This document shows, in pieces, positions 1 through 59,418 of a DNA stretch of 59,418 bases (within the stretch, counting starts at the first letter, position 1; each line of letters starts with the position of its first letter). The DNA comes from an uncultured Clostridia bacterium. GTDB lineage: Bacteria > Bacillota > Clostridia > Oscillospirales > Butyricicoccaceae. A program made the position numbers and the translations under genes. Where the stretch lies: positions 1-59,418 of the forward strand of contig CALLCY010000006.1 in assembly GCA_938000015.1 (NCBI GenBank), given 5' to 3'. The notes under the pieces are model-generated. The model was given only the letters and a program-made list of their open reading frames with translations. It had not been told where the DNA came from and searched no databases.

Positions 1-2465
1 TCGGCGCCAGCCAGCACCGGAGCGTCGTTGATGCCGTCGCCTACAAACATCACCGCTCCCCGCTCTTTCCGCACCTGCTGGAGTTTACCCAGCTTCTCTT
101 CGGGAAGCAGACGGGCAAAGACCTGATCCACTCCGGTCTTTTCTGCCACGGCCTGGGCGCTTTCCGGCCCGTCGCCGGTGAGCATCACGGTGGCGATGCC
201 CTGGCTCTTGATCTTGCCGATGGCCGAAGGAGATTCCTCCTTCACGGTATCGGCGATGAGCAGGCTGCCCAGCATTTTTCCATCCAGGGCCACCAGCACC
301 TGGGTGCCTTCCTTGTGGGAAGGCAGATCGGACACCTGCACCCCATGGTTTTCCAGCAGCTTCCGGTTGCCGCAGAGAGCCAGGCCCTGGGAGGTCTGGG
401 CGGAAATACCCTGACCGGCCTGTTCGGTGACCTGCTGGGGCTTTTCCAGAGCAATGCCCTTTTCCTTGGCAGCGGCCAGGATGCTGACGCCGATGGGATG
501 GGTGGAGTTCTGTTCACAGATGGCAGCCACTTCCAGCACTTTCTGGGAATCCACACCTTCCAGGGAATCGACCTGCTGCAAAACAAAGTTGCCCTTGGTG
601 ATGGTACCGGTTTTGTCCATCACCACAGCCTTGACATTTTTCATGGCTTCCAGAGAGACGCCGCCTTTGAAGAGGATGCCCTTTTTGGAACCGGCACCGA
701 TGCCGGCAAAGAAGGCCAGGGGCACACTGAGCACCAGGGCACAGGGACAGCTGATGACCAGGAAGGTCAGGGCGGTATAGATCCAGTAGCCCCAGTCGCC
801 GGTGAAGAGAGAGGGCAGAATGGCGGTGGCCAGAGCCAATCCCACCACCACCGGGGTATAGACCCGGGCAAACCGGGTAATGAACCGGTCGATTTTGGGC
901 TTGCTGGCGGCGGCATTTTCCACCGAATCCAGGATACGGGTAACCATGGACTCTTCCAGCACTTTTTCCGCCCGCATTTCCAGCAGGCCGGAGGTATTGA
1001 CGCAGCCGGAGGTCACCGGGCTGCCTTCGGTCACCTTCACCGGCACCGGCTCACCGGTAACCGGGGAAGTATCAATGCGGCTTTCGCCCTTTGTGACAAC
1101 GCCATCCAAAGGAATCCGGTCGCCGGGGCGCACCAGCAGGATGTCTCCCACCTGGGCCTGGGAAGCAGGGATGGTTTCGGTTTTGCCTTCACCCAGCACC
1201 CGCTCCACCACTTCGGGGCGCAGGTCCACCGCCTCCATGATCTGGCTGCGGCTCTTTTCCACAGCGCGGTGCTCAAAGTATTCACCAGCCCGGTAGAACA
1301 GCATGACACCCACCGCTTCGGGGAAGTTGTCAATGCACAGCGCACCCAGGGTGGCAATGCTCATCAGGAAGTTTTCGTCAAACACATGGCCCCGGGTCAG
1401 GTTTTTCAAAGCGGTGAGCAGCACTTCGCCGCCCAGAATCACATAAGAAACCAGGAAAATGCCCCGCAGCCACAGGGAGTCTTCCGCCCCGCCCAGCACA
1501 TGGCCCAGCACTTCACCGGCCACAAACAGGCAGGCGCCCAGCAGGATAAAGAGAAGATCCCGCCGCTCTTCCTTTTTTTCGTCTTTCTTTTCCTTCTCGG
1601 TCTCCCGGCCATCTCCCCAAGGGGTGATGGTAGCGGTGCCCTCCACGCTGCGGGCGATCTCCACCATCCGGGACAAAAGGGCGTCCGGGTCTTTGGCAAT
1701 GACTCGCAGCTGTTTTGTGGCGAAAGTCAGTGTGGCCTCCTCCACTTCCTCCATCTGATTGATCTTCCCTTCGATCTTGGCGGCACAGTTGGCGCAGTCC
1801 AGACCGTCGATGCGGTAGGTCTTCCGGCGCATTCCCTGGGGAACACTCTCCCCCCGGGGGGTAATGGTGGCGGTGCCCTCCACACTGCGGGCAATCTCCA
1901 GCATCTGAGGCAAAAGGGCGTCCGGATCTTTGGCGGTGACCCGCAGCTGCTTCGTGGCAAAGGTCAGGGTGGCCTCTTCCACTTCCTCCAGCTGATTGAT
2001 CTTCCGCTCGATTTTGGCGGCGCAGTTGGCGCAGTCTAAGCCATCGATGATATACACCTTCCGGCTCATTCCGGCCGACGGTGTGTGATGATGGTGATGA
2101 TGCTCATGACCATGATCGTGGCCACAGCCGCAGCTTTCATGCTCGTGATGATGGCCGTGGTCGTGACCGCAACCGCAGTTTTCGTGATCGTGGCCGTGGT
2201 TGTGACCGCAGCCGCAACTTTCGTGCTCATGGTCATGGCTGTGACCGCAACCGCAGCTTTCGTGCTCGTGATCGTGGCCATGGTCGTGACCGCAGCCGCA
2301 GCTTTCATGCTCGTGATCATGGCTGTGGTCGTGGCCGCAGCCGCAACTTTCGTGCTCATGGTCATGGCTGTGACCGCAACCGCAGCCTTCGTGCTCGTGT
2401 TCATGGCTATGGTCGTGTCCGCAGCCGCAGCCTTCGTGCTCGTGATCATGCTCATGCGAATGCAT
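1..2465 (-). CDS. Heavy-metal translocating P1B-type ATPase (CadA/ZntA-like), 3' end outside window
   Basis: Hand translation from ATG at 2465 (RBS AAGGAG): His/Cys-rich N-terminus, two GLDCANC HMA domains, TGE, SCPC, DKTGT phosphorylation motif, TGD and GDGINDAP near the window start. Missing from the ORF track because it runs off the edge. Confidence 0.93.
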   Translation of the reverse strand, partial: MHSHEHDHEHEGCGCGHDHSHEHEHEGCGCGHSHDHEHESCGCGHDHSHDHEHESCGCGHDHGHDHEHESCGCGHSHDHEHESCGCGHNHGHDHENCGCGHDHGHHHEHESCGCGHDHGHEHHHHHHTPSAGMSRKVYIIDGLDCANCAAKIERKINQLEEVEEATLTFATKQLRVTAKDPDALLPQMLEIARSVEGTATITPRGESVPQGMRRKTYRIDGLDCANCAAKIEGKINQMEEVEEATLTFATKQLRVIAKDPDALLSRMVEIARSVEGTATITPWGDGRETEKEKKDEKKEERRDLLFILLGACLFVAGEVLGHVLGGAEDSLWLRGIFLVSYVILGGEVLLTALKNLTRGHVFDENFLMSIATLGALCIDNFPEAVGVMLFYRAGEYFEHRAVEKSRSQIMEAVDLRPEVVERVLGEGKTETIPASQAQVGDILLVRPGDRIPLDGVVTKGESRIDTSPVTGEPVPVKVTEGSPVTSGCVNTSGLLEMRAEKVLEESMVTRILDSVENAAASKPKIDRFITRFARVYTPVVVGLALATAILPSLFTGDWGYWIYTALTFLVISCPCALVLSVPLAFFAGIGAGSKKGILFKGGVSLEAMKNVKAVVMDKTGTITKGNFVLQQVDSLEGVDSQKVLEVAAICEQNSTHPIGVSILAAAKEKGIALEKPQQVTEQAGQGISAQTSQGLALCGNRKLLENHGVQVSDLPSHKEGTQVLVALDGKMLGSLLIADTVKEESPSAIGKIKSQGIATVMLTGDGPESAQAVAEKTGVDQVFARLLPEEKLGKLQQVRKERGAVMFVGDGINDAPVLAGA
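2086..2465 (-). repeat. Coding tandem repeat, 8 x (His/Asp/Glu-rich + CGCG) metal-binding units
   Basis: Eight ccgca(g/a)ccgca-type units spaced about 39-45 bp; translates to e.g. HEHESCGCGHDH repeats ending in HHHHHH. Confidence 0.9.
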
Positions 2466-2515
2466 GGTGTTCTCCTTGGGGTTGGGCATTGTCCTCTCCT
2501 CCTTTGGCCGGCTCC

Positions 2516-2776
2516 TTACAGATATTTGTCCAGCACTTGATTGAACCGCTCCAGCACCTGGGTATCTCCCCGCTGGATGCCTTCCTTTACGCAGTTATTC
2601 AGATGATCCTTCAAAATGATCTTCCCCAGTTTCTCCAGGGAACCCTGAATGGCAGACAGCTGCAAAAGAATGTCTTCGCACTCTTTGTCCTCGGTAAGCA
2701 TCTGGCGCACCGCCCGCACATGGCCCTCGATGGCGGCCAGCCGGTTGTCCAGGGATTTATCATAATGTCTCGACAT
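2516..2776 (-). CDS. CsoR/RcnR-family metal-sensing transcriptional repressor
   Basis: RLAAIEGHVRAV..C.DILLQLSAIQGSL..HLNNCV pattern, 86 aa, directly upstream of the ATPase. Confidence 0.9.
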   Translation of the reverse strand: MSRHYDKSLDNRLAAIEGHVRAVRQMLTEDKECEDILLQLSAIQGSLEKLGKIILKDHLNNCVKEGIQRGDTQVLERFNQVLDKYL

Positions 2777-2796
2777 GGGATTTCTCCTTTCCTATC

Positions 2797-2945
2797 CCCC
2801 ACCCCCCTGGGAGGGGGCCTGACTGTATGGTAGCACGCCCACTCTTCTTTGTCAACCGTTTCTCCCCTGCAAATACTGGATTTTTTCTTTTCTTTTTTTG
2901 TTTTTCGCCATCACCTTATCAGCCACCCCCTGGGGGAGGGGGTAT
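2797..2945 (-). promoter_or_regulatory. Sigma-A promoter flanked by two CsoR-type C-tract/G-tract operator-like sites
   Basis: Minus strand TTGACA(2855-2850)-17 bp-TACCAT(2832-2827); operator-like CCCCCTCCCAGGGGGG (~2797-2819) and TACCCCCTCCCCCAGGGGG (~2923-2945). Confidence 0.7.
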
Positions 2946-2956
2946 GATGAAAAACA

Positions 2957-2992
2957 AAAAAAGTCCCGGGCAGAGACCCGGGACCTTTTTGT
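2957..2992. terminator. Intrinsic terminator after the CorC-family gene
   Basis: A-tract, GTCCCGGG-loop-CCCGGGAC stem, T-tract. Confidence 0.8.
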
Positions 2993-3005
2993 TCTTTTAT
3001 AAAAA

Positions 3006-4244
3006 TCAGTCGGCGTTGACTTCCACCTCAATGACCCGGCGCTCATCGGCCTTGGTCACCTTAGCGGTGAGCTTGTCATACTGGAACACTTCCCCTTCCT
3101 TGGGGATGCGGCCCAGCACGCCCAGCACCCAGCCGTTGACGGTGCTCACATCCAACTCCGGATCTTCTTCCATGCCGAACAGTTCCAGCATTTCCTCCAG
3201 ATCGGCGCTGCCTTCCACACGGTAACGGCGCTCGGCGATCTTCTCAAAATCCTCTTCTTCCACAGCGTCGTGTTCATCCCAGATGTCGCCTACCAGTTCT
3301 TCGATCACATCTTCCAGTGTGACGATACCGGCGGTGCCGCCGTATTCATCGGTGACCACGGCCATGTGGGCCTTGTTCTGCTGAAGCAGATGGAGCAACC
3401 GGGAGATCTTCATGGAGTCGGTGATAAAGAGCACCGAGCTGACCACTTCCTTCACAGGAGCTTTCCAATCTTTCCGGCCGTAGAAATCCTTCTGGTTGAT
3501 GACGCCCTGGATATTGTCGATGGTGTCCTCATAATAGGGCAGACGGGAGAACCCGGTGGAGCGGAACAGCTCCGCCACTTCCTCGGGAGTGTCTTTATCC
3601 GAAACAGCCACCACATCCACCCGGGGAGTGAGGATATCGGACACATCCAACTCATGGAACTCAATGGCCGAACGCAGCAGCTCGCCTTCCTGCTCGCCGA
3701 TACCGCCGTCATTCTGGGCTTCGTCCACAATGGTCAGCAGCTCTTCTTCGGTGATACCTTTGTCCTCCTGGGCTTTAAACACCATGGAAAGGAGTTTTTT
3801 CCACTGCATAAAGATCCAGTTCACCGGAGCAAGCACCCACAAAAGCAGGCGCATAATGGGAGCGGAGAACATGGCAAAACGCTCAGGGGATTCCTTGGCC
3901 AGGCTCTTGGGGGAGATTTCACCGAAGATCAGCACCAGGACGGTCATCACCACAGTGGAAAGGGTGACGCCGGCATTGCCGAAATACTTGGTGAAGATGA
4001 CGGTGGCCAGAGAAGCCGAAGAAATGTTGACGATGTTGTTGCCGATGAGAATGGTGGAAAGGAGCTTATCGTAGTTCTCCGAAAGGTTCAGAGCCAGCTG
4101 AGCCTTTTTGCTTCCCGCCTGGGCCATGTTCTTCAGCCGGATGCGGTTGAAGGATGTGAAGGCCGTTTCAGTGGCGGAAAAATAGGCCGACATGGCGATC
4201 AGAACCACCAGAACCCCGATAAGCAGCATACTGTGACTGTCCAT
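3006..4244 (-). CDS. HlyC/CorC (CNNM, CBS-pair) family transporter
   Basis: SAYFSATETAF, GNNIVNI, FGEISPKS, CBS pair with VVTDEYGG, C-terminal CorC domain. Confidence 0.92.
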   Translation of the reverse strand: MDSHSMLLIGVLVVLIAMSAYFSATETAFTSFNRIRLKNMAQAGSKKAQLALNLSENYDKLLSTILIGNNIVNISSASLATVIFTKYFGNAGVTLSTVVMTVLVLIFGEISPKSLAKESPERFAMFSAPIMRLLLWVLAPVNWIFMQWKKLLSMVFKAQEDKGITEEELLTIVDEAQNDGGIGEQEGELLRSAIEFHELDVSDILTPRVDVVAVSDKDTPEEVAELFRSTGFSRLPYYEDTIDNIQGVINQKDFYGRKDWKAPVKEVVSSVLFITDSMKISRLLHLLQQNKAHMAVVTDEYGGTAGIVTLEDVIEELVGDIWDEHDAVEEEDFEKIAERRYRVEGSADLEEMLELFGMEEDPELDVSTVNGWVLGVLGRIPKEGEVFQYDKLTAKVTKADERRVIEVEVNAD

Positions 4245-4463
4245 GATTGAATGATCTTCCTCCTAAAAAATAAATGTGGGTATTCCGCAAAAAAGCGCCG
4301 TTCGGACAAAACCAAAAGCCGCAGCAAACACAGACCCCGCCATCAGGCGGCGCCAAAGCAAGCTGCGGCAAAATCCTTCTTTCGTTTTTGTCCCGGCTCG
4401 GTGCCGGTTAAAGGCGGCTCATCCAAGAGTCGTCGCTCCTTCGCTGTAAAATAAATTAGCTAT

Positions 4464-4492
4464 ATAATACCAAAATTCCCGCTCCATTGCAA
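4464..4492 (-). promoter_or_regulatory. Sigma-A promoter of the CorC-family gene
   Basis: Minus strand TTGCAA-17 bp-TATTAT, leaving a leader of about 210 nt. Confidence 0.65.
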
Positions 4493-4524
4493 GGGTTTTT
4501 TTGACTTTTGCCCACCCCTTTCAT

Positions 4525-4553
4525 TTGACAAGGCAGAGCGGTTTCTATATAAT
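4525..4553 (+). promoter_or_regulatory. Consensus sigma-A promoter of the hem operon
   Basis: TTGACA(4525-4530)-17 bp-TATAAT(4548-4553). Confidence 0.85.
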
Positions 4554-4597
4554 AAGGTACTGGACTGGGGCTGAATGTTCCCGGGCCGAAACAACCA

Positions 4598-4752
4598 AAC
4601 GCGGTGAAGGTCCCTTTGGGGCCAAGAGGGAAGCCGGGTGCAAATCCCGCGCAATCCCGTTGCTGTAAACGCCGAGCGCCCGCCCTGGCCACTGGTTTTC
4701 CGGGAAGGCGGCGGTGCGCCATGACGCAAAGCCAGAACACCTGCCTTCACCG
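4598..4752 (+). ncRNA. Cobalamin (B12) riboswitch
   Basis: Conserved elements AAGAGGGAAGCCGGGTGCAAATCC, CCCGTTGCTGTAA, GCCACTGG..GGGAAGG, and B12 box AAGCCAGAACACCTGCC; upstream of tetrapyrrole genes. Confidence 0.92.
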
Positions 4753-4814
4753 TCGCCCTTCATTTTTTGCGCGGATACGGAAAATGAGCGGTCTGATCTC
4801 CCTGGGGGAGGTCT

Positions 4815-4850
4815 GCTCCGGCCTGTTTTCCGCCGGGGCTTTTCTTTTGC
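4815..4850 (+). terminator. Riboswitch expression-platform terminator
   Basis: GCTCCGGC...GCCGGGGC stem followed by TTTTCTTTT between aptamer and hemA. Confidence 0.65.
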
Positions 4851-4885
4851 CTTTTATCCTCACACAAGACAGGAGATGTGTTTTT

Positions 4886-5884
4886 TTGAATATTTCCATG
4901 GCCGGCATCGACCATTCCATGGCCGGTATCGACATCCGCCAGCGGTTCTCCCTGGCCAAAAGCCGCCAGCAACAGATCCTCCAGGCCCTGTTCCACATGG
5001 AGATGGTGGAGGGGGCGGTGCTGCTTTCCACCTGCAACCGCACCGAGATCTACCTTTCCTGCCGGGAAGGCTTCTCCCCCGATCCCTTCGCCCTGTTCTG
5101 CCAGGCGGCCAATCTGCCTTTTGAAGACTGTCAGGGCCTTTACAAAGTGCGCCGGGGAGAAGAGTGCTTTGACCACCTGTGCCTTCTGGGCAGCGGCGCC
5201 CTCTCCCAGATCTGGGGAGAGGATCAGATCATCACCCAGGTGAAAAACGCCATCACCCTGGCCCGGGAAGAGCATTGCGCCGACTCCCTGCTGGAGGTGT
5301 TTTTCCGTACCGCTGTCACGGCCGCCAAAAAGATCAAAACCACCCTGCGCTTCACCCGTTCGGAAGCGTCGGTGGCCACCAAAACGCTGGAGATCCTGCA
5401 AAACGCTCCGGATGCTCCCCGCAATGTGCTGGTCATCGGCAACGGGGAGATCGGCCGCCTGGTGTGCTCCCGGCTGCTGGAACAGGGCTTTTCGGTGAGC
5501 ATGACCCTGCGCCAGTATAAGCATGGTCAGATCCAGGTGCCGGAAGGGGCGGAGAGTTTTGACTACGCCCTGCGCTACCAAGAAATGCCCCGCTTTGACG
5601 CTTTGGTCAGCGCCACCTCCAGCCCCCACTATACCGTGGACTGGGCGGAGTTCTCCCGCCTTGCCAAAGCCCCCCGGTATCTCATCGACCTGGCAGTGCC
5701 CCGGGACATCGATCCCGCCTGCGGCGAAAAGGCCGCCCTCTACGACATTGACACCCTGGGCCGGGAGGAATTCACCCGGGAACGGGCGGTACTGCTCCAG
5801 CAAGCCCAGGAGATCGTAGAAAAATACCGTCAGGATCTGCACAAATGGGAAAGCTATCGGGCCCAGCGGGTCTCCGGGTGCTGA
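4886..5884 (+). CDS. hemA: Glutamyl-tRNA reductase
   Basis: LLSTCNRTEIY, GEDQIITQVK, VIGNGEIG, IDLAVPRDID; start reassigned to TTG 4886 after AGGAG RBS. Confidence 0.92.
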   Translation: MNISMAGIDHSMAGIDIRQRFSLAKSRQQQILQALFHMEMVEGAVLLSTCNRTEIYLSCREGFSPDPFALFCQAANLPFEDCQGLYKVRRGEECFDHLCLLGSGALSQIWGEDQIITQVKNAITLAREEHCADSLLEVFFRTAVTAAKKIKTTLRFTRSEASVATKTLEILQNAPDAPRNVLVIGNGEIGRLVCSRLLEQGFSVSMTLRQYKHGQIQVPEGAESFDYALRYQEMPRFDALVSATSSPHYTVDWAEFSRLAKAPRYLIDLAVPRDIDPACGEKAALYDIDTLGREEFTRERAVLLQQAQEIVEKYRQDLHKWESYRAQRVSGC

Positions 5885-5886
5885 AC

Positions 5887-6345
5887 ATGGAGCAGAAAAA
5901 CCACTTTCCCCTTTTTTGTGATATCCAAGGAAAAAAAGCGGTGGTCATCGGCGGCGGCGCCATTGCTGCCCGCCGGTGCCGTACCCTCTCCCGCTTTGCT
6001 TTTTCCCTTCACATCATCGCCCCCACCCTCCACCCGGACATTCTGGAGCTGGAAAAGCAGGGGCTTGCCACCGTCTCCCGCCGCACCTTTGCCCCGGGAG
6101 ACGAAAAGGGGGCCTTCCTTCTGGTGGCCGCCACCGACGACCGGCAGGTCAACGCTTTGGCGGGACAGCTGGGAAAACAGGCCGGGGCCTTTGTCAGCGT
6201 GGCCGACCGGCGGGAGGAATGCACCTTTTATTTTCCCGCCCTCATTGAGGACGGGCCTATCACCATCGGCGTTGCCGGCGACGGCCGGGATCACGCCGCA
6301 GTCGCCCAGCGGGCTGGGCAGATCAGGAGGCTGTTGGAACAATGA
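5887..6345 (+). CDS. Precorrin-2 dehydrogenase / sirohydrochlorin ferrochelatase (SirC/Met8/CysG N-terminal-like)
   Basis: FPLF..AVVIGGGAIAARR, LVAATDDRQVN, VADR.E.CTFYFPA; ATG 5887. Confidence 0.85.
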   Translation: MEQKNHFPLFCDIQGKKAVVIGGGAIAARRCRTLSRFAFSLHIIAPTLHPDILELEKQGLATVSRRTFAPGDEKGAFLLVAATDDRQVNALAGQLGKQAGAFVSVADRREECTFYFPALIEDGPITIGVAGDGRDHAAVAQRAGQIRRLLEQ

Positions 6346-7220
6346 AAAAACTGCTCGTGGGAAGCCGGGAAAGCCGGCTGGCGGTGCTCCAGACCCGGAT
6401 CGTCACCGATCTCATCCAAAAGCACCACCCGGACTATCAGGTGGAGCTGGTTACCATGAAAACCACCGGGGACAAGATCCTGGACCGCACTCTGGACAAA
6501 ATCGGCGGCAAGGGCCTTTTTGTCCGTGAACTGGACCAGGCCCTTCTGGACAGGCGGGCGGACATCACCGTCCACAGCCTGAAGGATATGCCCATGGAAA
6601 CAGACCCCCGCCTTCCCATCCTGGCCTATTCCCGGCGGGAAGATCCCCGGGATGCTCTGGTGCTGCCCCAGGGACAAACAGAGCTGGATCTGACCAAGCC
6701 CATCGGCTGCGCCAGCGCCCGGCGGCGCATCCAGTTGGAAAAGCTCTTCCCCGGCTGCCGTGTGGAACCGGTACGGGGCAATGTGCTCACCCGCCTGGAA
6801 AAGCTGGACCGGGGGGATTACGGCGCTTTGGTGCTGGCCTCCGCCGGACTGCACCGCCTGGGGTTGGAAGGGCGGATCAGCCGCCTGTTTTCCCCGGAGG
6901 AAATGCTGCCCGCTGCCGGCCAGGGCATCCTGGCTGTCCAGGGCCGGGAGGATTTTGACCGTTCCCTGCTCCGGGAAGTGGAGGACAAAGATGCCACCGC
7001 TTGCGCTTTGTGCGAACGGGCCTTTGTCCGGTTTTTGGACGGGGGCTGCTCTTCCCCGGTGGCGGCCTACGCCCAGGTGGATGGGGAAACCCTCCGTCTG
7101 CGGGGCCTATATTGGGACGAGCAGGGCTGGGAGATCGATGAGATCCGGGGCTCTGTGACTGACGCAGAAGAACTGGGAACCACGCTAGCCCGGACAATGG
7201 CTGCAAGGAGGGGCAAATGA
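6342..7220 (+). CDS. hemC: Hydroxymethylbilane synthase
   Basis: GSRESRLA, KTTGDKILD, GKGLF, VHSLKDMP, RGNVLTRL, GGCSSP. Confidence 0.96.
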   Translation: MKKLLVGSRESRLAVLQTRIVTDLIQKHHPDYQVELVTMKTTGDKILDRTLDKIGGKGLFVRELDQALLDRRADITVHSLKDMPMETDPRLPILAYSRREDPRDALVLPQGQTELDLTKPIGCASARRRIQLEKLFPGCRVEPVRGNVLTRLEKLDRGDYGALVLASAGLHRLGLEGRISRLFSPEEMLPAAGQGILAVQGREDFDRSLLREVEDKDATACALCERAFVRFLDGGCSSPVAAYAQVDGETLRLRGLYWDEQGWEIDEIRGSVTDAEELGTTLARTMAARRGK

Positions 7221-8695
7221 CAAAAGGAAAAGTGACTTTGGTGGGCGCCGGACCGGGAGATCCTGGTCTGCTCACCTGCAAGGGACGGGAAGCTCTGGAA
7301 AAAGCCGATGTGGTGGTTTATGACCGTCTGGTGGGCGAAGGGGTCCTGAACCTCATTCCCCCGGAGTGCAAAAAGATCGATGTGGGCAAGCGATCGGGAG
7401 AGCATCCCGTGCCCCAGTGGCGGATCAACCAGATTCTGGCAGAAGAAGCCAAGAAGGGACAGGATGTAGTGCGGCTCAAAGGAGGCGACTGCTTCCTCTT
7501 CGGCCGTGGCGGCGAAGAGCTGGAAGAGCTGGTGAAAGAACAAGTGCCCTTCCAGGTCATCCCCGGCATCACCTCGGCCCTGGCCGCTCCGGCCTACGGC
7601 GGCATCCCGGTGACCCACCGGGACTTCTGCTCCTCCCTGCACATCATCACCGGCCACAAAAAGAAGGACGGCGAACTGACGCTGGATTATCCCGCCCTGG
7701 TACGGCTCCAGGGCACTCTGGTTTTCCTCATGTCGGTGTCCACCGCCCCTCAGATCGCCCAGGGCCTGCTGGATGCAGGCATGGAACAAGAGATGCCGGC
7801 GGCCATCATCGAAAAGGGCACCCGGCCGGATCAGCGCACCATCCTCACCACCCTTTCCCGCCTGGGACAGACGGTGCAGAAGGAACAGGTCACTTCCCCC
7901 GCCATTTTGCTGGTGGGCAAGGTGGCGTCCCTCTCTCCCCAGTTTGACTGGTTCGATGCCCTGCCTCTCAAGGGTAAGCGGATTCTGGTGACCCGGCCCC
8001 GGCAGGAGGGCTCCCGCCTGCAAAGCCGTCTGGAAGAGCTGGGGGCCCAGGCCGACCTACTCCCGGCGATCGCACGGGAAAAGCTGCCCTTCTCTCTGCC
8101 TGACCTAAAGGATTACACCGCCCTGCTCTTCACCAGCCCCCACGGCGTGGCCTGTTTCTTTGAGGGACTGTGGGAAGCGGGCCTGGACAGCCGGGCTCTT
8201 TTTGGCAAAAAACTGGCCGCCGTGGGCAGTCAGACCGCCCGGGCTTTGCAAAAGCATGGGCTGCGGGCCGATTTTGTACCCCGGGAATATAGCGGCAAAG
8301 CTTTGGGAGCGGAAATGAAAGCCGCATCCTTCCTCACATCGGAGGACCGGGCCCTCATCCCCCGGGCCAAGAAGGCCGGGCCCCATCTGGAAGAGACCCT
8401 GAAGGAGATGCTGGTTCCCTATACCATCCTGCCGGTGTATGAGACCCTGCTCCAGAAAAGTGAGGAGCGCATCGACCCCCGGGTCTATGACGCCCTGACC
8501 TTCACCAGCGCTAGCGCAGTGGAGGGCTTCCTGCTCAGCTGCCCCGGCGCCGATCTTTCCCATCTTCCCGCCCTGTGCATCGGGCCGGAAACCGGCAAAA
8601 AGGCGGCGGAAATGGGGATGGATGTCACTCTGTCCCCGGAAGCCACCATCGATTCCATGATAGATACATTGATAGGAGGTTTTTCCCATGATTGA
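7217..8695 (+). CDS. cobA: Uroporphyrinogen-III C-methyltransferase / uroporphyrinogen-III synthase fusion (CobA-HemD)
   Basis: LVGAGPGDPGLLT, VVRLKGGD, IPGITSA; C-terminal ILVTRP, FTSPHGV, FTSASAV. Confidence 0.93.
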   Translation: MTKGKVTLVGAGPGDPGLLTCKGREALEKADVVVYDRLVGEGVLNLIPPECKKIDVGKRSGEHPVPQWRINQILAEEAKKGQDVVRLKGGDCFLFGRGGEELEELVKEQVPFQVIPGITSALAAPAYGGIPVTHRDFCSSLHIITGHKKKDGELTLDYPALVRLQGTLVFLMSVSTAPQIAQGLLDAGMEQEMPAAIIEKGTRPDQRTILTTLSRLGQTVQKEQVTSPAILLVGKVASLSPQFDWFDALPLKGKRILVTRPRQEGSRLQSRLEELGAQADLLPAIAREKLPFSLPDLKDYTALLFTSPHGVACFFEGLWEAGLDSRALFGKKLAAVGSQTARALQKHGLRADFVPREYSGKALGAEMKAASFLTSEDRALIPRAKKAGPHLEETLKEMLVPYTILPVYETLLQKSEERIDPRVYDALTFTSASAVEGFLLSCPGADLSHLPALCIGPETGKKAAEMGMDVTLSPEATIDSMIDTLIGGFSHD

Positions 8696-9668
8696 TCGTT
8701 CCCGCCGTCTCCGCACCACTCCCCTGCTCCGGGGCATGGTGCGGGAGACCCGCATGAGTCCGCAGAGCCTGATTCTGCCTCTGTTTTTGCAGGAGGGGGA
8801 AAAGATCTGCTCCCCTATCCCCAGCCTGCCCGGCCACTTCCATTACAGCCCCGATGAAGTCTCCCGGGGCATCGAGGAAGCCCTGAGCCACGGAGTCAAC
8901 AAATTCCTGCTCTTTGGCCTGCCTGCCAGCAAAGACCCGGAAGGCAGCGGCGCTTATGCAGAGGACGGCATCGTTCAGCAGGGATTGCGGACCATCCGGC
9001 AGAAATACGGCAAGGAGGTCTATCTCATCACCGATGTGTGTATGTGCGAATACACCTCTCACGGCCATTGCGGCATCCTCTGTGGGGAAACGGTGGACAA
9101 CGACAAGACCCTCCCCTATCTCAGCCGCACCGCTCTGTCCCATGTGCAGGCGGGAGCCGATATGGTGGCCCCCTCTGACATGATGGACGGCCGGGTGGCC
9201 GCCATCCGTCAGGCCCTGGATGAAAACGGCTTTGAAAACACCCCCATTTTGTCCTATGCCGTCAAATACGCCTCCTCCTTCTATGGCCCCTTCCGGGATG
9301 CCGCCGGCAGCGCTCCCTCCTTCGGAGACCGGAAGAGCTATCAGATGGACTGCCACAATGTGCGGGAGGCTTTGAAGGAAGCCATGCAGGACACCCGGGA
9401 AGGGGCCGATCTGCTGATGGTCAAGCCCGCCCTTTCCTACCTGGATGTGATCCGGGCGGTAAAGGAAAACACCCATCTGCCTCTGGCGGCTTACAGCGTC
9501 AGCGGCGAATACGCCATGATCAAGGCGGCGGCCCAGGCCGGACTCATCGACGAATACGGCGTCATGTGCGAAAGCGCCGTCTCCATCTTCCGGGCCGGAG
9601 CGGATATTTTGATCACCTACTATGCCAACGAACTGGCAGATGCCATCATGAAAGGGGATATCGGCTGA
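8688..9668 (+). CDS. hemB: Porphobilinogen synthase (Zn-type)
   Basis: DVCMCEYTSHGHCG, APSDMMDGR, FYGPFRDA, MVKPA. Confidence 0.97.
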   Translation: MIDRSRRLRTTPLLRGMVRETRMSPQSLILPLFLQEGEKICSPIPSLPGHFHYSPDEVSRGIEEALSHGVNKFLLFGLPASKDPEGSGAYAEDGIVQQGLRTIRQKYGKEVYLITDVCMCEYTSHGHCGILCGETVDNDKTLPYLSRTALSHVQAGADMVAPSDMMDGRVAAIRQALDENGFENTPILSYAVKYASSFYGPFRDAAGSAPSFGDRKSYQMDCHNVREALKEAMQDTREGADLLMVKPALSYLDVIRAVKENTHLPLAAYSVSGEYAMIKAAAQAGLIDEYGVMCESAVSIFRAGADILITYYANELADAIMKGDIG

Positions 9669-9669
9669 T

Positions 9670-10932
9670 ATGGGACGATCGGAAGAACTGTTTGAACAGG
9701 CAAAACAAGTGATGCCCGGCGGCGTCAACAGCCCGGTACGGGCCTTCAACGCCGTGGGCGGCGCGCCCCGGTTTATCAAAAGCGGCCGCGGGGCTCGCAT
9801 CACCGATGAAGACAATGTGACCTACATTGACTTTGTAGGTTCCTGGGGACCCATGATTCTGGGCCATCGGGACCCGGATGTGGAACAGGCCGTCATGGAA
9901 GCGGTGCAGGAAGGGCTGAGTTTCGGCGCTGCCACCCGCCGGGAGGTGGAAATGGCTCAGCTGATCTGCCGTCTGGTGCCGGGAATGGAAATGGTGCGCA
10001 TGGTCAACAGCGGCACTGAGGCCGTGATGAGCGCCCTGCGTCTGGCCCGTGGCTACACCGGTCGGGAAAAGCTCATCAAGTTCGCCGGCTGTTATCACGG
10101 CCACAGCGACAGCATGCTGGTGAAGGCCGGAAGCGGCGCTTTGACCAACGGCAAGCCGGACAGCGCCGGTGTCACCCGTGGTGCGGCCCAGGATACCCTG
10201 CTGGCCCAGTACAATGACCTTGCCTCGGTGGAGCAGCTGTTCCAGGAAAATCCCGGCGAGATCGCCGCCCTCATTGTGGAGCCGGTGGGCGCCAACATGG
10301 GTGTTGTGCCCCCTGCTCCCGGCTTTCTCCAGGGACTGCGGAAGCTGTGCGACGAAAACGGCGCACTGTTGATTTTTGACGAAGTGATCACTGGCTTCCG
10401 CCTGGCTCTGGGTGGCACTCAGGAATACTACGGCGTGCAGGCCGATCTGGTTACCTATGGCAAGATCATCGGTGCTGGGATGCCGGTGGGCGCTTACGGC
10501 GGCAAAAAGGCCATCATGAGCCAGGTGTCTCCCCTGGGCAGCGTTTACCAGGCCGGCACCCTGTCGGGCAACCCGGTGGCCATGGCAGCCGGACTTTGCA
10601 ACCTGCGGAAGCTGGAAAGCGATCCCGCTCTCTATGAGCGGCTGGAAAAGATGGGCGCCCATCTGGCCGATGGCCTGCGCCAGGCCATGCCCGGATGCAC
10701 CGTCAATCAGGTGGGAAGCCTGGTGTGCGCCTTCTTTACCGAAGGCCCTGTCACCGATTTTGCTTCGGCACAGACAAGCGACACCCACCGCTATGCCGCC
10801 TACTTCAGCCATATGCTGAAAAACGGCATCTACCTGGCTCCGGCCCAGTTCGAGGCCATGTTTGTCAGCGGTGCGCACACCATGGAAGATCTGGACCGGG
10901 CCATTGCAGCGGCCCGCACCTTCCAGGGCTAA
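9670..10932 (+). CDS. hemL: Glutamate-1-semialdehyde 2,1-aminomutase
   Basis: PGGVNSPVRAF, NSGTEA, FDEVITGFR, GKIIGAGMP. Confidence 0.97.
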   Translation: MGRSEELFEQAKQVMPGGVNSPVRAFNAVGGAPRFIKSGRGARITDEDNVTYIDFVGSWGPMILGHRDPDVEQAVMEAVQEGLSFGAATRREVEMAQLICRLVPGMEMVRMVNSGTEAVMSALRLARGYTGREKLIKFAGCYHGHSDSMLVKAGSGALTNGKPDSAGVTRGAAQDTLLAQYNDLASVEQLFQENPGEIAALIVEPVGANMGVVPPAPGFLQGLRKLCDENGALLIFDEVITGFRLALGGTQEYYGVQADLVTYGKIIGAGMPVGAYGGKKAIMSQVSPLGSVYQAGTLSGNPVAMAAGLCNLRKLESDPALYERLEKMGAHLADGLRQAMPGCTVNQVGSLVCAFFTEGPVTDFASAQTSDTHRYAAYFSHMLKNGIYLAPAQFEAMFVSGAHTMEDLDRAIAAARTFQG

Positions 10933-10944
10933 GGCAAAAACAAT

Positions 10945-10978
10945 AAAAAAAAGAGACCCGATCGGGTCTCTTTTTTTA
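10945..10978. terminator. Bidirectional intrinsic terminator
   Basis: AAAAAAAAGAGACCCG-AT-CGGGTCTCTTTTTTT between converging genes. Confidence 0.9.
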
Positions 10979-10992
10979 TTCGCTTTATCCCC

Positions 10993-13647
10993 CTAAGGGG
11001 AGGATGGCGTCACCGTGGTTCCCGGGTCCTGATTGTCATCGGGATCGGGAGGCACCTCCGGATCGGGTGTCGTTTCCCCTCCTCCCTCCGGATCAGGATT
11101 ATCCGGATCGGTGGGATTATTGGGATCATCCGGGTCCGTAGGATTGTTGGGATCATCCGGATTGTTGGGATCATTGGGATCAGTGGGGTTGTTGGGATCG
11201 TTGGGATCGGGCTCCACCGACGCATTGCCGTCATTTTCCGCATTGTGCAGAGTACAGGTGTGATTGGGTGATTCCCCTCCGCTGGCGGCAGGATAGCCGC
11301 TGGAATCGCTGCCAGGAAGCACATAGCCTCCATCCGAAACCCGTACGCCGGAAACAGGGAAGCTGCGATCCACACGGAGCATACCCACTGTTTTTACATC
11401 GGCCACCGGGCAAAAATCATTGGCCAGCTGTCCGGTCTGACTGTCGATCTGAGCGGCCACATGCATATCACAGCTGGCGGTGGGCACATCTTCTGCCGCC
11501 ACACGGGCCGATACCACCCGACTGCCCCGGATATCGCTGCTGCAATATTCTGTGGGTTTCAAACCGCTGTCGGCACAGACATACACCGTTTTCATGGCCG
11601 TCTTCCGCTCAAATTCGGCGTTGGGCAGATCGGCGTGCACATCCTCCATCACATCTTTCCAGATGGCCAGAGCCGGGTTGGTGCTCACGCCCTTGACCAC
11701 CTGGGGCGTATCATAGCCAAACCACACAGCAGCGGTATAATAAGGGGTCATACCCACAAACCAACGGTCGTAATCATCGTCGGTGGTACCGGTCTTACCA
11801 GCAGTCTCGATGCCCTGGATCTTGGCCCGGGCACCGGTGCCCTGAGGTCCGGTGACCACATTCACCAGCAGATCCAGCATATAGTCGGCGGTTTTCTGGC
11901 TCATGGCCTCCACCGTCTCGCCGGTGTTGTCCAAAATCACATTGCCCTGAGAGTCATAGACCTTGGTATAGACCTTGGGCTCGTTGTAATAACCGTAGTT
12001 GCCAAAAGCGGCATAGGCCGCAGTCATATCCAGCACAGAAACACCGTCGGTCAGACCGCCCAGAGCCAAAGGCGCCAGGCCCTTGTCGGACACCGTTCGG
12101 GTATTTCCCTTTTTGTCGGTGACAGTGCGTCCCCCTTCCAAGGGCAGACCCAGCTTTTCTGTGGCAAAGTTAAAGGAAGCATCCACACCCATCTGTTGGA
12201 CCAAATCCACAGGGATGGTATTGTTGGAAACCGCTACCGCCTTTTTCACTGTCATACGGCCTTGCCACACGCCGCCATTGGTGGAGTTTTTGGGCCAGCC
12301 AGAACTCTTGATGGAGAAATCCTGGGGCACATCGTCCAGCACAGACGCAGGGGTGATCAGCCCCATCTCCAAAGCCGGAGCATAGACGCTCACCGGCTTG
12401 ATGGAAGAACCGGGAGAACGGTTGGTTCTGGTGGCTCGGTTGAGCACCAGGTTACCCTCCTTCTCTCCTCGTCCGCCATAAAGGGCCTTCACTTCGCCGG
12501 TGTGCTGGTCCATAATGACCATGGCGCACTGGGGCATAGTGCCGTCCTTGCCCAGCACGCCGGGCAGGTTGTCCTCATCCTGGAACACAGCGTCCATCTT
12601 GGCCTGAACATTGGGATCGATGGTGCTGACGATGCGCAAGCCGCCAGTGTAAACCATCTGGCGGGCCACCGCCTGGCTGTACCCCTTTTCTTCCATCAGA
12701 TCCTCCACCACGCTGGTGAAGACCTCATCCACAAAGTAAGACCAGACTTCCTCGTCCTCTTCCTCCTCTGTGGGTTCATAGAGCACCAGCTCCTGGGCTT
12801 GGGCCTCGTTCTTCTCCGCTTCTGAGATATAGCCGTATTTGCACATCTGGTCCAGCACCAGGTCCCGCCGTTCCTTGTTGAATTCGGGGAAGCGCACCGG
12901 GTCATACTTATAGGGGTTCTTGGTGATGCCGGCAATGGCGGCACATTCCACCAGGGTCAGCTGAGATGGCTCCTTGCCAAAATAGGTCTGGGCCGCCGCT
13001 TTGACACCATAGGCATTCTGGCCCAGGAAAATGGTGTTGAGATAAAACTCCAGGATGTCGTCCTTTTCGTATTTATCCTCCAGCTCCAAAGCCCGCATGA
13101 TCTCGGTGATTTTCCGCTTTACCGAAGTCTCATCGTCGCCGGTGATGTTTTTGATCAGCTGCTGGGTGATGGTGGAGCCGCCGCCGAAGTTGTCCCGGAA
13201 GGGCACAATGTAGTTGAGAGCCGCGCCGATGGAGCGTTTCCAGTCCACGCCGCCATGCTCATAAAAGCGGTTGTCCTCAATGGCCACAAAGGCCTGCTGA
13301 AGCTGGGGTGATATCTCATCCATATCGGCCCAGATCCGGTTTTCGCTGCCGTGCAGTTCCTCCAGCACCTGTTCGTTGCCTGCACTGTCGATATAGGTGA
13401 CGAAACTGGTGAAATTCAGCCGGAAATCGTCCAGATTGATATCGATGGTGGGGTTGATATACTTGTTCACATACAGGGCGAAGGCCATGCCGCAGATGGC
13501 CACGGTGGTGATGGCAATGAGCACCGTGGACAGCAGCACAAAGGGAATGGGACGCATGCCGAACAAGCGGCGCTTTTTCCTTTTTTTCCGCTTTTTGCGC
13601 TGATTTTCCTGGGGTGCGCCTTCATTGGGAGTGAGTTGCTTATCCAA
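10993..13647 (-). CDS. Class A penicillin-binding protein (PBP1A family) with Pro/Asp/Asn-rich tail
   Basis: EDNRFYEH, GGSTITQQL, RKITE; transpeptidase SSIK, SNN, KTG; start reassigned to TTG 13647 after AAAGGAG. Confidence 0.93.
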   Translation of the reverse strand: MDKQLTPNEGAPQENQRKKRKKRKKRRLFGMRPIPFVLLSTVLIAITTVAICGMAFALYVNKYINPTIDINLDDFRLNFTSFVTYIDSAGNEQVLEELHGSENRIWADMDEISPQLQQAFVAIEDNRFYEHGGVDWKRSIGAALNYIVPFRDNFGGGSTITQQLIKNITGDDETSVKRKITEIMRALELEDKYEKDDILEFYLNTIFLGQNAYGVKAAAQTYFGKEPSQLTLVECAAIAGITKNPYKYDPVRFPEFNKERRDLVLDQMCKYGYISEAEKNEAQAQELVLYEPTEEEEDEEVWSYFVDEVFTSVVEDLMEEKGYSQAVARQMVYTGGLRIVSTIDPNVQAKMDAVFQDEDNLPGVLGKDGTMPQCAMVIMDQHTGEVKALYGGRGEKEGNLVLNRATRTNRSPGSSIKPVSVYAPALEMGLITPASVLDDVPQDFSIKSSGWPKNSTNGGVWQGRMTVKKAVAVSNNTIPVDLVQQMGVDASFNFATEKLGLPLEGGRTVTDKKGNTRTVSDKGLAPLALGGLTDGVSVLDMTAAYAAFGNYGYYNEPKVYTKVYDSQGNVILDNTGETVEAMSQKTADYMLDLLVNVVTGPQGTGARAKIQGIETAGKTGTTDDDYDRWFVGMTPYYTAAVWFGYDTPQVVKGVSTNPALAIWKDVMEDVHADLPNAEFERKTAMKTVYVCADSGLKPTEYCSSDIRGSRVVSARVAAEDVPTASCDMHVAAQIDSQTGQLANDFCPVADVKTVGMLRVDRSFPVSGVRVSDGGYVLPGSDSSGYPAASGGESPNHTCTLHNAENDGNASVEPDPNDPNNPTDPNDPNNPDDPNNPTDPDDPNNPTDPDNPDPEGGGETTPDPEVPPDPDDNQDPGTTVTPSSP
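11030..11215 (-). repeat. Coding PNDPNNPTD-type repeat in PBP C-terminus
   Basis: 9/27-bp periodic ggatc/gttgg units. Confidence 0.8.
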
Positions 13648-13770
13648 AGATCCGTTCTCCTTTCGCCGGGGTGTGGGAGAAGGGCCCTGAGGCCTTCCCG
13701 GGTATCTTCCTGATTGAGACGAATGCGCAGGGGCATTTGTTCCTTGCCCCAAGTACAATAATCGGTTTAC

Positions 13771-13800
13771 ATTATAACATAGATTCGGGAAAAAATCCAA
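13771..13800 (-). promoter_or_regulatory. Probable sigma-A promoter (extended -10) for the PBP gene
   Basis: Minus strand TTGGAT...TGTTATAAT. Confidence 0.55.
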
Positions 13801-13807
13801 AACTTTT

Positions 13808-13837
13808 GTATAAAGGCCCCCATTCATGGAAAAAATA
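13808..13837 (+). promoter_or_regulatory. Sigma-F-type (forespore) promoter
   Basis: GTATA-15 bp-GGAAAAAATA fits the GYATA-N15-GGnnAnAHTR consensus; lies upstream of a bofC-like gene. Confidence 0.65.
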
Positions 13838-13869
13838 AGCAGCAGACAAACCGGAAAGGTGGAATCACG

Positions 13870-14229
13870 ATGACCGCTGCCAAAAGCCGTTTTTTTATCC
13901 TGGGGGGCCTGGTCTCGGTCTCCCTGGCCATGACGATGGCCGCCCTCGTTTCTTCCCGTCCCGAAGAGGCTTCCCCCCTCCAGACCGTCTCCCACCAAAG
14001 CCAAACGGTGGAGGTGCAGCCGGTGGAAAAGGCCCTGTATCAATATGTGGTACGGGATTATCAGGGAAAAATCGCTGTCTATTCTTCCATGGAGGCCCAG
14101 ACGCCTCAGTATGTCACCGATTTTGACACAGCCGTTCTTCCCCAGCAGGACCGGGAAATGCTGAAAGAGGGCATCGGCCTGCGCAATGAAGAAGAACTTC
14201 AGATGCTGCTGGAGGACTACGGCAGCTGA
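13870..14229 (+). CDS. BofC C-terminal-domain protein (sporulation), signal peptide
   Basis: YVVRDYQGKIAVY...LPQQDREMLKEGI...EELQMLLEDYGS. Confidence 0.75.
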   Translation: MTAAKSRFFILGGLVSVSLAMTMAALVSSRPEEASPLQTVSHQSQTVEVQPVEKALYQYVVRDYQGKIAVYSSMEAQTPQYVTDFDTAVLPQQDREMLKEGIGLRNEEELQMLLEDYGS

Positions 14230-14293
14230 AACCGGCATTTTTCGATAAAAGTCTCCATTTTTATCGCCCTTTTCAATAGAACCCTCCCTTTGA

Positions 14294-14322
14294 TTGACGA
14301 GGAAAAATCCGGCTGTTATAAT
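14294..14322 (+). promoter_or_regulatory. Sigma-A promoter
   Basis: TTGACG-17 bp-TATAAT with extended TG. Confidence 0.8.
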
Positions 14323-14381
14323 GAGACCAGGAGACAGGGGCTTTTCCCTGTCCGGATTTTTTGAAACTGGAGGATTCCCCA

Positions 14382-14963
14382 ATGTATAAAGTGGATGCCC
14401 GGGGCGAAGCCTGCCCCAAGCCCGTCCTCATGACCAAGGCCGCCGTGCAGAACGGTGAAGAAGAGATCCAGACCCTGGTGGACAACCCCACCGCCGTGCA
14501 GAACCTGAGCCGTTTTGCCGCCAGCGTGGGCTATACCCATGAAAGCCAGGAGGACAACGGTGTTTACACCGTCACCCTGAAAAAGGACCCCAATGCCGAT
14601 GTGCAGAAGGCCGATGCCTATGAAGACCGTTCCTGGTCCATTTTCTGCACCGAAAACCGCATCGGTTCTGCCGACAATGAGCTGGGCCACAACCTGATCA
14701 ATATGTATTTCTACACCCTGACTCAGATGGACACTCCGCCCTCTGTCATTGCCTTTATGAACGAAGGTGTCATGCTGCCCTGCGAAAACGAGCAGATCGT
14801 GGACAGCCTGAAAACGCTGATGGAGAAGGGCACCCGGGTGATGGTCTGCGGCACCTGCCTGAACTTCTTCGGTATCACCGACAAGCTCCAGTGCGGCACT
14901 GTGAGCAATATGTACGAAATTCTGGAAGCCGTCACCGCTTGCGGCAAGATGATGCGCGTCTGA
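14382..14963 (+). CDS. yedF: Sulfurtransferase-like selenium metabolism protein (TusA + DsrE domains)
   Basis: VDARGEACPKPV, LVDN..A..N; C-terminal FMNEGV, VCGTCL, VSNMYEI; ATG 14382 after GGAGG. Confidence 0.85.
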   Translation: MYKVDARGEACPKPVLMTKAAVQNGEEEIQTLVDNPTAVQNLSRFAASVGYTHESQEDNGVYTVTLKKDPNADVQKADAYEDRSWSIFCTENRIGSADNELGHNLINMYFYTLTQMDTPPSVIAFMNEGVMLPCENEQIVDSLKTLMEKGTRVMVCGTCLNFFGITDKLQCGTVSNMYEILEAVTACGKMMRV

Positions 14964-15235
14964 TGGAACGGACAGAATTTTATGTGATCTCCTTTGAAAA
15001 CACCCATTCGGCTATGGAGGCCCAGAAGATCCTCCGGCCCCGCTATTCCATCACCGTCATTCCCACTCTGCGGGAAGTGTCCCAAAGCTGCGGCATTTCA
15101 GTGATGCTGCCGGAAATGAGCCAGCAGGAGGCCATCGCCGCGGCCAACAGCCTGGGAATGGAAAAAGGGATGTTTCAGCTGTATTTTGCCAAAGGAGATA
15201 AAAACCACCGTCAGGTGGAAGCCATTCAGATCTGA
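14963..15235 (+). CDS. DUF3343 family protein
   Basis: FENTHSAM, IPTLREVSQSCG; translationally coupled (TGATG) to yedF. Confidence 0.75.
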   Translation: MERTEFYVISFENTHSAMEAQKILRPRYSITVIPTLREVSQSCGISVMLPEMSQQEAIAAANSLGMEKGMFQLYFAKGDKNHRQVEAIQI

Positions 15236-15240
15236 CATAC

Positions 15241-15280
15241 GAAAGTCCTTGGGAAGCCACACTTCCCAAGGACTTTTTTG
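15241..15280 (+). terminator. Intrinsic terminator
   Basis: AAAGTCCTTGGGAAG-loop-CTTCCCAAGGACTTT plus T-tract. Confidence 0.8.
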
Positions 15281-15520
15281 CATGCCGGAAAAGCGGCCTT
15301 TGCCACTTTTCCGAGTTTTTGCAAGGTGCTGCATGCACGCCTTCGGCGCACACTTGCCCCTTGAGAAGTGCAAAAAGCCACGCACAGGTCGCGGCTTTTT
15401 GCGGGTTGATGAAGGGAAGGGCCAGCGTCCCTCTCCAATCAAATCAGTTTTAGGACAGTTTGAAAAGCCTTAGAAATCCAGACTTTCCAAAGACTTTTTT
15501 CGTCTTTTTTCTCCGATACC

Positions 15521-15549
15521 TTGCCAGGGCGCCATTTTTGCTTTATGAT
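15521..15549 (+). promoter_or_regulatory. Sigma-A promoter
   Basis: TTGCCA-17 bp-TATGAT. Confidence 0.6.
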
Positions 15550-15591
15550 AAATGAGGTTTGCTTTCATTTGAAAAAGAGAGGATTTTGGTT

Positions 15592-16353
15592 ATGGATTTC
15601 AGTCTGCACGCACTACTCATCGTCTGTCCATTGGTGTTCTTGTCCGGATTTGTGGATTCGGTGGCCGGGGGAGGCGGACTGATTTCCATCCCTGCCTATG
15701 TTTTCGCCGGTCTGCCCATGATCAATGCCTATGGCTGCAACAAGTTTTCCGCCGCTTTGGGCACCTGCGTCTCCTCTTTCAAATATTTCAAAAGCGGCAA
15801 TGTTCATTTGAAAACCGCCTTATACAGCGCCGTGGGCGCCCTCATCGGCGCCTGGATGGGCTCCCAGCTTGCCATGGTGCTGGAAGACCGGGTGCTGCGG
15901 ATGTGCCTGATGGTGATCCTGCCGGTAGCCGGTGTCTTTATCCTCATCAATCGGAAGTTTGGTGAAAATGAGGACGAACACGATCAGGTGAAATGGCTCT
16001 ACCCCAAAGCCTTTGTCATCGGCCTGTTTCTGGGGGCCTATGACGGCTTCTTCGGCCCGGGCACCGGCACTTTCCTCATCATCCTGTTCTGCATGGTGCT
16101 GCGGCTGCCCATCGTCACTTCTTCCGGCAATGCCAAGCTGACCAATCTGGCTTCCAACATCGCCTCGGCGGTGGCCTATCTCCTGGGAGGCAAGGTGCTT
16201 TTCTGGCTGGCCGTACCCGCTGCCTGCTGCACCATCGCCGGAAACTACCTTGGCGCTCATCTGGCCATCAAAAACGGCGCCAAGTTCATCCGTCCCATCA
16301 TCGCTTTGGTCATCGTGCTGCTGATGATCAAAGTGGTGAGCGAGCTGTTTTAA
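15592..16353 (+). CDS. Sulfite exporter TauE/SafE (TSUP) family transporter
   Basis: GFVDSVAGGGGLIS, GAYDGFFGPGTGTF, multiple TM segments; ATG 15592. Confidence 0.9.
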   Translation: MDFSLHALLIVCPLVFLSGFVDSVAGGGGLISIPAYVFAGLPMINAYGCNKFSAALGTCVSSFKYFKSGNVHLKTALYSAVGALIGAWMGSQLAMVLEDRVLRMCLMVILPVAGVFILINRKFGENEDEHDQVKWLYPKAFVIGLFLGAYDGFFGPGTGTFLIILFCMVLRLPIVTSSGNAKLTNLASNIASAVAYLLGGKVLFWLAVPAACCTIAGNYLGAHLAIKNGAKFIRPIIALVIVLLMIKVVSELF

Positions 16354-16356
16354 GCC

Positions 16357-17145
16357 ATGCTCATTTCCTATTCTCCTGAGCAGGCGGAGACCCTCTCCTC
16401 CCTGCCCTGCCTGTTCCAGCAGCCCCCTTGGAAAAACTGCCGGGGTGTTGTTTCCTGGGAGGGCAGCACTCCCAAGGCCGCAGCCCTCTTTCCCTTTGTC
16501 CCCTTTCAGAAACGAACGGCCCTCTTTCTTCTGGGGGAGGAAGGGAAGCATTTTGTCCCCCTCATCGCCGCCGCATTGGATCAGGCAAAAAGCTTGGGGC
16601 TGCGAATGGTCACCACCGACCTGCCCTATGGTTCCCATCCCTTTGCCGAACAAGGGGGACTGGTTCCTTGGTTCACCACCCGGCACATGATTTATGAAGG
16701 GGAGCCTTTACCTGACCCCCTTTCCCCCATTCCCTATGAGGACCCGTGGTACCGGGCCTATCAGGACCTGATCGCCCAGGCCTTTCTCCCTCTGCGCCGG
16801 GCCATGGATGTACCACCCCACCGGATGCTCCCTTCGGTGGAGGATCGGCTTTCCTGCGCTCAGCACCGCCGGGAGATCTTCCTCTTCCTGCAAAACCGGA
16901 AGCTTATGGGAGCGGTCTCTCTGAATGAAAGCGGTCTGCTGGACAATCTGGCGGTGTCTCCTGCCTTTCAGGGGCAAGGGCTGGGAAAAGGCATTCTGGC
17001 TTTTGCCGTAAACCGCCTTTTGGCCCAAGGCCGGACGCCCACTCTGGAGGTGTTGGACTGGAACGAAAAGGCCATCCGGCTCTATGAAAGCCAGGGATTT
17101 GTCACCCATCTCCGCCGCAGCCTGTACCGACGGGATCTGCCCTGA
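16357..17145 (+). CDS. GNAT family N-acetyltransferase
   Basis: LAVSPAFQGQGLGK, NEKAIRLYESQGF. Confidence 0.85.
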   Translation: MLISYSPEQAETLSSLPCLFQQPPWKNCRGVVSWEGSTPKAAALFPFVPFQKRTALFLLGEEGKHFVPLIAAALDQAKSLGLRMVTTDLPYGSHPFAEQGGLVPWFTTRHMIYEGEPLPDPLSPIPYEDPWYRAYQDLIAQAFLPLRRAMDVPPHRMLPSVEDRLSCAQHRREIFLFLQNRKLMGAVSLNESGLLDNLAVSPAFQGQGLGKGILAFAVNRLLAQGRTPTLEVLDWNEKAIRLYESQGFVTHLRRSLYRRDLP

Positions 17146-17164
17146 AAAAAGACTGATATACTGC

Positions 17165-17195
17165 AAAAGGCCCTGGGCATTGCCCAGGGCCTTTG
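17165..17195. terminator. Bidirectional terminator at the left boundary of the minus-strand cluster
   Basis: AAAAGGCCCTGGGCA-TGCCCAGGGCCTTTG inverted repeat between converging genes. Confidence 0.8.
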
Positions 17196-17198
17196 TCA

Positions 17199-18056
17199 TT
17201 ATGCAAAATCAAATCCCAGATACCATTCTTCCCCTGTGGGTACCGGCAGGCCGGACACCATGGCAAAAGGCTCTTTTTCTCCACCCAGTGCCTGGCTCCA
17301 GGGAGGCAGGCGCACTTGCGCCTTTTGACAGCCCAAGGCATCCATCAGGCCGGCAAGGCAACCTTCCAGCGCCTCCTCCGGCCCCAGCAGCTCCCGCACC
17401 TGGAGCCGGCCTTCCGCGTCGATTTCCGCCGCAGCACAGCACTGAGGAGCCTGAGGAAAGGCAAACAGGCCCCCGTTCTCTTCTTGGGAGATCCGGCGCT
17501 GAAACTCCACCAGCCGTCCCTCCCAATCCATAAAGTTCCGGCCTTCCAAGGCCCTTCGCCGCAGGGAGATATAACCTTCCGCCCCAATGGGCCGGGGAGA
17601 AATATGGGCTTTGGGCAAACTCTGCCGTTCTTTTTCGGCAAAACGAATGTAAAAGGCGGTTTCCGCCCCCAAAGCCTTGGCATAAAAGGGGTACAGCTCT
17701 GGAGTATCAGGCACCACGGCCACGCAGTCCAGTTCCCCGTCTTTCAGCCGCTCCACCGCCCGCTTCAGCAAAGCGGTGGCTGCCCCCCGCCCCTGATAAT
17801 GGGGCAGAGTAGCCAAGCCATAAATGCAAACGGCCCTTTTTTTCATCCCCGCCTGGGTATGTAATGTACCGGGGAGCAGGGTCATCATGGCACACAGTGT
17901 TTCTTCCCAAAAGCCCAGCTCCACTTGCTTTGGAGAAAAGGCACAGGATTCGTAGATTTCCCAAAACTCCTGGGTATCCCCAAAACACTCCTGCCACAAA
18001 GGCCGCAGACACGGCTCTTCCCCAACCCGGGCCAGGCGGAAACGGAGATCAGCCAT
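17199..18056 (-). CDS. GNAT acetyltransferase (Eis-like N-terminus)
   Basis: LWQECFGD, IYGLATLPHYQGRGAA, LYPFY; start ATG 18056 overlaps upstream stop. Confidence 0.8.
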   Translation of the reverse strand: MADLRFRLARVGEEPCLRPLWQECFGDTQEFWEIYESCAFSPKQVELGFWEETLCAMMTLLPGTLHTQAGMKKRAVCIYGLATLPHYQGRGAATALLKRAVERLKDGELDCVAVVPDTPELYPFYAKALGAETAFYIRFAEKERQSLPKAHISPRPIGAEGYISLRRRALEGRNFMDWEGRLVEFQRRISQEENGGLFAFPQAPQCCAAAEIDAEGRLQVRELLGPEEALEGCLAGLMDALGCQKAQVRLPPWSQALGGEKEPFAMVSGLPVPTGEEWYLGFDFA

Positions 18057-21000
18057 TGTTCTTCTCCTTTTTCCGGTCCCGCAGAGTGGACAAAACAAAG
18101 AGCAGAAGCAGCACGCCCACGCCCAAGCCCAGAGTCATCACGCCTTTTTCCACTCCAAGCAGCAGCACGGCGGCAAAGATCATGGGGCCCACCGTCTGGG
18201 CGATGCTTTCCACCGCACTGTTGATGCCCATGGCTTTGCCCGAACCGTAAACCCGCACCTCCGGTAGGGCACTGAAATACACCGCCTGCATGGAAAGGCC
18301 GAAGCTGTCGGCCACCGCCAGAAGGAGGATGATGACAAAGCAAAACTCCACGGTGGGATACAGAGCAAAGAGCAGGAAAGCGGCCACATAAATCCCGGTG
18401 GCCAAAATCAAGCCGCCCCGAGCGCCCAGCTTGTCGGTGACCACTTTTGTCAGGGTGGGGCCCAAATAGATGGCCACCACACCGGAGATCAGGAAGGCCT
18501 GGGCCACAAAGGAGGCGCTGAGCCCGTTTTCATCTCCGAAAATGGGGAAGAAATAGCTGAGGAAGGAAGCGCAGATCAGATAAGGTGCGAGCATGAACAG
18601 GAAGAAGAAAAACACCCGCGGTTTGAACAGGAAAGCCCATGTGGACATTCCTTTTTCCTCCACTTCTGTTCCGCCGCCCACGGACTGCTTGTGCAGGCAG
18701 AAAATAGCCAGCAGCAGAGCCACCGCTGTGACCACCACAGCGATGTAGAACACATTCCGGTAACCGAACTGCTCGGCCGCCAGGGAGCCCACCACAGTAC
18801 CGCAGTTGACACCGGAAAGATAAGCGGCGTTATAGCCAGAAAAGCCCCGGTTCCGCTGCTCCTCTTCCCCATAGTTGCTGATGAAGGTGTTGAGGGCCAC
18901 AAGCACCAGACCTTCGCCCACGCCCAGCACCACGCTGGCCCCGATGAGGAAGCGCAGGTCGGGGGCGGCGCCGCACAGCCCCAAGCCGCCCATAAAGAGC
19001 ACGCTGCCCACAGAGATCAAGGGTTTTGTGCCCACTCTGTCCACCAAAAATCCGCCTAAGAAGGAAAAGATGGCGGTGACCAGAACCTCGGCCGACAGAG
19101 GAATGGCCGAAGCCACCACTTTCTGGATACCCATGGAACTATCCCAAAGCCCCATGCCATACACCGGCAAAAAGGCGGTGGACATATTTCCTGCAAAGAA
19201 AATCAGGAAGGCGATGGGCCGCACAATGCCCACATCCCGCAGCAGATGCTGCCGTCTTTCCTGCCGGTTGTTGTGCAGAGCCGCGAAGAACACCGTGCTT
19301 TCGGAAAAGAGCAGCACACAGGTGACCACCACCATGAGCACGGTGAGCAATGTCTCCCGGATCAGGGCCTGATTGCTGGCAGTAAAGGCATACAAATCGG
19401 TGCCCACCTCAATGAGCCCCACCACTTTGCCATTTTCATCGGTGATGGGAGCCAGGGTAAAGGCATAGTGCCCATCGGCGCTGGAAAAGGCAGAAAACTG
19501 CTTCAGCTGGCCTGTTTCATAGATCTCCGCTTCGTGGGAACCTTCGAACACACCGCTCATGGGATAGAGCACATTGTTCAGTCCTTCGTCGGAATAGACA
19601 ATGCAGACCACTCCGTCTTTTTCCCGATAGAGAGTGCAGTAAGCCCCGTCCTCATTGATATCGCTGTCCATGATCTCCTGCACCGACGCATCGATGCGCT
19701 GATAGGCGGGAGAATCATAGGCCTGGGGAGAATCCAAAGCGGCAATGTCTTTGGCGTCCAGATCCCGGGCCATAAGCACCGCCATATTGGTCATCTTGCT
19801 GATCCGCTCCTGAACATAGCGGGTATTCAGATCCCCAACCACCACCGTAGCAGTAACGGCCGCGCCTAGTACCGCCGCCACGATGACCGCCAGATGCATC
19901 CGGCTTTTGGGGGTGATCCGGCTCAACCATCCAGCCCGCAGAACATAGACCAGACACAGAACAACCAGCGCGACCAGCAACACAATGGCTCCGCAGGCTG
20001 CATATCCCCACAGCCGCACGGAAAGGGTTTTGGATACCTCTGCTGTGTTGAGCAGCACCTGCCCCTCTGCATCCTTCACATAGATGCAGTAATCATAGGT
20101 ATAATCATCAATGCTTTCATCAAAATAGTACTCACAGTAAATAGAAGCCAAATTCCCTTCCGGTGTCAGGGTGACAAAGGAATAAAGAGGAAGCTCGTTG
20201 AAAGCCTCGGGCTTTTCTGCCACAGTCTCCCCTTGTCCCACTGCGGTCTCCACCTGCCCCTCCGGGGTAATACGGCGGATCTCCCGTTTTCCCAGGTCGT
20301 TGAAATAGATACTGCCATCTGCGGCACACACCAGGTTGGCCGCAATACTATCCTCTTCCCCACTGGCAACAGGATCATAGATCAGAGCGTGATCTCCATC
20401 TTCCGACCCCTGGTACAAAGCGCCATATTTATCGGTGAAATACACCATTCCCTCGGGGGAAACGGCGGCATACATCACCTTCTGCCAGGCGTCTTCACAG
20501 GGGTAAAACCCTGTTTCCGTCTTCTTCCCGGTGTCTTTGTCCAAGGTGCACAGCCGCAATCCCTTCTGCTCCACCTGGACAAACCACAGCTTTCCATCCC
20601 GCCACCGAAGGTCCTGGATGCGCACCCGGTTGTCTCCCTCGGTGCTCTCCCGGGGCAGCTCATACAGATAATCCACAAAGCTCCCCTTTTTGTCATAAAC
20701 GGCAATGCGCTCGCTCTGGATGTCTTTTCCATTTTCGCCCAGGATCTTGTCGCTGATGTACAAATTCCCCTCTTCATCGGCAGCCATGCTCTGGGCATAG
20801 TAAAAGCCCTGGCTCTGCTGGCCTCCGGAAAGAGTGCGCAGATACTGGTTCTCCTCGTTGAGCACCAGGATGCTGGTGCTGCCTCCGGCGATGATGTATC
20901 TTTGCCCATCCAGGCCAAACAACACCACCGTGGGGTCGCTGATGTAAACCGAATCCTTCCGAGGATCGGTCTTAAGAGCGCTCCACCCTACCACAAGCAC

Positions 21001-21066
21001 CAACAGGCACACAAGGGCCAGCAGTCCAAGGAAAAGCAGACGATATTTTTTCCACAATGCTTTCAT
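18049..21066 (-). CDS. Fusion: extracytoplasmic beta-propeller + Cache-like sensor + C-terminal MFS transporter
   Basis: N-terminal TM, repeated xADxxGxLY blades, two TMs, FTLAPITDENGKVVGLIEV, then about 12 TMs with GFLVDRVGTK and TDKLGAR MFS motifs. Confidence 0.8.
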   Translation of the reverse strand: MKALWKKYRLLFLGLLALVCLLVLVVGWSALKTDPRKDSVYISDPTVVLFGLDGQRYIIAGGSTSILVLNEENQYLRTLSGGQQSQGFYYAQSMAADEEGNLYISDKILGENGKDIQSERIAVYDKKGSFVDYLYELPRESTEGDNRVRIQDLRWRDGKLWFVQVEQKGLRLCTLDKDTGKKTETGFYPCEDAWQKVMYAAVSPEGMVYFTDKYGALYQGSEDGDHALIYDPVASGEEDSIAANLVCAADGSIYFNDLGKREIRRITPEGQVETAVGQGETVAEKPEAFNELPLYSFVTLTPEGNLASIYCEYYFDESIDDYTYDYCIYVKDAEGQVLLNTAEVSKTLSVRLWGYAACGAIVLLVALVVLCLVYVLRAGWLSRITPKSRMHLAVIVAAVLGAAVTATVVVGDLNTRYVQERISKMTNMAVLMARDLDAKDIAALDSPQAYDSPAYQRIDASVQEIMDSDINEDGAYCTLYREKDGVVCIVYSDEGLNNVLYPMSGVFEGSHEAEIYETGQLKQFSAFSSADGHYAFTLAPITDENGKVVGLIEVGTDLYAFTASNQALIRETLLTVLMVVVTCVLLFSESTVFFAALHNNRQERRQHLLRDVGIVRPIAFLIFFAGNMSTAFLPVYGMGLWDSSMGIQKVVASAIPLSAEVLVTAIFSFLGGFLVDRVGTKPLISVGSVLFMGGLGLCGAAPDLRFLIGASVVLGVGEGLVLVALNTFISNYGEEEQRNRGFSGYNAAYLSGVNCGTVVGSLAAEQFGYRNVFYIAVVVTAVALLLAIFCLHKQSVGGGTEVEEKGMSTWAFLFKPRVFFFFLFMLAPYLICASFLSYFFPIFGDENGLSASFVAQAFLISGVVAIYLGPTLTKVVTDKLGARGGLILATGIYVAAFLLFALYPTVEFCFVIILLLAVADSFGLSMQAVYFSALPEVRVYGSGKAMGINSAVESIAQTVGPMIFAAVLLLGVEKGVMTLGLGVGVLLLLFVLSTLRDRKKEKNNG

Positions 21067-21090
21067 GTTTTCACTCCTTCGGCGGCCTTC

Positions 21091-22074
21091 TCAGGGCCTT
21101 ATGGTCACAGTGTATTTATCCACCAGCCTGCTGGGGCGATAGTGAAGCTTGTTTTCCCGCAGGCCCGCAAGACCCATATCCTCGCACCAGTTGAGCTGAG
21201 GCGGATGGCCGGGCAAAAGGGCGCAATGATAACTGATATAATAGGTAAGCCCCCGTAGATTGACGGCGTTTTTCTGAAAAGAATAGCAAGCGCAGTTTCC
21301 CAGAGTTTCCCCCAAGGCAAAAGCCATGGGTTTCTCTTCTATGTACACCAGTCCGCCATAATAGCGGCCCTCTTCCCAGATGCTTTCCAGCCGTGCAAAG
21401 GCCTGGCGCTCACAGCCGAAAAAGCAGTCTTTGCAGTCTCTGTCCTGACACCACCGGTCGAAAACCTGAAGCATCGGATGAAAAAGCTCCTGACGCAGCG
21501 GCTCAAACCGAACACCGGCAGTTCCTTCCACCAGTTTCAATTCCCTGCGGCGGGATTTGTTCGCTCCCCCTTCCAACAGGGTAAAGTCCGCCACATCGTA
21601 CACATAATCGCTCCAATCCCGATGGGTGGATACTTCTGTGGGCACGCCCAGTCCTTTATAGAGAGACAGCCATTCCTCCGGGATATATTCGCAAATCAGG
21701 GAGTGGCCCCATCGCCCAAACAACTCACTCAGCACATGGACGGCCGCCTCCAGCCTGCGGGAAGGCCCGGGCATCAAGATAACGGCGGGCACCTGGTCCA
21801 AAGTGATATACACCACTGCCAGTGTATCGCCTACCAGTTTCCAACAGTAGTGAAACACCTCTTCCCAGGCCCAGAAGTTGGTGAAGGACAGGTCAAAAAA
21901 GACGCTCTCCCTGCTGTACTGGTCCACCATGGCCCGGTCTTCCAGCCGAAAGGAGCGGAACCCCTGTTTTTCTTTCAGCCACTGGAGAAAATCTTTTAGC
22001 TTTTGTGGCAGAAGCACCTCTGGTTTTTCCTCTTCCCATTGTTTTTTCCCGTCCCATATCCGCGCCGTTTCCAA
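21091..22074 (-). CDS. DUF2156 / aminoacyl-phosphatidylglycerol synthase C-terminal-like protein
   Basis: DLSFTNFWAW, DWSDYVY..L..LEG, LNWCEDMGLAGLRENKLHYRP. Confidence 0.75.
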   Translation of the reverse strand: METARIWDGKKQWEEEKPEVLLPQKLKDFLQWLKEKQGFRSFRLEDRAMVDQYSRESVFFDLSFTNFWAWEEVFHYCWKLVGDTLAVVYITLDQVPAVILMPGPSRRLEAAVHVLSELFGRWGHSLICEYIPEEWLSLYKGLGVPTEVSTHRDWSDYVYDVADFTLLEGGANKSRRRELKLVEGTAGVRFEPLRQELFHPMLQVFDRWCQDRDCKDCFFGCERQAFARLESIWEEGRYYGGLVYIEEKPMAFALGETLGNCACYSFQKNAVNLRGLTYYISYHCALLPGHPPQLNWCEDMGLAGLRENKLHYRPSRLVDKYTVTIRP

Positions 22075-22088
22075 AATATGCTCGCTCC

Positions 22089-23765
22089 TTACCCGATTTG
22101 TTTTTCATCCACAGGGATGAGCCGGCCTTCTTCCAACCGATAGATCCGCCGGCACCCCTGTAAATCCTCCATCCGGGCCGACAGCACCACAAAGGTGCGT
22201 CCATCCTCTTGGGAGGGCAGAGTGTTTCCCAGCACAATGTCCCGGCCTGTTTTCCAAGCCACTCGGCTGCGCAAAGCAGCGCCGTTAAATCGTCCCAATT
22301 CCACACCGCCGTAGTAGATATTTCCTCCTGTGGGCCGCTGCAATCCGGTGGCCAGACGGCAGAAGGTGGTTTTTCCCGCCCCGGTGCCGCCATAGATCCC
22401 CACCCGATCCCCAGGGTTCAGCCGCAGAGAGATCCCCTGCAACACCGGCTGCGCCGAATCCGAATAGGAAAAGGTCACATCCTTCCACTCCATCACACTG
22501 CCCAAAGAGGGAAGCGGCACCTGGCCGCCCGGTCTCTTTTTCGCCCGGGGCAGCAAAGAGCGCAGTTCGCCTGCGGCCCGTCCGGCCCCCGTGGCCGACA
22601 GCACCTGCTGTAAAGGCAGCGCAGCAAAGGGAAGATACAGCAATATATTTTGCATCAGCCGGCCAGCCGAACGGCCATCCGATACCATCCAGGCCACCAC
22701 CGGCAAGGCCAGCAGCAGCGCAATCCAAAACGAGCCGCCGATGTACTTCCATCTTTCCACAGGTTTCTTTTCTCCCGGGAAAGGACGGCAAATACCCAAG
22801 CGCCGGTCATCCGCCCGGTGGAGCACCCATTGCCGCCGCTGCCGGGCTTCCTGAATTCCCTTTTTCCGGCTCCGAGCCAAGAAGAATAGAAGGACAGCCA
22901 ACACAAACAGCACCGCCGTGGTCAGAAGGCTCCAGCCCCGTGTTTTCCCCTGGAAAAAGGGCAGGACCCACGCCAGTGCGCACAGGCTCCAGACTCCGGA
23001 CAAAATCCAGCCCATCAAGTGCCGGCTATCCTCCTGAAAATGGGCCAAACTTTCCGCCGCATCTTCTTCGCCGTCCCCTTCGTACAGACGCCGCAGCAGG
23101 GCCGGCAGAGCCAGAATGGCTCCTTTGTCCCCCGCCCGCTCAATAATGCGGCGGCTCGTGAACACCGACAGCGCCAACAGAAGAAATACCCCTGTGAGCA
23201 AAAACCAAAATGCGCCCAAATCGCCTCCATCGGCCAACAGCATCACGCTGGACAAGGTCTGGCGGGTCAGATAGGCAAACAGCGCCCACAATGCGCCGCT
23301 CAAAAAGCCCAGCAGCATCAAAAGCACCCCAGCCCGCAGGCTGAGGCCCTGCACCAGCCGGAAAACCAGGTTGGCAAAGGACAGCTTTGCCCTGGGAAAG
23401 TCCACGGTGGCGCTATAAGCCCTTTGGAAGTTTCCCGGATTCTTTTTTCCCAGATAGATCCGCTTTCCGGTGGCTTCGTCTTTGAAATAATACCGGCCCC
23501 AGCCGTCGGAAAGCACAGCCCGGCTGATTCCCCCTTCATCCTCCACCAGAAAAGGCCCCACCGAAGTGCGGTACCAATCCCCTTCCAGCAAAGTGGGGGT
23601 TAAAAGCAGCTTTCCCTCTTGGTTCAGCTGTTCCACCGCCTGCTCCAGATCCTTCACATCCTGGGAGAGACTGGGAGACGGCAGACGGAAATAATCAAGC
23701 AAACGGCAAATGCCGGGAAAATTCTCCACAGCCGCCCGTTTTTCATCCCTTGGGTTCATTTCCAT
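22089..23765 (-). CDS. NHLP-type export ABC transporter permease/ATPase subunit, internally deleted NBD
   Basis: LEGDWYRTSVGPFL N-terminal motif, TM domain, Walker A GGTGAGKTT but no LSGGQ or acidic Walker B. Confidence 0.7.
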   Translation of the reverse strand: MEMNPRDEKRAAVENFPGICRLLDYFRLPSPSLSQDVKDLEQAVEQLNQEGKLLLTPTLLEGDWYRTSVGPFLVEDEGGISRAVLSDGWGRYYFKDEATGKRIYLGKKNPGNFQRAYSATVDFPRAKLSFANLVFRLVQGLSLRAGVLLMLLGFLSGALWALFAYLTRQTLSSVMLLADGGDLGAFWFLLTGVFLLLALSVFTSRRIIERAGDKGAILALPALLRRLYEGDGEEDAAESLAHFQEDSRHLMGWILSGVWSLCALAWVLPFFQGKTRGWSLLTTAVLFVLAVLLFFLARSRKKGIQEARQRRQWVLHRADDRRLGICRPFPGEKKPVERWKYIGGSFWIALLLALPVVAWMVSDGRSAGRLMQNILLYLPFAALPLQQVLSATGAGRAAGELRSLLPRAKKRPGGQVPLPSLGSVMEWKDVTFSYSDSAQPVLQGISLRLNPGDRVGIYGGTGAGKTTFCRLATGLQRPTGGNIYYGGVELGRFNGAALRSRVAWKTGRDIVLGNTLPSQEDGRTFVVLSARMEDLQGCRRIYRLEEGRLIPVDEKQIG

Positions 23766-25869
23766 AGGCGTCTTCCTCCTCCACAAATTCTCCCCGCTCC
23801 CGCAGGGTCATCCGGCCCTTTTCAATACGGCAGGCGATGTCGCATTGCCGCAGCAATCCCCGGTCCTGTGTCAGCAGCACGATCCCGATCCCCTGCTGCC
23901 GCAGGCTGGAAAGCAGTTTTCTCTCGATCTCCCGGGAAAGCCCCCGGGTCAGGCCGGGACAGATCAAAAAGGGAGTGTCCCGCACAAAAGCCCGTGCAAA
24001 CTCCAGCAGCACCCGCTCGCCCCGGGACAGATCCTGCACCGGCGTGTCGTACCCTTCCTTGTGGCGAAGGATGCTCTCATGGAGCAGGGCCTGGGAGGCC
24101 GCTTCCGCCACCGCCTGGTCGGACACATCTTCTTTTTGGGCTGCAATATTTTCCCGCACAGTTCCCTGGGGAAACGGCAAATTTTCCCCCAGCATCATCA
24201 CATTCTGAAACACATCCTGGCTGTTTTCCCTGGCCATGTCCCAGCTGTCCAAATACACTTCGCCTTGCACAGGCGGCCGAAGTCCGGCTATCACCTGGGC
24301 CAGAGCCTGGCCCACCGGTTGCTGAGCCAGCACTCCCAGAGCTTCTCCCCGGCGGAGTGTGAAGGTAATTCCCCGCACCGGTGTATCCCACTCCTCCGGC
24401 TGCACCGAAACATTCTGCAAAGTGAGAGACTGAGCATGCCGGCCCTGATATGCCCCCTCCTGGGGATTTTCCTGCGGGAATGCCAAATGAATGGCTTCAC
24501 CAGCGGCTTTTTCCTCCATCCGGGCCGACAGAAGCTCTGGCAGAGCGCCCATGGCGCTGGCGACTCCGGCGGCCATGGCCATGCACCCCAGCAGATCGGC
24601 TGTGCCATTGTGCCCCATGAGCATTCCCACAAGGCTGGCCCCAAAGACCAACAGCAGCAGCAAGGCGGCGCTGAAATACCATCCTTCTCCCTTGGCTGTG
24701 CCCATCTTAAGAACAGGGGAAGCAGCCGCCCGGCTCAGCCACCGGTGGCACAAGGAGATGTTTTCTCCCCCCATTTTGGCTTCTTCCAGCCGGGACAGAT
24801 CTTCCTGGGCCAATGCCTGGACAGCAAATTCATGAAGGCGGCTTTTCTGCATCTCTCCATAGGCACGGCGTGCACACGCCACACACACACCGCTATACAC
24901 CGCCGTCATCACAACGGCTGCTCCAAAAGCACCCACATCCTGCACGGCCATCCACAGAAGGCAAAATCCACCAGCCAGCAGCCGTGTCCAGGCCAGGATC
25001 TGCCGGGCCTGGGCCTGGGGGATGCCCTCATAGGCCTGCACTCCCTGAAGCAGCCGGAAAGGATGCACCGGGCGCAAACGGGCTGGGTTGACTTCTTCCA
25101 TCTTCTCCTCCAGAATCAGACGGCTCTCTCGTCTCTTTTTCTCCCGGCCCCGATGAACAAGCCAGGTCTGAAATATCTCTGCCCCACCCAACGCCAGCAA
25201 AAGCCCGGCGATAAACAGGAACAATCCCATTCCTTGCATTTGCTGGGGTGCAGACAGACCCATGGCCAATCGACGGCACAAAATCGCCAACAGGCCATAG
25301 CCTGCGGCGATAAACAGCTGAATGACTGCCAGCAGCGCCAGCGCAGACGGGGGCAGCATCCCTTTGATACCGTTTTCCTTTTTCTCTCTCTTTTTCCGGA
25401 CGGGCTTCTGAACAGCTGATGGCTTTTTTTCTCCATCGTCATCGCTACCAGACGATTCCGGCGCACCTTCCCCAGGCAGAGCAAAACACAGGGCCACGCC
25501 AGTGAAGCCCTGCTGAAATTCCTTCCGGGACAGGGTGAGGAAGCCCTCCTCTGGACTGGAGATCCATACCCTGTTCCCTTTCACTTTGGTCACCACCACA
25601 AAGGCGCGGAAACGCCAATGGGCAATGAGGGGCAAAGGAGCTTCTGCCAGCTCCTCCACCGTCATGCGCAATCCCCGGGCCGCCAGACCCTGCTCCTGAG
25701 CGGCAGACACCAATTCCGCAGCGTTGTGGATGGGGCCACCCAGCTGCTCCATGGTGACTGTTTTCCCGAAATAAGCCAGGATCATGGCCAGGGCCGCTTT
25801 TCCGTTTTCCTCTGGGGAGGTCTGAAGCACCAGCTCCTCCTGCCCTATCAGCCGGCTGTTTTTCACCAC
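23743..25869 (-). CDS. NHLP-type peptidase-containing ABC transporter (C39-TMD-NBD), degenerate
   Basis: LQTSPEENGKAALAMILAYFG, PLIAHWRFRAFVVV, FTGVAL; NBD remnants GTVRENI, GYDT, LSRGERVLLEFARA. Confidence 0.78.
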   Translation of the reverse strand: MVKNSRLIGQEELVLQTSPEENGKAALAMILAYFGKTVTMEQLGGPIHNAAELVSAAQEQGLAARGLRMTVEELAEAPLPLIAHWRFRAFVVVTKVKGNRVWISSPEEGFLTLSRKEFQQGFTGVALCFALPGEGAPESSGSDDDGEKKPSAVQKPVRKKREKKENGIKGMLPPSALALLAVIQLFIAAGYGLLAILCRRLAMGLSAPQQMQGMGLFLFIAGLLLALGGAEIFQTWLVHRGREKKRRESRLILEEKMEEVNPARLRPVHPFRLLQGVQAYEGIPQAQARQILAWTRLLAGGFCLLWMAVQDVGAFGAAVVMTAVYSGVCVACARRAYGEMQKSRLHEFAVQALAQEDLSRLEEAKMGGENISLCHRWLSRAAASPVLKMGTAKGEGWYFSAALLLLLVFGASLVGMLMGHNGTADLLGCMAMAAGVASAMGALPELLSARMEEKAAGEAIHLAFPQENPQEGAYQGRHAQSLTLQNVSVQPEEWDTPVRGITFTLRRGEALGVLAQQPVGQALAQVIAGLRPPVQGEVYLDSWDMARENSQDVFQNVMMLGENLPFPQGTVRENIAAQKEDVSDQAVAEAASQALLHESILRHKEGYDTPVQDLSRGERVLLEFARAFVRDTPFLICPGLTRGLSREIERKLLSSLRQQGIGIVLLTQDRGLLRQCDIACRIEKGRMTLRERGEFVEEEDAYGNEPKG

Positions 25870-25882
25870 TTCACCTTCCTTC

Positions 25883-26773
25883 TCAGGATCTGAGGAACTG
25901 CCAGGGGCTCATCTCTTCCACCACCACATCCATCTCGCAGAGCATCCCTGTGTCGATGGCAATGCTGCCGCCTTCGGCCCGGGCCCAGGCTCCTGTGCTG
26001 CCTTCGGCCCCGCCTACCAGCGTGATGCGCACTTCCACAATGTTCTCGTTCTGAGGAATGATCTGGCTGGTGTAAAACCGGCCCAAGGTCTGGCTGATAT
26101 CGGTTTCGGTGATGGGATAATCATAGATATTACTCACCATGCCCTGGACATAGCCATAGCTTTCGGTATCCGAAGTGTTGGGATAGACCCGCACTTCCAT
26201 GCCCTTCTGAATGGACTGGGCCACCGTAGAGGGAACATACGCCCGGATCTCGGTTTCATTTGTGGTGGAATCGGCATTGGTGACCCCCACGATCAGGTCC
26301 CCCGCCTCCACAGCGCTTCCCTGCTGTACCAGATCCACCACCCGGCCAGACACCGGGGTATAGATCATGGAAGCCGTCTGATATTCTTCATACAAAGCAT
26401 CCAACCGGGCCTGATTGCCCTGCTGACGGGCCTGCTCTATCTGTTCCAGCAATTCCTGCTGAGGGATGACGGCAATCAGATCCCCAGCCTCCACCTCTTC
26501 TCCCACTTCCACCTGGAGATAGGAAACAATGCCGGAAACCTGGCTGTTTACCTGCTTGATGCCATAGTGGGGAAAAACAATGCCGGTGACCTCTACACTG
26601 CGGGTGACCGTACCCAAAAAACACCAGGCTACCGCCCCCACTGCGGCAATGAGCAGGCAAAGCCCTGCCAGAAAAGCCGCCGGCGGCGCCACGGAAAAAC
26701 GACCTGCCGCCGGAGCACGGTCTTCCCGGCGGGGCGAACGAATAAAAATTTGCTGACGATCCATGGCGCTCAC
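25883..26773 (-). CDS. NHLP-system secretion / membrane-fusion (HlyD-like) protein
   Basis: Single TM then V.SQVSGIV..L.V.VG..V.AGD lipoyl-like halves, IYTPVSGRV, SIQKGMEV, YGYVQGMV. Confidence 0.78.
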   Translation of the reverse strand: MSAMDRQQIFIRSPRREDRAPAAGRFSVAPPAAFLAGLCLLIAAVGAVAWCFLGTVTRSVEVTGIVFPHYGIKQVNSQVSGIVSYLQVEVGEEVEAGDLIAVIPQQELLEQIEQARQQGNQARLDALYEEYQTASMIYTPVSGRVVDLVQQGSAVEAGDLIVGVTNADSTTNETEIRAYVPSTVAQSIQKGMEVRVYPNTSDTESYGYVQGMVSNIYDYPITETDISQTLGRFYTSQIIPQNENIVEVRITLVGGAEGSTGAWARAEGGSIAIDTGMLCEMDVVVEEMSPWQFLRS

Positions 26774-27903
26774 TCCTCTATATAACTGAACATACCGTTT
26801 TTGGACACCATGATCCGGGGAGTGCGATCGGTGAGCCGCCCCTGATCATCAAAGGTGATGGTGCCGCCGATGCCTTCATAGCCATCCTTGCGCAAAGCCT
26901 GGGCAATATCCTGGGGATCGGTGCTGTCGATCCGAACAGCAGTATCCCCGATCATGCGCACCGAATCATACAGCTGGATGGCCCATTGGGTGGGCTCGGT
27001 ACCGTACTTTTCCCGATAGCGGGTGTAAAAATCATCCACCTTCTCACTGGGTTCCAAGGGAATGGGCGTGGCGATGTAGATGTCATCGCTCACATCGGCA
27101 TCGGCCAGCAGAAAGTCGGTATAGTCAAAGGAAAAGTCACCCAGTATGTTGATGTCGGGATTCATATGCCGCACCCGGCGGAGAATATCAAAGGCATCTT
27201 CACCGATATACTGGCTGACAAACACCGTGTCCACGCCCAGATCTTCCCACTTTTCCACCACAGCAGTCAACTCGTCCTCCACAGGAGTGGTGATGGCCAC
27301 ATCCACCACCTGGGTGTTGGTGCCCTCCAGGCCCCGGAGAAATCCCCGCACCATATTCCGCTCATAACTGGTGTCACTGTGATAGACCGCCACCCGGCGG
27401 ATATCCTCCCGTCCGGCGGCATAGGTGGCAATGGCCTCGCCCAGATCACTTTCTCCAAAACAGTTGCGGAATACCGAGGTATAGCCATTTTCAAACAAAC
27501 TGTCGGGGGCGCTGTAATAGGTGACCAACAACTTTCCGGCGCTGTCCAGCACATCGGCGGCCACATCCAGGATATTCAATGAAGAAGTGCCCACCACCGC
27601 CGTAATGGACGAATCGGCGCTGATCTGGTTCAGGGCCTCCATGCCCTTCTGGAACACCGAACCATCCTCATAAAACTCATAGCTGATGGTATAGCCCTCA
27701 TCTCCATACAGCTCATTGAGATCCTCAATGGCCATGGTAATGCCGTTGATATAGCTGTCATCCGCCTCAAACACCACTTCGGTATCCAAAACGGCGATCT
27801 TGATGTTTTTGTCTCCGCCGCCCGCAGAGGCATCGGAGCTGCCGCACCCCGTCACCCCCAAAAGGGTCAGGGCGCTCATCATCAGTGCCAAAAACCGTTT
27901 CAT
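26770..27903 (-). CDS. Lipoprotein, LivJ-type (periplasmic binding protein type 1) solute-binding protein
   Basis: Lipobox VTGC; NGITMAIEDLN, YDSV, GYEGIGGTITFD; ATG 27903. Confidence 0.82.
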   Translation of the reverse strand: MKRFLALMMSALTLLGVTGCGSSDASAGGGDKNIKIAVLDTEVVFEADDSYINGITMAIEDLNELYGDEGYTISYEFYEDGSVFQKGMEALNQISADSSITAVVGTSSLNILDVAADVLDSAGKLLVTYYSAPDSLFENGYTSVFRNCFGESDLGEAIATYAAGREDIRRVAVYHSDTSYERNMVRGFLRGLEGTNTQVVDVAITTPVEDELTAVVEKWEDLGVDTVFVSQYIGEDAFDILRRVRHMNPDINILGDFSFDYTDFLLADADVSDDIYIATPIPLEPSEKVDDFYTRYREKYGTEPTQWAIQLYDSVRMIGDTAVRIDSTDPQDIAQALRKDGYEGIGGTITFDDQGRLTDRTPRIMVSKNGMFSYIEE

Positions 27904-27919
27904 TTCTTCACCCAATTCC

Positions 27920-27948
27920 TTGCGCCCTCCGGCGCGGTCTGCTATAAT
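27920..27948 (+). promoter_or_regulatory. Sigma-A promoter of the small NHLP-like gene
   Basis: TTGCGC-17 bp-TATAAT with extended TG; RBS AAAGGAGG at about 27957. Confidence 0.75.
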
Positions 27949-27971
27949 TTTTCTTGAAAGGAGGCATCACT

Positions 27972-28202
27972 ATGGCCCTTCCCGATCAGGAACTCAACAC
28001 GGTGTTGGACCGTTTCAACCAAAAATGCCTGGAAGACCCGGACTTTGCCCGCCTGGCCCAAGAAGATCCCATCTCAGCCTTTGACGCCTTGGCCAAGGCC
28101 CACGAAGCCCATCTTACGGCCCAGGACGAAGCCGCCTTCCCGTTGGCGGTACCCGGTCAGAAGCTCTCCATGGAGGAGCTTTCCCAGGTTCTGTGTCAGT
28201 AG
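27972..28202 (+). CDS. NHLP-leader-like small protein (76 aa) lacking GG motif and core peptide
   Basis: KCLEDPDFARLAQEDPISAF and KLSMEELSQV resemble nitrile-hydratase-like leader motifs; strong RBS and promoter; next to the NHLP exporter trio. Confidence 0.65.
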   Translation: MALPDQELNTVLDRFNQKCLEDPDFARLAQEDPISAFDALAKAHEAHLTAQDEAAFPLAVPGQKLSMEELSQVLCQ

Positions 28203-28205
28203 TTC

Positions 28206-28270
28206 GCAAGCGCCCCGCAAGGGGTGCTTTTTTTCTGCCGGGGGAGAAAATTCCCCCGGCTTTTTCTTTG
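28206..28270 (+). terminator. Two tandem hairpins with T-tracts on the + strand only
   Basis: AGCGCCCC-GCAA-GGGGTGCT TTTTTT and GCCGGGGGA...TCCCCCGGC TTTTT. Confidence 0.75.
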
Positions 28271-28272
28271 GA

Positions 28273-31200
28273 TCAAAGCTCCATGGCGTCATATGTATTT
28301 TCCAGGCTCTGCTTTACAGACAAGGTATTCCCCAGAGCATCTGTACCGCCAAAGTTTCCTTTTTGGATGGCATAAAGGAAATCCACCATATTTATATTGG
28401 CCGCCTCCAGAGAGGAAAACACAGCGGCATACTGTTCGGCGGTGTTGGCCGTGTCATCGGATACATTGATCCCCGTTTTTGCCGCAGCCTGCAGCGCTCC
28501 ATAGGACAAAGGCGGCAACATGGCCATCTGCCACATGGCTCCCCGGAAAACACCCATTTTTTTCATTCGCTGGTCCTGTTCCCCTTTTCCTCCGTCCTTG
28601 CTGTCACGCACAGTCTTGACCACATCCCGGACTGCACCTACTGCACCAATCGCATTGGCCACCACTCCCACAATGGCGCCGCCCAGCTTTTTCCCGGCCA
28701 TACGGGTGATGCTGGCCGCCAGGCTGGTCAGATCTCCCACAGTGCCCAGCACATCAAATGCGGTGTCCCACCGGCTGTCCGAAGCAGCTTCTTTACTGTT
28801 TGCCCGGCCAATTTCCAGCATCCGCAGACTGAGTAGCAACATTCTCTGCTTTTCTTCCAGATCCGGTTTGGCGTAATCCACTGCCGGCTGGTTCGGTTGG
28901 CTCGTCTGATTCCCCTGGTTTGCCTGGCTAGACTGATTCCCCTGATTGGCCTGGTTTCCTTGATTAGCCTGATTAGCTTGGTTCCCCTGATTCCCTCCGT
29001 TTCTGGTACGGGGAGTGGAGGGATGGCGGCCATCCAGAGCCGCATCGATCAGATCCAGCATCCTGAACTTCTGCCGTTTGGCGTTGAATCTCTCTGCTTT
29101 CAGCCGGTCACATACCATTTGAAGCACTTCGCTTCGGCCGGTATTCCCATGAATGGTGCTTTGGAGCTGGTTGCCCAGGTTTTTCATATTCTGCTTGGCA
29201 CGGACATCCTGTTCATGCTGCACTTTGGCCGTACGGCTGTCGGCAGCCAATCCCAGCACATCCCCTGTTACTGACAAGCTGTCTCCCACCACGCTGGCCA
29301 CATTGCCCTTGGTTTCATCATAGTCCTCGCCTTTGGCAATGCCGCCGATGGAGTTGCCCGCACTGACAAAATCCGAAGCGTTGCCGATCCAGGTGCCGGC
29401 GTTGGCCGTGCGTGCCACATGGTCAGCGCTCTTCAGCTTTCCTGCCGCAGCGCTTTTCAGCTTCATTTGCTTGATTTTGTCTTCCCGGCTTTTCTCCTGA
29501 TCATGGAGCTGCTTGGATTCGATCACACCGCCTACCGTTCCCACCAGAGCACTGGCTGTATCGGCGACGGCGCTTACTCCACTGGAAAAGTCAGCAGCAC
29601 CCGAAGAGGCACCACTCACATTGTCCTCGCCCTTTACTGCCTCATCCAGCTCAGTACCGCTGGAAACAAAGCCATTGGCAGCTCCTATCGCGCCCAGGCC
29701 CACACTGGTTTTTTCCGCCAGGCCCCCGATTATATCCGCTGCGCTGTCACCATCGCCTGCCCGCAGTTTTTTGCCCGCTGCGCCTCCGGCCACCTGTTTA
29801 TCGAAATCCTCGATACTTTGGCCGCCGGAGCTTTTGTTCACCTGAGCTACCGCTTCGATAAACAATTCTCCCGCAGAGCTGTTCAGCATATGGAGCACTG
29901 GCTGGGACAGGGCCTTCCCCTGCTGATTCTCATCTTTCATTTTGCTCTGTTCCAGGCCGAAATCCAACGCCTGAATCGCCTGATTCAAGTCGCTCCTGCT
30001 CTTTGCCAGCTGCTCCTTCACCTGATGGGCCTGTTGTACTGCAGTTTTTTGCTCTTCATTCTGTAATCCCGCAGGCTGAGAAGCGGCCAGAAAATCCTGG
30101 ACCTTCTGCTGCACCTGCGTGCTTTTTTCCGCTAGCGTATTCTGAAGAGTATTCAAATTGGTTTTTTTCCGGTTGAGTTCTCCGGTATTGAGGCCCCTGG
30201 CTTTGGCCGCCAGCGCAATGCTCTGAAAAGTTCCCGCTTGTGCAATCGCACTGTTGGCCTGCTGAAAAGCAGCTGTTCCCTGGGCCGTGGCAGCCTTCAT
30301 TTCCTGAAAAGCCTTGTTCCGGCGCTCCTGATCGGTATTTGCCGAGGCAGGAGGATTTTGTGCTTGATTTGTAACGCCTTCCGTAACGCTTGTCCCTACC
30401 CGGGATACATCGGCTGCTCTTGTGGCCGCCGCTCCTGCTGGAACCTGAGTACTTTGTGCAGTGTTTGTAACAATGGTCGTAGCACCTGCCCCGACACGGG
30501 TCACATCGGCTGCTCTTCTGGTTTCTGCTCCTATGGGAGCCTGCGCACTTTGCGCATCGTTTGTAACGCTGGCCGTGGCGCCTGCTCCGAACCGGGATAC
30601 ATCGGCTGCTCTTCTGGTTTCTGTTCCTATGGGAGCCTGCGCACTTTGCGCATCGTTTGTAACGCTGGCCGTGGCGCCTGCTCCGAACCGGGATACATCG
30701 GCTGCTCTTCTGGTTTCTGTTCCTATGGGAGCCTGCGCACTCTGTGCATCATTTGTAACGCTGGCCGTAGCTCCTGTTCCGACCCGAGACACATCGGCTG
30801 CTCTTGTGGCCTCTGCTCCTGCTGGAACCTGAGCGCTCTGTGCAGCGTTTGTGGCGCTGGCCGCAGCAGCAGTTCCATTCCCGGCCGCATTGGCCGCTGC
30901 CCGTCTTCGTTCATCATCATCGTCGGGGTCCCGGTGAATACCCCCGTCCCCCGCAGCCACATGAGCCAGCTCATGGGCGATCAGATGCTGGCCCTCCTGG
31001 CTGTGGGGGTCATAATTTCCCTGGTTAAAATACAGATCTTTCCCTCGGGTAAATGCCCGGGCCGAAATCTGTTTGCTGGCCCGGGCCGCTCCGGCGCCGG
31101 TGTGCACACGCACCTGGGAGAAATCGGCGCCCATGGCCTGCTCCATCTGCCCTTGCAGCCCTGCGGGCAGACTCTCTCCTGCTCCAGCCAGATCCAGATT

Positions 31201-31404
31201 GGACAGCTGTGCCTCACCGCCCGGAGAAAAACTGCCATCCCCTTCCCGGAAAATGCCGCCGCCCATCACGCTGTCGGCCGTCTGCCGGGCATTTACTTCC
31301 GCCCCGTCCCGGCTGTCGGACACCTGAAACAAGGTGGTTCCTCCTTGGGGATTCTGGGGCGCAGGGAATGTGTTCCTTTCTTTCCGCTCGTCCTGTGCGA
31401 ACAT
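28273..31404 (-). CDS. eCIS core-domain (DUF4157) cargo/effector protein with internal repeats and unknown C-terminal domain
   Basis: MEQAMGADFSQVRVH..ARAFTRG.DLYF..GQHLIAHELAHV; ATG 31404 after AGGAGGTG. Confidence 0.85.
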   Translation of the reverse strand: MFAQDERKERNTFPAPQNPQGGTTLFQVSDSRDGAEVNARQTADSVMGGGIFREGDGSFSPGGEAQLSNLDLAGAGESLPAGLQGQMEQAMGADFSQVRVHTGAGAARASKQISARAFTRGKDLYFNQGNYDPHSQEGQHLIAHELAHVAAGDGGIHRDPDDDDERRRAAANAAGNGTAAAASATNAAQSAQVPAGAEATRAADVSRVGTGATASVTNDAQSAQAPIGTETRRAADVSRFGAGATASVTNDAQSAQAPIGTETRRAADVSRFGAGATASVTNDAQSAQAPIGAETRRAADVTRVGAGATTIVTNTAQSTQVPAGAAATRAADVSRVGTSVTEGVTNQAQNPPASANTDQERRNKAFQEMKAATAQGTAAFQQANSAIAQAGTFQSIALAAKARGLNTGELNRKKTNLNTLQNTLAEKSTQVQQKVQDFLAASQPAGLQNEEQKTAVQQAHQVKEQLAKSRSDLNQAIQALDFGLEQSKMKDENQQGKALSQPVLHMLNSSAGELFIEAVAQVNKSSGGQSIEDFDKQVAGGAAGKKLRAGDGDSAADIIGGLAEKTSVGLGAIGAANGFVSSGTELDEAVKGEDNVSGASSGAADFSSGVSAVADTASALVGTVGGVIESKQLHDQEKSREDKIKQMKLKSAAAGKLKSADHVARTANAGTWIGNASDFVSAGNSIGGIAKGEDYDETKGNVASVVGDSLSVTGDVLGLAADSRTAKVQHEQDVRAKQNMKNLGNQLQSTIHGNTGRSEVLQMVCDRLKAERFNAKRQKFRMLDLIDAALDGRHPSTPRTRNGGNQGNQANQANQGNQANQGNQSSQANQGNQTSQPNQPAVDYAKPDLEEKQRMLLLSLRMLEIGRANSKEAASDSRWDTAFDVLGTVGDLTSLAASITRMAGKKLGGAIVGVVANAIGAVGAVRDVVKTVRDSKDGGKGEQDQRMKKMGVFRGAMWQMAMLPPLSYGALQAAAKTGINVSDDTANTAEQYAAVFSSLEAANINMVDFLYAIQKGNFGGTDALGNTLSVKQSLENTYDAMEL
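28893..29000 (-). repeat. 9-bp-unit coding repeat (NQG/NQA) in the effector
   Basis: GGNQGNQANQANQGNQANQGNQSSQANQGNQ. Confidence 0.75.
30365..30855 (-). repeat. Five tandem 96-bp (32 aa) coding repeats
   Basis: atcggctgctctt anchors at 30409, 30505, 30601, 30697, 30793. Confidence 0.92.
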
Positions 31405-31419
31405 GGCTGTCACCTCCTG

Positions 31420-31923
31420 TTACTGGGCGCTTTCACCCAGAGCCTGCTCCAAAGTGATCTCTCCCCGGCACAGAGCCTGGGCTTTTTTGCCGATCTCTTC
31501 TGCCTGCTGCAAGAAGGCGAACACCGCCGCCTGGAAATGGGCGCCTTCCAGAGCAATGGTGGGCTCCAAAGCGGTGACATATTTCATGCTCAGGCAATCC
31601 TGGTACACGAAAATGGTTCCCAGCAAAAACCGGCTGTTGCATTCTTTGGCAAACTTCTCCATCTCCTCCAGCTTTTCCGGGCAAGGCTCTGTGAGAGGGA
31701 GAAAGAGCTGAACAAAGGTGGTAGACACTTGATCTTTGTGAGTGGGCAACACATGACAGGTAACAGAGAAAGAAGGGTTTTCCCCTGAGGGGACGATCAA
31801 TCCCGCAGGCAGTCCCTGGGTCTCCTCTGCATCCAGTTTGCGCACAGTGAGGCCAATGGGCTCCAAAGCCTCGCTGATTTCATCCAACACATCCATGCCG
31901 TACATCAAAGAATCCTTATCCAT
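31420..31923 (-). CDS. Acidic 167-aa protein, YbjN/type-III-chaperone-like (putative chaperone or immunity protein)
   Basis: Size, acidity and FVQLF...ECNSRFLLGTIF..LSMKY pattern; immediately upstream of the DUF4157 gene. Confidence 0.5.
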   Translation of the reverse strand: MDKDSLMYGMDVLDEISEALEPIGLTVRKLDAEETQGLPAGLIVPSGENPSFSVTCHVLPTHKDQVSTTFVQLFLPLTEPCPEKLEEMEKFAKECNSRFLLGTIFVYQDCLSMKYVTALEPTIALEGAHFQAAVFAFLQQAEEIGKKAQALCRGEITLEQALGESAQ

Positions 31924-31965
31924 AAAAGGTGCTCCTTTCCCATTCTTGTCTCTCCGTGCAACGCT

Positions 31966-34053
31966 CTACGGCAGGAGATAGCCATATTCGCCATAATCCT
32001 CCCGGAGCATGATCTTTCCCTGTTTGGCCATTTCAAATTGGGTGGCCCTGAGAATGTGTTCCATCCCCACCGGCACATCCTTCCGGGCGGCCATAAAGGC
32101 GGCTACCAAAGCGATGTTTTTGATGCTGCCGCCGGTGATGGAAAACTGCCGGGCCAGATAATCCAGATCCACATCCTCCCCCAAAGGAGTCTCCTGGGGA
32201 AAGATTCCCTTCCAGATGGCCCGGCGGGCCTTTTCATCGGGAAAGGAAAAATGGATCACATAGCTGATGCGCCGGAAAAAGGCGCTGTCGATGTTTTCCT
32301 TGTAGTTCGTGGTCATGACGGTGATGCCGTCGTATTCCTCCATTTTCTGGAGCAGATAAGCGGTTTCCAGGTTGGCGTTTTTATCGTGGGAATCCTTCAC
32401 CTCGGTGCGCTTGCCCAGGATGGCGTCGGTCTCATCGAAAAACAAAATCACATTAGATTTCTTGGCTTCGTTGAACACCTGGTTCAGATTCTTTTCGGTC
32501 TCGCCGATGTATTTGCTCACCACCTGGGACAGATCCACCTTGTACATCTCGATGCCCAGATCGCTGGCCACCACCTGGGCTGCCATGGTCTTGCCGGTGC
32601 CCGGCGGTCCGGCAAAGAGCATACTCACCCCTTTACCATAGGCCAGACGCTTGTCAAATCCCCATTTGTCATAGACCACATGCTGGTACCGCACCTGGTC
32701 GCAGGCCATGCGCAGCATTTCCTTTTCCTGCTGCCCCAACACCAGCTGATCCCAGGTATGGCGGGCATAGATCAGGGTGGCGTGTTCCCCCAGCTTGTGG
32801 CTCACCTGGTGGTAAGCGGCCCGGGTCACATCCTGCCGCCCCAGTGGGCCATGAAGCTGGGCCTCCCCAGCCGCCCGTTGACCGGTACCCACGATCTGGG
32901 CCGGAGTGAAGGTGAATTTGTTGGCCATCTCCGCCCCGTCCACCGGCTCTTTCAGCGGCAAGGCAGAAAGCTCTTTTTGCCACAGGGCGATGCTGGCCTT
33001 TTTGTCCGGCAGGGCAATGGGCACTTCCAGCCATCTCCGCCCCTGGGACAGCTCCAGAAGATTTCCCTCCTCTCCGCAGAGAAGAAGCACCGCACCGGAG
33101 AACATCCCCGCCATATCCAGCACCTGACGGGCGGTGTCCGGCTCTTCTAGCAAAGCGTCTAGCTGGCGCAGCACCAGCAGCCCCTGTACCAGAATGGTCT
33201 CCCGTCCGGCGGTGCGCAGAGCGTCGAAGAAATCCTCCCGGCGCATCTGGGGAGACGGAACACAGGAAAAGATCACCGCCGGGATGCCCAGCAGCTGAGC
33301 CACCCGTTTGGCCCTGGTGGTGCGTCCCACGCCGCTGGGGCCGCGGAGACACAGAAACAACGGCTCTTTTTCCTCCCCGTCTCCGGCGATGGTCTCCGCC
33401 AGGTGCCGGGCCTCTTCCTCGCCCCACAAAAGGGCCTGCCCATTCTGGGGAAGAAAGGTTTCCGCCACTTCCCTCTCCAAAGGCTCCCGGCCATTCTGGA
33501 GCAAAAAGTCTGCCATGCGTTTGTCCAATGTGCCGTCCTTTTGCAAAAAAGCATAGAAGGCTTTTTTCTCCAGCTGATGCCGCTGCCGGTGATAGCCCGG
33601 TACATCCTCCGGCCCCCGGGCCAGGTGGAACAACTTGAGAGTCATATCCAGGCTGGGGCCGGTTTGTCTGCCCTCGCCCCGCCATTTTCCCAGCAGAGGG
33701 CCAAAGGTCTCTTCGTACCGGGGCAGCAGATAAAGGATCAAAGTAAAAAGTTCCAGATCGGTCAGGCGAAACAGCTCTCTCACATACTGGACAGCCAGAA
33801 AATCCCCCCGCTTCACGCTGGCGGAAACCCGGGCATCCATATGAAACAGGCTTTTGTCCAGATCCTGCACCCATTTTTCCCGAGCCGCTTCCGGCATGGG
33901 CTGGTTTTCCCTCTGCCCATAGAGCCTGTTCCAGCCGTCCAGCGCTTCCCGGACCCAGTACACCAGGTCCAGAAGATGCTCTTCCGGCTCTTCATAGGGT
34001 GCAGCAAAACAATCCGGGTCAAAATACCGGCGAAAAAGGGATTCCATAACCAT
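31966..34053 (-). CDS. eCIS AAA+ ATPase (Afp15/Pvc15-like)
   Basis: GPPGTGKT, VDLSQVVSKYIGETEKNL, LFFDETD, AYLLQKME; degenerate first AAA (GPSGVGRT). Confidence 0.92.
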   Translation of the reverse strand: MVMESLFRRYFDPDCFAAPYEEPEEHLLDLVYWVREALDGWNRLYGQRENQPMPEAAREKWVQDLDKSLFHMDARVSASVKRGDFLAVQYVRELFRLTDLELFTLILYLLPRYEETFGPLLGKWRGEGRQTGPSLDMTLKLFHLARGPEDVPGYHRQRHQLEKKAFYAFLQKDGTLDKRMADFLLQNGREPLEREVAETFLPQNGQALLWGEEEARHLAETIAGDGEEKEPLFLCLRGPSGVGRTTRAKRVAQLLGIPAVIFSCVPSPQMRREDFFDALRTAGRETILVQGLLVLRQLDALLEEPDTARQVLDMAGMFSGAVLLLCGEEGNLLELSQGRRWLEVPIALPDKKASIALWQKELSALPLKEPVDGAEMANKFTFTPAQIVGTGQRAAGEAQLHGPLGRQDVTRAAYHQVSHKLGEHATLIYARHTWDQLVLGQQEKEMLRMACDQVRYQHVVYDKWGFDKRLAYGKGVSMLFAGPPGTGKTMAAQVVASDLGIEMYKVDLSQVVSKYIGETEKNLNQVFNEAKKSNVILFFDETDAILGKRTEVKDSHDKNANLETAYLLQKMEEYDGITVMTTNYKENIDSAFFRRISYVIHFSFPDEKARRAIWKGIFPQETPLGEDVDLDYLARQFSITGGSIKNIALVAAFMAARKDVPVGMEHILRATQFEMAKQGKIMLREDYGEYGYLLP

Positions 34054-34086
34054 GCCTCCTTTCGGGAAAAATCAGGGATTCTGCCA

Positions 34087-34476
34087 TCAGGGCACCTGGT
34101 GCTTCATCTGCCCTGGCATATTGATGCTGATGACGCCCCCCCAGGCACAGGTGAGCTTGGAGGAGTCATTGAGAGCGGGCTTGTTGGCGATGAGCACCGT
34201 GGGACAGCCCGGAGCCCAGGGAGCCGGGATCACCGGCACACAGGGCATGGGAGTGAGCACACCCATGGCCGCTGCTGTGGCCGAGGCCACTGTGGGGTTT
34301 GACATGGAGGTACACATGCCAAAGGGCATGATGTTCTTCATGGGCACATTGTCCATGATGGTGGCCGCCGGCATATTGGAAGTCAGGGTCTTATTTTCCG
34401 GTGTGACCACCAGGCTGGAAGGAGCCATGCCGAAGGAACACTGGCACATAGCGCCCATGCACACTTGATTTCCCAT
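34087..34476 (-). CDS. DUF4280 PAAR-like spike-tip protein
   Basis: CQCSFG, NIMPFGMC, PMPCVP..PWAPG, SKLTCAWGGVI. Confidence 0.9.
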   Translation of the reverse strand: MGNQVCMGAMCQCSFGMAPSSLVVTPENKTLTSNMPAATIMDNVPMKNIMPFGMCTSMSNPTVASATAAAMGVLTPMPCVPVIPAPWAPGCPTVLIANKPALNDSSKLTCAWGGVISINMPGQMKHQVP

Positions 34477-34477
34477 G

Positions 34478-35227
34478 CTACTCTTCCTCCTTCAAATGGA
34501 TGGTACAGGACAGGCTGGGAGAGGGGGCTGCCGTTTGCAGCGTGGCCTTTTTACTCCCCAGCGCAAAGTAAAGCTCCCCATCCTCCTTGGGAAGAAAGGC
34601 TCCGATGGCCGGCAAAATGGCCTTGCCGTCTCCATCGGTCCGGAGCCGCCACAAGGGACAAAGCAGCTCGCCCTTGTCCAGCTCCTGCTCCAACGGTTTC
34701 CACAGCTGAAAAAGCTCTTCCCCTTCGTCGTAACCGGTGAACAGCACTTCTTCTCCAGTTTTCTTTCCCCGGTAGTGCTGAAACAGCAATCCTTTCCCTT
34801 TGGCGGCCACCTTCACCTGCCAGGCTCCCCGAGGGGCCTTTTCCAAAAGCCGCAGGCCGCCTGCGGGATTGCCCAGCGTCACTTCCACGGTTTCCCGCTG
34901 CACCGGCTGTTCTTCTGCCAGAAACCGCAAATGAAAACAGGCGATTCTTTGCAGCAAAGGCCCTTCCGGGCTGTGCTGCAGGATAACCACTTCGGGGAAA
35001 AATTCCGGCCGGGCGGGAAGGGTACGCTGTACCGGCAGATACCCGGGTACAGTCATCTGATAGGTATGGGGCAAAATGGGCAGATTGGAAAACACATAGG
35101 TGCCGTCGGGCTTTGCCACAAAAGGAACCGGAACCCCATCCACCAAAAAGGAAGCCCCTTTCACTCCCTCTTTGCTGTAACCGTCCACCAGCTGAAAAGC
35201 CGCCGACAGCCGGGCAATGGTCCTCAT
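34478..35227 (-). CDS. Hypothetical beta-rich protein (carboxypeptidase-regulatory-like N-terminus)
   Basis: KPDGTYVFSNL..YQMTVPGYLP; coupled by ATGA overlap to the DUF4255 gene. Confidence 0.55.
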   Translation of the reverse strand: MRTIARLSAAFQLVDGYSKEGVKGASFLVDGVPVPFVAKPDGTYVFSNLPILPHTYQMTVPGYLPVQRTLPARPEFFPEVVILQHSPEGPLLQRIACFHLRFLAEEQPVQRETVEVTLGNPAGGLRLLEKAPRGAWQVKVAAKGKGLLFQHYRGKKTGEEVLFTGYDEGEELFQLWKPLEQELDKGELLCPLWRLRTDGDGKAILPAIGAFLPKEDGELYFALGSKKATLQTAAPSPSLSCTIHLKEEE

Positions 35228-35811
35228 TTCCGTTCCTCCTTCTGTCGGGTACCCAGACGCACTTCCCGTACTCTGGGCGCGGGCATGGTGGTCACAGCCG
35301 ATTCCAGCTGCACCGGGCCCACTTTATAAAAGACACTCAGCTTGTAGGATTCATTGAACATGGTCCAGATCTTGGTCTTTTCCTCCAGCTGCATGGGCAC
35401 ATTGCTGATGCGGATGGCCTCTCCAGCAGCCCGGAGAGCCGGGGGCATATACTCTTCCGGCAGGCGTTTGTTGTCCTCCAGTACCTGGATCACCCGGCCC
35501 ATGATCATCTGCTCGTCCATGGTGCGGGTCTCTTTTTCCGCCTTGCTGGCCACCGAGATCATCATGGACAGATTGAGGGACACCGGGGGATTGGTCATGG
35601 TGCCGTCGGGGCGCATCACCGGCCCCACGCCCCGGGCCTCCCCCGATTCCGAAATGTCATACAAATGGACTCCCACCACAAAATTTCCCCGGTCGTGGGG
35701 GTCGCACACTCCGATCTGCTCCCGCTGCTGCACCAGCTCGGGCACCAGCTCAGCCTGAAGCAATTCCACAATGGTGCGGCTCACATCGGAGATCACCGAA
35801 TATTTCGCCAT
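35224..35811 (-). CDS. DUF4255 (Afp16/Pvc16-like) tail terminator/cap
   Basis: ISDVSRTIVELL, VHLYDISE, PPVSLNL, KIWTMF..YKLSVFYKVGPV. Confidence 0.85.
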   Translation of the reverse strand: MAKYSVISDVSRTIVELLQAELVPELVQQREQIGVCDPHDRGNFVVGVHLYDISESGEARGVGPVMRPDGTMTNPPVSLNLSMMISVASKAEKETRTMDEQMIMGRVIQVLEDNKRLPEEYMPPALRAAGEAIRISNVPMQLEEKTKIWTMFNESYKLSVFYKVGPVQLESAVTTMPAPRVREVRLGTRQKEERK

Positions 35812-35836
35812 GCGTTTCTTCCTTTCCCTCGATTCA

Positions 35837-36988
35837 CTAGGCTGCGTAGATCAGCTGAACAGATCCCACCTGCATCCGGGTCATGCCCCGGCAGGACAGC
35901 AGCGCATCCAAGGGGATGTACTGCTCATTGTCAAAGACGATGGCCGGCACTTCCAGCTTCAAAAGCCGGTCGTTCCAATAGGCATTCCCCAGCCCCAGGG
36001 TCACTTCCAGCACCCCATAGGGGCTTTGGATTGCCATAGTGCAGCCGTCGGCCATCTTCACCACCTGTCCTCCCAGGAAGGAGGCGGCGTCTGTCAAAGA
36101 AACCATAATACAGCCGTTATAAGTGAATACCGGCTTTGTCAAAGCCAGCGTTCCCCCAGCCACCACCAGCGCTCCCGGGTCCATGGCCTGGGCCAGATTG
36201 GCCTTCTGGGCAATGGCCTGGGACTGAGTTTGCAGGGTTTCCCGGCTTTGGGAAGAAAGGCCCTGATAGCTTCCGGCGATGGAGGATGCATGGGAAGAGA
36301 TGGCCTTCTGGGCCTGTTCTATACCCTCTTCCTCCAGAAATTCTCCATCGATCAATCCCTGGTACAAAAGAATGGCCGCCATGTGACCGCTCTGGGTCCC
36401 AGCCTTCCCCTCATCCAGGTAGGTGATGGCGGCGTTGGCCAGCTCAAACAGCTCTCCGGTACCGTCATAGCCCAAGTCTTTCAGCATCTGGACCGCACCG
36501 GCGTCCACCTCGCTCTCCAGGCGACGGAGGACTTCATCCGGATTCATGCCGCTTTCCACCGCTTCTCCCAAGGCACTGAGCCCTTCGTTCATCCCTTCCA
36601 GCTGGGTGAGGGAGTTTTCCAGCTCCTGCTGCTCGCTTTGCAGCTGATACAGGCGGATGGTCTGCTCCAGATAAGTGCGCAATGTGCCCTCCGGGTCACC
36701 CAGGGCAATGAGCCGGTCAATGGAGGTTTTGACGCTTTCCCGGTTTTCCGCCTCGCCCAGGATGGCCAGCAGCTCATCCCGCAGCTCTTCCAAAGTGGGC
36801 TCCGGCTCCTGAGAGGATGCAGGGTCTCCATTCAAGCCCTCCTGGGCGCTTGTGTTCTCGTCCGGACTGGTTTCCTCCCCTTCCAAAGCAAAGACCAGGG
36901 CGGGAAAGAGCAGCCCGCTGAACAGCACGCCCGAAAGGAGCAGACTGCCGAACCGGGCCAAAAGCCCCTGTGCTTTTTTTCCGTTCAT
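35837..36988 (-). CDS. Secreted protein with C-terminal copper-amine-oxidase-N-terminal (stalk)-like domain
   Basis: Signal peptide, helical acidic middle, PVFTYNGCIMVSL and PAIVFDNEQYIPL motifs. Confidence 0.65.
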   Translation of the reverse strand: MNGKKAQGLLARFGSLLLSGVLFSGLLFPALVFALEGEETSPDENTSAQEGLNGDPASSQEPEPTLEELRDELLAILGEAENRESVKTSIDRLIALGDPEGTLRTYLEQTIRLYQLQSEQQELENSLTQLEGMNEGLSALGEAVESGMNPDEVLRRLESEVDAGAVQMLKDLGYDGTGELFELANAAITYLDEGKAGTQSGHMAAILLYQGLIDGEFLEEEGIEQAQKAISSHASSIAGSYQGLSSQSRETLQTQSQAIAQKANLAQAMDPGALVVAGGTLALTKPVFTYNGCIMVSLTDAASFLGGQVVKMADGCTMAIQSPYGVLEVTLGLGNAYWNDRLLKLEVPAIVFDNEQYIPLDALLSCRGMTRMQVGSVQLIYAA

Positions 36989-37001
36989 CCCCGCACCTCC
37001 T

Positions 37002-38411
37002 TTAATAGCCGCCGCATTCCACAGCGGCGATCTGGTCCTGGGCGTTGTAGTACACTTTGATGTAATAATTGCTCATCAGGTATTTGTCCACCCGTCCCTT
37101 CTCCGGCACAGAGAGGGACAGCTGGGATACGGCCTGGATGCGCTCTTGGGTCAGATTCCCCGTCAGGGTGGTAAACCGTGTCCCCAGCAGTTCTTCCAGC
37201 TCTTCCTCTGTGGAAGCTGGGGTAATGCCCAAAAATCCCTGGTTTGCGTCCATGAGCACGAACCGGCAGACCAATGTACCGTCTCCGCCATCGGCACAGA
37301 GGAAGCTGGCCCCTAGATTCAAATAAGACAGCAGGGTATATCCTCCGGCCTGGGTCTGATACCCCGGCGCCCCAAAGGCAGCGGTGATCTCTTCGGTCCC
37401 TTTGCCCAGGTAGCTCATATAGTTGACCCCGTCGTCCACAAACTCCCCGGAGTACACCGCAGAACCCACCTGGTCATAAACGGTACCCGCTCCCTGGCGG
37501 GAACCCTGGACAAACTGGCCCTGATAGAGAACGCTGCCGTTTTCGTCATACAAGGTGCCTTCTCCCTCGTAAAATCCCTGGGAGAAATTCCCCTGGTAGA
37601 CCAGCACGCCCTCTTCATAGGCGCTGCCCTGGCCCTCAAAGACCCCGGCGGCAAACTGACCCCGGTAGGCCACCGTCTCTCCATCTTCTTCATAGAGAAC
37701 GCCGTTGCCTTCCCGGACACCTCCGGCAAAATCCCCCTGATAGACCATTTTGTGGGTTTCCGGACTATATTCCATGCCGGTGCCTTCAAAAAGGCCCTGG
37801 AGAAAATCCCCTTGATAGATCAGGTTTCCCGCCTCGTCATACAGCCGCCCTTCCCCTTCATAGAGGTTTTGGGCAAAGCCCCCTTCGTAGCGGAGGACGC
37901 CATCCACATAGAGTTTGCCGGAGCCTTCATAGGCCCCCGACTGGAAATCCCCTTCATAGACCAGCTGGCCCTGGTTGTCATACTGGAGGGCGTAGCCGGT
38001 GAGCTGGCCCTGCTCCACATCCCCCTGATAGATCAACTGACCCACCTGGTTTTCGATCTTGGCCTTGCCGGTATAACCGGCCATTTTGTTGCTGTTCAGC
38101 GTCATCGTAGGCGTCCACAGCCGCCCTTCCATCCAGGGATACACAAAGGCGGTAAACACCGTGCAGATGGCCACGATGCCCATGACGCTCAGCCCCAAAA
38201 ACCGCTTGGAGAGGTAGATGCTGCCAAAGCGCACATAGTCGGCTTTGCTGGCCGGCGGGCGGGTCATGGCCTTCACCTGGGCCCGCACATAGGTATTGAG
38301 ATAGACCATGGGCTTGGAAGCCAGCTTCAGAAGCCGGGTGATCTTTTTGGAGATGTTGTTGATCTGCCGGCCCACGATCTTGGATATTTGGCTGAAAAAG
38401 TTGAAGTTCAT
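37002..38411 (-). CDS. Membrane-anchored MORN-repeat protein
   Basis: One TM followed by repeated Y.G.F..G...G.G..Y units. Confidence 0.85.
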   Translation of the reverse strand: MNFNFFSQISKIVGRQINNISKKITRLLKLASKPMVYLNTYVRAQVKAMTRPPASKADYVRFGSIYLSKRFLGLSVMGIVAICTVFTAFVYPWMEGRLWTPTMTLNSNKMAGYTGKAKIENQVGQLIYQGDVEQGQLTGYALQYDNQGQLVYEGDFQSGAYEGSGKLYVDGVLRYEGGFAQNLYEGEGRLYDEAGNLIYQGDFLQGLFEGTGMEYSPETHKMVYQGDFAGGVREGNGVLYEEDGETVAYRGQFAAGVFEGQGSAYEEGVLVYQGNFSQGFYEGEGTLYDENGSVLYQGQFVQGSRQGAGTVYDQVGSAVYSGEFVDDGVNYMSYLGKGTEEITAAFGAPGYQTQAGGYTLLSYLNLGASFLCADGGDGTLVCRFVLMDANQGFLGITPASTEEELEELLGTRFTTLTGNLTQERIQAVSQLSLSVPEKGRVDKYLMSNYYIKVYYNAQDQIAAVECGGY

Positions 38412-38441
38412 CTGCCGTCTCCTCTTGTGTCACACCCCTGG

Positions 38442-41147
38442 TCAATTTTGCCGGGCAGCGCCCTCCCGGCTGTGGGTGTCGCAAAGCATCAGGTAATACA
38501 TGGCCACCTGATCCCGCTGGTTTGTCTGCAAAACACTGGCAAAGTGTTTCCGTGCTTCAAAATACCGCTTCTGCTGGTAATCGTGGATGCCTTTTTCAAA
38601 CTCCTCTCTGGTGATGAGATGGAGTTTCTTTTCATAGGTATCCATGCCGTCCAGAAACTCATACAGGCTCTCCCGGCCCCAGTCTCCGGCGCCGATCTCC
38701 CGGCAGCTGAAATAGGAATCTTCTCCGATGCCCTCCACGCCCCGGCGGGTGATAATATACCGGGTGCCGATCTCGTCCATCAGGCTGTTGAGGGCGTAGA
38801 TATCCATAATGGTTTTGGAAATGGCGGTGATGGTCTGGCGCTTTTGGTTGCCGGCCACGCCCACCAGGGTCTTGTCCCGGGAAATGAGGATCTTCAGCTC
38901 CACCGGCCGCTCCTCCCGGGCCATGATCTCCTTGAGGGAAATGGCGGTGTTGAGAGCGTCCCGCGTCTGGCCGGGGAACAGGGCCAGCATCCCCGCCCCG
39001 TCAAACCGCTGGATGATGCCGTGGTTGATGTCCACCACATCAAAGATCCGGTCGTAATTTTCATTCATCAGGGCAAAGTAATCCTCATTGCCCATCTGCT
39101 CCCCCGGTGTGCCGAAGGTGACATAGAGCAGACTCATGTCCTGCACCTGCTGGTCCCGCAGCTGCAAGTCGGTGACCTTGGTCTTGCCCAGCAGCTGGAA
39201 CAGCTCCCGAGGGGTAAACTTGATGTATTCGTTGTTGAGCAGCACCATGTTGGAAATGTACTGACTCAGCTTTTCGGTCATCTGGTTGAAGCTGATGCCG
39301 ATCTGGGCCAGCTCGTCCCGGGAGGTGATCTTGGCCTTGACCCTCCAGTTGCCCCCGCCGATGGCGGCAATGCACCGGCTCAGTTCCTGAAGAGGCCGGA
39401 AAGCCCCGATGAGCACCGCCAGCAGCCACAGCAGACAGCAGAGCACATCCCCAGCCAACACGAGAATAGCCGGCAGATTGCCTCTGGCCCACAGAGGAAG
39501 TGCGGAATCCTTTTCCGCCCGGGCCTCCACCAAGCCCCAGACCTCCCCGTCGTCCCCCCGCAGAGGAACGACATAGCTTTCATAGCTTTGAGCGCCCTGG
39601 GTGGTCTCCGTAGAACCGCCCTCTTTTTCTGCCAGCTTTTCCACCTGCTTCAAATCCGATCCGGTCAGTTCCTTGTCCAAAGGAGCCAGGTAACTGGCCG
39701 AGGAAAAGCCATCTGTTCCCAAGGAGAACAGGCCATAAAAACTGCCGTCCTCCAGGCCGTAAAGCCGCAGGCCCATGTTTTGGAGGCCGGAAACAATTTG
39801 TGCTCCCTGAAATGCCTCTTCCAGGCTTTCTTCCAAAGAAGCTCTTTGAAGGGTATTCAAGCGGGAAGGCAAAGTCCCGGGTTCCTGCCCCTCCAGACTT
39901 TGGACGGCAAAGCGGGCCGCCGCTCCCAGGCTGTTTTGCAGGTTTTCCCGGCATTGCTGCCGGTAAAGGGTGAGCATCCCACCCAAAAGCAAGGCGGTGA
40001 CCAGCACCAGCGCCGGAAGGAACTGAAGCAGAATCCGGCTCACCAGCCGGGAAGCTCCCAGCAGCCGGGAAACGCCCCACCAAAGCGCTGCGGCCAAGGC
40101 CCCGGCGGCAAGTGCGCACAGCAGGGTCTTTCCAACCCGCAGCAGATCCCAGCCCTGGTGGATGCCCTCCACCGCCACCGCTTCTTTGCCAAAACGCAGC
40201 CACACCGGATCTTTTCCATCGATGGTGACGCCGCAGAAATCCCCTGCTCCCACATACCGGGTTTGCTGGAGCTGGTCAAAAGTGATGTCCAGCCGGGCGT
40301 TCACCGTGTCCTCGCCGCTGTAAAGCCGCTGCGCAGTAAGGGACTGAGGGTCCAGCTGATAGAGAACGCCGGTGCTGCGGCTGACATAGTAGACCATGTC
40401 CTCCTCATCAGCCGACACCTGGCCGGCCAGAAGAGTGCTTTCCGCCAAGACCCGGGGCTCTTCTTCCTGGGGAGCGATGGCATAAAGCCCGCCCTCCTGA
40501 GTGGTATAGACCAGCGTACCGTCGGAAAGGGCGGCAAAATCCTCCGGTACCAAAGCCTGCTCCTCTTCCCCGTCTTCCTCTGTCTCCAAAAAGAAGCTGG
40601 ACAGGGTCTCCGGGGATGCATCCCCATAGGGCTGGACTTTCAGGATGTCATAGCGGCCCTGATCTTCGCAGATGGCCAGAAGGGTGTCCCCCTGCATCTG
40701 GAGTTTGCGGAAATAACTCTGGGTGCTCAGGCCGGAGAGGGCGGTTTTGTCCACCGTCACCACCGCAGCCTGGATGGTTCCATCGCTTCCGCAGGAAACC
40801 ACCTCTTCCAAAGAGATCACTTCCTGCCGCTTCCCTTCGCCATCCACCAGCACCTCATAGTGTTCTCTTGTGAGATACAGGGTGCCGCTGTCGTCTGCCA
40901 CCATATCCCCATAGCGGATGGAACGGCCCTCCTCATCCTGTTGGGGCAACTGGGTCTCTCCCAGCAGTTCCCCGGAAGAGGAAATCCGCCACAGCTTGCC
41001 GTCCTCCCCCAGCAGGGAGAGCTGGCCCTTGCCATCGATGGCATAAGCATCCCAGGATATTTGAGGAGCTTTGCCGCTTTCCAGGGCAAACAGAACCCCG
41101 GCCAGAATGGCCAAAACCAGGATTACACTTCTTTTCATCCATTTCAT
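38442..41147 (-). CDS. Membrane sensor: beta-propeller + Cache-like + HAMP + degenerate class III nucleotide cyclase + TPR-like tail
   Basis: HAMP FRPLQEL...RDELAQIGISFNQM; KFTPRELFQLLG; cyclase-like GIIQRFDGAGMLALF, LVGVAG..R..ITAIS. Confidence 0.75.
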   Translation of the reverse strand: MKWMKRSVILVLAILAGVLFALESGKAPQISWDAYAIDGKGQLSLLGEDGKLWRISSSGELLGETQLPQQDEEGRSIRYGDMVADDSGTLYLTREHYEVLVDGEGKRQEVISLEEVVSCGSDGTIQAAVVTVDKTALSGLSTQSYFRKLQMQGDTLLAICEDQGRYDILKVQPYGDASPETLSSFFLETEEDGEEEQALVPEDFAALSDGTLVYTTQEGGLYAIAPQEEEPRVLAESTLLAGQVSADEEDMVYYVSRSTGVLYQLDPQSLTAQRLYSGEDTVNARLDITFDQLQQTRYVGAGDFCGVTIDGKDPVWLRFGKEAVAVEGIHQGWDLLRVGKTLLCALAAGALAAALWWGVSRLLGASRLVSRILLQFLPALVLVTALLLGGMLTLYRQQCRENLQNSLGAAARFAVQSLEGQEPGTLPSRLNTLQRASLEESLEEAFQGAQIVSGLQNMGLRLYGLEDGSFYGLFSLGTDGFSSASYLAPLDKELTGSDLKQVEKLAEKEGGSTETTQGAQSYESYVVPLRGDDGEVWGLVEARAEKDSALPLWARGNLPAILVLAGDVLCCLLWLLAVLIGAFRPLQELSRCIAAIGGGNWRVKAKITSRDELAQIGISFNQMTEKLSQYISNMVLLNNEYIKFTPRELFQLLGKTKVTDLQLRDQQVQDMSLLYVTFGTPGEQMGNEDYFALMNENYDRIFDVVDINHGIIQRFDGAGMLALFPGQTRDALNTAISLKEIMAREERPVELKILISRDKTLVGVAGNQKRQTITAISKTIMDIYALNSLMDEIGTRYIITRRGVEGIGEDSYFSCREIGAGDWGRESLYEFLDGMDTYEKKLHLITREEFEKGIHDYQQKRYFEARKHFASVLQTNQRDQVAMYYLMLCDTHSREGAARQN

Positions 41148-41173
41148 AACGCTCTTCTCCTACCGCCGGGCCG

Positions 41174-42313
41174 TCAATCTTCCAAATACTGGGCCAGCTG
41201 ATCCTTCATGGGCAACCGCAGAACGGTGCCAGCCTGGGGCTCCCTTCCAGTGTCCAGGCCGTTATAACTGGCGGCTGCGGGGGCATATCCGGCAGCGCCA
41301 TAATAGCTTTCACAGATGGAGTCCCATGTGTCCCCAGGCACTACAATATAATCCTCCGAAGTCAACAGATCCTCCGGCTGGGGCAAAGAAGCAAACACCA
41401 CCTCTTCCTGCTCCGATGGCCGGGTGGGGTCCTGAAGCTGAATGCTCCCCTCTTCCTCCTGGCCCTCTCCATAGGAGACCAGACCGATCTGGGTGATGGG
41501 TTCCCCGGCCGCTTTCTCTCCTCCTGTGAGGGAGGTGATAAGGTAGACCACAAGGCAGAAAAACAGCACCACGATCCCCAGCCAGGAAACCTGGGCCAGC
41601 CGTTTTTTGTTCTCCTGGAAAAAGGCCTTGGCCTTGGGGATAAATCCGCTTTGCCCCAAGCTGTCCCGGGCCTTCTCCAAATCCCGGATCAGAGGGGGCA
41701 GGCCGTCATACAGCCCGGCCTGGCACATTTTGTAGATGTCCCGCAGCGCCTTGTGATAGGGGTTTTTCAGCTCCCGGCGGAGCATGAATTCCATCAGGGC
41801 CGCCGTCTCCTTCCAGCAGGAGCACCCCACATTCCCGGTGAAAAACTCCGGGTGAAACTGGTAGAGCAAGCGCACATTCTCCTCCTGATCCAGCAGAATG
41901 TTCTCCGGCTGGAGCAAGGCGCACTGCACGCTTTCCGGCAAACCAGTGCCGCCGGTGTGAACCCGAAACAGCGCCCTGATCAAAATACCCAACCGCTTTT
42001 CGGTGTTTCCCGGGCAGTCCCGGAAACTCTCGGCCAGGGACCGACCCTCATAATAGCGGAAAATGGCATAAAAGTCCTGTCCCGCACTGAACAGATCCAC
42101 AAAATCCGATCGTTCCTCCCGGCGGGTGAAGGCGGCATAAAGCTGGCTGAAAAAGGCTCGGGTCTCCTCCCCATGGGGCACCCGGTTGGAGAGCAAAAGC
42201 TCCTTTTCCCCCGGGCGGCTGACCACCTGGGCCGTCAGATACAGGGTATCGGTGAGCGTGCCCAGTGTCTGATACAAGGTAGACTGGATATTTGTTTGTT
42301 TTTCCTCTGCCAT
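41174..42313 (-). CDS. Pseudokinase-TM-LysM membrane protein
   Basis: FYAIFRYYEGRSL and LQPENILLD kinase-like remnants, one TM, C-terminal YIVVPGDTWDSI..YYG..YNGL..GTVLRLP. Confidence 0.7.
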   Translation of the reverse strand: MAEEKQTNIQSTLYQTLGTLTDTLYLTAQVVSRPGEKELLLSNRVPHGEETRAFFSQLYAAFTRREERSDFVDLFSAGQDFYAIFRYYEGRSLAESFRDCPGNTEKRLGILIRALFRVHTGGTGLPESVQCALLQPENILLDQEENVRLLYQFHPEFFTGNVGCSCWKETAALMEFMLRRELKNPYHKALRDIYKMCQAGLYDGLPPLIRDLEKARDSLGQSGFIPKAKAFFQENKKRLAQVSWLGIVVLFFCLVVYLITSLTGGEKAAGEPITQIGLVSYGEGQEEEGSIQLQDPTRPSEQEEVVFASLPQPEDLLTSEDYIVVPGDTWDSICESYYGAAGYAPAAASYNGLDTGREPQAGTVLRLPMKDQLAQYLED

Positions 42314-42378
42314 TGTGCCGCCTCCTCATTCCGAAGCCTTCTTCAGCCTCTCAGTCCCCCTTCCGGGGGTTGGGCTTT

Positions 42379-44145
42379 TTACAGTTTGCGCACCACCACA
42401 TAGGCGCTGGCCTGGTGCTGGCCGTACTTGGCGCTCTGGGCCCGGATCTCAAAGACCCCTTCGGTGGCCGGTGCAGTATAAAGGCCGTTGCGGTCGATGC
42501 TGCCGCCGTTCTTCTCGGCCACCGACCAGGTCACCTCCTGGCTGGCGCTGCCTTCCACCATGGCGGTAAAGCGCACCTGCTGCAAAGGCTCCACATCCAC
42601 CGTATTGGGTGTGATGCTCACCTGCACATCGCCCACCAGATCTTCCTTCTCCTGGTTTTCTTCTTCGTCTTTCCAGGCCCACCAACGCAGGCGGATGTTC
42701 TGCTGGCTGGTCTTTTCCATCAGCCGCAGCCCCAGCTGCAAGGTGCCCTTTTTCACATTGACCATGGCCCCCAGAGCACAGGCCGGGGCTCCCAGGGAAA
42801 ATTCCTCCCCGCCGAAGACCCCATCGCCAAAGACCAGGTTGTCTCCTTTGCTTCCCTGGCTGCCGGTCTCCACAGCCACCATGGCCCGCACCCGTCCGGC
42901 TCCCAGGCCGTGGATGAACTCATGGGAATAATAGGTGCGTCCCGCCTTGGGCGCTACGCCCAAAGCCACATTTTCCACACCCTGGGCCATTTTTTGGGCA
43001 GGCGCCTGAGGCTTTTCGGTCTTTTCCCCGGCAGAATCCTGCTGGGCCTTTCTCTCGCCATGATGGTCTTCCCGATGACCTCCCAGCTTTTGCAAAAGGC
43101 TCATCAGCTGAGTGTTGGGCAGATGCTGGGAGAAGGGGTTCTGCACCACTTTCTCGATGAAGAAGGCGTTTTGACCTGCCACGATATGGAACTTGGCCAG
43201 ATAGATCTCCTGATCCTCCCGGGGGGTGAGCAGCTCGTCAAAATGGCGGGTGTAGTAATTTTCCATCACCACTTCCCCCAGATCCCGGCGGGTAACTTCC
43301 ACCGGCTGGCTCAGGTCCTGAGAAAGCCCCGGCGCTTCCTTGCTGCCCAGACGGAGAGAAAAGCTCTCCTTCAGCACCTTCACCGAAGTGTAATCGTCTT
43401 TCACCGGGCCGCAATCCATGATATAGGGCAGGGTCACTTCCTTGTGGGTGGTCACCTCGGTCTCGGTGTATTCCACCCGCACCCGATTCTCTCCCTTGGG
43501 AGAGCGGAATAGGTCGCTTTCAATGTCAAAGGAAAAATGCACCGGCGCCGATACATCCCGCTTTTCAAAGAGCACCCGCAAACCAAACTGATGGTCAGTG
43601 TTGGCATAGCGGGGCACCTCCAACCGGATGCGCACGCCGTCCTCGTCATACAGGGTAATCAAGTCATAGAGCACACTGTCCACACCCAGCATCTGCCGAT
43701 TGGGTTCCTTTGTGGTGAGGAACAGCTCATAGCCCTCCCGCACCCGGTTGTACTGCCGGCCGGCCTCTGCGTTTTCCCCGCTGCCCGCCACCGAGAAGGG
43801 GCCTTCGCACTCTTCCTCCTGGTAGCGGATACCCAGGTACACATCTCCGCTTTGCTGGATCTGATCAAAGCCCTGAATGGCGCTGATGCGCTTGACACAG
43901 GGGTCCTGCACCAGGATCTCCCGGCCCAGATAGTCCAGAGCCATGCCCGCCTCCAGGGAAAAGGTCTGGTTGTCCACCAGCAGCACCCCCAGCCCGGCCA
44001 CGATACCGGCCCCATGGAGCAGGCGGTTGCCCAGGCGGCGCTTGTCGTTCATATAGGTCTGCTCGTCCTGAAAATCCCGGACGGTCATCAGCTTGCCGTA
44101 AAAGTAATGATTGCGCTCGCCGGAGCTATATTGCAGATTGTTCAT
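42379..44145 (-). CDS. CIS baseplate-attached / tail-fibre candidate with C-terminal Ig-like domain
   Basis: RNHYFYGKLMTVRDFQDEQTY..HGAGIVAGL..AGMALDYLGREI N-terminus; C-terminal VSITP..VTWSV..GLYTAP. Confidence 0.65.
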   Translation of the reverse strand: MNNLQYSSGERNHYFYGKLMTVRDFQDEQTYMNDKRRLGNRLLHGAGIVAGLGVLLVDNQTFSLEAGMALDYLGREILVQDPCVKRISAIQGFDQIQQSGDVYLGIRYQEEECEGPFSVAGSGENAEAGRQYNRVREGYELFLTTKEPNRQMLGVDSVLYDLITLYDEDGVRIRLEVPRYANTDHQFGLRVLFEKRDVSAPVHFSFDIESDLFRSPKGENRVRVEYTETEVTTHKEVTLPYIMDCGPVKDDYTSVKVLKESFSLRLGSKEAPGLSQDLSQPVEVTRRDLGEVVMENYYTRHFDELLTPREDQEIYLAKFHIVAGQNAFFIEKVVQNPFSQHLPNTQLMSLLQKLGGHREDHHGERKAQQDSAGEKTEKPQAPAQKMAQGVENVALGVAPKAGRTYYSHEFIHGLGAGRVRAMVAVETGSQGSKGDNLVFGDGVFGGEEFSLGAPACALGAMVNVKKGTLQLGLRLMEKTSQQNIRLRWWAWKDEEENQEKEDLVGDVQVSITPNTVDVEPLQQVRFTAMVEGSASQEVTWSVAEKNGGSIDRNGLYTAPATEGVFEIRAQSAKYGQHQASAYVVVRKL

Positions 44146-45286
44146 TCGTCCTTCCTCCCGTTGCCGATTGAGCCAGATAAGGTGCGCTGGGCACAGCGCC
44201 GCCGTCCAACACCAGATTTTTGCTTCTGCCCAGGATGGAATTCATCCCCAGATAGCAGTGCTGGCCAAGAATCAATTCATCGTTCATAAACACCAGGTTG
44301 CACACAGCATCCACCGGTTTGAAGCTCTGGATGATCTGATAGAGCCTGGCATATTCCTCCGGGCCGCCGGCCTTGCCGGGCATGAGCACCGTGAAGGTCT
44401 GCCGCCTTTTGCCGTAAAGCCGCTCCAAAGCCTCCTGATCCTGCCGCCAGATGGGCTGGGAGGCCGGTTCAAACTGTTCCACGATCCGGGGAGTATAGCC
44501 GGTATAAAGCTCCACCACCTGCTCCAACGCCCGCCGGGTGCCCTTGATCCGGTAGAGCCCCGCCGCCTGTTTGAGAAGGCTGCGCAGCTTCTCCTCCGGC
44601 CACAGTCCCTGCTGAGGTACCGCCAGCATCTCCCCTAAAAACCGAAGGAACTCCGGTGAAGTGACCGCCGGGTCGCATCGGGCGGGCATCTGGTCGATAT
44701 CCTCTTCCAAATCCACATAGATGGACTGGAACAGGCTGAGAAACCGGGCCAAAAAGGAATCCCGGCTGTCCGCTCCCCGGTAGACCTGGGGCAGATAGTC
44801 GATAAAGGCAATGCGGGGAAACTCCAGCTTGATGCTATGCACCTGCATGGCCTCTCCATCGTAACTGTGGAAAAAAAGGCAGAACCACAGATAACGGCCT
44901 TGCAGTCCATAGAGTGTCAGATCCATGGGATCGTCCCAGCTTTTTTGCCCATAGCGGCGGAAAAACTCTTCCCGGGCCTTTCCATCCGCCTTTTCCAGCC
45001 AGTCATCCAACTTTTGACGGCTCTCGCCCAGGAAAGGGACGGTATCCTCATCGCTGCAATAGACAAAAAGCTCCAGCCGGGCGTTGTCCGGCAATGTGCT
45101 TTCCAGCCGCAGCCGGTGCCACACCGTGCCTTTTTCCAGGGTGTCCAGGCTGCGGGATATGTAGATCCCTTCCCTTGCCTTTTCCAGACACAAACCTCCA
45201 TCTCCGGCAGAAAGGCCCTGAATAAGGCCCATGTCCTCCCAGTCCTCCCGACGGTTATAGAGAAAATGTTTGGTTCCCGATGCCAC
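44126..45286 (-). CDS. Phage tail protein (P2 gpI-like baseplate wedge)
   Basis: YLPQVY, FLARFLSLF, DPAVT..EFL.FL, LYRIKGTRRAL; start reassigned to GTG 45286 after AAGGAGGTG. Confidence 0.8.
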   Translation of the reverse strand: MASGTKHFLYNRREDWEDMGLIQGLSAGDGGLCLEKAREGIYISRSLDTLEKGTVWHRLRLESTLPDNARLELFVYCSDEDTVPFLGESRQKLDDWLEKADGKAREEFFRRYGQKSWDDPMDLTLYGLQGRYLWFCLFFHSYDGEAMQVHSIKLEFPRIAFIDYLPQVYRGADSRDSFLARFLSLFQSIYVDLEEDIDQMPARCDPAVTSPEFLRFLGEMLAVPQQGLWPEEKLRSLLKQAAGLYRIKGTRRALEQVVELYTGYTPRIVEQFEPASQPIWRQDQEALERLYGKRRQTFTVLMPGKAGGPEEYARLYQIIQSFKPVDAVCNLVFMNDELILGQHCYLGMNSILGRSKNLVLDGGAVPSAPYLAQSATGGRTNEQSAI

Positions 45287-45306
45287 GGTCCCACCTCCTT
45301 TTCCCC

Positions 45307-47367
45307 TTACAAGCTGCCGGTGAAGCTCAGCTCGAAGCGGGTGATATGATAAATGCTGTTGGGGGGCGCCAGAATATCGTCGGCGGTGGTCTTTTGGATG
45401 TATTCTCCCACCGGCTCCACGCTCAGGCTTTCGATCCGCTCCACGCAGTCCAGCAGATCGATTGCACAATAAAACTCCCCAAAGCTGAATACGCTGCCAA
45501 AATTCTGATTGAGATCCTGGACAAATTGCTCCATCCGGCGGCGCACCTGTCCGGGAGCGTCCTGGCCATAGGGGGCGGCAGCCAGACGGCCCCGCACCAC
45601 CAATTCCACCCGCCGGGGCCACACCACATGGATCTGGGTGGTGAGCAGCCGGTGCCGGTCCATCACCCGGCGGATGTTCTCTTCGTAGGAGGGAAGGGCT
45701 TGCTCTCTGGCACGGCCCGCTCCCTGTACCACCAAAGTGATCCGCCGGTCCTCCGGCCCTGCAAAACCGGTGAGCACCCGGCTGTTTTCCACGATCAGAC
45801 CAGGGATCTTGCGGAGAAGGGCCTGGTAGTCTGCCGCCGTCACCGCCCGCTCTCCTGAGCGGAGAGCTTCCTCGGCCCGCGCCAGAGTCTCTTCCAGTTT
45901 TTCTCCGTCCTCTCCCCCGGAAGCGGGGAGAATCTGACGCACCGTCAGCGCCGCCAGCGCAGAAGAAAGGGCATCCAGCTTCCGGATCTGCCCGGCCTTG
46001 ATGTTTCCTTCCTTGCCCCGGCTCACCCGACACTGTCCCAGCAAAATGTTTCCCTCGCCTTTTGGGGGCATGACCCCTTGGACATGGTCGCCAAACTGAA
46101 GAATCCCTTCTTCTGCATCCATGACGAAATGCCGGTCCCGGGGGCCGGAGGAATAAAAGTCCTCCCGCTTTTCCCACTGGGTAAAGGTGGTTTTTTCTCC
46201 CCTTCCCCGGCCGATGAGCAGATTTAAGTCCAAAATTCCCTTTTTCACCAGGGGAAACTCCAGCCGCTGATGGGAAAAACCGGTGCCGCTTCCCAGCGTC
46301 ACCCCTTGGGCCTCATCCAGGCCGTAGGAGATCACCATGGTCTCCCCGCCGCTTTCCTGCTGAGGCAAAATCACTTGCTTTCCATCCTGCTCCTCCAAAG
46401 AGAAGCCGGTTTCCTGCCAGCCTTCTTCCCCTTTGACAAAGACCCGATGACGGCCAAACAGCCCCAAATGGCTCTCCATCACCGCCGGGCCATGGAACAC
46501 ATCCTGGCGCACCAGAGTGTCCTGCTGAAAAACCTCCACCACATTGAAGCGGATATCCCGCACCTGGGGCGGCAGATCGTAGCCGTCCTGCAAAAGTCGC
46601 ACCCGCACAGCAAAGCCCTGGTTTTCCAGGGGAGCCATCTCCCCCTCATAGCGCAGGCTCAGAAGGCCGGAAAAGAGGAAGCCACGGGTATCGTCCCGCA
46701 CCACTTCCGCCTCTTTCCACCCGTCCCGGGTATAAACCTCCCAGGAGAGCCGGGCCAGAGGCACAAAGTCGTCCCCTTCCCGTACCGGTGTGCGGCGGGG
46801 GTCCTCCTGAAGGGAAACATACAGGGAAAACACCCAGCCCGAAGGAATGGGATCTGTGAAACAAAGCTCCATTTCCTCCCGTGGTTCCCGGGCCGGTTCG
46901 GCCCCCAGGCCGGGGAAAATGGGAAACAGTCTCCCCTGCCCCAGCTGTCCGGCTTCCACTTGCTCCGCCCGCTCTCCGCTGCGGAAAACCACGCTTTTCA
47001 GCCGGGTCGCCAACGCGGCGGCAGGGGTTCTGTTTTCAAACACCAGCTCTCCGGCCCGCCACTTGCTTTCCTCCGGGATACGGAGGTCGGCTTCGGCCCC
47101 GGAGACCTCCACCAGTGTGCGGGCGCATCGGACCGGGCGGGACTCCATGCCCAAAAGCTCCAGAAAACGCCGTTTGCTTTCAGGGAAGATCACCGACATA
47201 TACTGGTGCTGCATGGCCTTGAGCCAGGCCAGCAGATCCACCAGGGTCATGCCCGGGTCGGCAGCCTGGAGATTGTTCCAGGAGGTGTCGTGACGGGCGA
47301 TCTCTTTGACGGCGGCCTCCACAATGTCCTCAAAGGTCTCACTGTTGAGTTTTTCCAGTTTGAGCAC
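45307..47367 (-). CDS. Baseplate J-like protein
   Basis: WNN...DPGMTLVDLLAW, FGD..G..PP, GN, GGED.E, RAVTAADY. Confidence 0.85.
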   Translation of the reverse strand: MLKLEKLNSETFEDIVEAAVKEIARHDTSWNNLQAADPGMTLVDLLAWLKAMQHQYMSVIFPESKRRFLELLGMESRPVRCARTLVEVSGAEADLRIPEESKWRAGELVFENRTPAAALATRLKSVVFRSGERAEQVEAGQLGQGRLFPIFPGLGAEPAREPREEMELCFTDPIPSGWVFSLYVSLQEDPRRTPVREGDDFVPLARLSWEVYTRDGWKEAEVVRDDTRGFLFSGLLSLRYEGEMAPLENQGFAVRVRLLQDGYDLPPQVRDIRFNVVEVFQQDTLVRQDVFHGPAVMESHLGLFGRHRVFVKGEEGWQETGFSLEEQDGKQVILPQQESGGETMVISYGLDEAQGVTLGSGTGFSHQRLEFPLVKKGILDLNLLIGRGRGEKTTFTQWEKREDFYSSGPRDRHFVMDAEEGILQFGDHVQGVMPPKGEGNILLGQCRVSRGKEGNIKAGQIRKLDALSSALAALTVRQILPASGGEDGEKLEETLARAEEALRSGERAVTAADYQALLRKIPGLIVENSRVLTGFAGPEDRRITLVVQGAGRAREQALPSYEENIRRVMDRHRLLTTQIHVVWPRRVELVVRGRLAAAPYGQDAPGQVRRRMEQFVQDLNQNFGSVFSFGEFYCAIDLLDCVERIESLSVEPVGEYIQKTTADDILAPPNSIYHITRFELSFTGSL

Positions 47368-47371
47368 GCCC

Positions 47372-50371
47372 TCACCTCCCCTGTTCTGCGGTCAGATTGA
47401 TTTCCGGTTCACCGCACACCGGCACAGTAAAGCCATCCCGGCGCAGGCGGTCAAATTCCACCGCCTGCCGCCCGTCCTGGGTGACCATATAAGTAAACAG
47501 ATGCAATCCACGAATCCATTTGATATTGGGAATGGTCTTGATGCTGTTATAGATCAGCTCCCGGCTGGGGATCTGGCCGATCTCCCAGCCCTGGCCCCCG
47601 AAATTGCCGGTGATAGGATCGAGAAATTCCTCCAGCCTGCGGCGGATGGCCTGATGGGTCTCATGGTAGCAGTCGTAATTGGGGATGACGGCGTCCACCG
47701 TCACATAAACCTCCACATACCGCACTTCGAAGAAATCCACCTGACCGCCTCCAGCCAGCAGCAAGGAGGCTTTTTCCTCCAGCATCTGCCGGGCCCGGCG
47801 CACCAGGGCATCGAAGAACTCCCCGCCCCGGCCAAAGGTCCGGGGCAGTACTGCCACCGCCAGCTTTCCTTCTGCCGGACGGCCATACCGGTCCACATGA
47901 GCGGCACATTTCACCCGGAAAATATTCCGGTTGCTGGCCAGCACGGCCCGCTCCAGATCTTCCAGCGTCACCAGCCGGTCCATTTCCAGCACTTCGCCGG
48001 TGCGGCGATGGGCGGCTTGACCGATGGTCTCCATGGGGGAGCCGCCGCTGATGGGCTTGTGGTTGGTCACCCCAGCCACTCCCGCCGGGCGGGACAAAAA
48101 GCCAAGAATCGCCCCTTGCGGGATGTTGCCATGGTGGCCATCGCAGCGGGTGTGCTCCACCAGAATGCTCTCCTCCGGGCTTTCCGGCGGAATCCGGCCA
48201 TGGCGTCCGTCCCCAAAGACCACATCCCCCTGGGAATAATCCACCATGTAGACCCGCTCTTCCCCGGTGCACCCTTCCAGACGGTCCACTTCCCGCCAGG
48301 GCACCCAGATCTGTTCCACTGTCCCTTCGGCGCTGCGCTGCACCAGCACATCCGGGTTTTGCAGAAGCTGTTCTTCTTCCTTCACCGAAAGGGAACCGTG
48401 CTCATTGACCCAAACTTTGGTTTCCCACAGATTGGGCACATTCAAAGAACACCGCTTGTTTTTTTCTCCCCGGCCGATGTAGAAATAGGCCCGGTTGCCC
48501 CGCTCCCGCTGGATCACCGGCACGGGGTTGGGCCACACGGCCCGCAACACCGGATTTTTCCCTTTTTTCTTTTCATCGTAACGGCCATCCACATCCACAA
48601 GGCGGACAAAATACCCTTCCCGTCCGAAAAACCGGGCTTTGGCAAAGTCCTTTTTGCCCACCAGAGTCACCATGCCGCTGCGGGTGAGGTTTTCGGTCTG
48701 ATCCATCACTTCGATGCTCTTCCATCCCGGCTCCCCGTTGACGGTGATGCCGTAATACTCCCACCGCAGAGGGGGCGGGGCGGGAAAGACCCCTTCGGCC
48801 ACATCCCAGAAGATCCGCAAAGGCCCACCGGTGAGGGGATTGGTAAAGCACACATACATGGCCGGATCGGGACAAAGGCCCGCCGTCACCAAAGGTGTCT
48901 GGCCGCTGTGGGGCAGCTCGACCAGATTGCGCTCCACATTGCTCTCCACCAGCACCTCTTTCCCTTCCTGCCAATCCTGGTACCGGTAGCCGATCTCCAT
49001 ATGGCGCACAAAGGGAACGATGTAATGGCCCTTGGTGGAAAACAGATAAGAGAGTTTATCAATACGGGCCCGGATGAACAGTCCCTCCGCAGCCCCTACC
49101 AGCAGATTTTCCATGTCCGCAGGACAGCGGAAGGTGAGCCGCTTGACCCGCACGCCGGTCTGATCCGGAGTGAAGAAATCCTCTTCCTCCCCCAGGGGGA
49201 AGAGCCTGGCCCAGCCCAAACCGTTCCAATATTCCCACACCACCCGCTCGATGCGCACATCCCGTTCCCGGGAGCCTTCAAAGTCCTCCCGAGTCATAAC
49301 GCTGCGGTAGCGGATGGGGTCTGGCTCATAGGCCTGCTCAATGGGCACTTTGTAATATTCCAGAGTAAAGTCCACCGTGATGACGGCCCCGGCCTTGGAA
49401 AAAGCCTCCCGGCTGGAAAACTGAAATGCGGTGAAGATGCTCAGTCCATCGCCAAAGGGGGAGAAATTCTCCTCTGGCAGCTGGTTGCCCTCCCAGGACA
49501 GCGCGTCGGGAGCCAGTCCCTCTCCCCAGCCCTTCCAGGCACTGTGGGTAAAGGAGACCCCTCCATCGGGGATCTGTTTCAGGCGGCAGCGAAGCAGCCC
49601 CATGGCCTGCTCCCCCTCCACCTCCACCGGATGGCTTCCCTGGCTGCCTTCCAGCCCGATGCCCTCTTCTGTGAGCAAAACCCGGTCAAAGGGTTTCCAG
49701 CCGGTTTCGGTATGGTATTCCCATTGGGCCATATCCTCATTGGAAAACACCTCCGCCAACTGGCGGCGCTGCTTTTCCGAAAGGGCGTGATCCAGGCGCA
49801 TGATAAAGTGGGTACGGTCTTTGGTATAAAAGGCCCGGTCATCCCGGAACACCAGGATGTGCTGCTGAAGCTGGGGATACCCTTCCAGATCAAAAAGCCG
49901 CACCGGCTCTCCCGGCCCATTCCGGTCATAGGCCATGACGATGGTGTCCTTCTCCGCACTGGTGAAAAAGATGCTGTCCACCTGGGTGTCCAGGGCGGTC
50001 ATGCCCTGGGTGGTCTCATAAAAGACCCGGCCTGCATCGGTATCGGCGGCGGCATACACCACTGTGCCCTGGGGCAAATAGACCTCTCCTCCGTCCGGGA
50101 GCACTTCCACCGTCACCATGCCCTCCGCCGGGGCCGGAGGCAAAAGCCGGGTGCCCAGCAAGTTGAGGAAGGACAGAAAATGATTGTACATGGTCCGATT
50201 GTATTTGCTGACGGTATTTTCCATCATGGCGGCATAGACATGGGCCAGAACTATGCCGGCATCCGGGTGTTCCTCATCCCATCGCCACTCAGGCACATAA
50301 CTCCGGGCCAGAGCTTTCAGCTGGTCCATGATATCCCGGCGATCCCGCCCATCCAGCTTGGGTGTCTGCAT
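47372..50371 (-). CDS. Baseplate J-like protein (Afp11-like), second paralogue
   Basis: PKLDGRD, YVPEW, DAG, FGDGRHGRIPP, RLVTLED, FLDPITG..GWEIG. Confidence 0.85.
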   Translation of the reverse strand: MQTPKLDGRDRRDIMDQLKALARSYVPEWRWDEEHPDAGIVLAHVYAAMMENTVSKYNRTMYNHFLSFLNLLGTRLLPPAPAEGMVTVEVLPDGGEVYLPQGTVVYAAADTDAGRVFYETTQGMTALDTQVDSIFFTSAEKDTIVMAYDRNGPGEPVRLFDLEGYPQLQQHILVFRDDRAFYTKDRTHFIMRLDHALSEKQRRQLAEVFSNEDMAQWEYHTETGWKPFDRVLLTEEGIGLEGSQGSHPVEVEGEQAMGLLRCRLKQIPDGGVSFTHSAWKGWGEGLAPDALSWEGNQLPEENFSPFGDGLSIFTAFQFSSREAFSKAGAVITVDFTLEYYKVPIEQAYEPDPIRYRSVMTREDFEGSRERDVRIERVVWEYWNGLGWARLFPLGEEEDFFTPDQTGVRVKRLTFRCPADMENLLVGAAEGLFIRARIDKLSYLFSTKGHYIVPFVRHMEIGYRYQDWQEGKEVLVESNVERNLVELPHSGQTPLVTAGLCPDPAMYVCFTNPLTGGPLRIFWDVAEGVFPAPPPLRWEYYGITVNGEPGWKSIEVMDQTENLTRSGMVTLVGKKDFAKARFFGREGYFVRLVDVDGRYDEKKKGKNPVLRAVWPNPVPVIQRERGNRAYFYIGRGEKNKRCSLNVPNLWETKVWVNEHGSLSVKEEEQLLQNPDVLVQRSAEGTVEQIWVPWREVDRLEGCTGEERVYMVDYSQGDVVFGDGRHGRIPPESPEESILVEHTRCDGHHGNIPQGAILGFLSRPAGVAGVTNHKPISGGSPMETIGQAAHRRTGEVLEMDRLVTLEDLERAVLASNRNIFRVKCAAHVDRYGRPAEGKLAVAVLPRTFGRGGEFFDALVRRARQMLEEKASLLLAGGGQVDFFEVRYVEVYVTVDAVIPNYDCYHETHQAIRRRLEEFLDPITGNFGGQGWEIGQIPSRELIYNSIKTIPNIKWIRGLHLFTYMVTQDGRQAVEFDRLRRDGFTVPVCGEPEINLTAEQGR

Positions 50372-50401
50372 TGTCCTTCCTCCTTCCTGTGTGTTCTAAA
50401 G

Positions 50402-50797
50402 TCATCTGTCCCCTTGGTTCAGCTCCATCTCCTGCCGCATCTGCTGGGGACGGATAGGGTCGATGTCGGAGACATACTGAATGTCCACTGTCACCGCCGT
50501 CCGGTTTTCCGGCGACTGCATGACCCCCACATTGATTCCCTTGATGTGCTCTTCCCACCGCTTGATGCTCTGGGCCAGAGTCTGGGACATCTGATTGACC
50601 AGCACCAGATCCACATTCTGGAACATGAACTGGTTGAGCCCGGCGCCGAAGGCGGAACGCATTTTCCGCTCGCCCTGGTCGGTTTTCACAATGAGCCGGA
50701 CATCCTGGCGGACGCATTCCTCGTCCTCCACCATCCGGATACGGCCTGTGGTTTCATCCACTTCCACCGGAAAAGCCCATCCTTGCAGCTGTGCCAT
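50402..50797 (-). CDS. GPW/gp25-family baseplate protein
   Basis: GWAFP, IVKTDQGERKMRSAFG, RWE. Confidence 0.88.
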   Translation of the reverse strand: MAQLQGWAFPVEVDETTGRIRMVEDEECVRQDVRLIVKTDQGERKMRSAFGAGLNQFMFQNVDLVLVNQMSQTLAQSIKRWEEHIKGINVGVMQSPENRTAVTVDIQYVSDIDPIRPQQMRQEMELNQGDR

Positions 50798-50813
50798 CCT
50801 CTTTCCCTCCCTA

Positions 50814-51560
50814 TCAGTTGACTTTCACCATGGCGCCCTTCACATTGGTGACGCCGCTGGCCTCCAGATTCAGCTGGCCGCTGGCCTTCACATTGACGGC
50901 GCTCTTGCCGCTGACATCCACCTGCTGACCATCCAGCTTGATGTTTCCCGAGGCCTTGATGGTGATCTGGTTGCCGCTGCCGTCCAGCTCGATGGAAGCG
51001 CCGCCGCATTTGAGCACCAGTTTGGTTTTGGCCTCCAATGTCACGGTGCCGCCTCCGATATCGATCTTCAGCAGATTGGTTCCATCTTTATCGGTGAGGG
51101 CAATGGTCTTTTCCTTGTCGTTCATGGAAAGGGCGCTTTCCCCCGCGGTTTTCAGCGTCAGACCAGGGGTTTCCTCTCCATCGTTCCACTCCATCAGATG
51201 ACCTGTTTTGGATTTGATGGTGCGCAGCTGGTTTTTGCCTTCCTCCACCTTACCCGGGCCAGGGGCTTTGGTGTTGTACAGGCTGCCCAGCACATAGGGA
51301 GAAGTGAAATCTCCGTCTACAAACCCCACCAACACCTCATCCCCCACTTCCGGCAGGAAAAAGGCGCCGTAGTCCTTACCGGCCATGGGGGTCATCACCC
51401 GGATGTAATCGGTCTCCTGGAGGGAATCGGTGCGGTTGAGCAGCCGGACTTTTACCCGGTTCTTTTTCTCCGGGTCCTTGATGTCGCTGACAATGCCCAC
51501 CGTGATACCGCAGAAGGACTGGTCCTCATGCTCCTGGGCCAGCATTTCGAAGATGCTCAT
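50814..51560 (-). CDS. Baseplate assembly protein V / gp5-like spike (OB fold + beta-helix)
   Basis: DPEKKNRVKV, FLPEVGDEVLVGF, PYVLGSLYN, C-terminal beta repeats. Confidence 0.9.
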   Translation of the reverse strand: MSIFEMLAQEHEDQSFCGITVGIVSDIKDPEKKNRVKVRLLNRTDSLQETDYIRVMTPMAGKDYGAFFLPEVGDEVLVGFVDGDFTSPYVLGSLYNTKAPGPGKVEEGKNQLRTIKSKTGHLMEWNDGEETPGLTLKTAGESALSMNDKEKTIALTDKDGTNLLKIDIGGGTVTLEAKTKLVLKCGGASIELDGSGNQITIKASGNIKLDGQQVDVSGKSAVNVKASGQLNLEASGVTNVKGAMVKVN

Positions 51561-51575
51561 GTTCTTCCTCCTCTG

Positions 51576-52676
51576 CTACATCTTGTTTCCCGCAATGTGG
51601 ACGATGGTATCAAATCCATCCCGATCCAGATGATGCACCACTTTGGTGATGAAATAATCCCGGTTCAGATCCTCGTTGAAGCCCTTGAGGGTAATCATAT
51701 GGCCGGGGAACAAAATGGGGATTCCCGAAAGTTCGATGGTGCCTGTGAGAAACCCCATGGACATCTGATCCAGCAAAGCCTGGGCCCGGGCCTTGGACTC
51801 GGCCTCGGAACGCACCGAGCCATCGGCCACCACCTTTTCCATGGTGGCGGTGATCAGCTTGGTGGCGTCGGCCCCCGCCTTTTTGCCGCCTCCCACTCCG
51901 GTGACGGCGGTGGCTTTGGCTTCAAAAGGCTTGCTTTCGTCTTCCGGGTTGTGGTTGCGCACCGTCACCGATTTCACCTGATTGGCCAAAGTGACCTCCC
52001 GGCGAAACCGGCGCAGATTTTCTCCCGGCTCCACCGTCAACAGACTGTCGGTGAATTTCTTATAGCTGACGAAATACACCGTATCCTGCACCACATAAAA
52101 AAGGTAATTCAGCCGTTTGGCCAAGGAGACCACAAAATCATAATCACTTTGGTTGTGCTGCTCGATAGGGGCCAGCACCTCTGCGCTCACTTCCACCTGC
52201 TTGCTTTTATAAAGAGAGGTGTAGTTTTTCAGCACATCGTTCACCGCTTCGGAGTATTTGGTGATGCCCTTTTTCTGCAAGGAGCGATAGCTGCTCATCA
52301 TAAATTGCTTGCAGTCCATGGCGGTGACGATCACGGCCACCCGATCTCCCTGGATATCGATTTCCTGGGAGGAGATATAGCCCACAAACACCGATTGGGC
52401 GTTTTTGCTCTCTCCATAGCCCAGAAAAACCTCCAGTTTGGCCCCCAGCACCAGCTTATCCAAAGAGGTATCCATCTGGAGTTTCCCATCTTCAAAACGG
52501 GAATACTGGCCCACCACTTCCAGTGTGCAGTCACTGGCCTCCATGCCGGTGGACATATTCACCTGAATGCTGGTATAGATCAGCTGCTCTCCTGGAAGAA
52601 GAGAACCGTTGACATGGAAATAAGCCACCGGCCGCTGAAAATTATTGAATTGTTGGGCCGCATCGTTGAGGGTCAC
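51576..52676 (-). CDS. Late control D / gp27-like hub protein
   Basis: QHNQSDYDFV..LAKR, VTVRNHNP, G.P.L.PG, YFITKVVH. Confidence 0.85.
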   Translation of the reverse strand: MTLNDAAQQFNNFQRPVAYFHVNGSLLPGEQLIYTSIQVNMSTGMEASDCTLEVVGQYSRFEDGKLQMDTSLDKLVLGAKLEVFLGYGESKNAQSVFVGYISSQEIDIQGDRVAVIVTAMDCKQFMMSSYRSLQKKGITKYSEAVNDVLKNYTSLYKSKQVEVSAEVLAPIEQHNQSDYDFVVSLAKRLNYLFYVVQDTVYFVSYKKFTDSLLTVEPGENLRRFRREVTLANQVKSVTVRNHNPEDESKPFEAKATAVTGVGGGKKAGADATKLITATMEKVVADGSVRSEAESKARAQALLDQMSMGFLTGTIELSGIPILFPGHMITLKGFNEDLNRDYFITKVVHHLDRDGFDTIVHIAGNKM

Positions 52677-52709
52677 GCTCTCTCCTCCCTTCGCTTTTCA
52701 TCAAACCGG

Positions 52710-53426
52710 TCAAATGGGCAGAGACCGGAGAAATTTCCCCGCCTTTTCCACCATTTTCAGCATATCCGAGGTGGAATCGCTTTGATCCAAAGGGTCCGCA
52801 TTGGTTTTGGTCACCATGGACAAAGAGACTTCGGCCCCCAGCGGCGCACCCTGGTTGGAAAAATAATTAAAAGTCGTCTGAATTTTGGTGATGATCCCTT
52901 TATAGGCCATATTGCCCCAGGTAAATATCACCGGCACCTGCTTGTGAGCAGCTTTCATCAAGGGGGTATAGCAGCACAGATCTTCGTTGAACAAGCTCAG
53001 ACTGGTAAAGTCAGTCTTTTTGATCAAATCACTCAAAGCGCTTTCCGCCTGGCCGATCTTGTCGCCGCTGCCGATCAGGCTGGTGACAATACTGGTGGCC
53101 GCTGTGGCCAAAGCCTTGAACTCCACTCCATCGGTTTTGGCGTTGTATTCTTCCACAATGTTGAAAATCAAGGTGATATCCACCTGTTGTTCCCCAATGC
53201 CCCGGGGCAGAATCTTGCCGTCGGCGGCTGCGGTCTCCGGGGTTTTTTCATTGGCGACCCCTTCTTCCCGCTTCACCTGCGTGGTGGCGCTCACCTTCAG
53301 ACTGGATGGGTTGAACAGCACAGGATAAGGCCCTTCGGATTCCCATTTTCCATTGCTTTTTTGTTTGGTGGCGATAGTGAATGTGGCTTTATCCACCGCA
53401 CCGAACCGTCCGCCCAGCGCACACAT
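52710..53426 (-). CDS. CIS tube-initiator (Afp7-like) lacking LysM
   Basis: VLFNPSSL, VIFTWG..KGII....FNYF...GAPLGAEVSLSM. Confidence 0.75.
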   Translation of the reverse strand: MCALGGRFGAVDKATFTIATKQKSNGKWESEGPYPVLFNPSSLKVSATTQVKREEGVANEKTPETAAADGKILPRGIGEQQVDITLIFNIVEEYNAKTDGVEFKALATAATSIVTSLIGSGDKIGQAESALSDLIKKTDFTSLSLFNEDLCCYTPLMKAAHKQVPVIFTWGNMAYKGIITKIQTTFNYFSNQGAPLGAEVSLSMVTKTNADPLDQSDSTSDMLKMVEKAGKFLRSLPI

Positions 53427-53459
53427 GGGCCATACCCCCTTTTTGTCATTTCACTTCTC

Positions 53460-56400
53460 TTACCGGCCGATTTTCCGCCGTTCTGTCCGCAGCCGCCGCT
53501 CGACCCGATCCAGCACCTGAGCGGCCATGCGGTTATAATTGAGATCCTGCAACACCTGCTGGATGATGCGCTCTTCGGTCTCCTGGCTGATGGCTCCGGG
53601 AGCTTCCGGCCTGGGACGGCTCTCCGGCGCCTGATAGGAATAGGCCGCGTTCATGGCCGACACATATCCTGCGTCCACCGATTGAGCCCGCAGCACTTCT
53701 TCCCCGCTCTCTTCCTTCTCCTGGGGTGCACTCTGCGGCCGGGGCGGCAGACGATAGACCACGCTCTGTCCTGTCCCTTTCACTGCATCCTGGGAGGAAG
53801 CTGCCGGTCTGCCCGGCTGTGAAACCGGTGTTCCTTCGGAAAACTCCGGGAAAAAGGCGGTGTGCACCATGGGCTGAGATGTTTCATCCTGCCCGGCAGG
53901 AGACGGAGCATTCTCCAAAGACAGCAGAGACGAAAGTCCCTGGCCTCGCCGAACCACCGGTGCCCCTTCTTTCTGCAATGGTGCAGGCTCCTGAGGTTTT
54001 CCCTGGCCCCGCGCAAGGGCAAGATGTCCCATCATGGGTTTCATACCCATGGAAGAAGTCTCCATTTCCCTTTGCTCTTCCCCTTGTTCCGGCTGGGCAT
54101 CCAGAGAAGTGCGGAACACCATGTCCCATGGCCCCTCCTCCTCCCAGGCTGTGGGAGGAGTTCCATTGGGATGGGAAAGGGGTCTTTGACCTTCTGGCGA
54201 AGGCATGAAGCTCTTTCCACCGTTCCAGGCCCCACCCCGCCAAGGGCGGGAAAAGGGAAGCGTCCTCTTTCCCGCCGGGGCTGCAGTCCTCCTGACCCCC
54301 ATGGGAGCCAGAGACGAAGTTCGTCCGATGGCAACCATGTTTTCTATGGCAGGAACAGCGGAAGAAAGAAACGAAAGAGAGAATGGAACAGAAAAGAAGG
54401 ATTTCCCCCATTCTGTTTCCGACCGAATAGCAGAATTCTCCTCGCTCCACCGTATCGGCTCCCCATCCCAAGCCCAAGGCCGCGGGAGAGGGGAAAGCGA
54501 AGGAGCTTCCAGTTTCCAGGAAGGTTCTGGAATGGAAGAAGGAGACCATGCCGCCCGCCCTGGCCGGAAAGAAGATACTTTGTTCCCCCGATCTACCTGA
54601 TTGGGCTGAAAAGCGCCCAAAGCTGCACGGTATATTGTCTCATGTCTTTCACCGCTCACCGGCTGCATCTGCGCCAACACACCGGATCGGGACAATACCA
54701 CAGCGGGCAGCGCTGTGCGGTATACCGGCTCTTGAACTCCGCCGCTGACTGGCTGCATCCGTGCCAATGCACTGGAGCGGGACAATGCCTCAACAGGCAG
54801 CGCCGTGCGATATACCGGCTCTTGGACTCCTCCGCCCTCCGGCTGCATTCTCGCCAATGTACCGGATCGGGACAATGCCACAGCGGGCAGCGCTGTGCGG
54901 TATACCGGCTCTTGAACTCCGCCGCTGACTGGCTGCATCCGTGCCAATGCACTGGAGCGGGACAATGCCGCAGCGGGCAGCGCTGTGCGGTACACCGGCT
55001 CTTGGGCTTCTCCGCTCACCGGCTGCATTCTAGCCAATGCACCGGATCGGGACAATGCCGCAGCGGGCAGCGCCGTGCGGTACACCGGATCTTGAACTTC
55101 TCCGCTCACCGGCTGCATTCTAGCCAATGCACCGGATCGGGACAATGCCGCAGCGGGCAGCGCCGTGCGGTACACCGGATCTTGAGCTTCTCCGCTGACC
55201 GGCCGCATCCTTGCCAACGCACTGGATCGGGACAATGCCGCAGCAGGCAGCGCCGTACGATATACCCGCTCTTGAGCTTCTCTGCTCACCAGCTGCATCC
55301 GCGCCAATGCACCAGATCGGGACAATGCCGCAGTAGGCAATACCGTACGATACACCCGCTCTTGAGCTTCTCCACTAACCGGCTGCATCCTCGCCAATGC
55401 ACTGGATCGGGACAATGCCTCAGCGGACAGCGCTGTGCGATATACCGGCTCTTGGGCTCCGCCGCTCACCGGCTGCATTCTCGCCAATGCACTGGATCGG
55501 GACAATGCCTCAGTAGGCAGCGCTGTGCGATACACCCGCTCTTGAGCTCCACCGCTTACCGGCTGCATCTGCGCCAACACACCGGATCGGGTCAATGCCT
55601 CAGTAGGCAATGCCGTGCGATACACCGGCTCTTGGGTTCTGCCGCTCACCGATGCAATCGTGGTTTCCTGCTCAGCCTGTGACGCAGTCCGATGGACCAA
55701 AGAAGAAGGCCACCCGGCTCGTCTCTGCGGAAAAAGAGGACTGGGCCAAAAGACCCTCGAGCCCAGCATTCGGCTGCTGGCCCGCTGGAATACCGAAGCA
55801 TTTTTTGCCTTTTCTCCCAGCGTCAAAGCCGTCTTTGGCCAAACTACATCTCCTTGGCTTGGCCTTTCCCAGGCTGCTCCCCGTTGGTTTTCCCCAGCTG
55901 AGAATACCGTTTGGGCACTTCCTGCCCTTTCCACAGACCATGCCGTGTGAGGATCATTGGAACGAACAGGAAGCCGGGCTTCATCGTTTGGAGCCGGTGC
56001 TTCACTGGAACCAATTTCTCGGAAGAGTAGTGGCTCTGTATTCCAGCTCTGGCTCTTTGGCCCGGGCAACATTCCCTTCGCAGACAAAGGAGAATCGATC
56101 CAAGGCATCCCTTGGACCCCAGTAGAACGAAGAAGAGACTGCTCTTGCTTTCGTCCCCAAGCCGCCCCTTTAGAAGTCAAGGTCAGTGGCCCAATGGACA
56201 GCGCTCCGGCCTTTGTAATTCCTCCATGAGGGAACAGGACATAAGAAGATGGGAAAACCGAAAGAATATTTGACATTCCCAAAGCCCTGGGCGCAAGCGC
56301 TGGAAGATTTCCCATTGGCTGAGACATTCCAGCCTCTGTATGAGGAATTTTGGACTGAAAAACGGAGGCAACATGAGAAATCGCCGAAAAAGTCCGAAGG

Positions 56401-57464
56401 ACCGGCAGGTTTTTTTCCCCCGGTCTCTCTGTTTCTTCCCCATGTACTTCCCGGGCTCCAGCAGAAACTGGCCGGGTTGCGCTCCCACGCTCTACTCCAG
56501 AAACAGTGCTTGCAGAACCTTGGGATACACTTTCCGGTGTCCCTTGAATGGGAAGTGGGGCGCGCAGCCCCCGGGAGTTTTCCCCAGTTTTTTCTTCACC
56601 TCGGCGGCTCGTTTCTTCTGTCTGGGCCACAGCAGACTCCCGGATCACTTCCTTATGAGGAAGCGAAGAGCTGCTTTCCTCTGGTTTCTCCCCCTTTTTC
56701 TGGCTGCGCTTCTTTTTCCCCTTGCTGGGGAAAGCAGCATCCCCTTGTTCAGGGAGATCATAACGGTTTTTTTGCTGCCGCAAACGGTGAGGCACTGGGG
56801 CCTGCTCTCGTACCATTTCCCCCTGCTCTGGTTTTTGCACTATGGTCAAAGGGGGGGTATGCAAAGACTGCGGCTTTCTTTCGGCCTCCGTCCGACTAGG
56901 GCCAGAGGTCTCCGGCTTCAAAGAAGGAGCTGGGCGAACAGAAGAAAGCTGTTTTTCATGCGCCGGGACAGATTTCCCCGGCAGCACGGCCCGTGTCAGC
57001 CGTTCTTCACCGAATTTGCCGTTTTTTTTTAACTGTTGGGTCAGTTCCGAAAGAGCCTTCTGAAACTGGCCAGCCTGGATCAACTCCCCTTCCACAGCCC
57101 GCCGGATCTGCTGGGCCTGGGAGCTTACCGAGCCCCGAGCGGTGGAAAGCGCCTGATCCAGCTGACGGGTCAGCTGAAGCTGTAAGTTGTGCTGCTGGCG
57201 GAGAAAGGTGTTACTTTCATCACAATAAGCCCGCAGCTGCATCAAAAGATTGACCACCACCGGCTGTTGAGGTGCCGGAGTCAGTTCTGCCCCCTGTCCC
57301 TCCCGTGGGAGTACATAGGACAAAGATTCCAGACGCAACGCCTCTCCCGTGATCCCCTTTTGTAGGATGGACTGACAGAAGGCGGCATTGCTGCCAGGCA
57401 GGGTGAACTCCCCCAGCCCCCGGCCGATGGTACCGGTTATTGGTTTGAATCCTCCCATGCCCAT
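53460..57464 (-). CDS. Large low-complexity repeat protein (1334 aa), tape-measure candidate
   Basis: Open frame with RBS, between tube and tube-initiator genes; C-terminal helix MAAQVLDRVERRLRTERRKIG resembles ends of CIS-locus proteins. Confidence 0.7.
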   Translation of the reverse strand: MGMGGFKPITGTIGRGLGEFTLPGSNAAFCQSILQKGITGEALRLESLSYVLPREGQGAELTPAPQQPVVVNLLMQLRAYCDESNTFLRQQHNLQLQLTRQLDQALSTARGSVSSQAQQIRRAVEGELIQAGQFQKALSELTQQLKKNGKFGEERLTRAVLPGKSVPAHEKQLSSVRPAPSLKPETSGPSRTEAERKPQSLHTPPLTIVQKPEQGEMVREQAPVPHRLRQQKNRYDLPEQGDAAFPSKGKKKRSQKKGEKPEESSSSLPHKEVIRESAVAQTEETSRRGEEKTGENSRGLRAPLPIQGTPESVSQGSASTVSGVERGSATRPVSAGAREVHGEETERPGEKNLPVLRTFSAISHVASVFQSKIPHTEAGMSQPMGNLPALAPRALGMSNILSVFPSSYVLFPHGGITKAGALSIGPLTLTSKGAAWGRKQEQSLLRSTGVQGMPWIDSPLSAKGMLPGPKSQSWNTEPLLFREIGSSEAPAPNDEARLPVRSNDPHTAWSVERAGSAQTVFSAGENQRGAAWERPSQGDVVWPKTALTLGEKAKNASVFQRASSRMLGSRVFWPSPLFPQRRAGWPSSLVHRTASQAEQETTIASVSGRTQEPVYRTALPTEALTRSGVLAQMQPVSGGAQERVYRTALPTEALSRSSALARMQPVSGGAQEPVYRTALSAEALSRSSALARMQPVSGEAQERVYRTVLPTAALSRSGALARMQLVSREAQERVYRTALPAAALSRSSALARMRPVSGEAQDPVYRTALPAAALSRSGALARMQPVSGEVQDPVYRTALPAAALSRSGALARMQPVSGEAQEPVYRTALPAAALSRSSALARMQPVSGGVQEPVYRTALPAVALSRSGTLARMQPEGGGVQEPVYRTALPVEALSRSSALARMQPVSGGVQEPVYRTALPAVVLSRSGVLAQMQPVSGERHETIYRAALGAFQPNQVDRGNKVSSFRPGRAAWSPSSIPEPSWKLEAPSLSPLPRPWAWDGEPIRWSEENSAIRSETEWGKSFFSVPFSLSFLSSAVPAIENMVAIGRTSSLAPMGVRRTAAPAGKRTLPFSRPWRGGAWNGGKSFMPSPEGQRPLSHPNGTPPTAWEEEGPWDMVFRTSLDAQPEQGEEQREMETSSMGMKPMMGHLALARGQGKPQEPAPLQKEGAPVVRRGQGLSSLLSLENAPSPAGQDETSQPMVHTAFFPEFSEGTPVSQPGRPAASSQDAVKGTGQSVVYRLPPRPQSAPQEKEESGEEVLRAQSVDAGYVSAMNAAYSYQAPESRPRPEAPGAISQETEERIIQQVLQDLNYNRMAAQVLDRVERRLRTERRKIGR
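54620..55655 (-). repeat. About 11.5 tandem 90-bp (30 aa) coding repeats
   Basis: ta(t/c)acc-type anchors every 90 bp from 54721 to 55621 plus a partial copy at 54631; unit QPVSGEAQEPVYRTALPAAALSRSGALARM. Confidence 0.93.
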
Positions 57465-57494
57465 GCCTTTCCTCCTCTCCGGCCCTCCCCCCTG

Positions 57495-57977
57495 CTAAAA
57501 CAGAGAAGGAATAGGAATATTTTTCAGCCCCTTATGGGTGATGGTGAATGTTTCGATCAAAGGCTCGGAGCGAGTGGCGTCCAGATTGCTGACCTCCCAC
57601 TCCACAACGCCCTGGGAAATAAAGGAATAGATCGCCTTGATGCTCTGGCTTTCGTCCAGCACCAGGATCAGGCCCAGGGCATCCTTGGCCTCAATGGCCT
57701 GACTGCCCACATATCCAGCCAAAAGACCGGCGATGCTCAGCTTGCGCATCTGGTATCCCCGCTTAAAAACGAGCCGGTGAGGTTCGGTCTGGGGTTTGGG
57801 AATGCGGATGGGATAGTAGTTACGGCCCCCTTCGCTGATGAAATCCACCGACTGGCTCCGCCCAATGCCTGAAACACTCTGAAATCCCAGTGTCACTGCA
57901 TTGAACAGCACAATAAACCGCACCGCCACAATGGGATCATAATGGCTGCTGCGGGTGATGAAAAAGGGTACCTTCAT
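57495..57977 (-). CDS. T4 gp19-like tail tube protein 2 (Afp5-like)
   Basis: GFQSVSG, EGGRN, LVFKRG, LDAT.SEPLIETFTITH. Confidence 0.82.
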   Translation of the reverse strand: MKVPFFITRSSHYDPIVAVRFIVLFNAVTLGFQSVSGIGRSQSVDFISEGGRNYYPIRIPKPQTEPHRLVFKRGYQMRKLSIAGLLAGYVGSQAIEAKDALGLILVLDESQSIKAIYSFISQGVVEWEVSNLDATRSEPLIETFTITHKGLKNIPIPSLF

Positions 57978-58013
57978 GCGCTTCCTCCTTTCCCCAAGGG
58001 TCCCGTTTTTTTG

Positions 58014-58208
58014 TTAAAACACATCAAAGATGTTTTTGCCCCGGGTCTCCTGGTTCATTTTGTCATTGATCCGGGAAACCTCCCGGCAAAACCGGAGCCG
58101 CTCCCTGTGTTCCATGTCCATCAGTTCGCCGTAACTCCAGTGCAGATAGTAGCCCAAAAAAGCTATCTCCTCATAGATCCGGTCCAGGGGATAGCTTTTT
58201 GCTATTCC
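58014..58208 (-). CDS. DUF6760-like ORF with no ATG/GTG/TTG start before its conserved region (probable frameshift extension of the tail chaperone)
   Basis: Hand translation GIAKSYPLDRIYEEIAFLGYYLHWSYGELMDMEHRERLRFCREVSRINDKMNQETRGKNIFDVF*; absent from the ORF track. Confidence 0.8.
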   Translation of the reverse strand, partial: GIAKSYPLDRIYEEIAFLGYYLHWSYGELMDMEHRERLRFCREVSRINDKMNQETRGKNIFDVF

Positions 58209-58567
58209 CCCAGCAGGGATACCTCCACCTTGAACTTTTCACCGCAGTGGGGGCAGGTTGCTTCCACCCGAATGGGCTCCACCGCGTTGATCTGCTGGTA
58301 GAGGTTCTGGAGATAGGCCATATCGGAAGAGGGCAGCTTTTCCACGATCCGGTTGTCGATGGCCGGCAGCGTGCCCAGTTTGGTGATGACCCGTGTCATC
58401 AGCACCACGCTGAGATAGGCCGGGTTCTGCTGGACCCTAGGGTCCTTGAGAGGCAAAATCTCATCCGCCGCCGTGGCAAAACGCATGGTGCCCTCCCGAT
58501 GCACCGTGCCGTTTTCATCCATATAGCCCCGGGGCAATGTGAAGGGATATTCTGTTTGGTAAGCCAT
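58202..58567 (-). CDS. Tail assembly chaperone
   Basis: FTLPRGYMDE.G.VHREG.MR.ATAADEI, D..YLQ.LY..IN, CPHCG; ATG 58567. Confidence 0.82.
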   Translation of the reverse strand: MAYQTEYPFTLPRGYMDENGTVHREGTMRFATAADEILPLKDPRVQQNPAYLSVVLMTRVITKLGTLPAIDNRIVEKLPSSDMAYLQNLYQQINAVEPIRVEATCPHCGEKFKVEVSLLGE

Positions 58568-58603
58568 GTATGGCACCTCATTTCTTCGCTATGGTGACCT
58601 TGC

Positions 58604-58660
58604 CGAAAAAGAGAACATGCCGCCGTGTCCCTGCCCAAAAGGACAAGGACACGGCAGCGA
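58604..58660 (-). terminator. Hairpin / partial terminator after the major tube gene
   Basis: Minus strand GCCGTGTCCTTGTCC-TTTT-GGGCAGGGACACGGC followed by a spaced TTCTCTTTTT. Confidence 0.6.
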
Positions 58661-58667
58661 TGACGCA

Positions 58668-59090
58668 TCACTCGGTGCGAGTCAGGCCTTCGTGGGCCAG
58701 CTCGATGGTTTCGATGGCCACCTCAGAGGAGGTGCCGTTGAAGTCCGGAGCGGTGTATTTCACCGGCCAGGCGTTGATGCACCGCCAGGAAGCGGCAGGG
58801 GAACCCTCTTCGTCCAGAGCGGTAAGGGTCACTGTCTTTTTCTCGATGGTGCCTTCGGTGATGTCGATGAGCCAATCATAAAGCACCATGGTCTCAGAAG
58901 AGCCCCATTTCAAGGTGATGTTGCCATATTTGATCAAGCCGGGCAGCTTTGTGGGGGTGATGGCAGGATCGTCCCCGGCCCGGTATTCCACCACATCGAT
59001 GGTGGCGTCGAAACCGCTGACTTCGCTGAAGCTGCCGGCGTCCAGGCCGTCGATCTCCAGGCGGAATCGGAAATTACGATAGGGAAGCAC
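58668..59090 (-). CDS. T4 gp19-like major tail tube protein (Afp1-like)
   Basis: FRFRLEIDG..GSFSEVSG, EYRAG, KLPG..KYGNITLKWG, AWPVKY, VAIETIELAHEG. Confidence 0.93.
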   Translation of the reverse strand: MLPYRNFRFRLEIDGLDAGSFSEVSGFDATIDVVEYRAGDDPAITPTKLPGLIKYGNITLKWGSSETMVLYDWLIDITEGTIEKKTVTLTALDEEGSPAASWRCINAWPVKYTAPDFNGTSSEVAIETIELAHEGLTRTE

Positions 59091-59133
59091 TTGCTGTTCA
59101 ACTCCTTATATAAAAATCGTGAGAGCCTTTTTC

Positions 59134-59418
59134 TTATTCGCCGGTCTTCTGGGTCAGGCGGAAGATGACAAATTCCGCAGGCTTGACAGGAGCCACGCCG
59201 ATGACGCACACCAGGCGGCCGTTGTCGATGTCATCCTGGGTCATGGTGTTGGTGCCGATGTTTACAAAGAAGGCGTCGGCGGCAGTGGAGCCAGCCAGAG
59301 CGCCGCTCTTCCACATACCCTCCAGAAAGACCTCGATGGTGCGGCGGACACGAATCCACAGCAGCTCGTCGTTGGGCTCAAAGACCGCCCAGTTGGTGTT
59401 GGCTTTGATGGACTCCTC
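59134..59418 (-). CDS. Contractile tail sheath protein, C-terminal part (5' end outside window)
   Basis: WAVFEPND..LW.RVRR.IEVFL..MWKSGAL.G..AFFV..TMTQDDIDNGRLVC.IGVAPVKPAEFVIFRLTQ. Confidence 0.93.
   Translation of the reverse strand, partial: EESIKANTNWAVFEPNDELLWIRVRRTIEVFLEGMWKSGALAGSTAADAFFVNIGTNTMTQDDIDNGRLVCVIGVAPVKPAEFVIFRLTQKTGE

Follow-up and report, generated by a model that had tools for sequence, protein, structure and literature searches.

The locus analysed here raises the question of whether a contractile injection system (CIS) of the Afp/PVC type, encoded together with membrane and cell-wall proteins, is released from its producer or docked at the cell envelope. The window is the whole stretch of DNA analysed, 59,418 bp, and corresponds to one entire contig (C6) of the Intestinimonas-like genome of a gut relative of Clostridium, whose assembly comprises 234 contigs. 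Positions 17199-59418 contain 30 genes of the system, all on the minus strand, with 24 of the 29 junctions at 50 nt or less (median 25 nt). The sole large gap is of 357 nt, between the DUF4157 gene and that of a solute-binding protein (SBP). The array reaches the contig edge, which truncates the sheath gene, and contig C221 holds the sheath N-terminus and one further upstream gene. The lower boundary, 17199, is correct, and positions 1-17145 are housekeeping (P-type ATPase, CNNM, haem synthesis genes, PBP1 and TauE). A "163-aa" minus-strand reading frame below the boundary was rejected, because a genuine GNAT gene on the plus strand (16357-17145) overlaps it.

The Pfam matches follow the order sheath C-terminus, tube, second tube, CIS_tube/gpU, Phage_GPD, Phage_base_V, gp25, Baseplate_J and Tail_P2_I; then Big_2 fibre-like protein, LysM, HAMP, MORN, Cu_amine_oxidN1, Pvc16_N cap, DUF4280, AAA and eCIS_core/DUF4157; and last Peripla_BP_6 SBP, HlyD_3, Peptidase_C39 with ABC, ABC, LPG_synthase_C (DUF2156), N-extended MFS_1 and GNAT. 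The initial annotation had described a near-complete eCIS in a tightly coupled minus-strand array, four envelope proteins between the fibre candidate and the cap gene, and a continuation from SBP to GNAT, all of which agree with this order and with the Pfam and PHROGs part list. The particle genes, all minus strand, are the following:

59134..59418, minus: sheath, C-terminal 94 aa only (PF17482 E 1.8e-12; PF04984 match on C221)
58668..59090, minus: tube protein 1 (PF06841 E 7.8e-44)
58202..58576, minus: tail assembly chaperone-like, 124 aa (phrog_508 E 2.3e-7; no Pfam match)
57495..57977, minus: tube protein 2 (PF06841 E 5.6e-12)
53460..57464, minus: 1334-aa protein in the tape-measure position (role assigned solely from gene order)
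52710..53426, minus: tube initiator, CIS_tube/gpU-like (PF19266 E 7.4e-12)
51576..52676, minus: baseplate hub, gpD-like (PF05954 E 1.9e-10)
50814..51560, minus: spike, VgrG/gpV-like (PF04717 E 1.8e-25)
50402..50797, minus: gp25-like baseplate wedge (PF04965 E 4.8e-15)
47372..50371, minus: baseplate wedge subunit, 999 aa (phrog_6 E 7.9e-9)
45307..47367, minus: Baseplate_J, Afp11/Cis11-like (PF04865 E 1.3e-8)
44126..45226, minus: Tail_P2_I-like baseplate/fibre adaptor, start codon uncertain (PF09684 E 1e-10)
42379..44145, minus: fibre-like protein, C-terminal Big_2 (PF02368 E 3.3e-4; phrog_26622 tail fibre E 3.7e-5)
35224..35811, minus: cap/tail terminator, Pvc16_N, DUF4255 (PF14065 E 5.9e-32)
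34478..35227, minus: conserved 249-aa protein after the cap (CarboxypepD_reg match weak, under cut-off)
34087..34476, minus: DUF4280, PAAR-like tip (PF14107 E 6e-40)
31966..34053, minus: AAA+ ATPase, Afp15-like (PF00004 E 2.1e-35; WHD E 2.3e-10)
31420..31923, minus: 167-aa protein conserved in G010 and G014 (no family match in Pfam or PHROGs)
28273..31413, minus: DUF4157/eCIS_core N-terminal domain with a variable 900-aa C-terminus (PF13699 E 1.2e-28)

The sheath fragment is 98% identical to the full sheaths (575-589 aa) of the genomes G003 and G006. The 999-aa wedge subunit is conserved at full length in all related loci, and the homologue of the Tail_P2_I-like adaptor in G014 has 366 aa. Neither Pfam nor PHROGs gave a match for the 1334-aa protein, where conservation is limited to the N-terminal part and the relatives range from 1042 to 1404 aa. 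The 249-aa protein is conserved in G010, G014 and G158. In these same genomes only the N-terminus of the DUF4157 protein, a candidate effector, is conserved; its gene contains 96-bp tandem repeats at 30398-30868.

Envelope proteins between fibre and cap

Four genes encode the envelope proteins, with transmembrane (TM) segments located by hydropathy scan:

41174..42313, minus: pseudokinase-TM-LysM protein (LysM E 1.4e-3)
38442..41147, minus: propeller sensor-HAMP-pseudocyclase (HAMP E 9.2e-8)
37002..38411, minus: TM-MORN protein (PF02493 E 2.1e-13)
35837..36988, minus: envelope protein with signal peptide, coiled coil and Cu_amine_oxidN1 (PF07833 E 3.2e-6)

The first comprises a cytoplasmic kinase-like region (residues 1-241), a TM segment (242-260) and LysM. 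Its AF2 model (pLDDT 84.4) matches protein kinases in Foldseek (S. aureus PknB, TMq 0.64), and the catalytic-loop and DFG positions are unconserved in the alignment. In the window, G010, G014 and six more aligned loci, the gene after that of the fibre is pseudokinase-like. The HAMP protein is arranged as TM, beta-propeller ectodomain (with matches to designed and PQQ propellers), two TM, second ectodomain, TM, HAMP, pseudocyclase and a helical TPR-like end. Its pseudocyclase (AF2 pLDDT 84.0) resembles class III cyclases both in Foldseek (E 1.1e-9) and as a profile against PDB (E 1.1e-13), with both metal Asp and the Asn and Arg positions substituted. The TM-MORN protein has a basic N-terminus (1-72), a TM segment (73-91), MORN repeats and a C-terminal domain. 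The Cu_amine_oxidN1 protein starts with a hydrophobic segment and has a homologue in G014 (E 9.7e-13). The earlier readings of a kinase fold and a class III cyclase fold devoid of catalytic residues were thus upheld, with the catalytic motifs, here as in the exporter, read from alignments and canonical motifs, as were the MORN, LysM, DUF2156 and sensor-MFS calls.

The distribution of these genes was surveyed in 401 genomes sampled from the order, 19 of them cap-positive. A TM-MORN homologue, with a match reaching the N-terminal TM region, lies inside the CIS cluster in 17 of the 19, including G295 by position only (MORN gene on the chromosome of the sheath, 23 kb away); these genomes are kin, so that such counts exceed the number of independent events. 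The exceptions are G107 and G191, where no MORN or HAMP partner was found. Among the matches listed for cap-negative genomes, only one reaches the MORN TM region (G292, E 3e-17); a further 32 matches, all weaker, fall outside that listing. Strong HAMP-pseudocyclase matches were identified in 7 genomes among 61 relatives, always within the CIS cluster (7/7), and the MORN and HAMP-pseudocyclase pair is also present in CIS clusters of four more Clostridia families (GC 24-50%). Outside the order, 4 of 8 loci with HAMP-pseudocyclase homologues have no CIS genes within 20 kb, so this family is not CIS-specific.

Lysis genes and the route of release

No holin or endolysin family was matched in 31 window proteins searched with Pfam (including 16708-17199), in 10 window proteins scanned against PHROGs or in the remainder of the window, in agreement with the initial annotation. 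The inspection that it had proposed of the sequence upstream of the sheath was carried out in G006, where no lysis gene was recognised. The same was the case beside the complete G014 locus among the genes scanned, which include EF-Ts, S2, DUF1015 and ADH. Lysis genes could be located elsewhere in the genome or belong to unrecognised families.

These results bear on the classical mode of an extracellular CIS, namely cytoplasmic assembly, lysis of a producer subpopulation and target binding by the Big_2 fibre. In that case the membrane proteins would not serve as a docking site; they would act in regulation, in the timing of release or in the self-protection of a thick-walled producer. This reading is unlikely, yet deserves serious consideration. 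The Afp/PVC part list is complete and includes Afp15-type AAA, cap and DUF4157, features characteristic of released particles, which counts against docking. The sensor and HAMP domains are of a kind usual in signalling proteins, and the G006 operon has divergent genes for a LytTR regulator and a GHKL kinase upstream of it. Lysis is given as the usual release route in two reviews (PMC12961389, PMC8213781). A fibre class published for Bacillota CIS, and taken by its authors to indicate extracellular action (PMC12923769), accommodates the combination of Tail_P2_I and Big_2 seen here, and it is for this reason that the fibre-like protein keeps an extracellular mode open. Against release by lysis, however, the scans of the locus and its surroundings in three versions (window, G006 and G014) gave no recognisable lysis gene, and the supposed signalling proteins have neither catalytic residues nor a DNA-binding output. 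The membrane genes sit midway along the structural operon, where the junctions measure 13-65 nt. Finally, the full length of the fibre-like protein is conserved between families (25-32% identity), to the same degree as the core baseplate parts (21-29%) and unlike fast-evolving receptor binders.

Exporter cassette and sensor-MFS protein

The remaining genes follow DUF4157 and are the following:

27972..28199, plus: conserved 76-aa gene (ribosome-binding site and two terminator hairpins)
26770..27915, minus: solute-binding lipoprotein, Peripla_BP_6 (PF13458 E 5.3e-34; lipobox-like N-terminus)
25883..26773, minus: short HlyD-type adaptor (PF13437)
23743..25869, minus: C39-like domain, ABC permease and degenerate NBD (PF03412 E 3.7e-24)
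22089..23786, minus: second ABC subunit (ABC_tran match, profile positions 1-63 of 137 only)
21091..22074, minus: DUF2156, LPG_synthase_C (PF09924 E 3.3e-24)
18049..21066, minus: sensor module fused to a 12-TM MFS (PF07690 E 2.7e-37; TMs by hydropathy scan)
17199..18098, minus: GNAT acetyltransferase, final gene of the array (PF13527/PF00583), convergent with the plus-strand GNAT gene

The 76-aa gene, on the opposite strand in the large gap, is conserved in position in G003, G006, G010, G014 and G295. Its homologues form 63 protein clusters, with lengths of 47-84 aa overall and of 74-79 aa in 58 clusters, and neither Pfam nor NCBIfam gave a match for the product. The exporter had been annotated as of NHLP type. 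It resembles NHLP families, but all scores fall under the cut-offs: TIGR03794 153.2 bits for the adaptor (cut-off 156.2), TIGR03796 179 (853) and TIGR03797 76 (709). The proposal that it is repurposed is supported at motif level, by comparison with free-standing cassettes where the C39, Walker A and signature motifs are all intact. In the window the C39-like domain lacks the catalytic Cys and His; among CIS-linked copies Cys is lost in 6/6 and His in 4/6, and the first ABC subunit has lost the Walker A Lys in 4/4. The second retains Walker A but, in the alignment, lacks some 70 residues, the signature motif among them, a region deleted in the window and in G014. The sensor of the MFS protein is arranged as TM, propeller, two TM, ectodomain and TM. 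Its N-terminal 600 aa are homologous to the sensor of the HAMP protein (hhalign probability 99.7%, E 2e-25, 527 columns), and on this alignment the two sensor halves are paralogues.

An alternative is that the SBP-HlyD-ABC-ABC cassette, DUF2156, sensor-MFS and GNAT are an independent neighbour of the CIS, for example a unit for peptide or protein export, quorum signalling or lipid modification. The gap with the opposite-strand gene separates cassette from DUF4157, and a related cassette is free-standing in two cap-negative genomes (G012 and G196), where it adjoins LytTR/GHKL genes and a 2690-aa SLH protein. Of the 17 MORN-bearing CIS genomes, 11 lack a strong sensor-MFS match and 12 a strong HlyD match, and in 11 mapped MORN-bearing loci both are absent within about 20 kb of the cap. 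The free-standing cassettes, and the HAMP-pseudocyclase loci without CIS genes, partly match the independent occurrence that the initial annotation had named as refuting its reading. This alternative is nevertheless improbable. Sensor-MFS matches with E<=1e-243 occur in 6 of the 401 genomes, every one cap-positive, and five of this sub-lineage of six also have the cassette. HlyD matches with E<=2e-122 occur in 5 of the 401, each immediately after the cap-to-DUF4157 block; this adjacency is kept in 5/5 genomes of two families, although the structural block and sensor-MFS have exchanged sides between Intestinimonas-type and Intestinibacillus-type loci. The exporter genes of G014 lead directly into the sheath operon (gaps of 4 and 80 nt), the sensor is common to sensor-MFS and the CIS-embedded HAMP protein, and peptidase and ATPase motifs are lost in CIS-linked copies and kept in free-standing ones. 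In another order, the CIS cluster of G465 also presents an SBP adjoining an N-extended MFS.

A defective prophage tail or R-type tailocin (diffocin-like bacteriocin) is suggested by the P2-like order (sheath, tube, chaperone, long protein, gpU, gpD, V, W, J, I, fibre) and can hardly be the case, given the Pvc16_N cap, AAA+ ATPase, DUF4157 and DUF4280, the absence of capsid, terminase, integrase and lysis matches from the window and the genes scanned beside G014, and the housekeeping nature of the identified genes flanking the locus on both sides.

Docking and control at the envelope

The envelope and exporter/sensor-MFS genes keep company with the CIS at 27-50% identity and through rearrangement, and their strong homologues are nearly restricted to cap-positive genomes among the 401. 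These genes belong with the CIS, which upholds the main genomic claim of the initial annotation. From the initial interpretation the domain calls, the gene association and the repurposed exporter stand, while docking, signal triggering and non-lytic deployment are inferred. Conserved membrane proteins encoded together with a CIS mark membrane-bound action in Streptomyces (PMC12237407) and in haloarchaea, whose Cis11 is reported as nearest to Bacillota (PMC11566945). CisA of Streptomyces and the haloarchaeal T6SS-like CIS with its putative membrane anchor are the closest working analogues.

With moderate confidence, the locus represents a Clostridia-specific lineage of Afp/PVC-type CIS whose genes include a dedicated module of membrane and cell-wall proteins, a putative docking and control platform. 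The envelope and outer-module proteins would form this platform at the cytoplasmic membrane, where the dead cytoplasmic domains (pseudokinase, pseudocyclase-TPR, MORN N-terminus and pseudo-ABC) may bind the baseplate or cap side of the particle, and LysM, Cu_amine_oxidN1 and the MORN ectodomain would anchor the platform in the wall. The propeller and second-ectodomain sensor may relay an outside signal via HAMP and so gate assembly or firing, which would be either outward, as in the T6SS, or self-destructive, as in Streptomyces. The presence in the CIS cluster of membrane and cell-wall proteins composed of inactivated enzymes suggests that the machine docks at the cell envelope and is controlled there.

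Composition and limits of the injection system locus

Contig C6 has 59,418 bp with a GC content of 0.576 and belongs to an assembly of 2.36 Mb in 234 contigs, rated 90.6% complete. The contractile injection system (CIS) array runs from 59418 down to 17199 and comprises 30 minus-strand genes, where 24 of the 29 gene junctions measure 50 nt or less (median 25 nt). Its start lies outside C6. In the relatives G006 and G003 the sheath has 575-589 aa and is preceded by a single hydrophilic gene of 298 aa; parts of both genes are carried by C221, another contig of the same genome. The array ends at 17199, a 163-aa minus-strand ORF at 16708-17199 being rejected as spurious for overlapping a plus-strand GNAT gene (16357-17145), and positions 1-17145 hold housekeeping genes. 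The plus-strand GNAT gene comes after a TauE exporter gene at 15559-16353. The same region contains a tetrapyrrole synthesis operon at 4604-10932 (+; GlutR, NAD_binding_7 protein, porphobilinogen deaminase, methylase-HemD fusion, ALAD and aminotransferase) and, adjoining it, a class A penicillin-binding protein gene at 10993-14382 (-).

The close relatives include Intestinimonas butyriciproducens An565 and Ruminococcaceae bacterium AM07-15; the more distant ones are uncultured Oscillospiraceae and Clostridia MAGs and two Intestinibacillus MAG chromosomes. The genes of the An565 locus are 82-100% identical to those of the window; exceptions are the diverged DUF4157 protein and the one in the tape-measure position. 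Directly upstream of the CIS operon start in G006 (I. butyriciproducens) are genes for a GHKL histidine kinase of 645 aa, read in the direction away from the operon, and for a LytTR response regulator (L014 15039-17739, G006:C2:110039-112739). This regulator type also flanks a free-standing exporter cassette found in other genomes.

The core of the locus is a full Afp/PVC-type part list by Pfam and PHROGs, in agreement with the eCIS of the initial annotation. It contains the sheath and tube families (PF17482, PF04984 and two of PF06841), the baseplate families (gp25 PF04965, Baseplate_J PF04865, spike PF04717, gpD PF05954 and the PAAR-like tip DUF4280 PF14107), the cap (Pvc16_N/DUF4255; PF14065, E 5.9e-32), an AAA+ ATPase (PF00004, E 2.1e-35) and DUF4157 (PF13699, E 1.2e-28). 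Other parts are CIS_tube/gpU, a 999-aa wedge protein, Tail_P2_I, a tail-assembly-chaperone-like protein and a fibre-like protein with Big_2; by its place in the gene order, a 1334-aa protein is a candidate tape measure.

The DUF4157 protein has 1046 aa and its conservation in the relatives is limited to the N-terminal domain. A conserved N-terminus followed by a variable C-terminus is the pattern described for CIS effectors in the available text of PMC8213781, which also treats the role of DUF4157. The C-terminus gave no sequence match in the PDB, and its Atlas scores (0.82 or less) were at chance level. The gene contains 96-bp tandem repeats at 30398-30868 (4.9 copies, 85% matches), encoding 32-aa linker repeats, and short repeats of 18, 27 and 36 bp at 28888-28996, nearer the 3' end.

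Pfam and PHROGs scans of the locus gave no match to head, integrase or lysis families, and in the closed G014 chromosome (Intestinibacillus) the genes scanned on both sides include housekeeping ones (EF-Ts and S2; DUF1015 and ADH). The locus is a CIS, the candidate of a prophage being rejected on these grounds. The remark of the initial annotation that no lysis gene is recognisable held for the three locus versions scanned, including the stretch upstream of the sheath in G006, where the first operon gene, of 298 aa, has no family match in Pfam or PHROGs and no segment in a transmembrane (TM) scan; a holin identity for it was therefore ruled out.

Envelope proteins encoded inside the structural operon

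The fibre-like gene and the cap gene are separated by the genes of four envelope proteins.

Genes of the four envelope proteins (window coordinates, strand, description)
41174-42313, minus: pseudokinase-TM-LysM protein; kinase fold at residues 1-241, then one TM helix and LysM
38442-41147, minus: sensor-HAMP-pseudocyclase; TM, beta-propeller ectodomain, two TM, second ectodomain, TM, HAMP, class III cyclase fold, helical end
37002-38411, minus: TM-MORN protein; membrane protein with MORN repeats
35837-36988, minus: Cu_amine_oxidN1 protein; signal peptide, then coiled coil and Cu_amine_oxidN1 domain

The kinase fold of the first protein (AF2 pLDDT 84.4) has at least 500 kinase matches in Foldseek at probability 1.0, the top one by TM-score being S. 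aureus PknB (TMq 0.64). Among nine aligned homologues only a Pro and an Asn are invariant in the catalytic loop. The loop Asp and Lys and the DFG Asp, the canonical Hanks-type set, are not conserved, so the protein is probably not an enzyme. It resembles the PASTA-type kinases (PknB, Stk1, PrkC) in joining a cytoplasmic kinase fold, one TM helix and an extracellular wall-binding domain, and differs from them in that the wall-binding domain is LysM and the catalytic-loop and DFG positions are unconserved. A complex prediction of the pseudokinase domain with the fibre-like protein scored 0.27 (mark 0.32) and was counted neither for nor against a contact. Pseudokinase-like genes of 242-290 aa follow the fibre gene in six further loci. 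The pseudokinase-LysM gene of G010, from an uncultured Clostridia MAG, runs opposite to the rest of the operon and still adjoins the fibre gene (L023 8239-9492, G010:C21:28239-29492).

The cyclase fold of the HAMP protein (AF2 pLDDT 84.0) matches Cya2 in Foldseek (E 1.1e-9), with TM-scores of 0.66-0.69 to Cya2 and CyaB and a profile match to the PDB at E 1.1e-13. The canonical class III set is two metal-binding Asp and the transition-state Asn and Arg; the window protein has Thr, Ala, Met and Ala there, and the family does not conserve these positions. In the TM-MORN protein the repeats would face outward by the positive-inside rule.

The cap family was identified in 19 of the 401 genomes sampled from the order. 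The MORN-protein profile alone matches generic MORN repeats (119/401 genomes); matches that reach the N-terminal TM region were identified in 17 of the 19 cap-positive genomes and, among the matches listed, in one cap-negative genome (G292), 32 weaker ones ranking below these. Sixteen of the 17 genes, that of the window's own genome included, were mapped and all lie inside the CIS cluster. The seventeenth, in G295, is counted by position: it follows 23 kb past the sheath on one chromosome, an arrangement shared with the related G014. Exceptions are G191, with a CIS cluster lacking these genes, and G107, where a 20-kb contig contains the cap match only.

Strong HAMP-pseudocyclase matches were identified in 7 of 61 relatives, with the gene in the CIS cluster in all seven. 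The class-wide sample of 330 scored genomes added 13 others with a full-length match (E<=8e-45), eight of which were examined. The proposed synteny of MORN, HAMP-pseudocyclase and CIS genes across Clostridia was recovered in G465, G544, G571 and G723, from four families with a GC of 24-50%; in G491, G703, G713 and G504 there is no CIS gene within 20 kb of the HAMP-pseudocyclase gene. Given 17/19 cap-positive genomes for the one and 4/8 loci free of CIS genes for the other, the TM-MORN protein is nearly a marker for this lineage, and the HAMP-pseudocyclase is a member of a wider family recruited by it.

Two side observations concern these families. Some loci fill the envelope slot with other domains: in G030 (L051 13354-15639, G030:C14) a 761-aa protein with three SLH domains, also of a wall-anchoring kind, is encoded between the HAMP-pseudocyclase and AAA genes. 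HAMP-pseudocyclase homologues of 420-510 aa (E 1e-45 to 1e-59) are encoded by Clostridia-class genomes of 0.8-1.0 Mb, rated 99-100% complete (G713, G504, G586, G533 and kin; L080-L082, L086, L097-L100), with no CIS genes within 20 kb in the two genomes examined.

In two gut metatranscriptome runs of one study, the cap, Cu_amine_oxidN1, MORN, AAA, HlyD and sensor-MFS genes are matched by contigs at 90-95% identity, and one 3.4-kb contig covers cap through MORN. These contigs come from relatives, at low depth and with possible DNA carry-over, and for these reasons were not counted as proof of co-expression.

Sensor-MFS protein, degenerate exporter and 76-aa gene

After DUF4157 the window order is SBP lipoprotein, short HlyD, C39-ABC (ABC1), a second ABC (ABC2), DUF2156, sensor-MFS and GNAT, the SBP gene being translationally coupled upstream of the exporter genes. 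In the two Intestinibacillus genomes, G014 and G295, the gene set is largely that of the window (26-84% protein identity where matched); the tape-measure-position, Cu_amine_oxidN1, DUF2156 and GNAT queries matched nothing there. The order is different: first sensor-MFS, cap through DUF4157, a small gene, SBP-HlyD-ABC-ABC and a 300-aa gene; then sheath through fibre, pseudokinase-LysM, HAMP, MORN and Cu_amine_oxidN1. In the window the structural block comes first and sensor-MFS last. The block from cap to ABC2 is therefore fixed, and the two flanking blocks have changed sides. In G014 exporter and sheath operon are contiguous, the gaps measuring 4 and 80 nt. In G158, from another family, sensor-MFS, cap through DUF4157 and SBP-HlyD-ABC run up to the contig end, the HAMP-MORN-Cu_amine_oxidN1 genes being on a separate contig. 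In G277, from a third family, cap through DUF4157 is found with DUF2156, sensor-MFS and GNAT, with no exporter in that contig. The CIS cluster of G465, from another order, has an SBP beside an N-extended MFS.

Sensor-MFS matches at E<=1e-243 were identified in 6 of the 401 genomes and HlyD matches at E<=2e-122 in 5, all of them cap-positive. The next-best sensor-MFS match (E 3e-30) is in G405, cap-negative and 82% complete, where a 976-aa relative adjoins a GGDEF_2-domain protein (L076 3452-8232, G405:C1); possible explanations are a family member outside CIS and a CIS missed by the assembly. By hhalign, homology links the N-terminal 600 residues of the sensor-MFS family to the N-terminal 580 of the HAMP family (probability 99.7%, E 2e-25, 527 columns); the relation is seen only by profile comparison, BLASTP between the two proteins giving a non-significant E of 0.28. 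The HAMP protein and sensor-MFS thus have a common sensor with different outputs.

The exporter genes have three NHLP exporter families as top NCBIfam matches, all below the curated cut-offs: TIGR03794 (153.2 vs 156.2), TIGR03796 (179.2 vs 853.3) and TIGR03797 (76.2 vs 709.4). The NHLP-type assignment thus stands as to the three-gene set and the best matches, and falls short as to the equivalog cut-offs. Like NHLP-type and other peptidase-containing ABC bacteriocin exporters, the set comprises HlyD, C39-ABC and a second ABC; unlike them, the CIS-linked set has an SBP gene coupled upstream and lacks the catalytic Cys, the Walker A of ABC1 and the ABC2 signature.

Motif losses were judged by alignment against the free-standing copies of G012 and G196, with Walker A, signature, Walker B and H-loop as the canonical ABC set. 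In the CIS-linked copies the C39 Cys is replaced by Asn or Gly in 6/6 and the His is lost in 4/6. In ABC1 the Walker A Lys and H-loop His are gone from 4/4 copies and the Walker B Asp-Glu from 3/4; the G014 copy retains the Asp, its Glu being replaced by Gln. In ABC2 about 70 residues including the signature motif are missing in the window and in G014. By these motifs the pair has at most one ATP-binding site left, lacking a clear catalytic base. The term "repurposed" is thereby upheld at the motif level, the CIS-linked copies having lost peptidase and ATPase motifs that free-standing relatives keep. Together with the pseudokinase and the pseudocyclase, the dead exporter domains make four inactivated enzyme families in the module, which argues for binding or scaffolding roles and not for catalysis or transport.

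The free-standing cassette was identified in cap-negative G012 (L074, G012:C6:78001-98000) and G196 (L072/L073, G196:C28). It comprises LytTR and GHKL regulators, SBP, HlyD (match E ~1e-44), C39-ABC, ABC and a surface protein of 2680-2690 aa with SLH and Calx-beta domains, whose N-terminus is ordinary and signal-peptide-like. It shares its four-gene order with the CIS-linked cassette, SBP and HlyD being about 30% identical, and differs in its intact Cys and His and its two full NBDs. No CIS genes were found in the 26-34 kb read around.

A small gene is located between DUF4157 and SBP:

27972-28199, plus: 76-aa acidic protein, antisense between DUF4157 and SBP, with its own ribosome-binding site

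It has two terminator hairpins at 28208-28260 and occupies the only long gap of the array (357 nt). Place and orientation are kept in G003, G006, G010 (59% identity) and G014/G295 (34-38%); the gene is absent from G158, and no homologue was found near the free-standing SBP-HlyD-C39ABC-ABC cassettes. The family comprises 63 protein clusters, all unnamed or "hypothetical", with lengths of 47-84 aa overall and 74-79 aa in 58 clusters. A Cys is placed within three residues of the C-terminus in 17 of the 20 members read, and 5 of the 20 end in Cys-Gly-Gly; the 76-aa protein itself has a Cys-Gly-Gly or Cys-x motif at or within three residues of its end and no core. A putative likeness to Nif11/NHLP leaders gave no match in Pfam or NCBIfam. 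No NHLP or Nif11-type precursor was recognised, this being the sole small gene nearby, and a regular-expression scan found no double-glycine leader in the 30 window proteins.

Known systems and proposed working

The locus shares with the Afp/PVC eCIS (Chen 2019, Geller 2021) the sheath, two tubes, gpU, gpD, VgrG, gp25, Baseplate_J, Tail_P2_I, DUF4280, Pvc16_N, AAA+ and a variable C-terminus fused to DUF4157. Unlike these, it has four envelope proteins encoded inside the structural operon, and the sub-lineage of the window adds sensor-MFS and the degenerate exporter. Afp has a lysis cassette upstream, according to the available text of PMC12961389; none was recognised here. Canonical T6SS has a TssB/TssC split sheath, ClpV and TssJLM, as against a single sheath protein (in the relatives) and an ATPase of AAA type here.

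The Streptomyces coelicolor CIS with CisA (PMC12237407) is alike in its Gram-positive producer and in an SBP-like part: in the available description of CisA the C-terminal domain is SBP-like, and the window encodes a separate SBP lipoprotein. The window differs in a number of membrane proteins where Streptomyces has one, in their kinase, cyclase, MORN, LysM and HAMP domains, none of which that description names, and in a fibre-like gene. The haloarchaeal T6SS-like CIS (PMC11566945) is alike in its single membrane and, as far as the available text goes, in a conserved cluster-encoded membrane protein absent from CIS-negative genomes; here the TM-MORN protein and sensor-MFS (6/6 cap-positive) go with the cluster and, among the matches listed, are near-absent from cap-negative genomes. 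The same text places haloarchaeal Cis11 closest to Bacillota and describes the anchor Hbor_38620 with six TM helices and a 150-residue cytoplasmic domain; the window candidates belong to other families, and the window Baseplate_J as query returned no named archaeal proteins.

Membrane-bound CIS are already known. CIS in Clostridia are also known, with a validated toxin from Ruminiclostridium cellulolyticum in the available text of PMC8213781. Searches of the CIS literature, in its available text, turned up no account of an accessory set of pseudokinase-LysM, sensor-HAMP-pseudocyclase, TM-MORN, paralogous sensor-MFS and inactivated exporter, and supplementary tables may list such loci uncommented. 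With the same proviso, they found no paper on Intestinimonas and none that connects CIS to MORN, to HAMP-cyclase or to an ABC exporter. Supplements aside, "MORN" and "ABC transporter" are absent from the main text of PMC8213781, and "Firmicutes", "Clostridi" and "transmembrane" from that of PMC6899500.

It is somewhat more likely than not that the membrane proteins form a platform at the cytoplasmic membrane to which the particle docks and by which it is controlled. We favour this because their genes lie within the structural operon, the cytoplasmic parts are dead enzymes, the outer parts bind wall or sense ligands, and no lysis genes were recognised in the scanned locus versions. In two published cases this signature is the mark of membrane-bound action: Streptomyces with CisA (available text of PMC12237407) and haloarchaea with Hbor_38620 (that of PMC11566945). 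The main rival, a released particle with envelope-located regulators, is rather unlikely; its Afp-type hallmarks, a fibre-like protein that fits a fibre class published for Bacillota (available text of PMC12923769) and the upstream LytTR/GHKL pair of G006 are in its favour. That the exporter is a hitch-hiker is improbable. Independent occurrence of the modules gave a mixed picture: the exporter cassette stands alone in the cap-negative G012 and G196, yet with its motifs intact, and the HAMP-pseudocyclase is found free of CIS genes in half of the loci examined. A tailocin, for a locus with this Afp/PVC-type part list, is highly improbable.

Beyond the docking platform, it is possible, though doubtful as a whole, that this is the first envelope-anchored, signal-gated CIS of Gram-positive Firmicutes, serving gut Clostridia as a T6SS-like weapon or for controlled self-destruction. 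Inactivated enzymes (pseudokinase, pseudocyclase and the peptidase-dead, ATPase-dead ABC/HlyD set) would make up its membrane complex, where the dead ABC/HlyD set might act as port or socket. The MORN protein would be the wall anchor; gating would be by the duplicated propeller sensor and possibly also by the small 76-aa protein if exported, and the system may be akin to the haloarchaeal T6SS-like CIS.

The question addressed is how a CIS works in thick-walled, single-membrane bacteria. To our knowledge Streptomyces has the only studied Gram-positive CIS, cytoplasmic and suicidal. In a metagenome survey, human-gut CIS were almost all from Bacteroidota (available text of PMC12210884). The present finding defines a CIS lineage across several gut Clostridia families and supplies conserved proteins as concrete candidates for anchor and trigger. 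Four enzyme families, all apparently inactivated in one module, would be an unusual case of enzymes become parts. The locus is carried by a culturable commensal, I. butyriciproducens An565, in which docking, triggering and release are directly testable.
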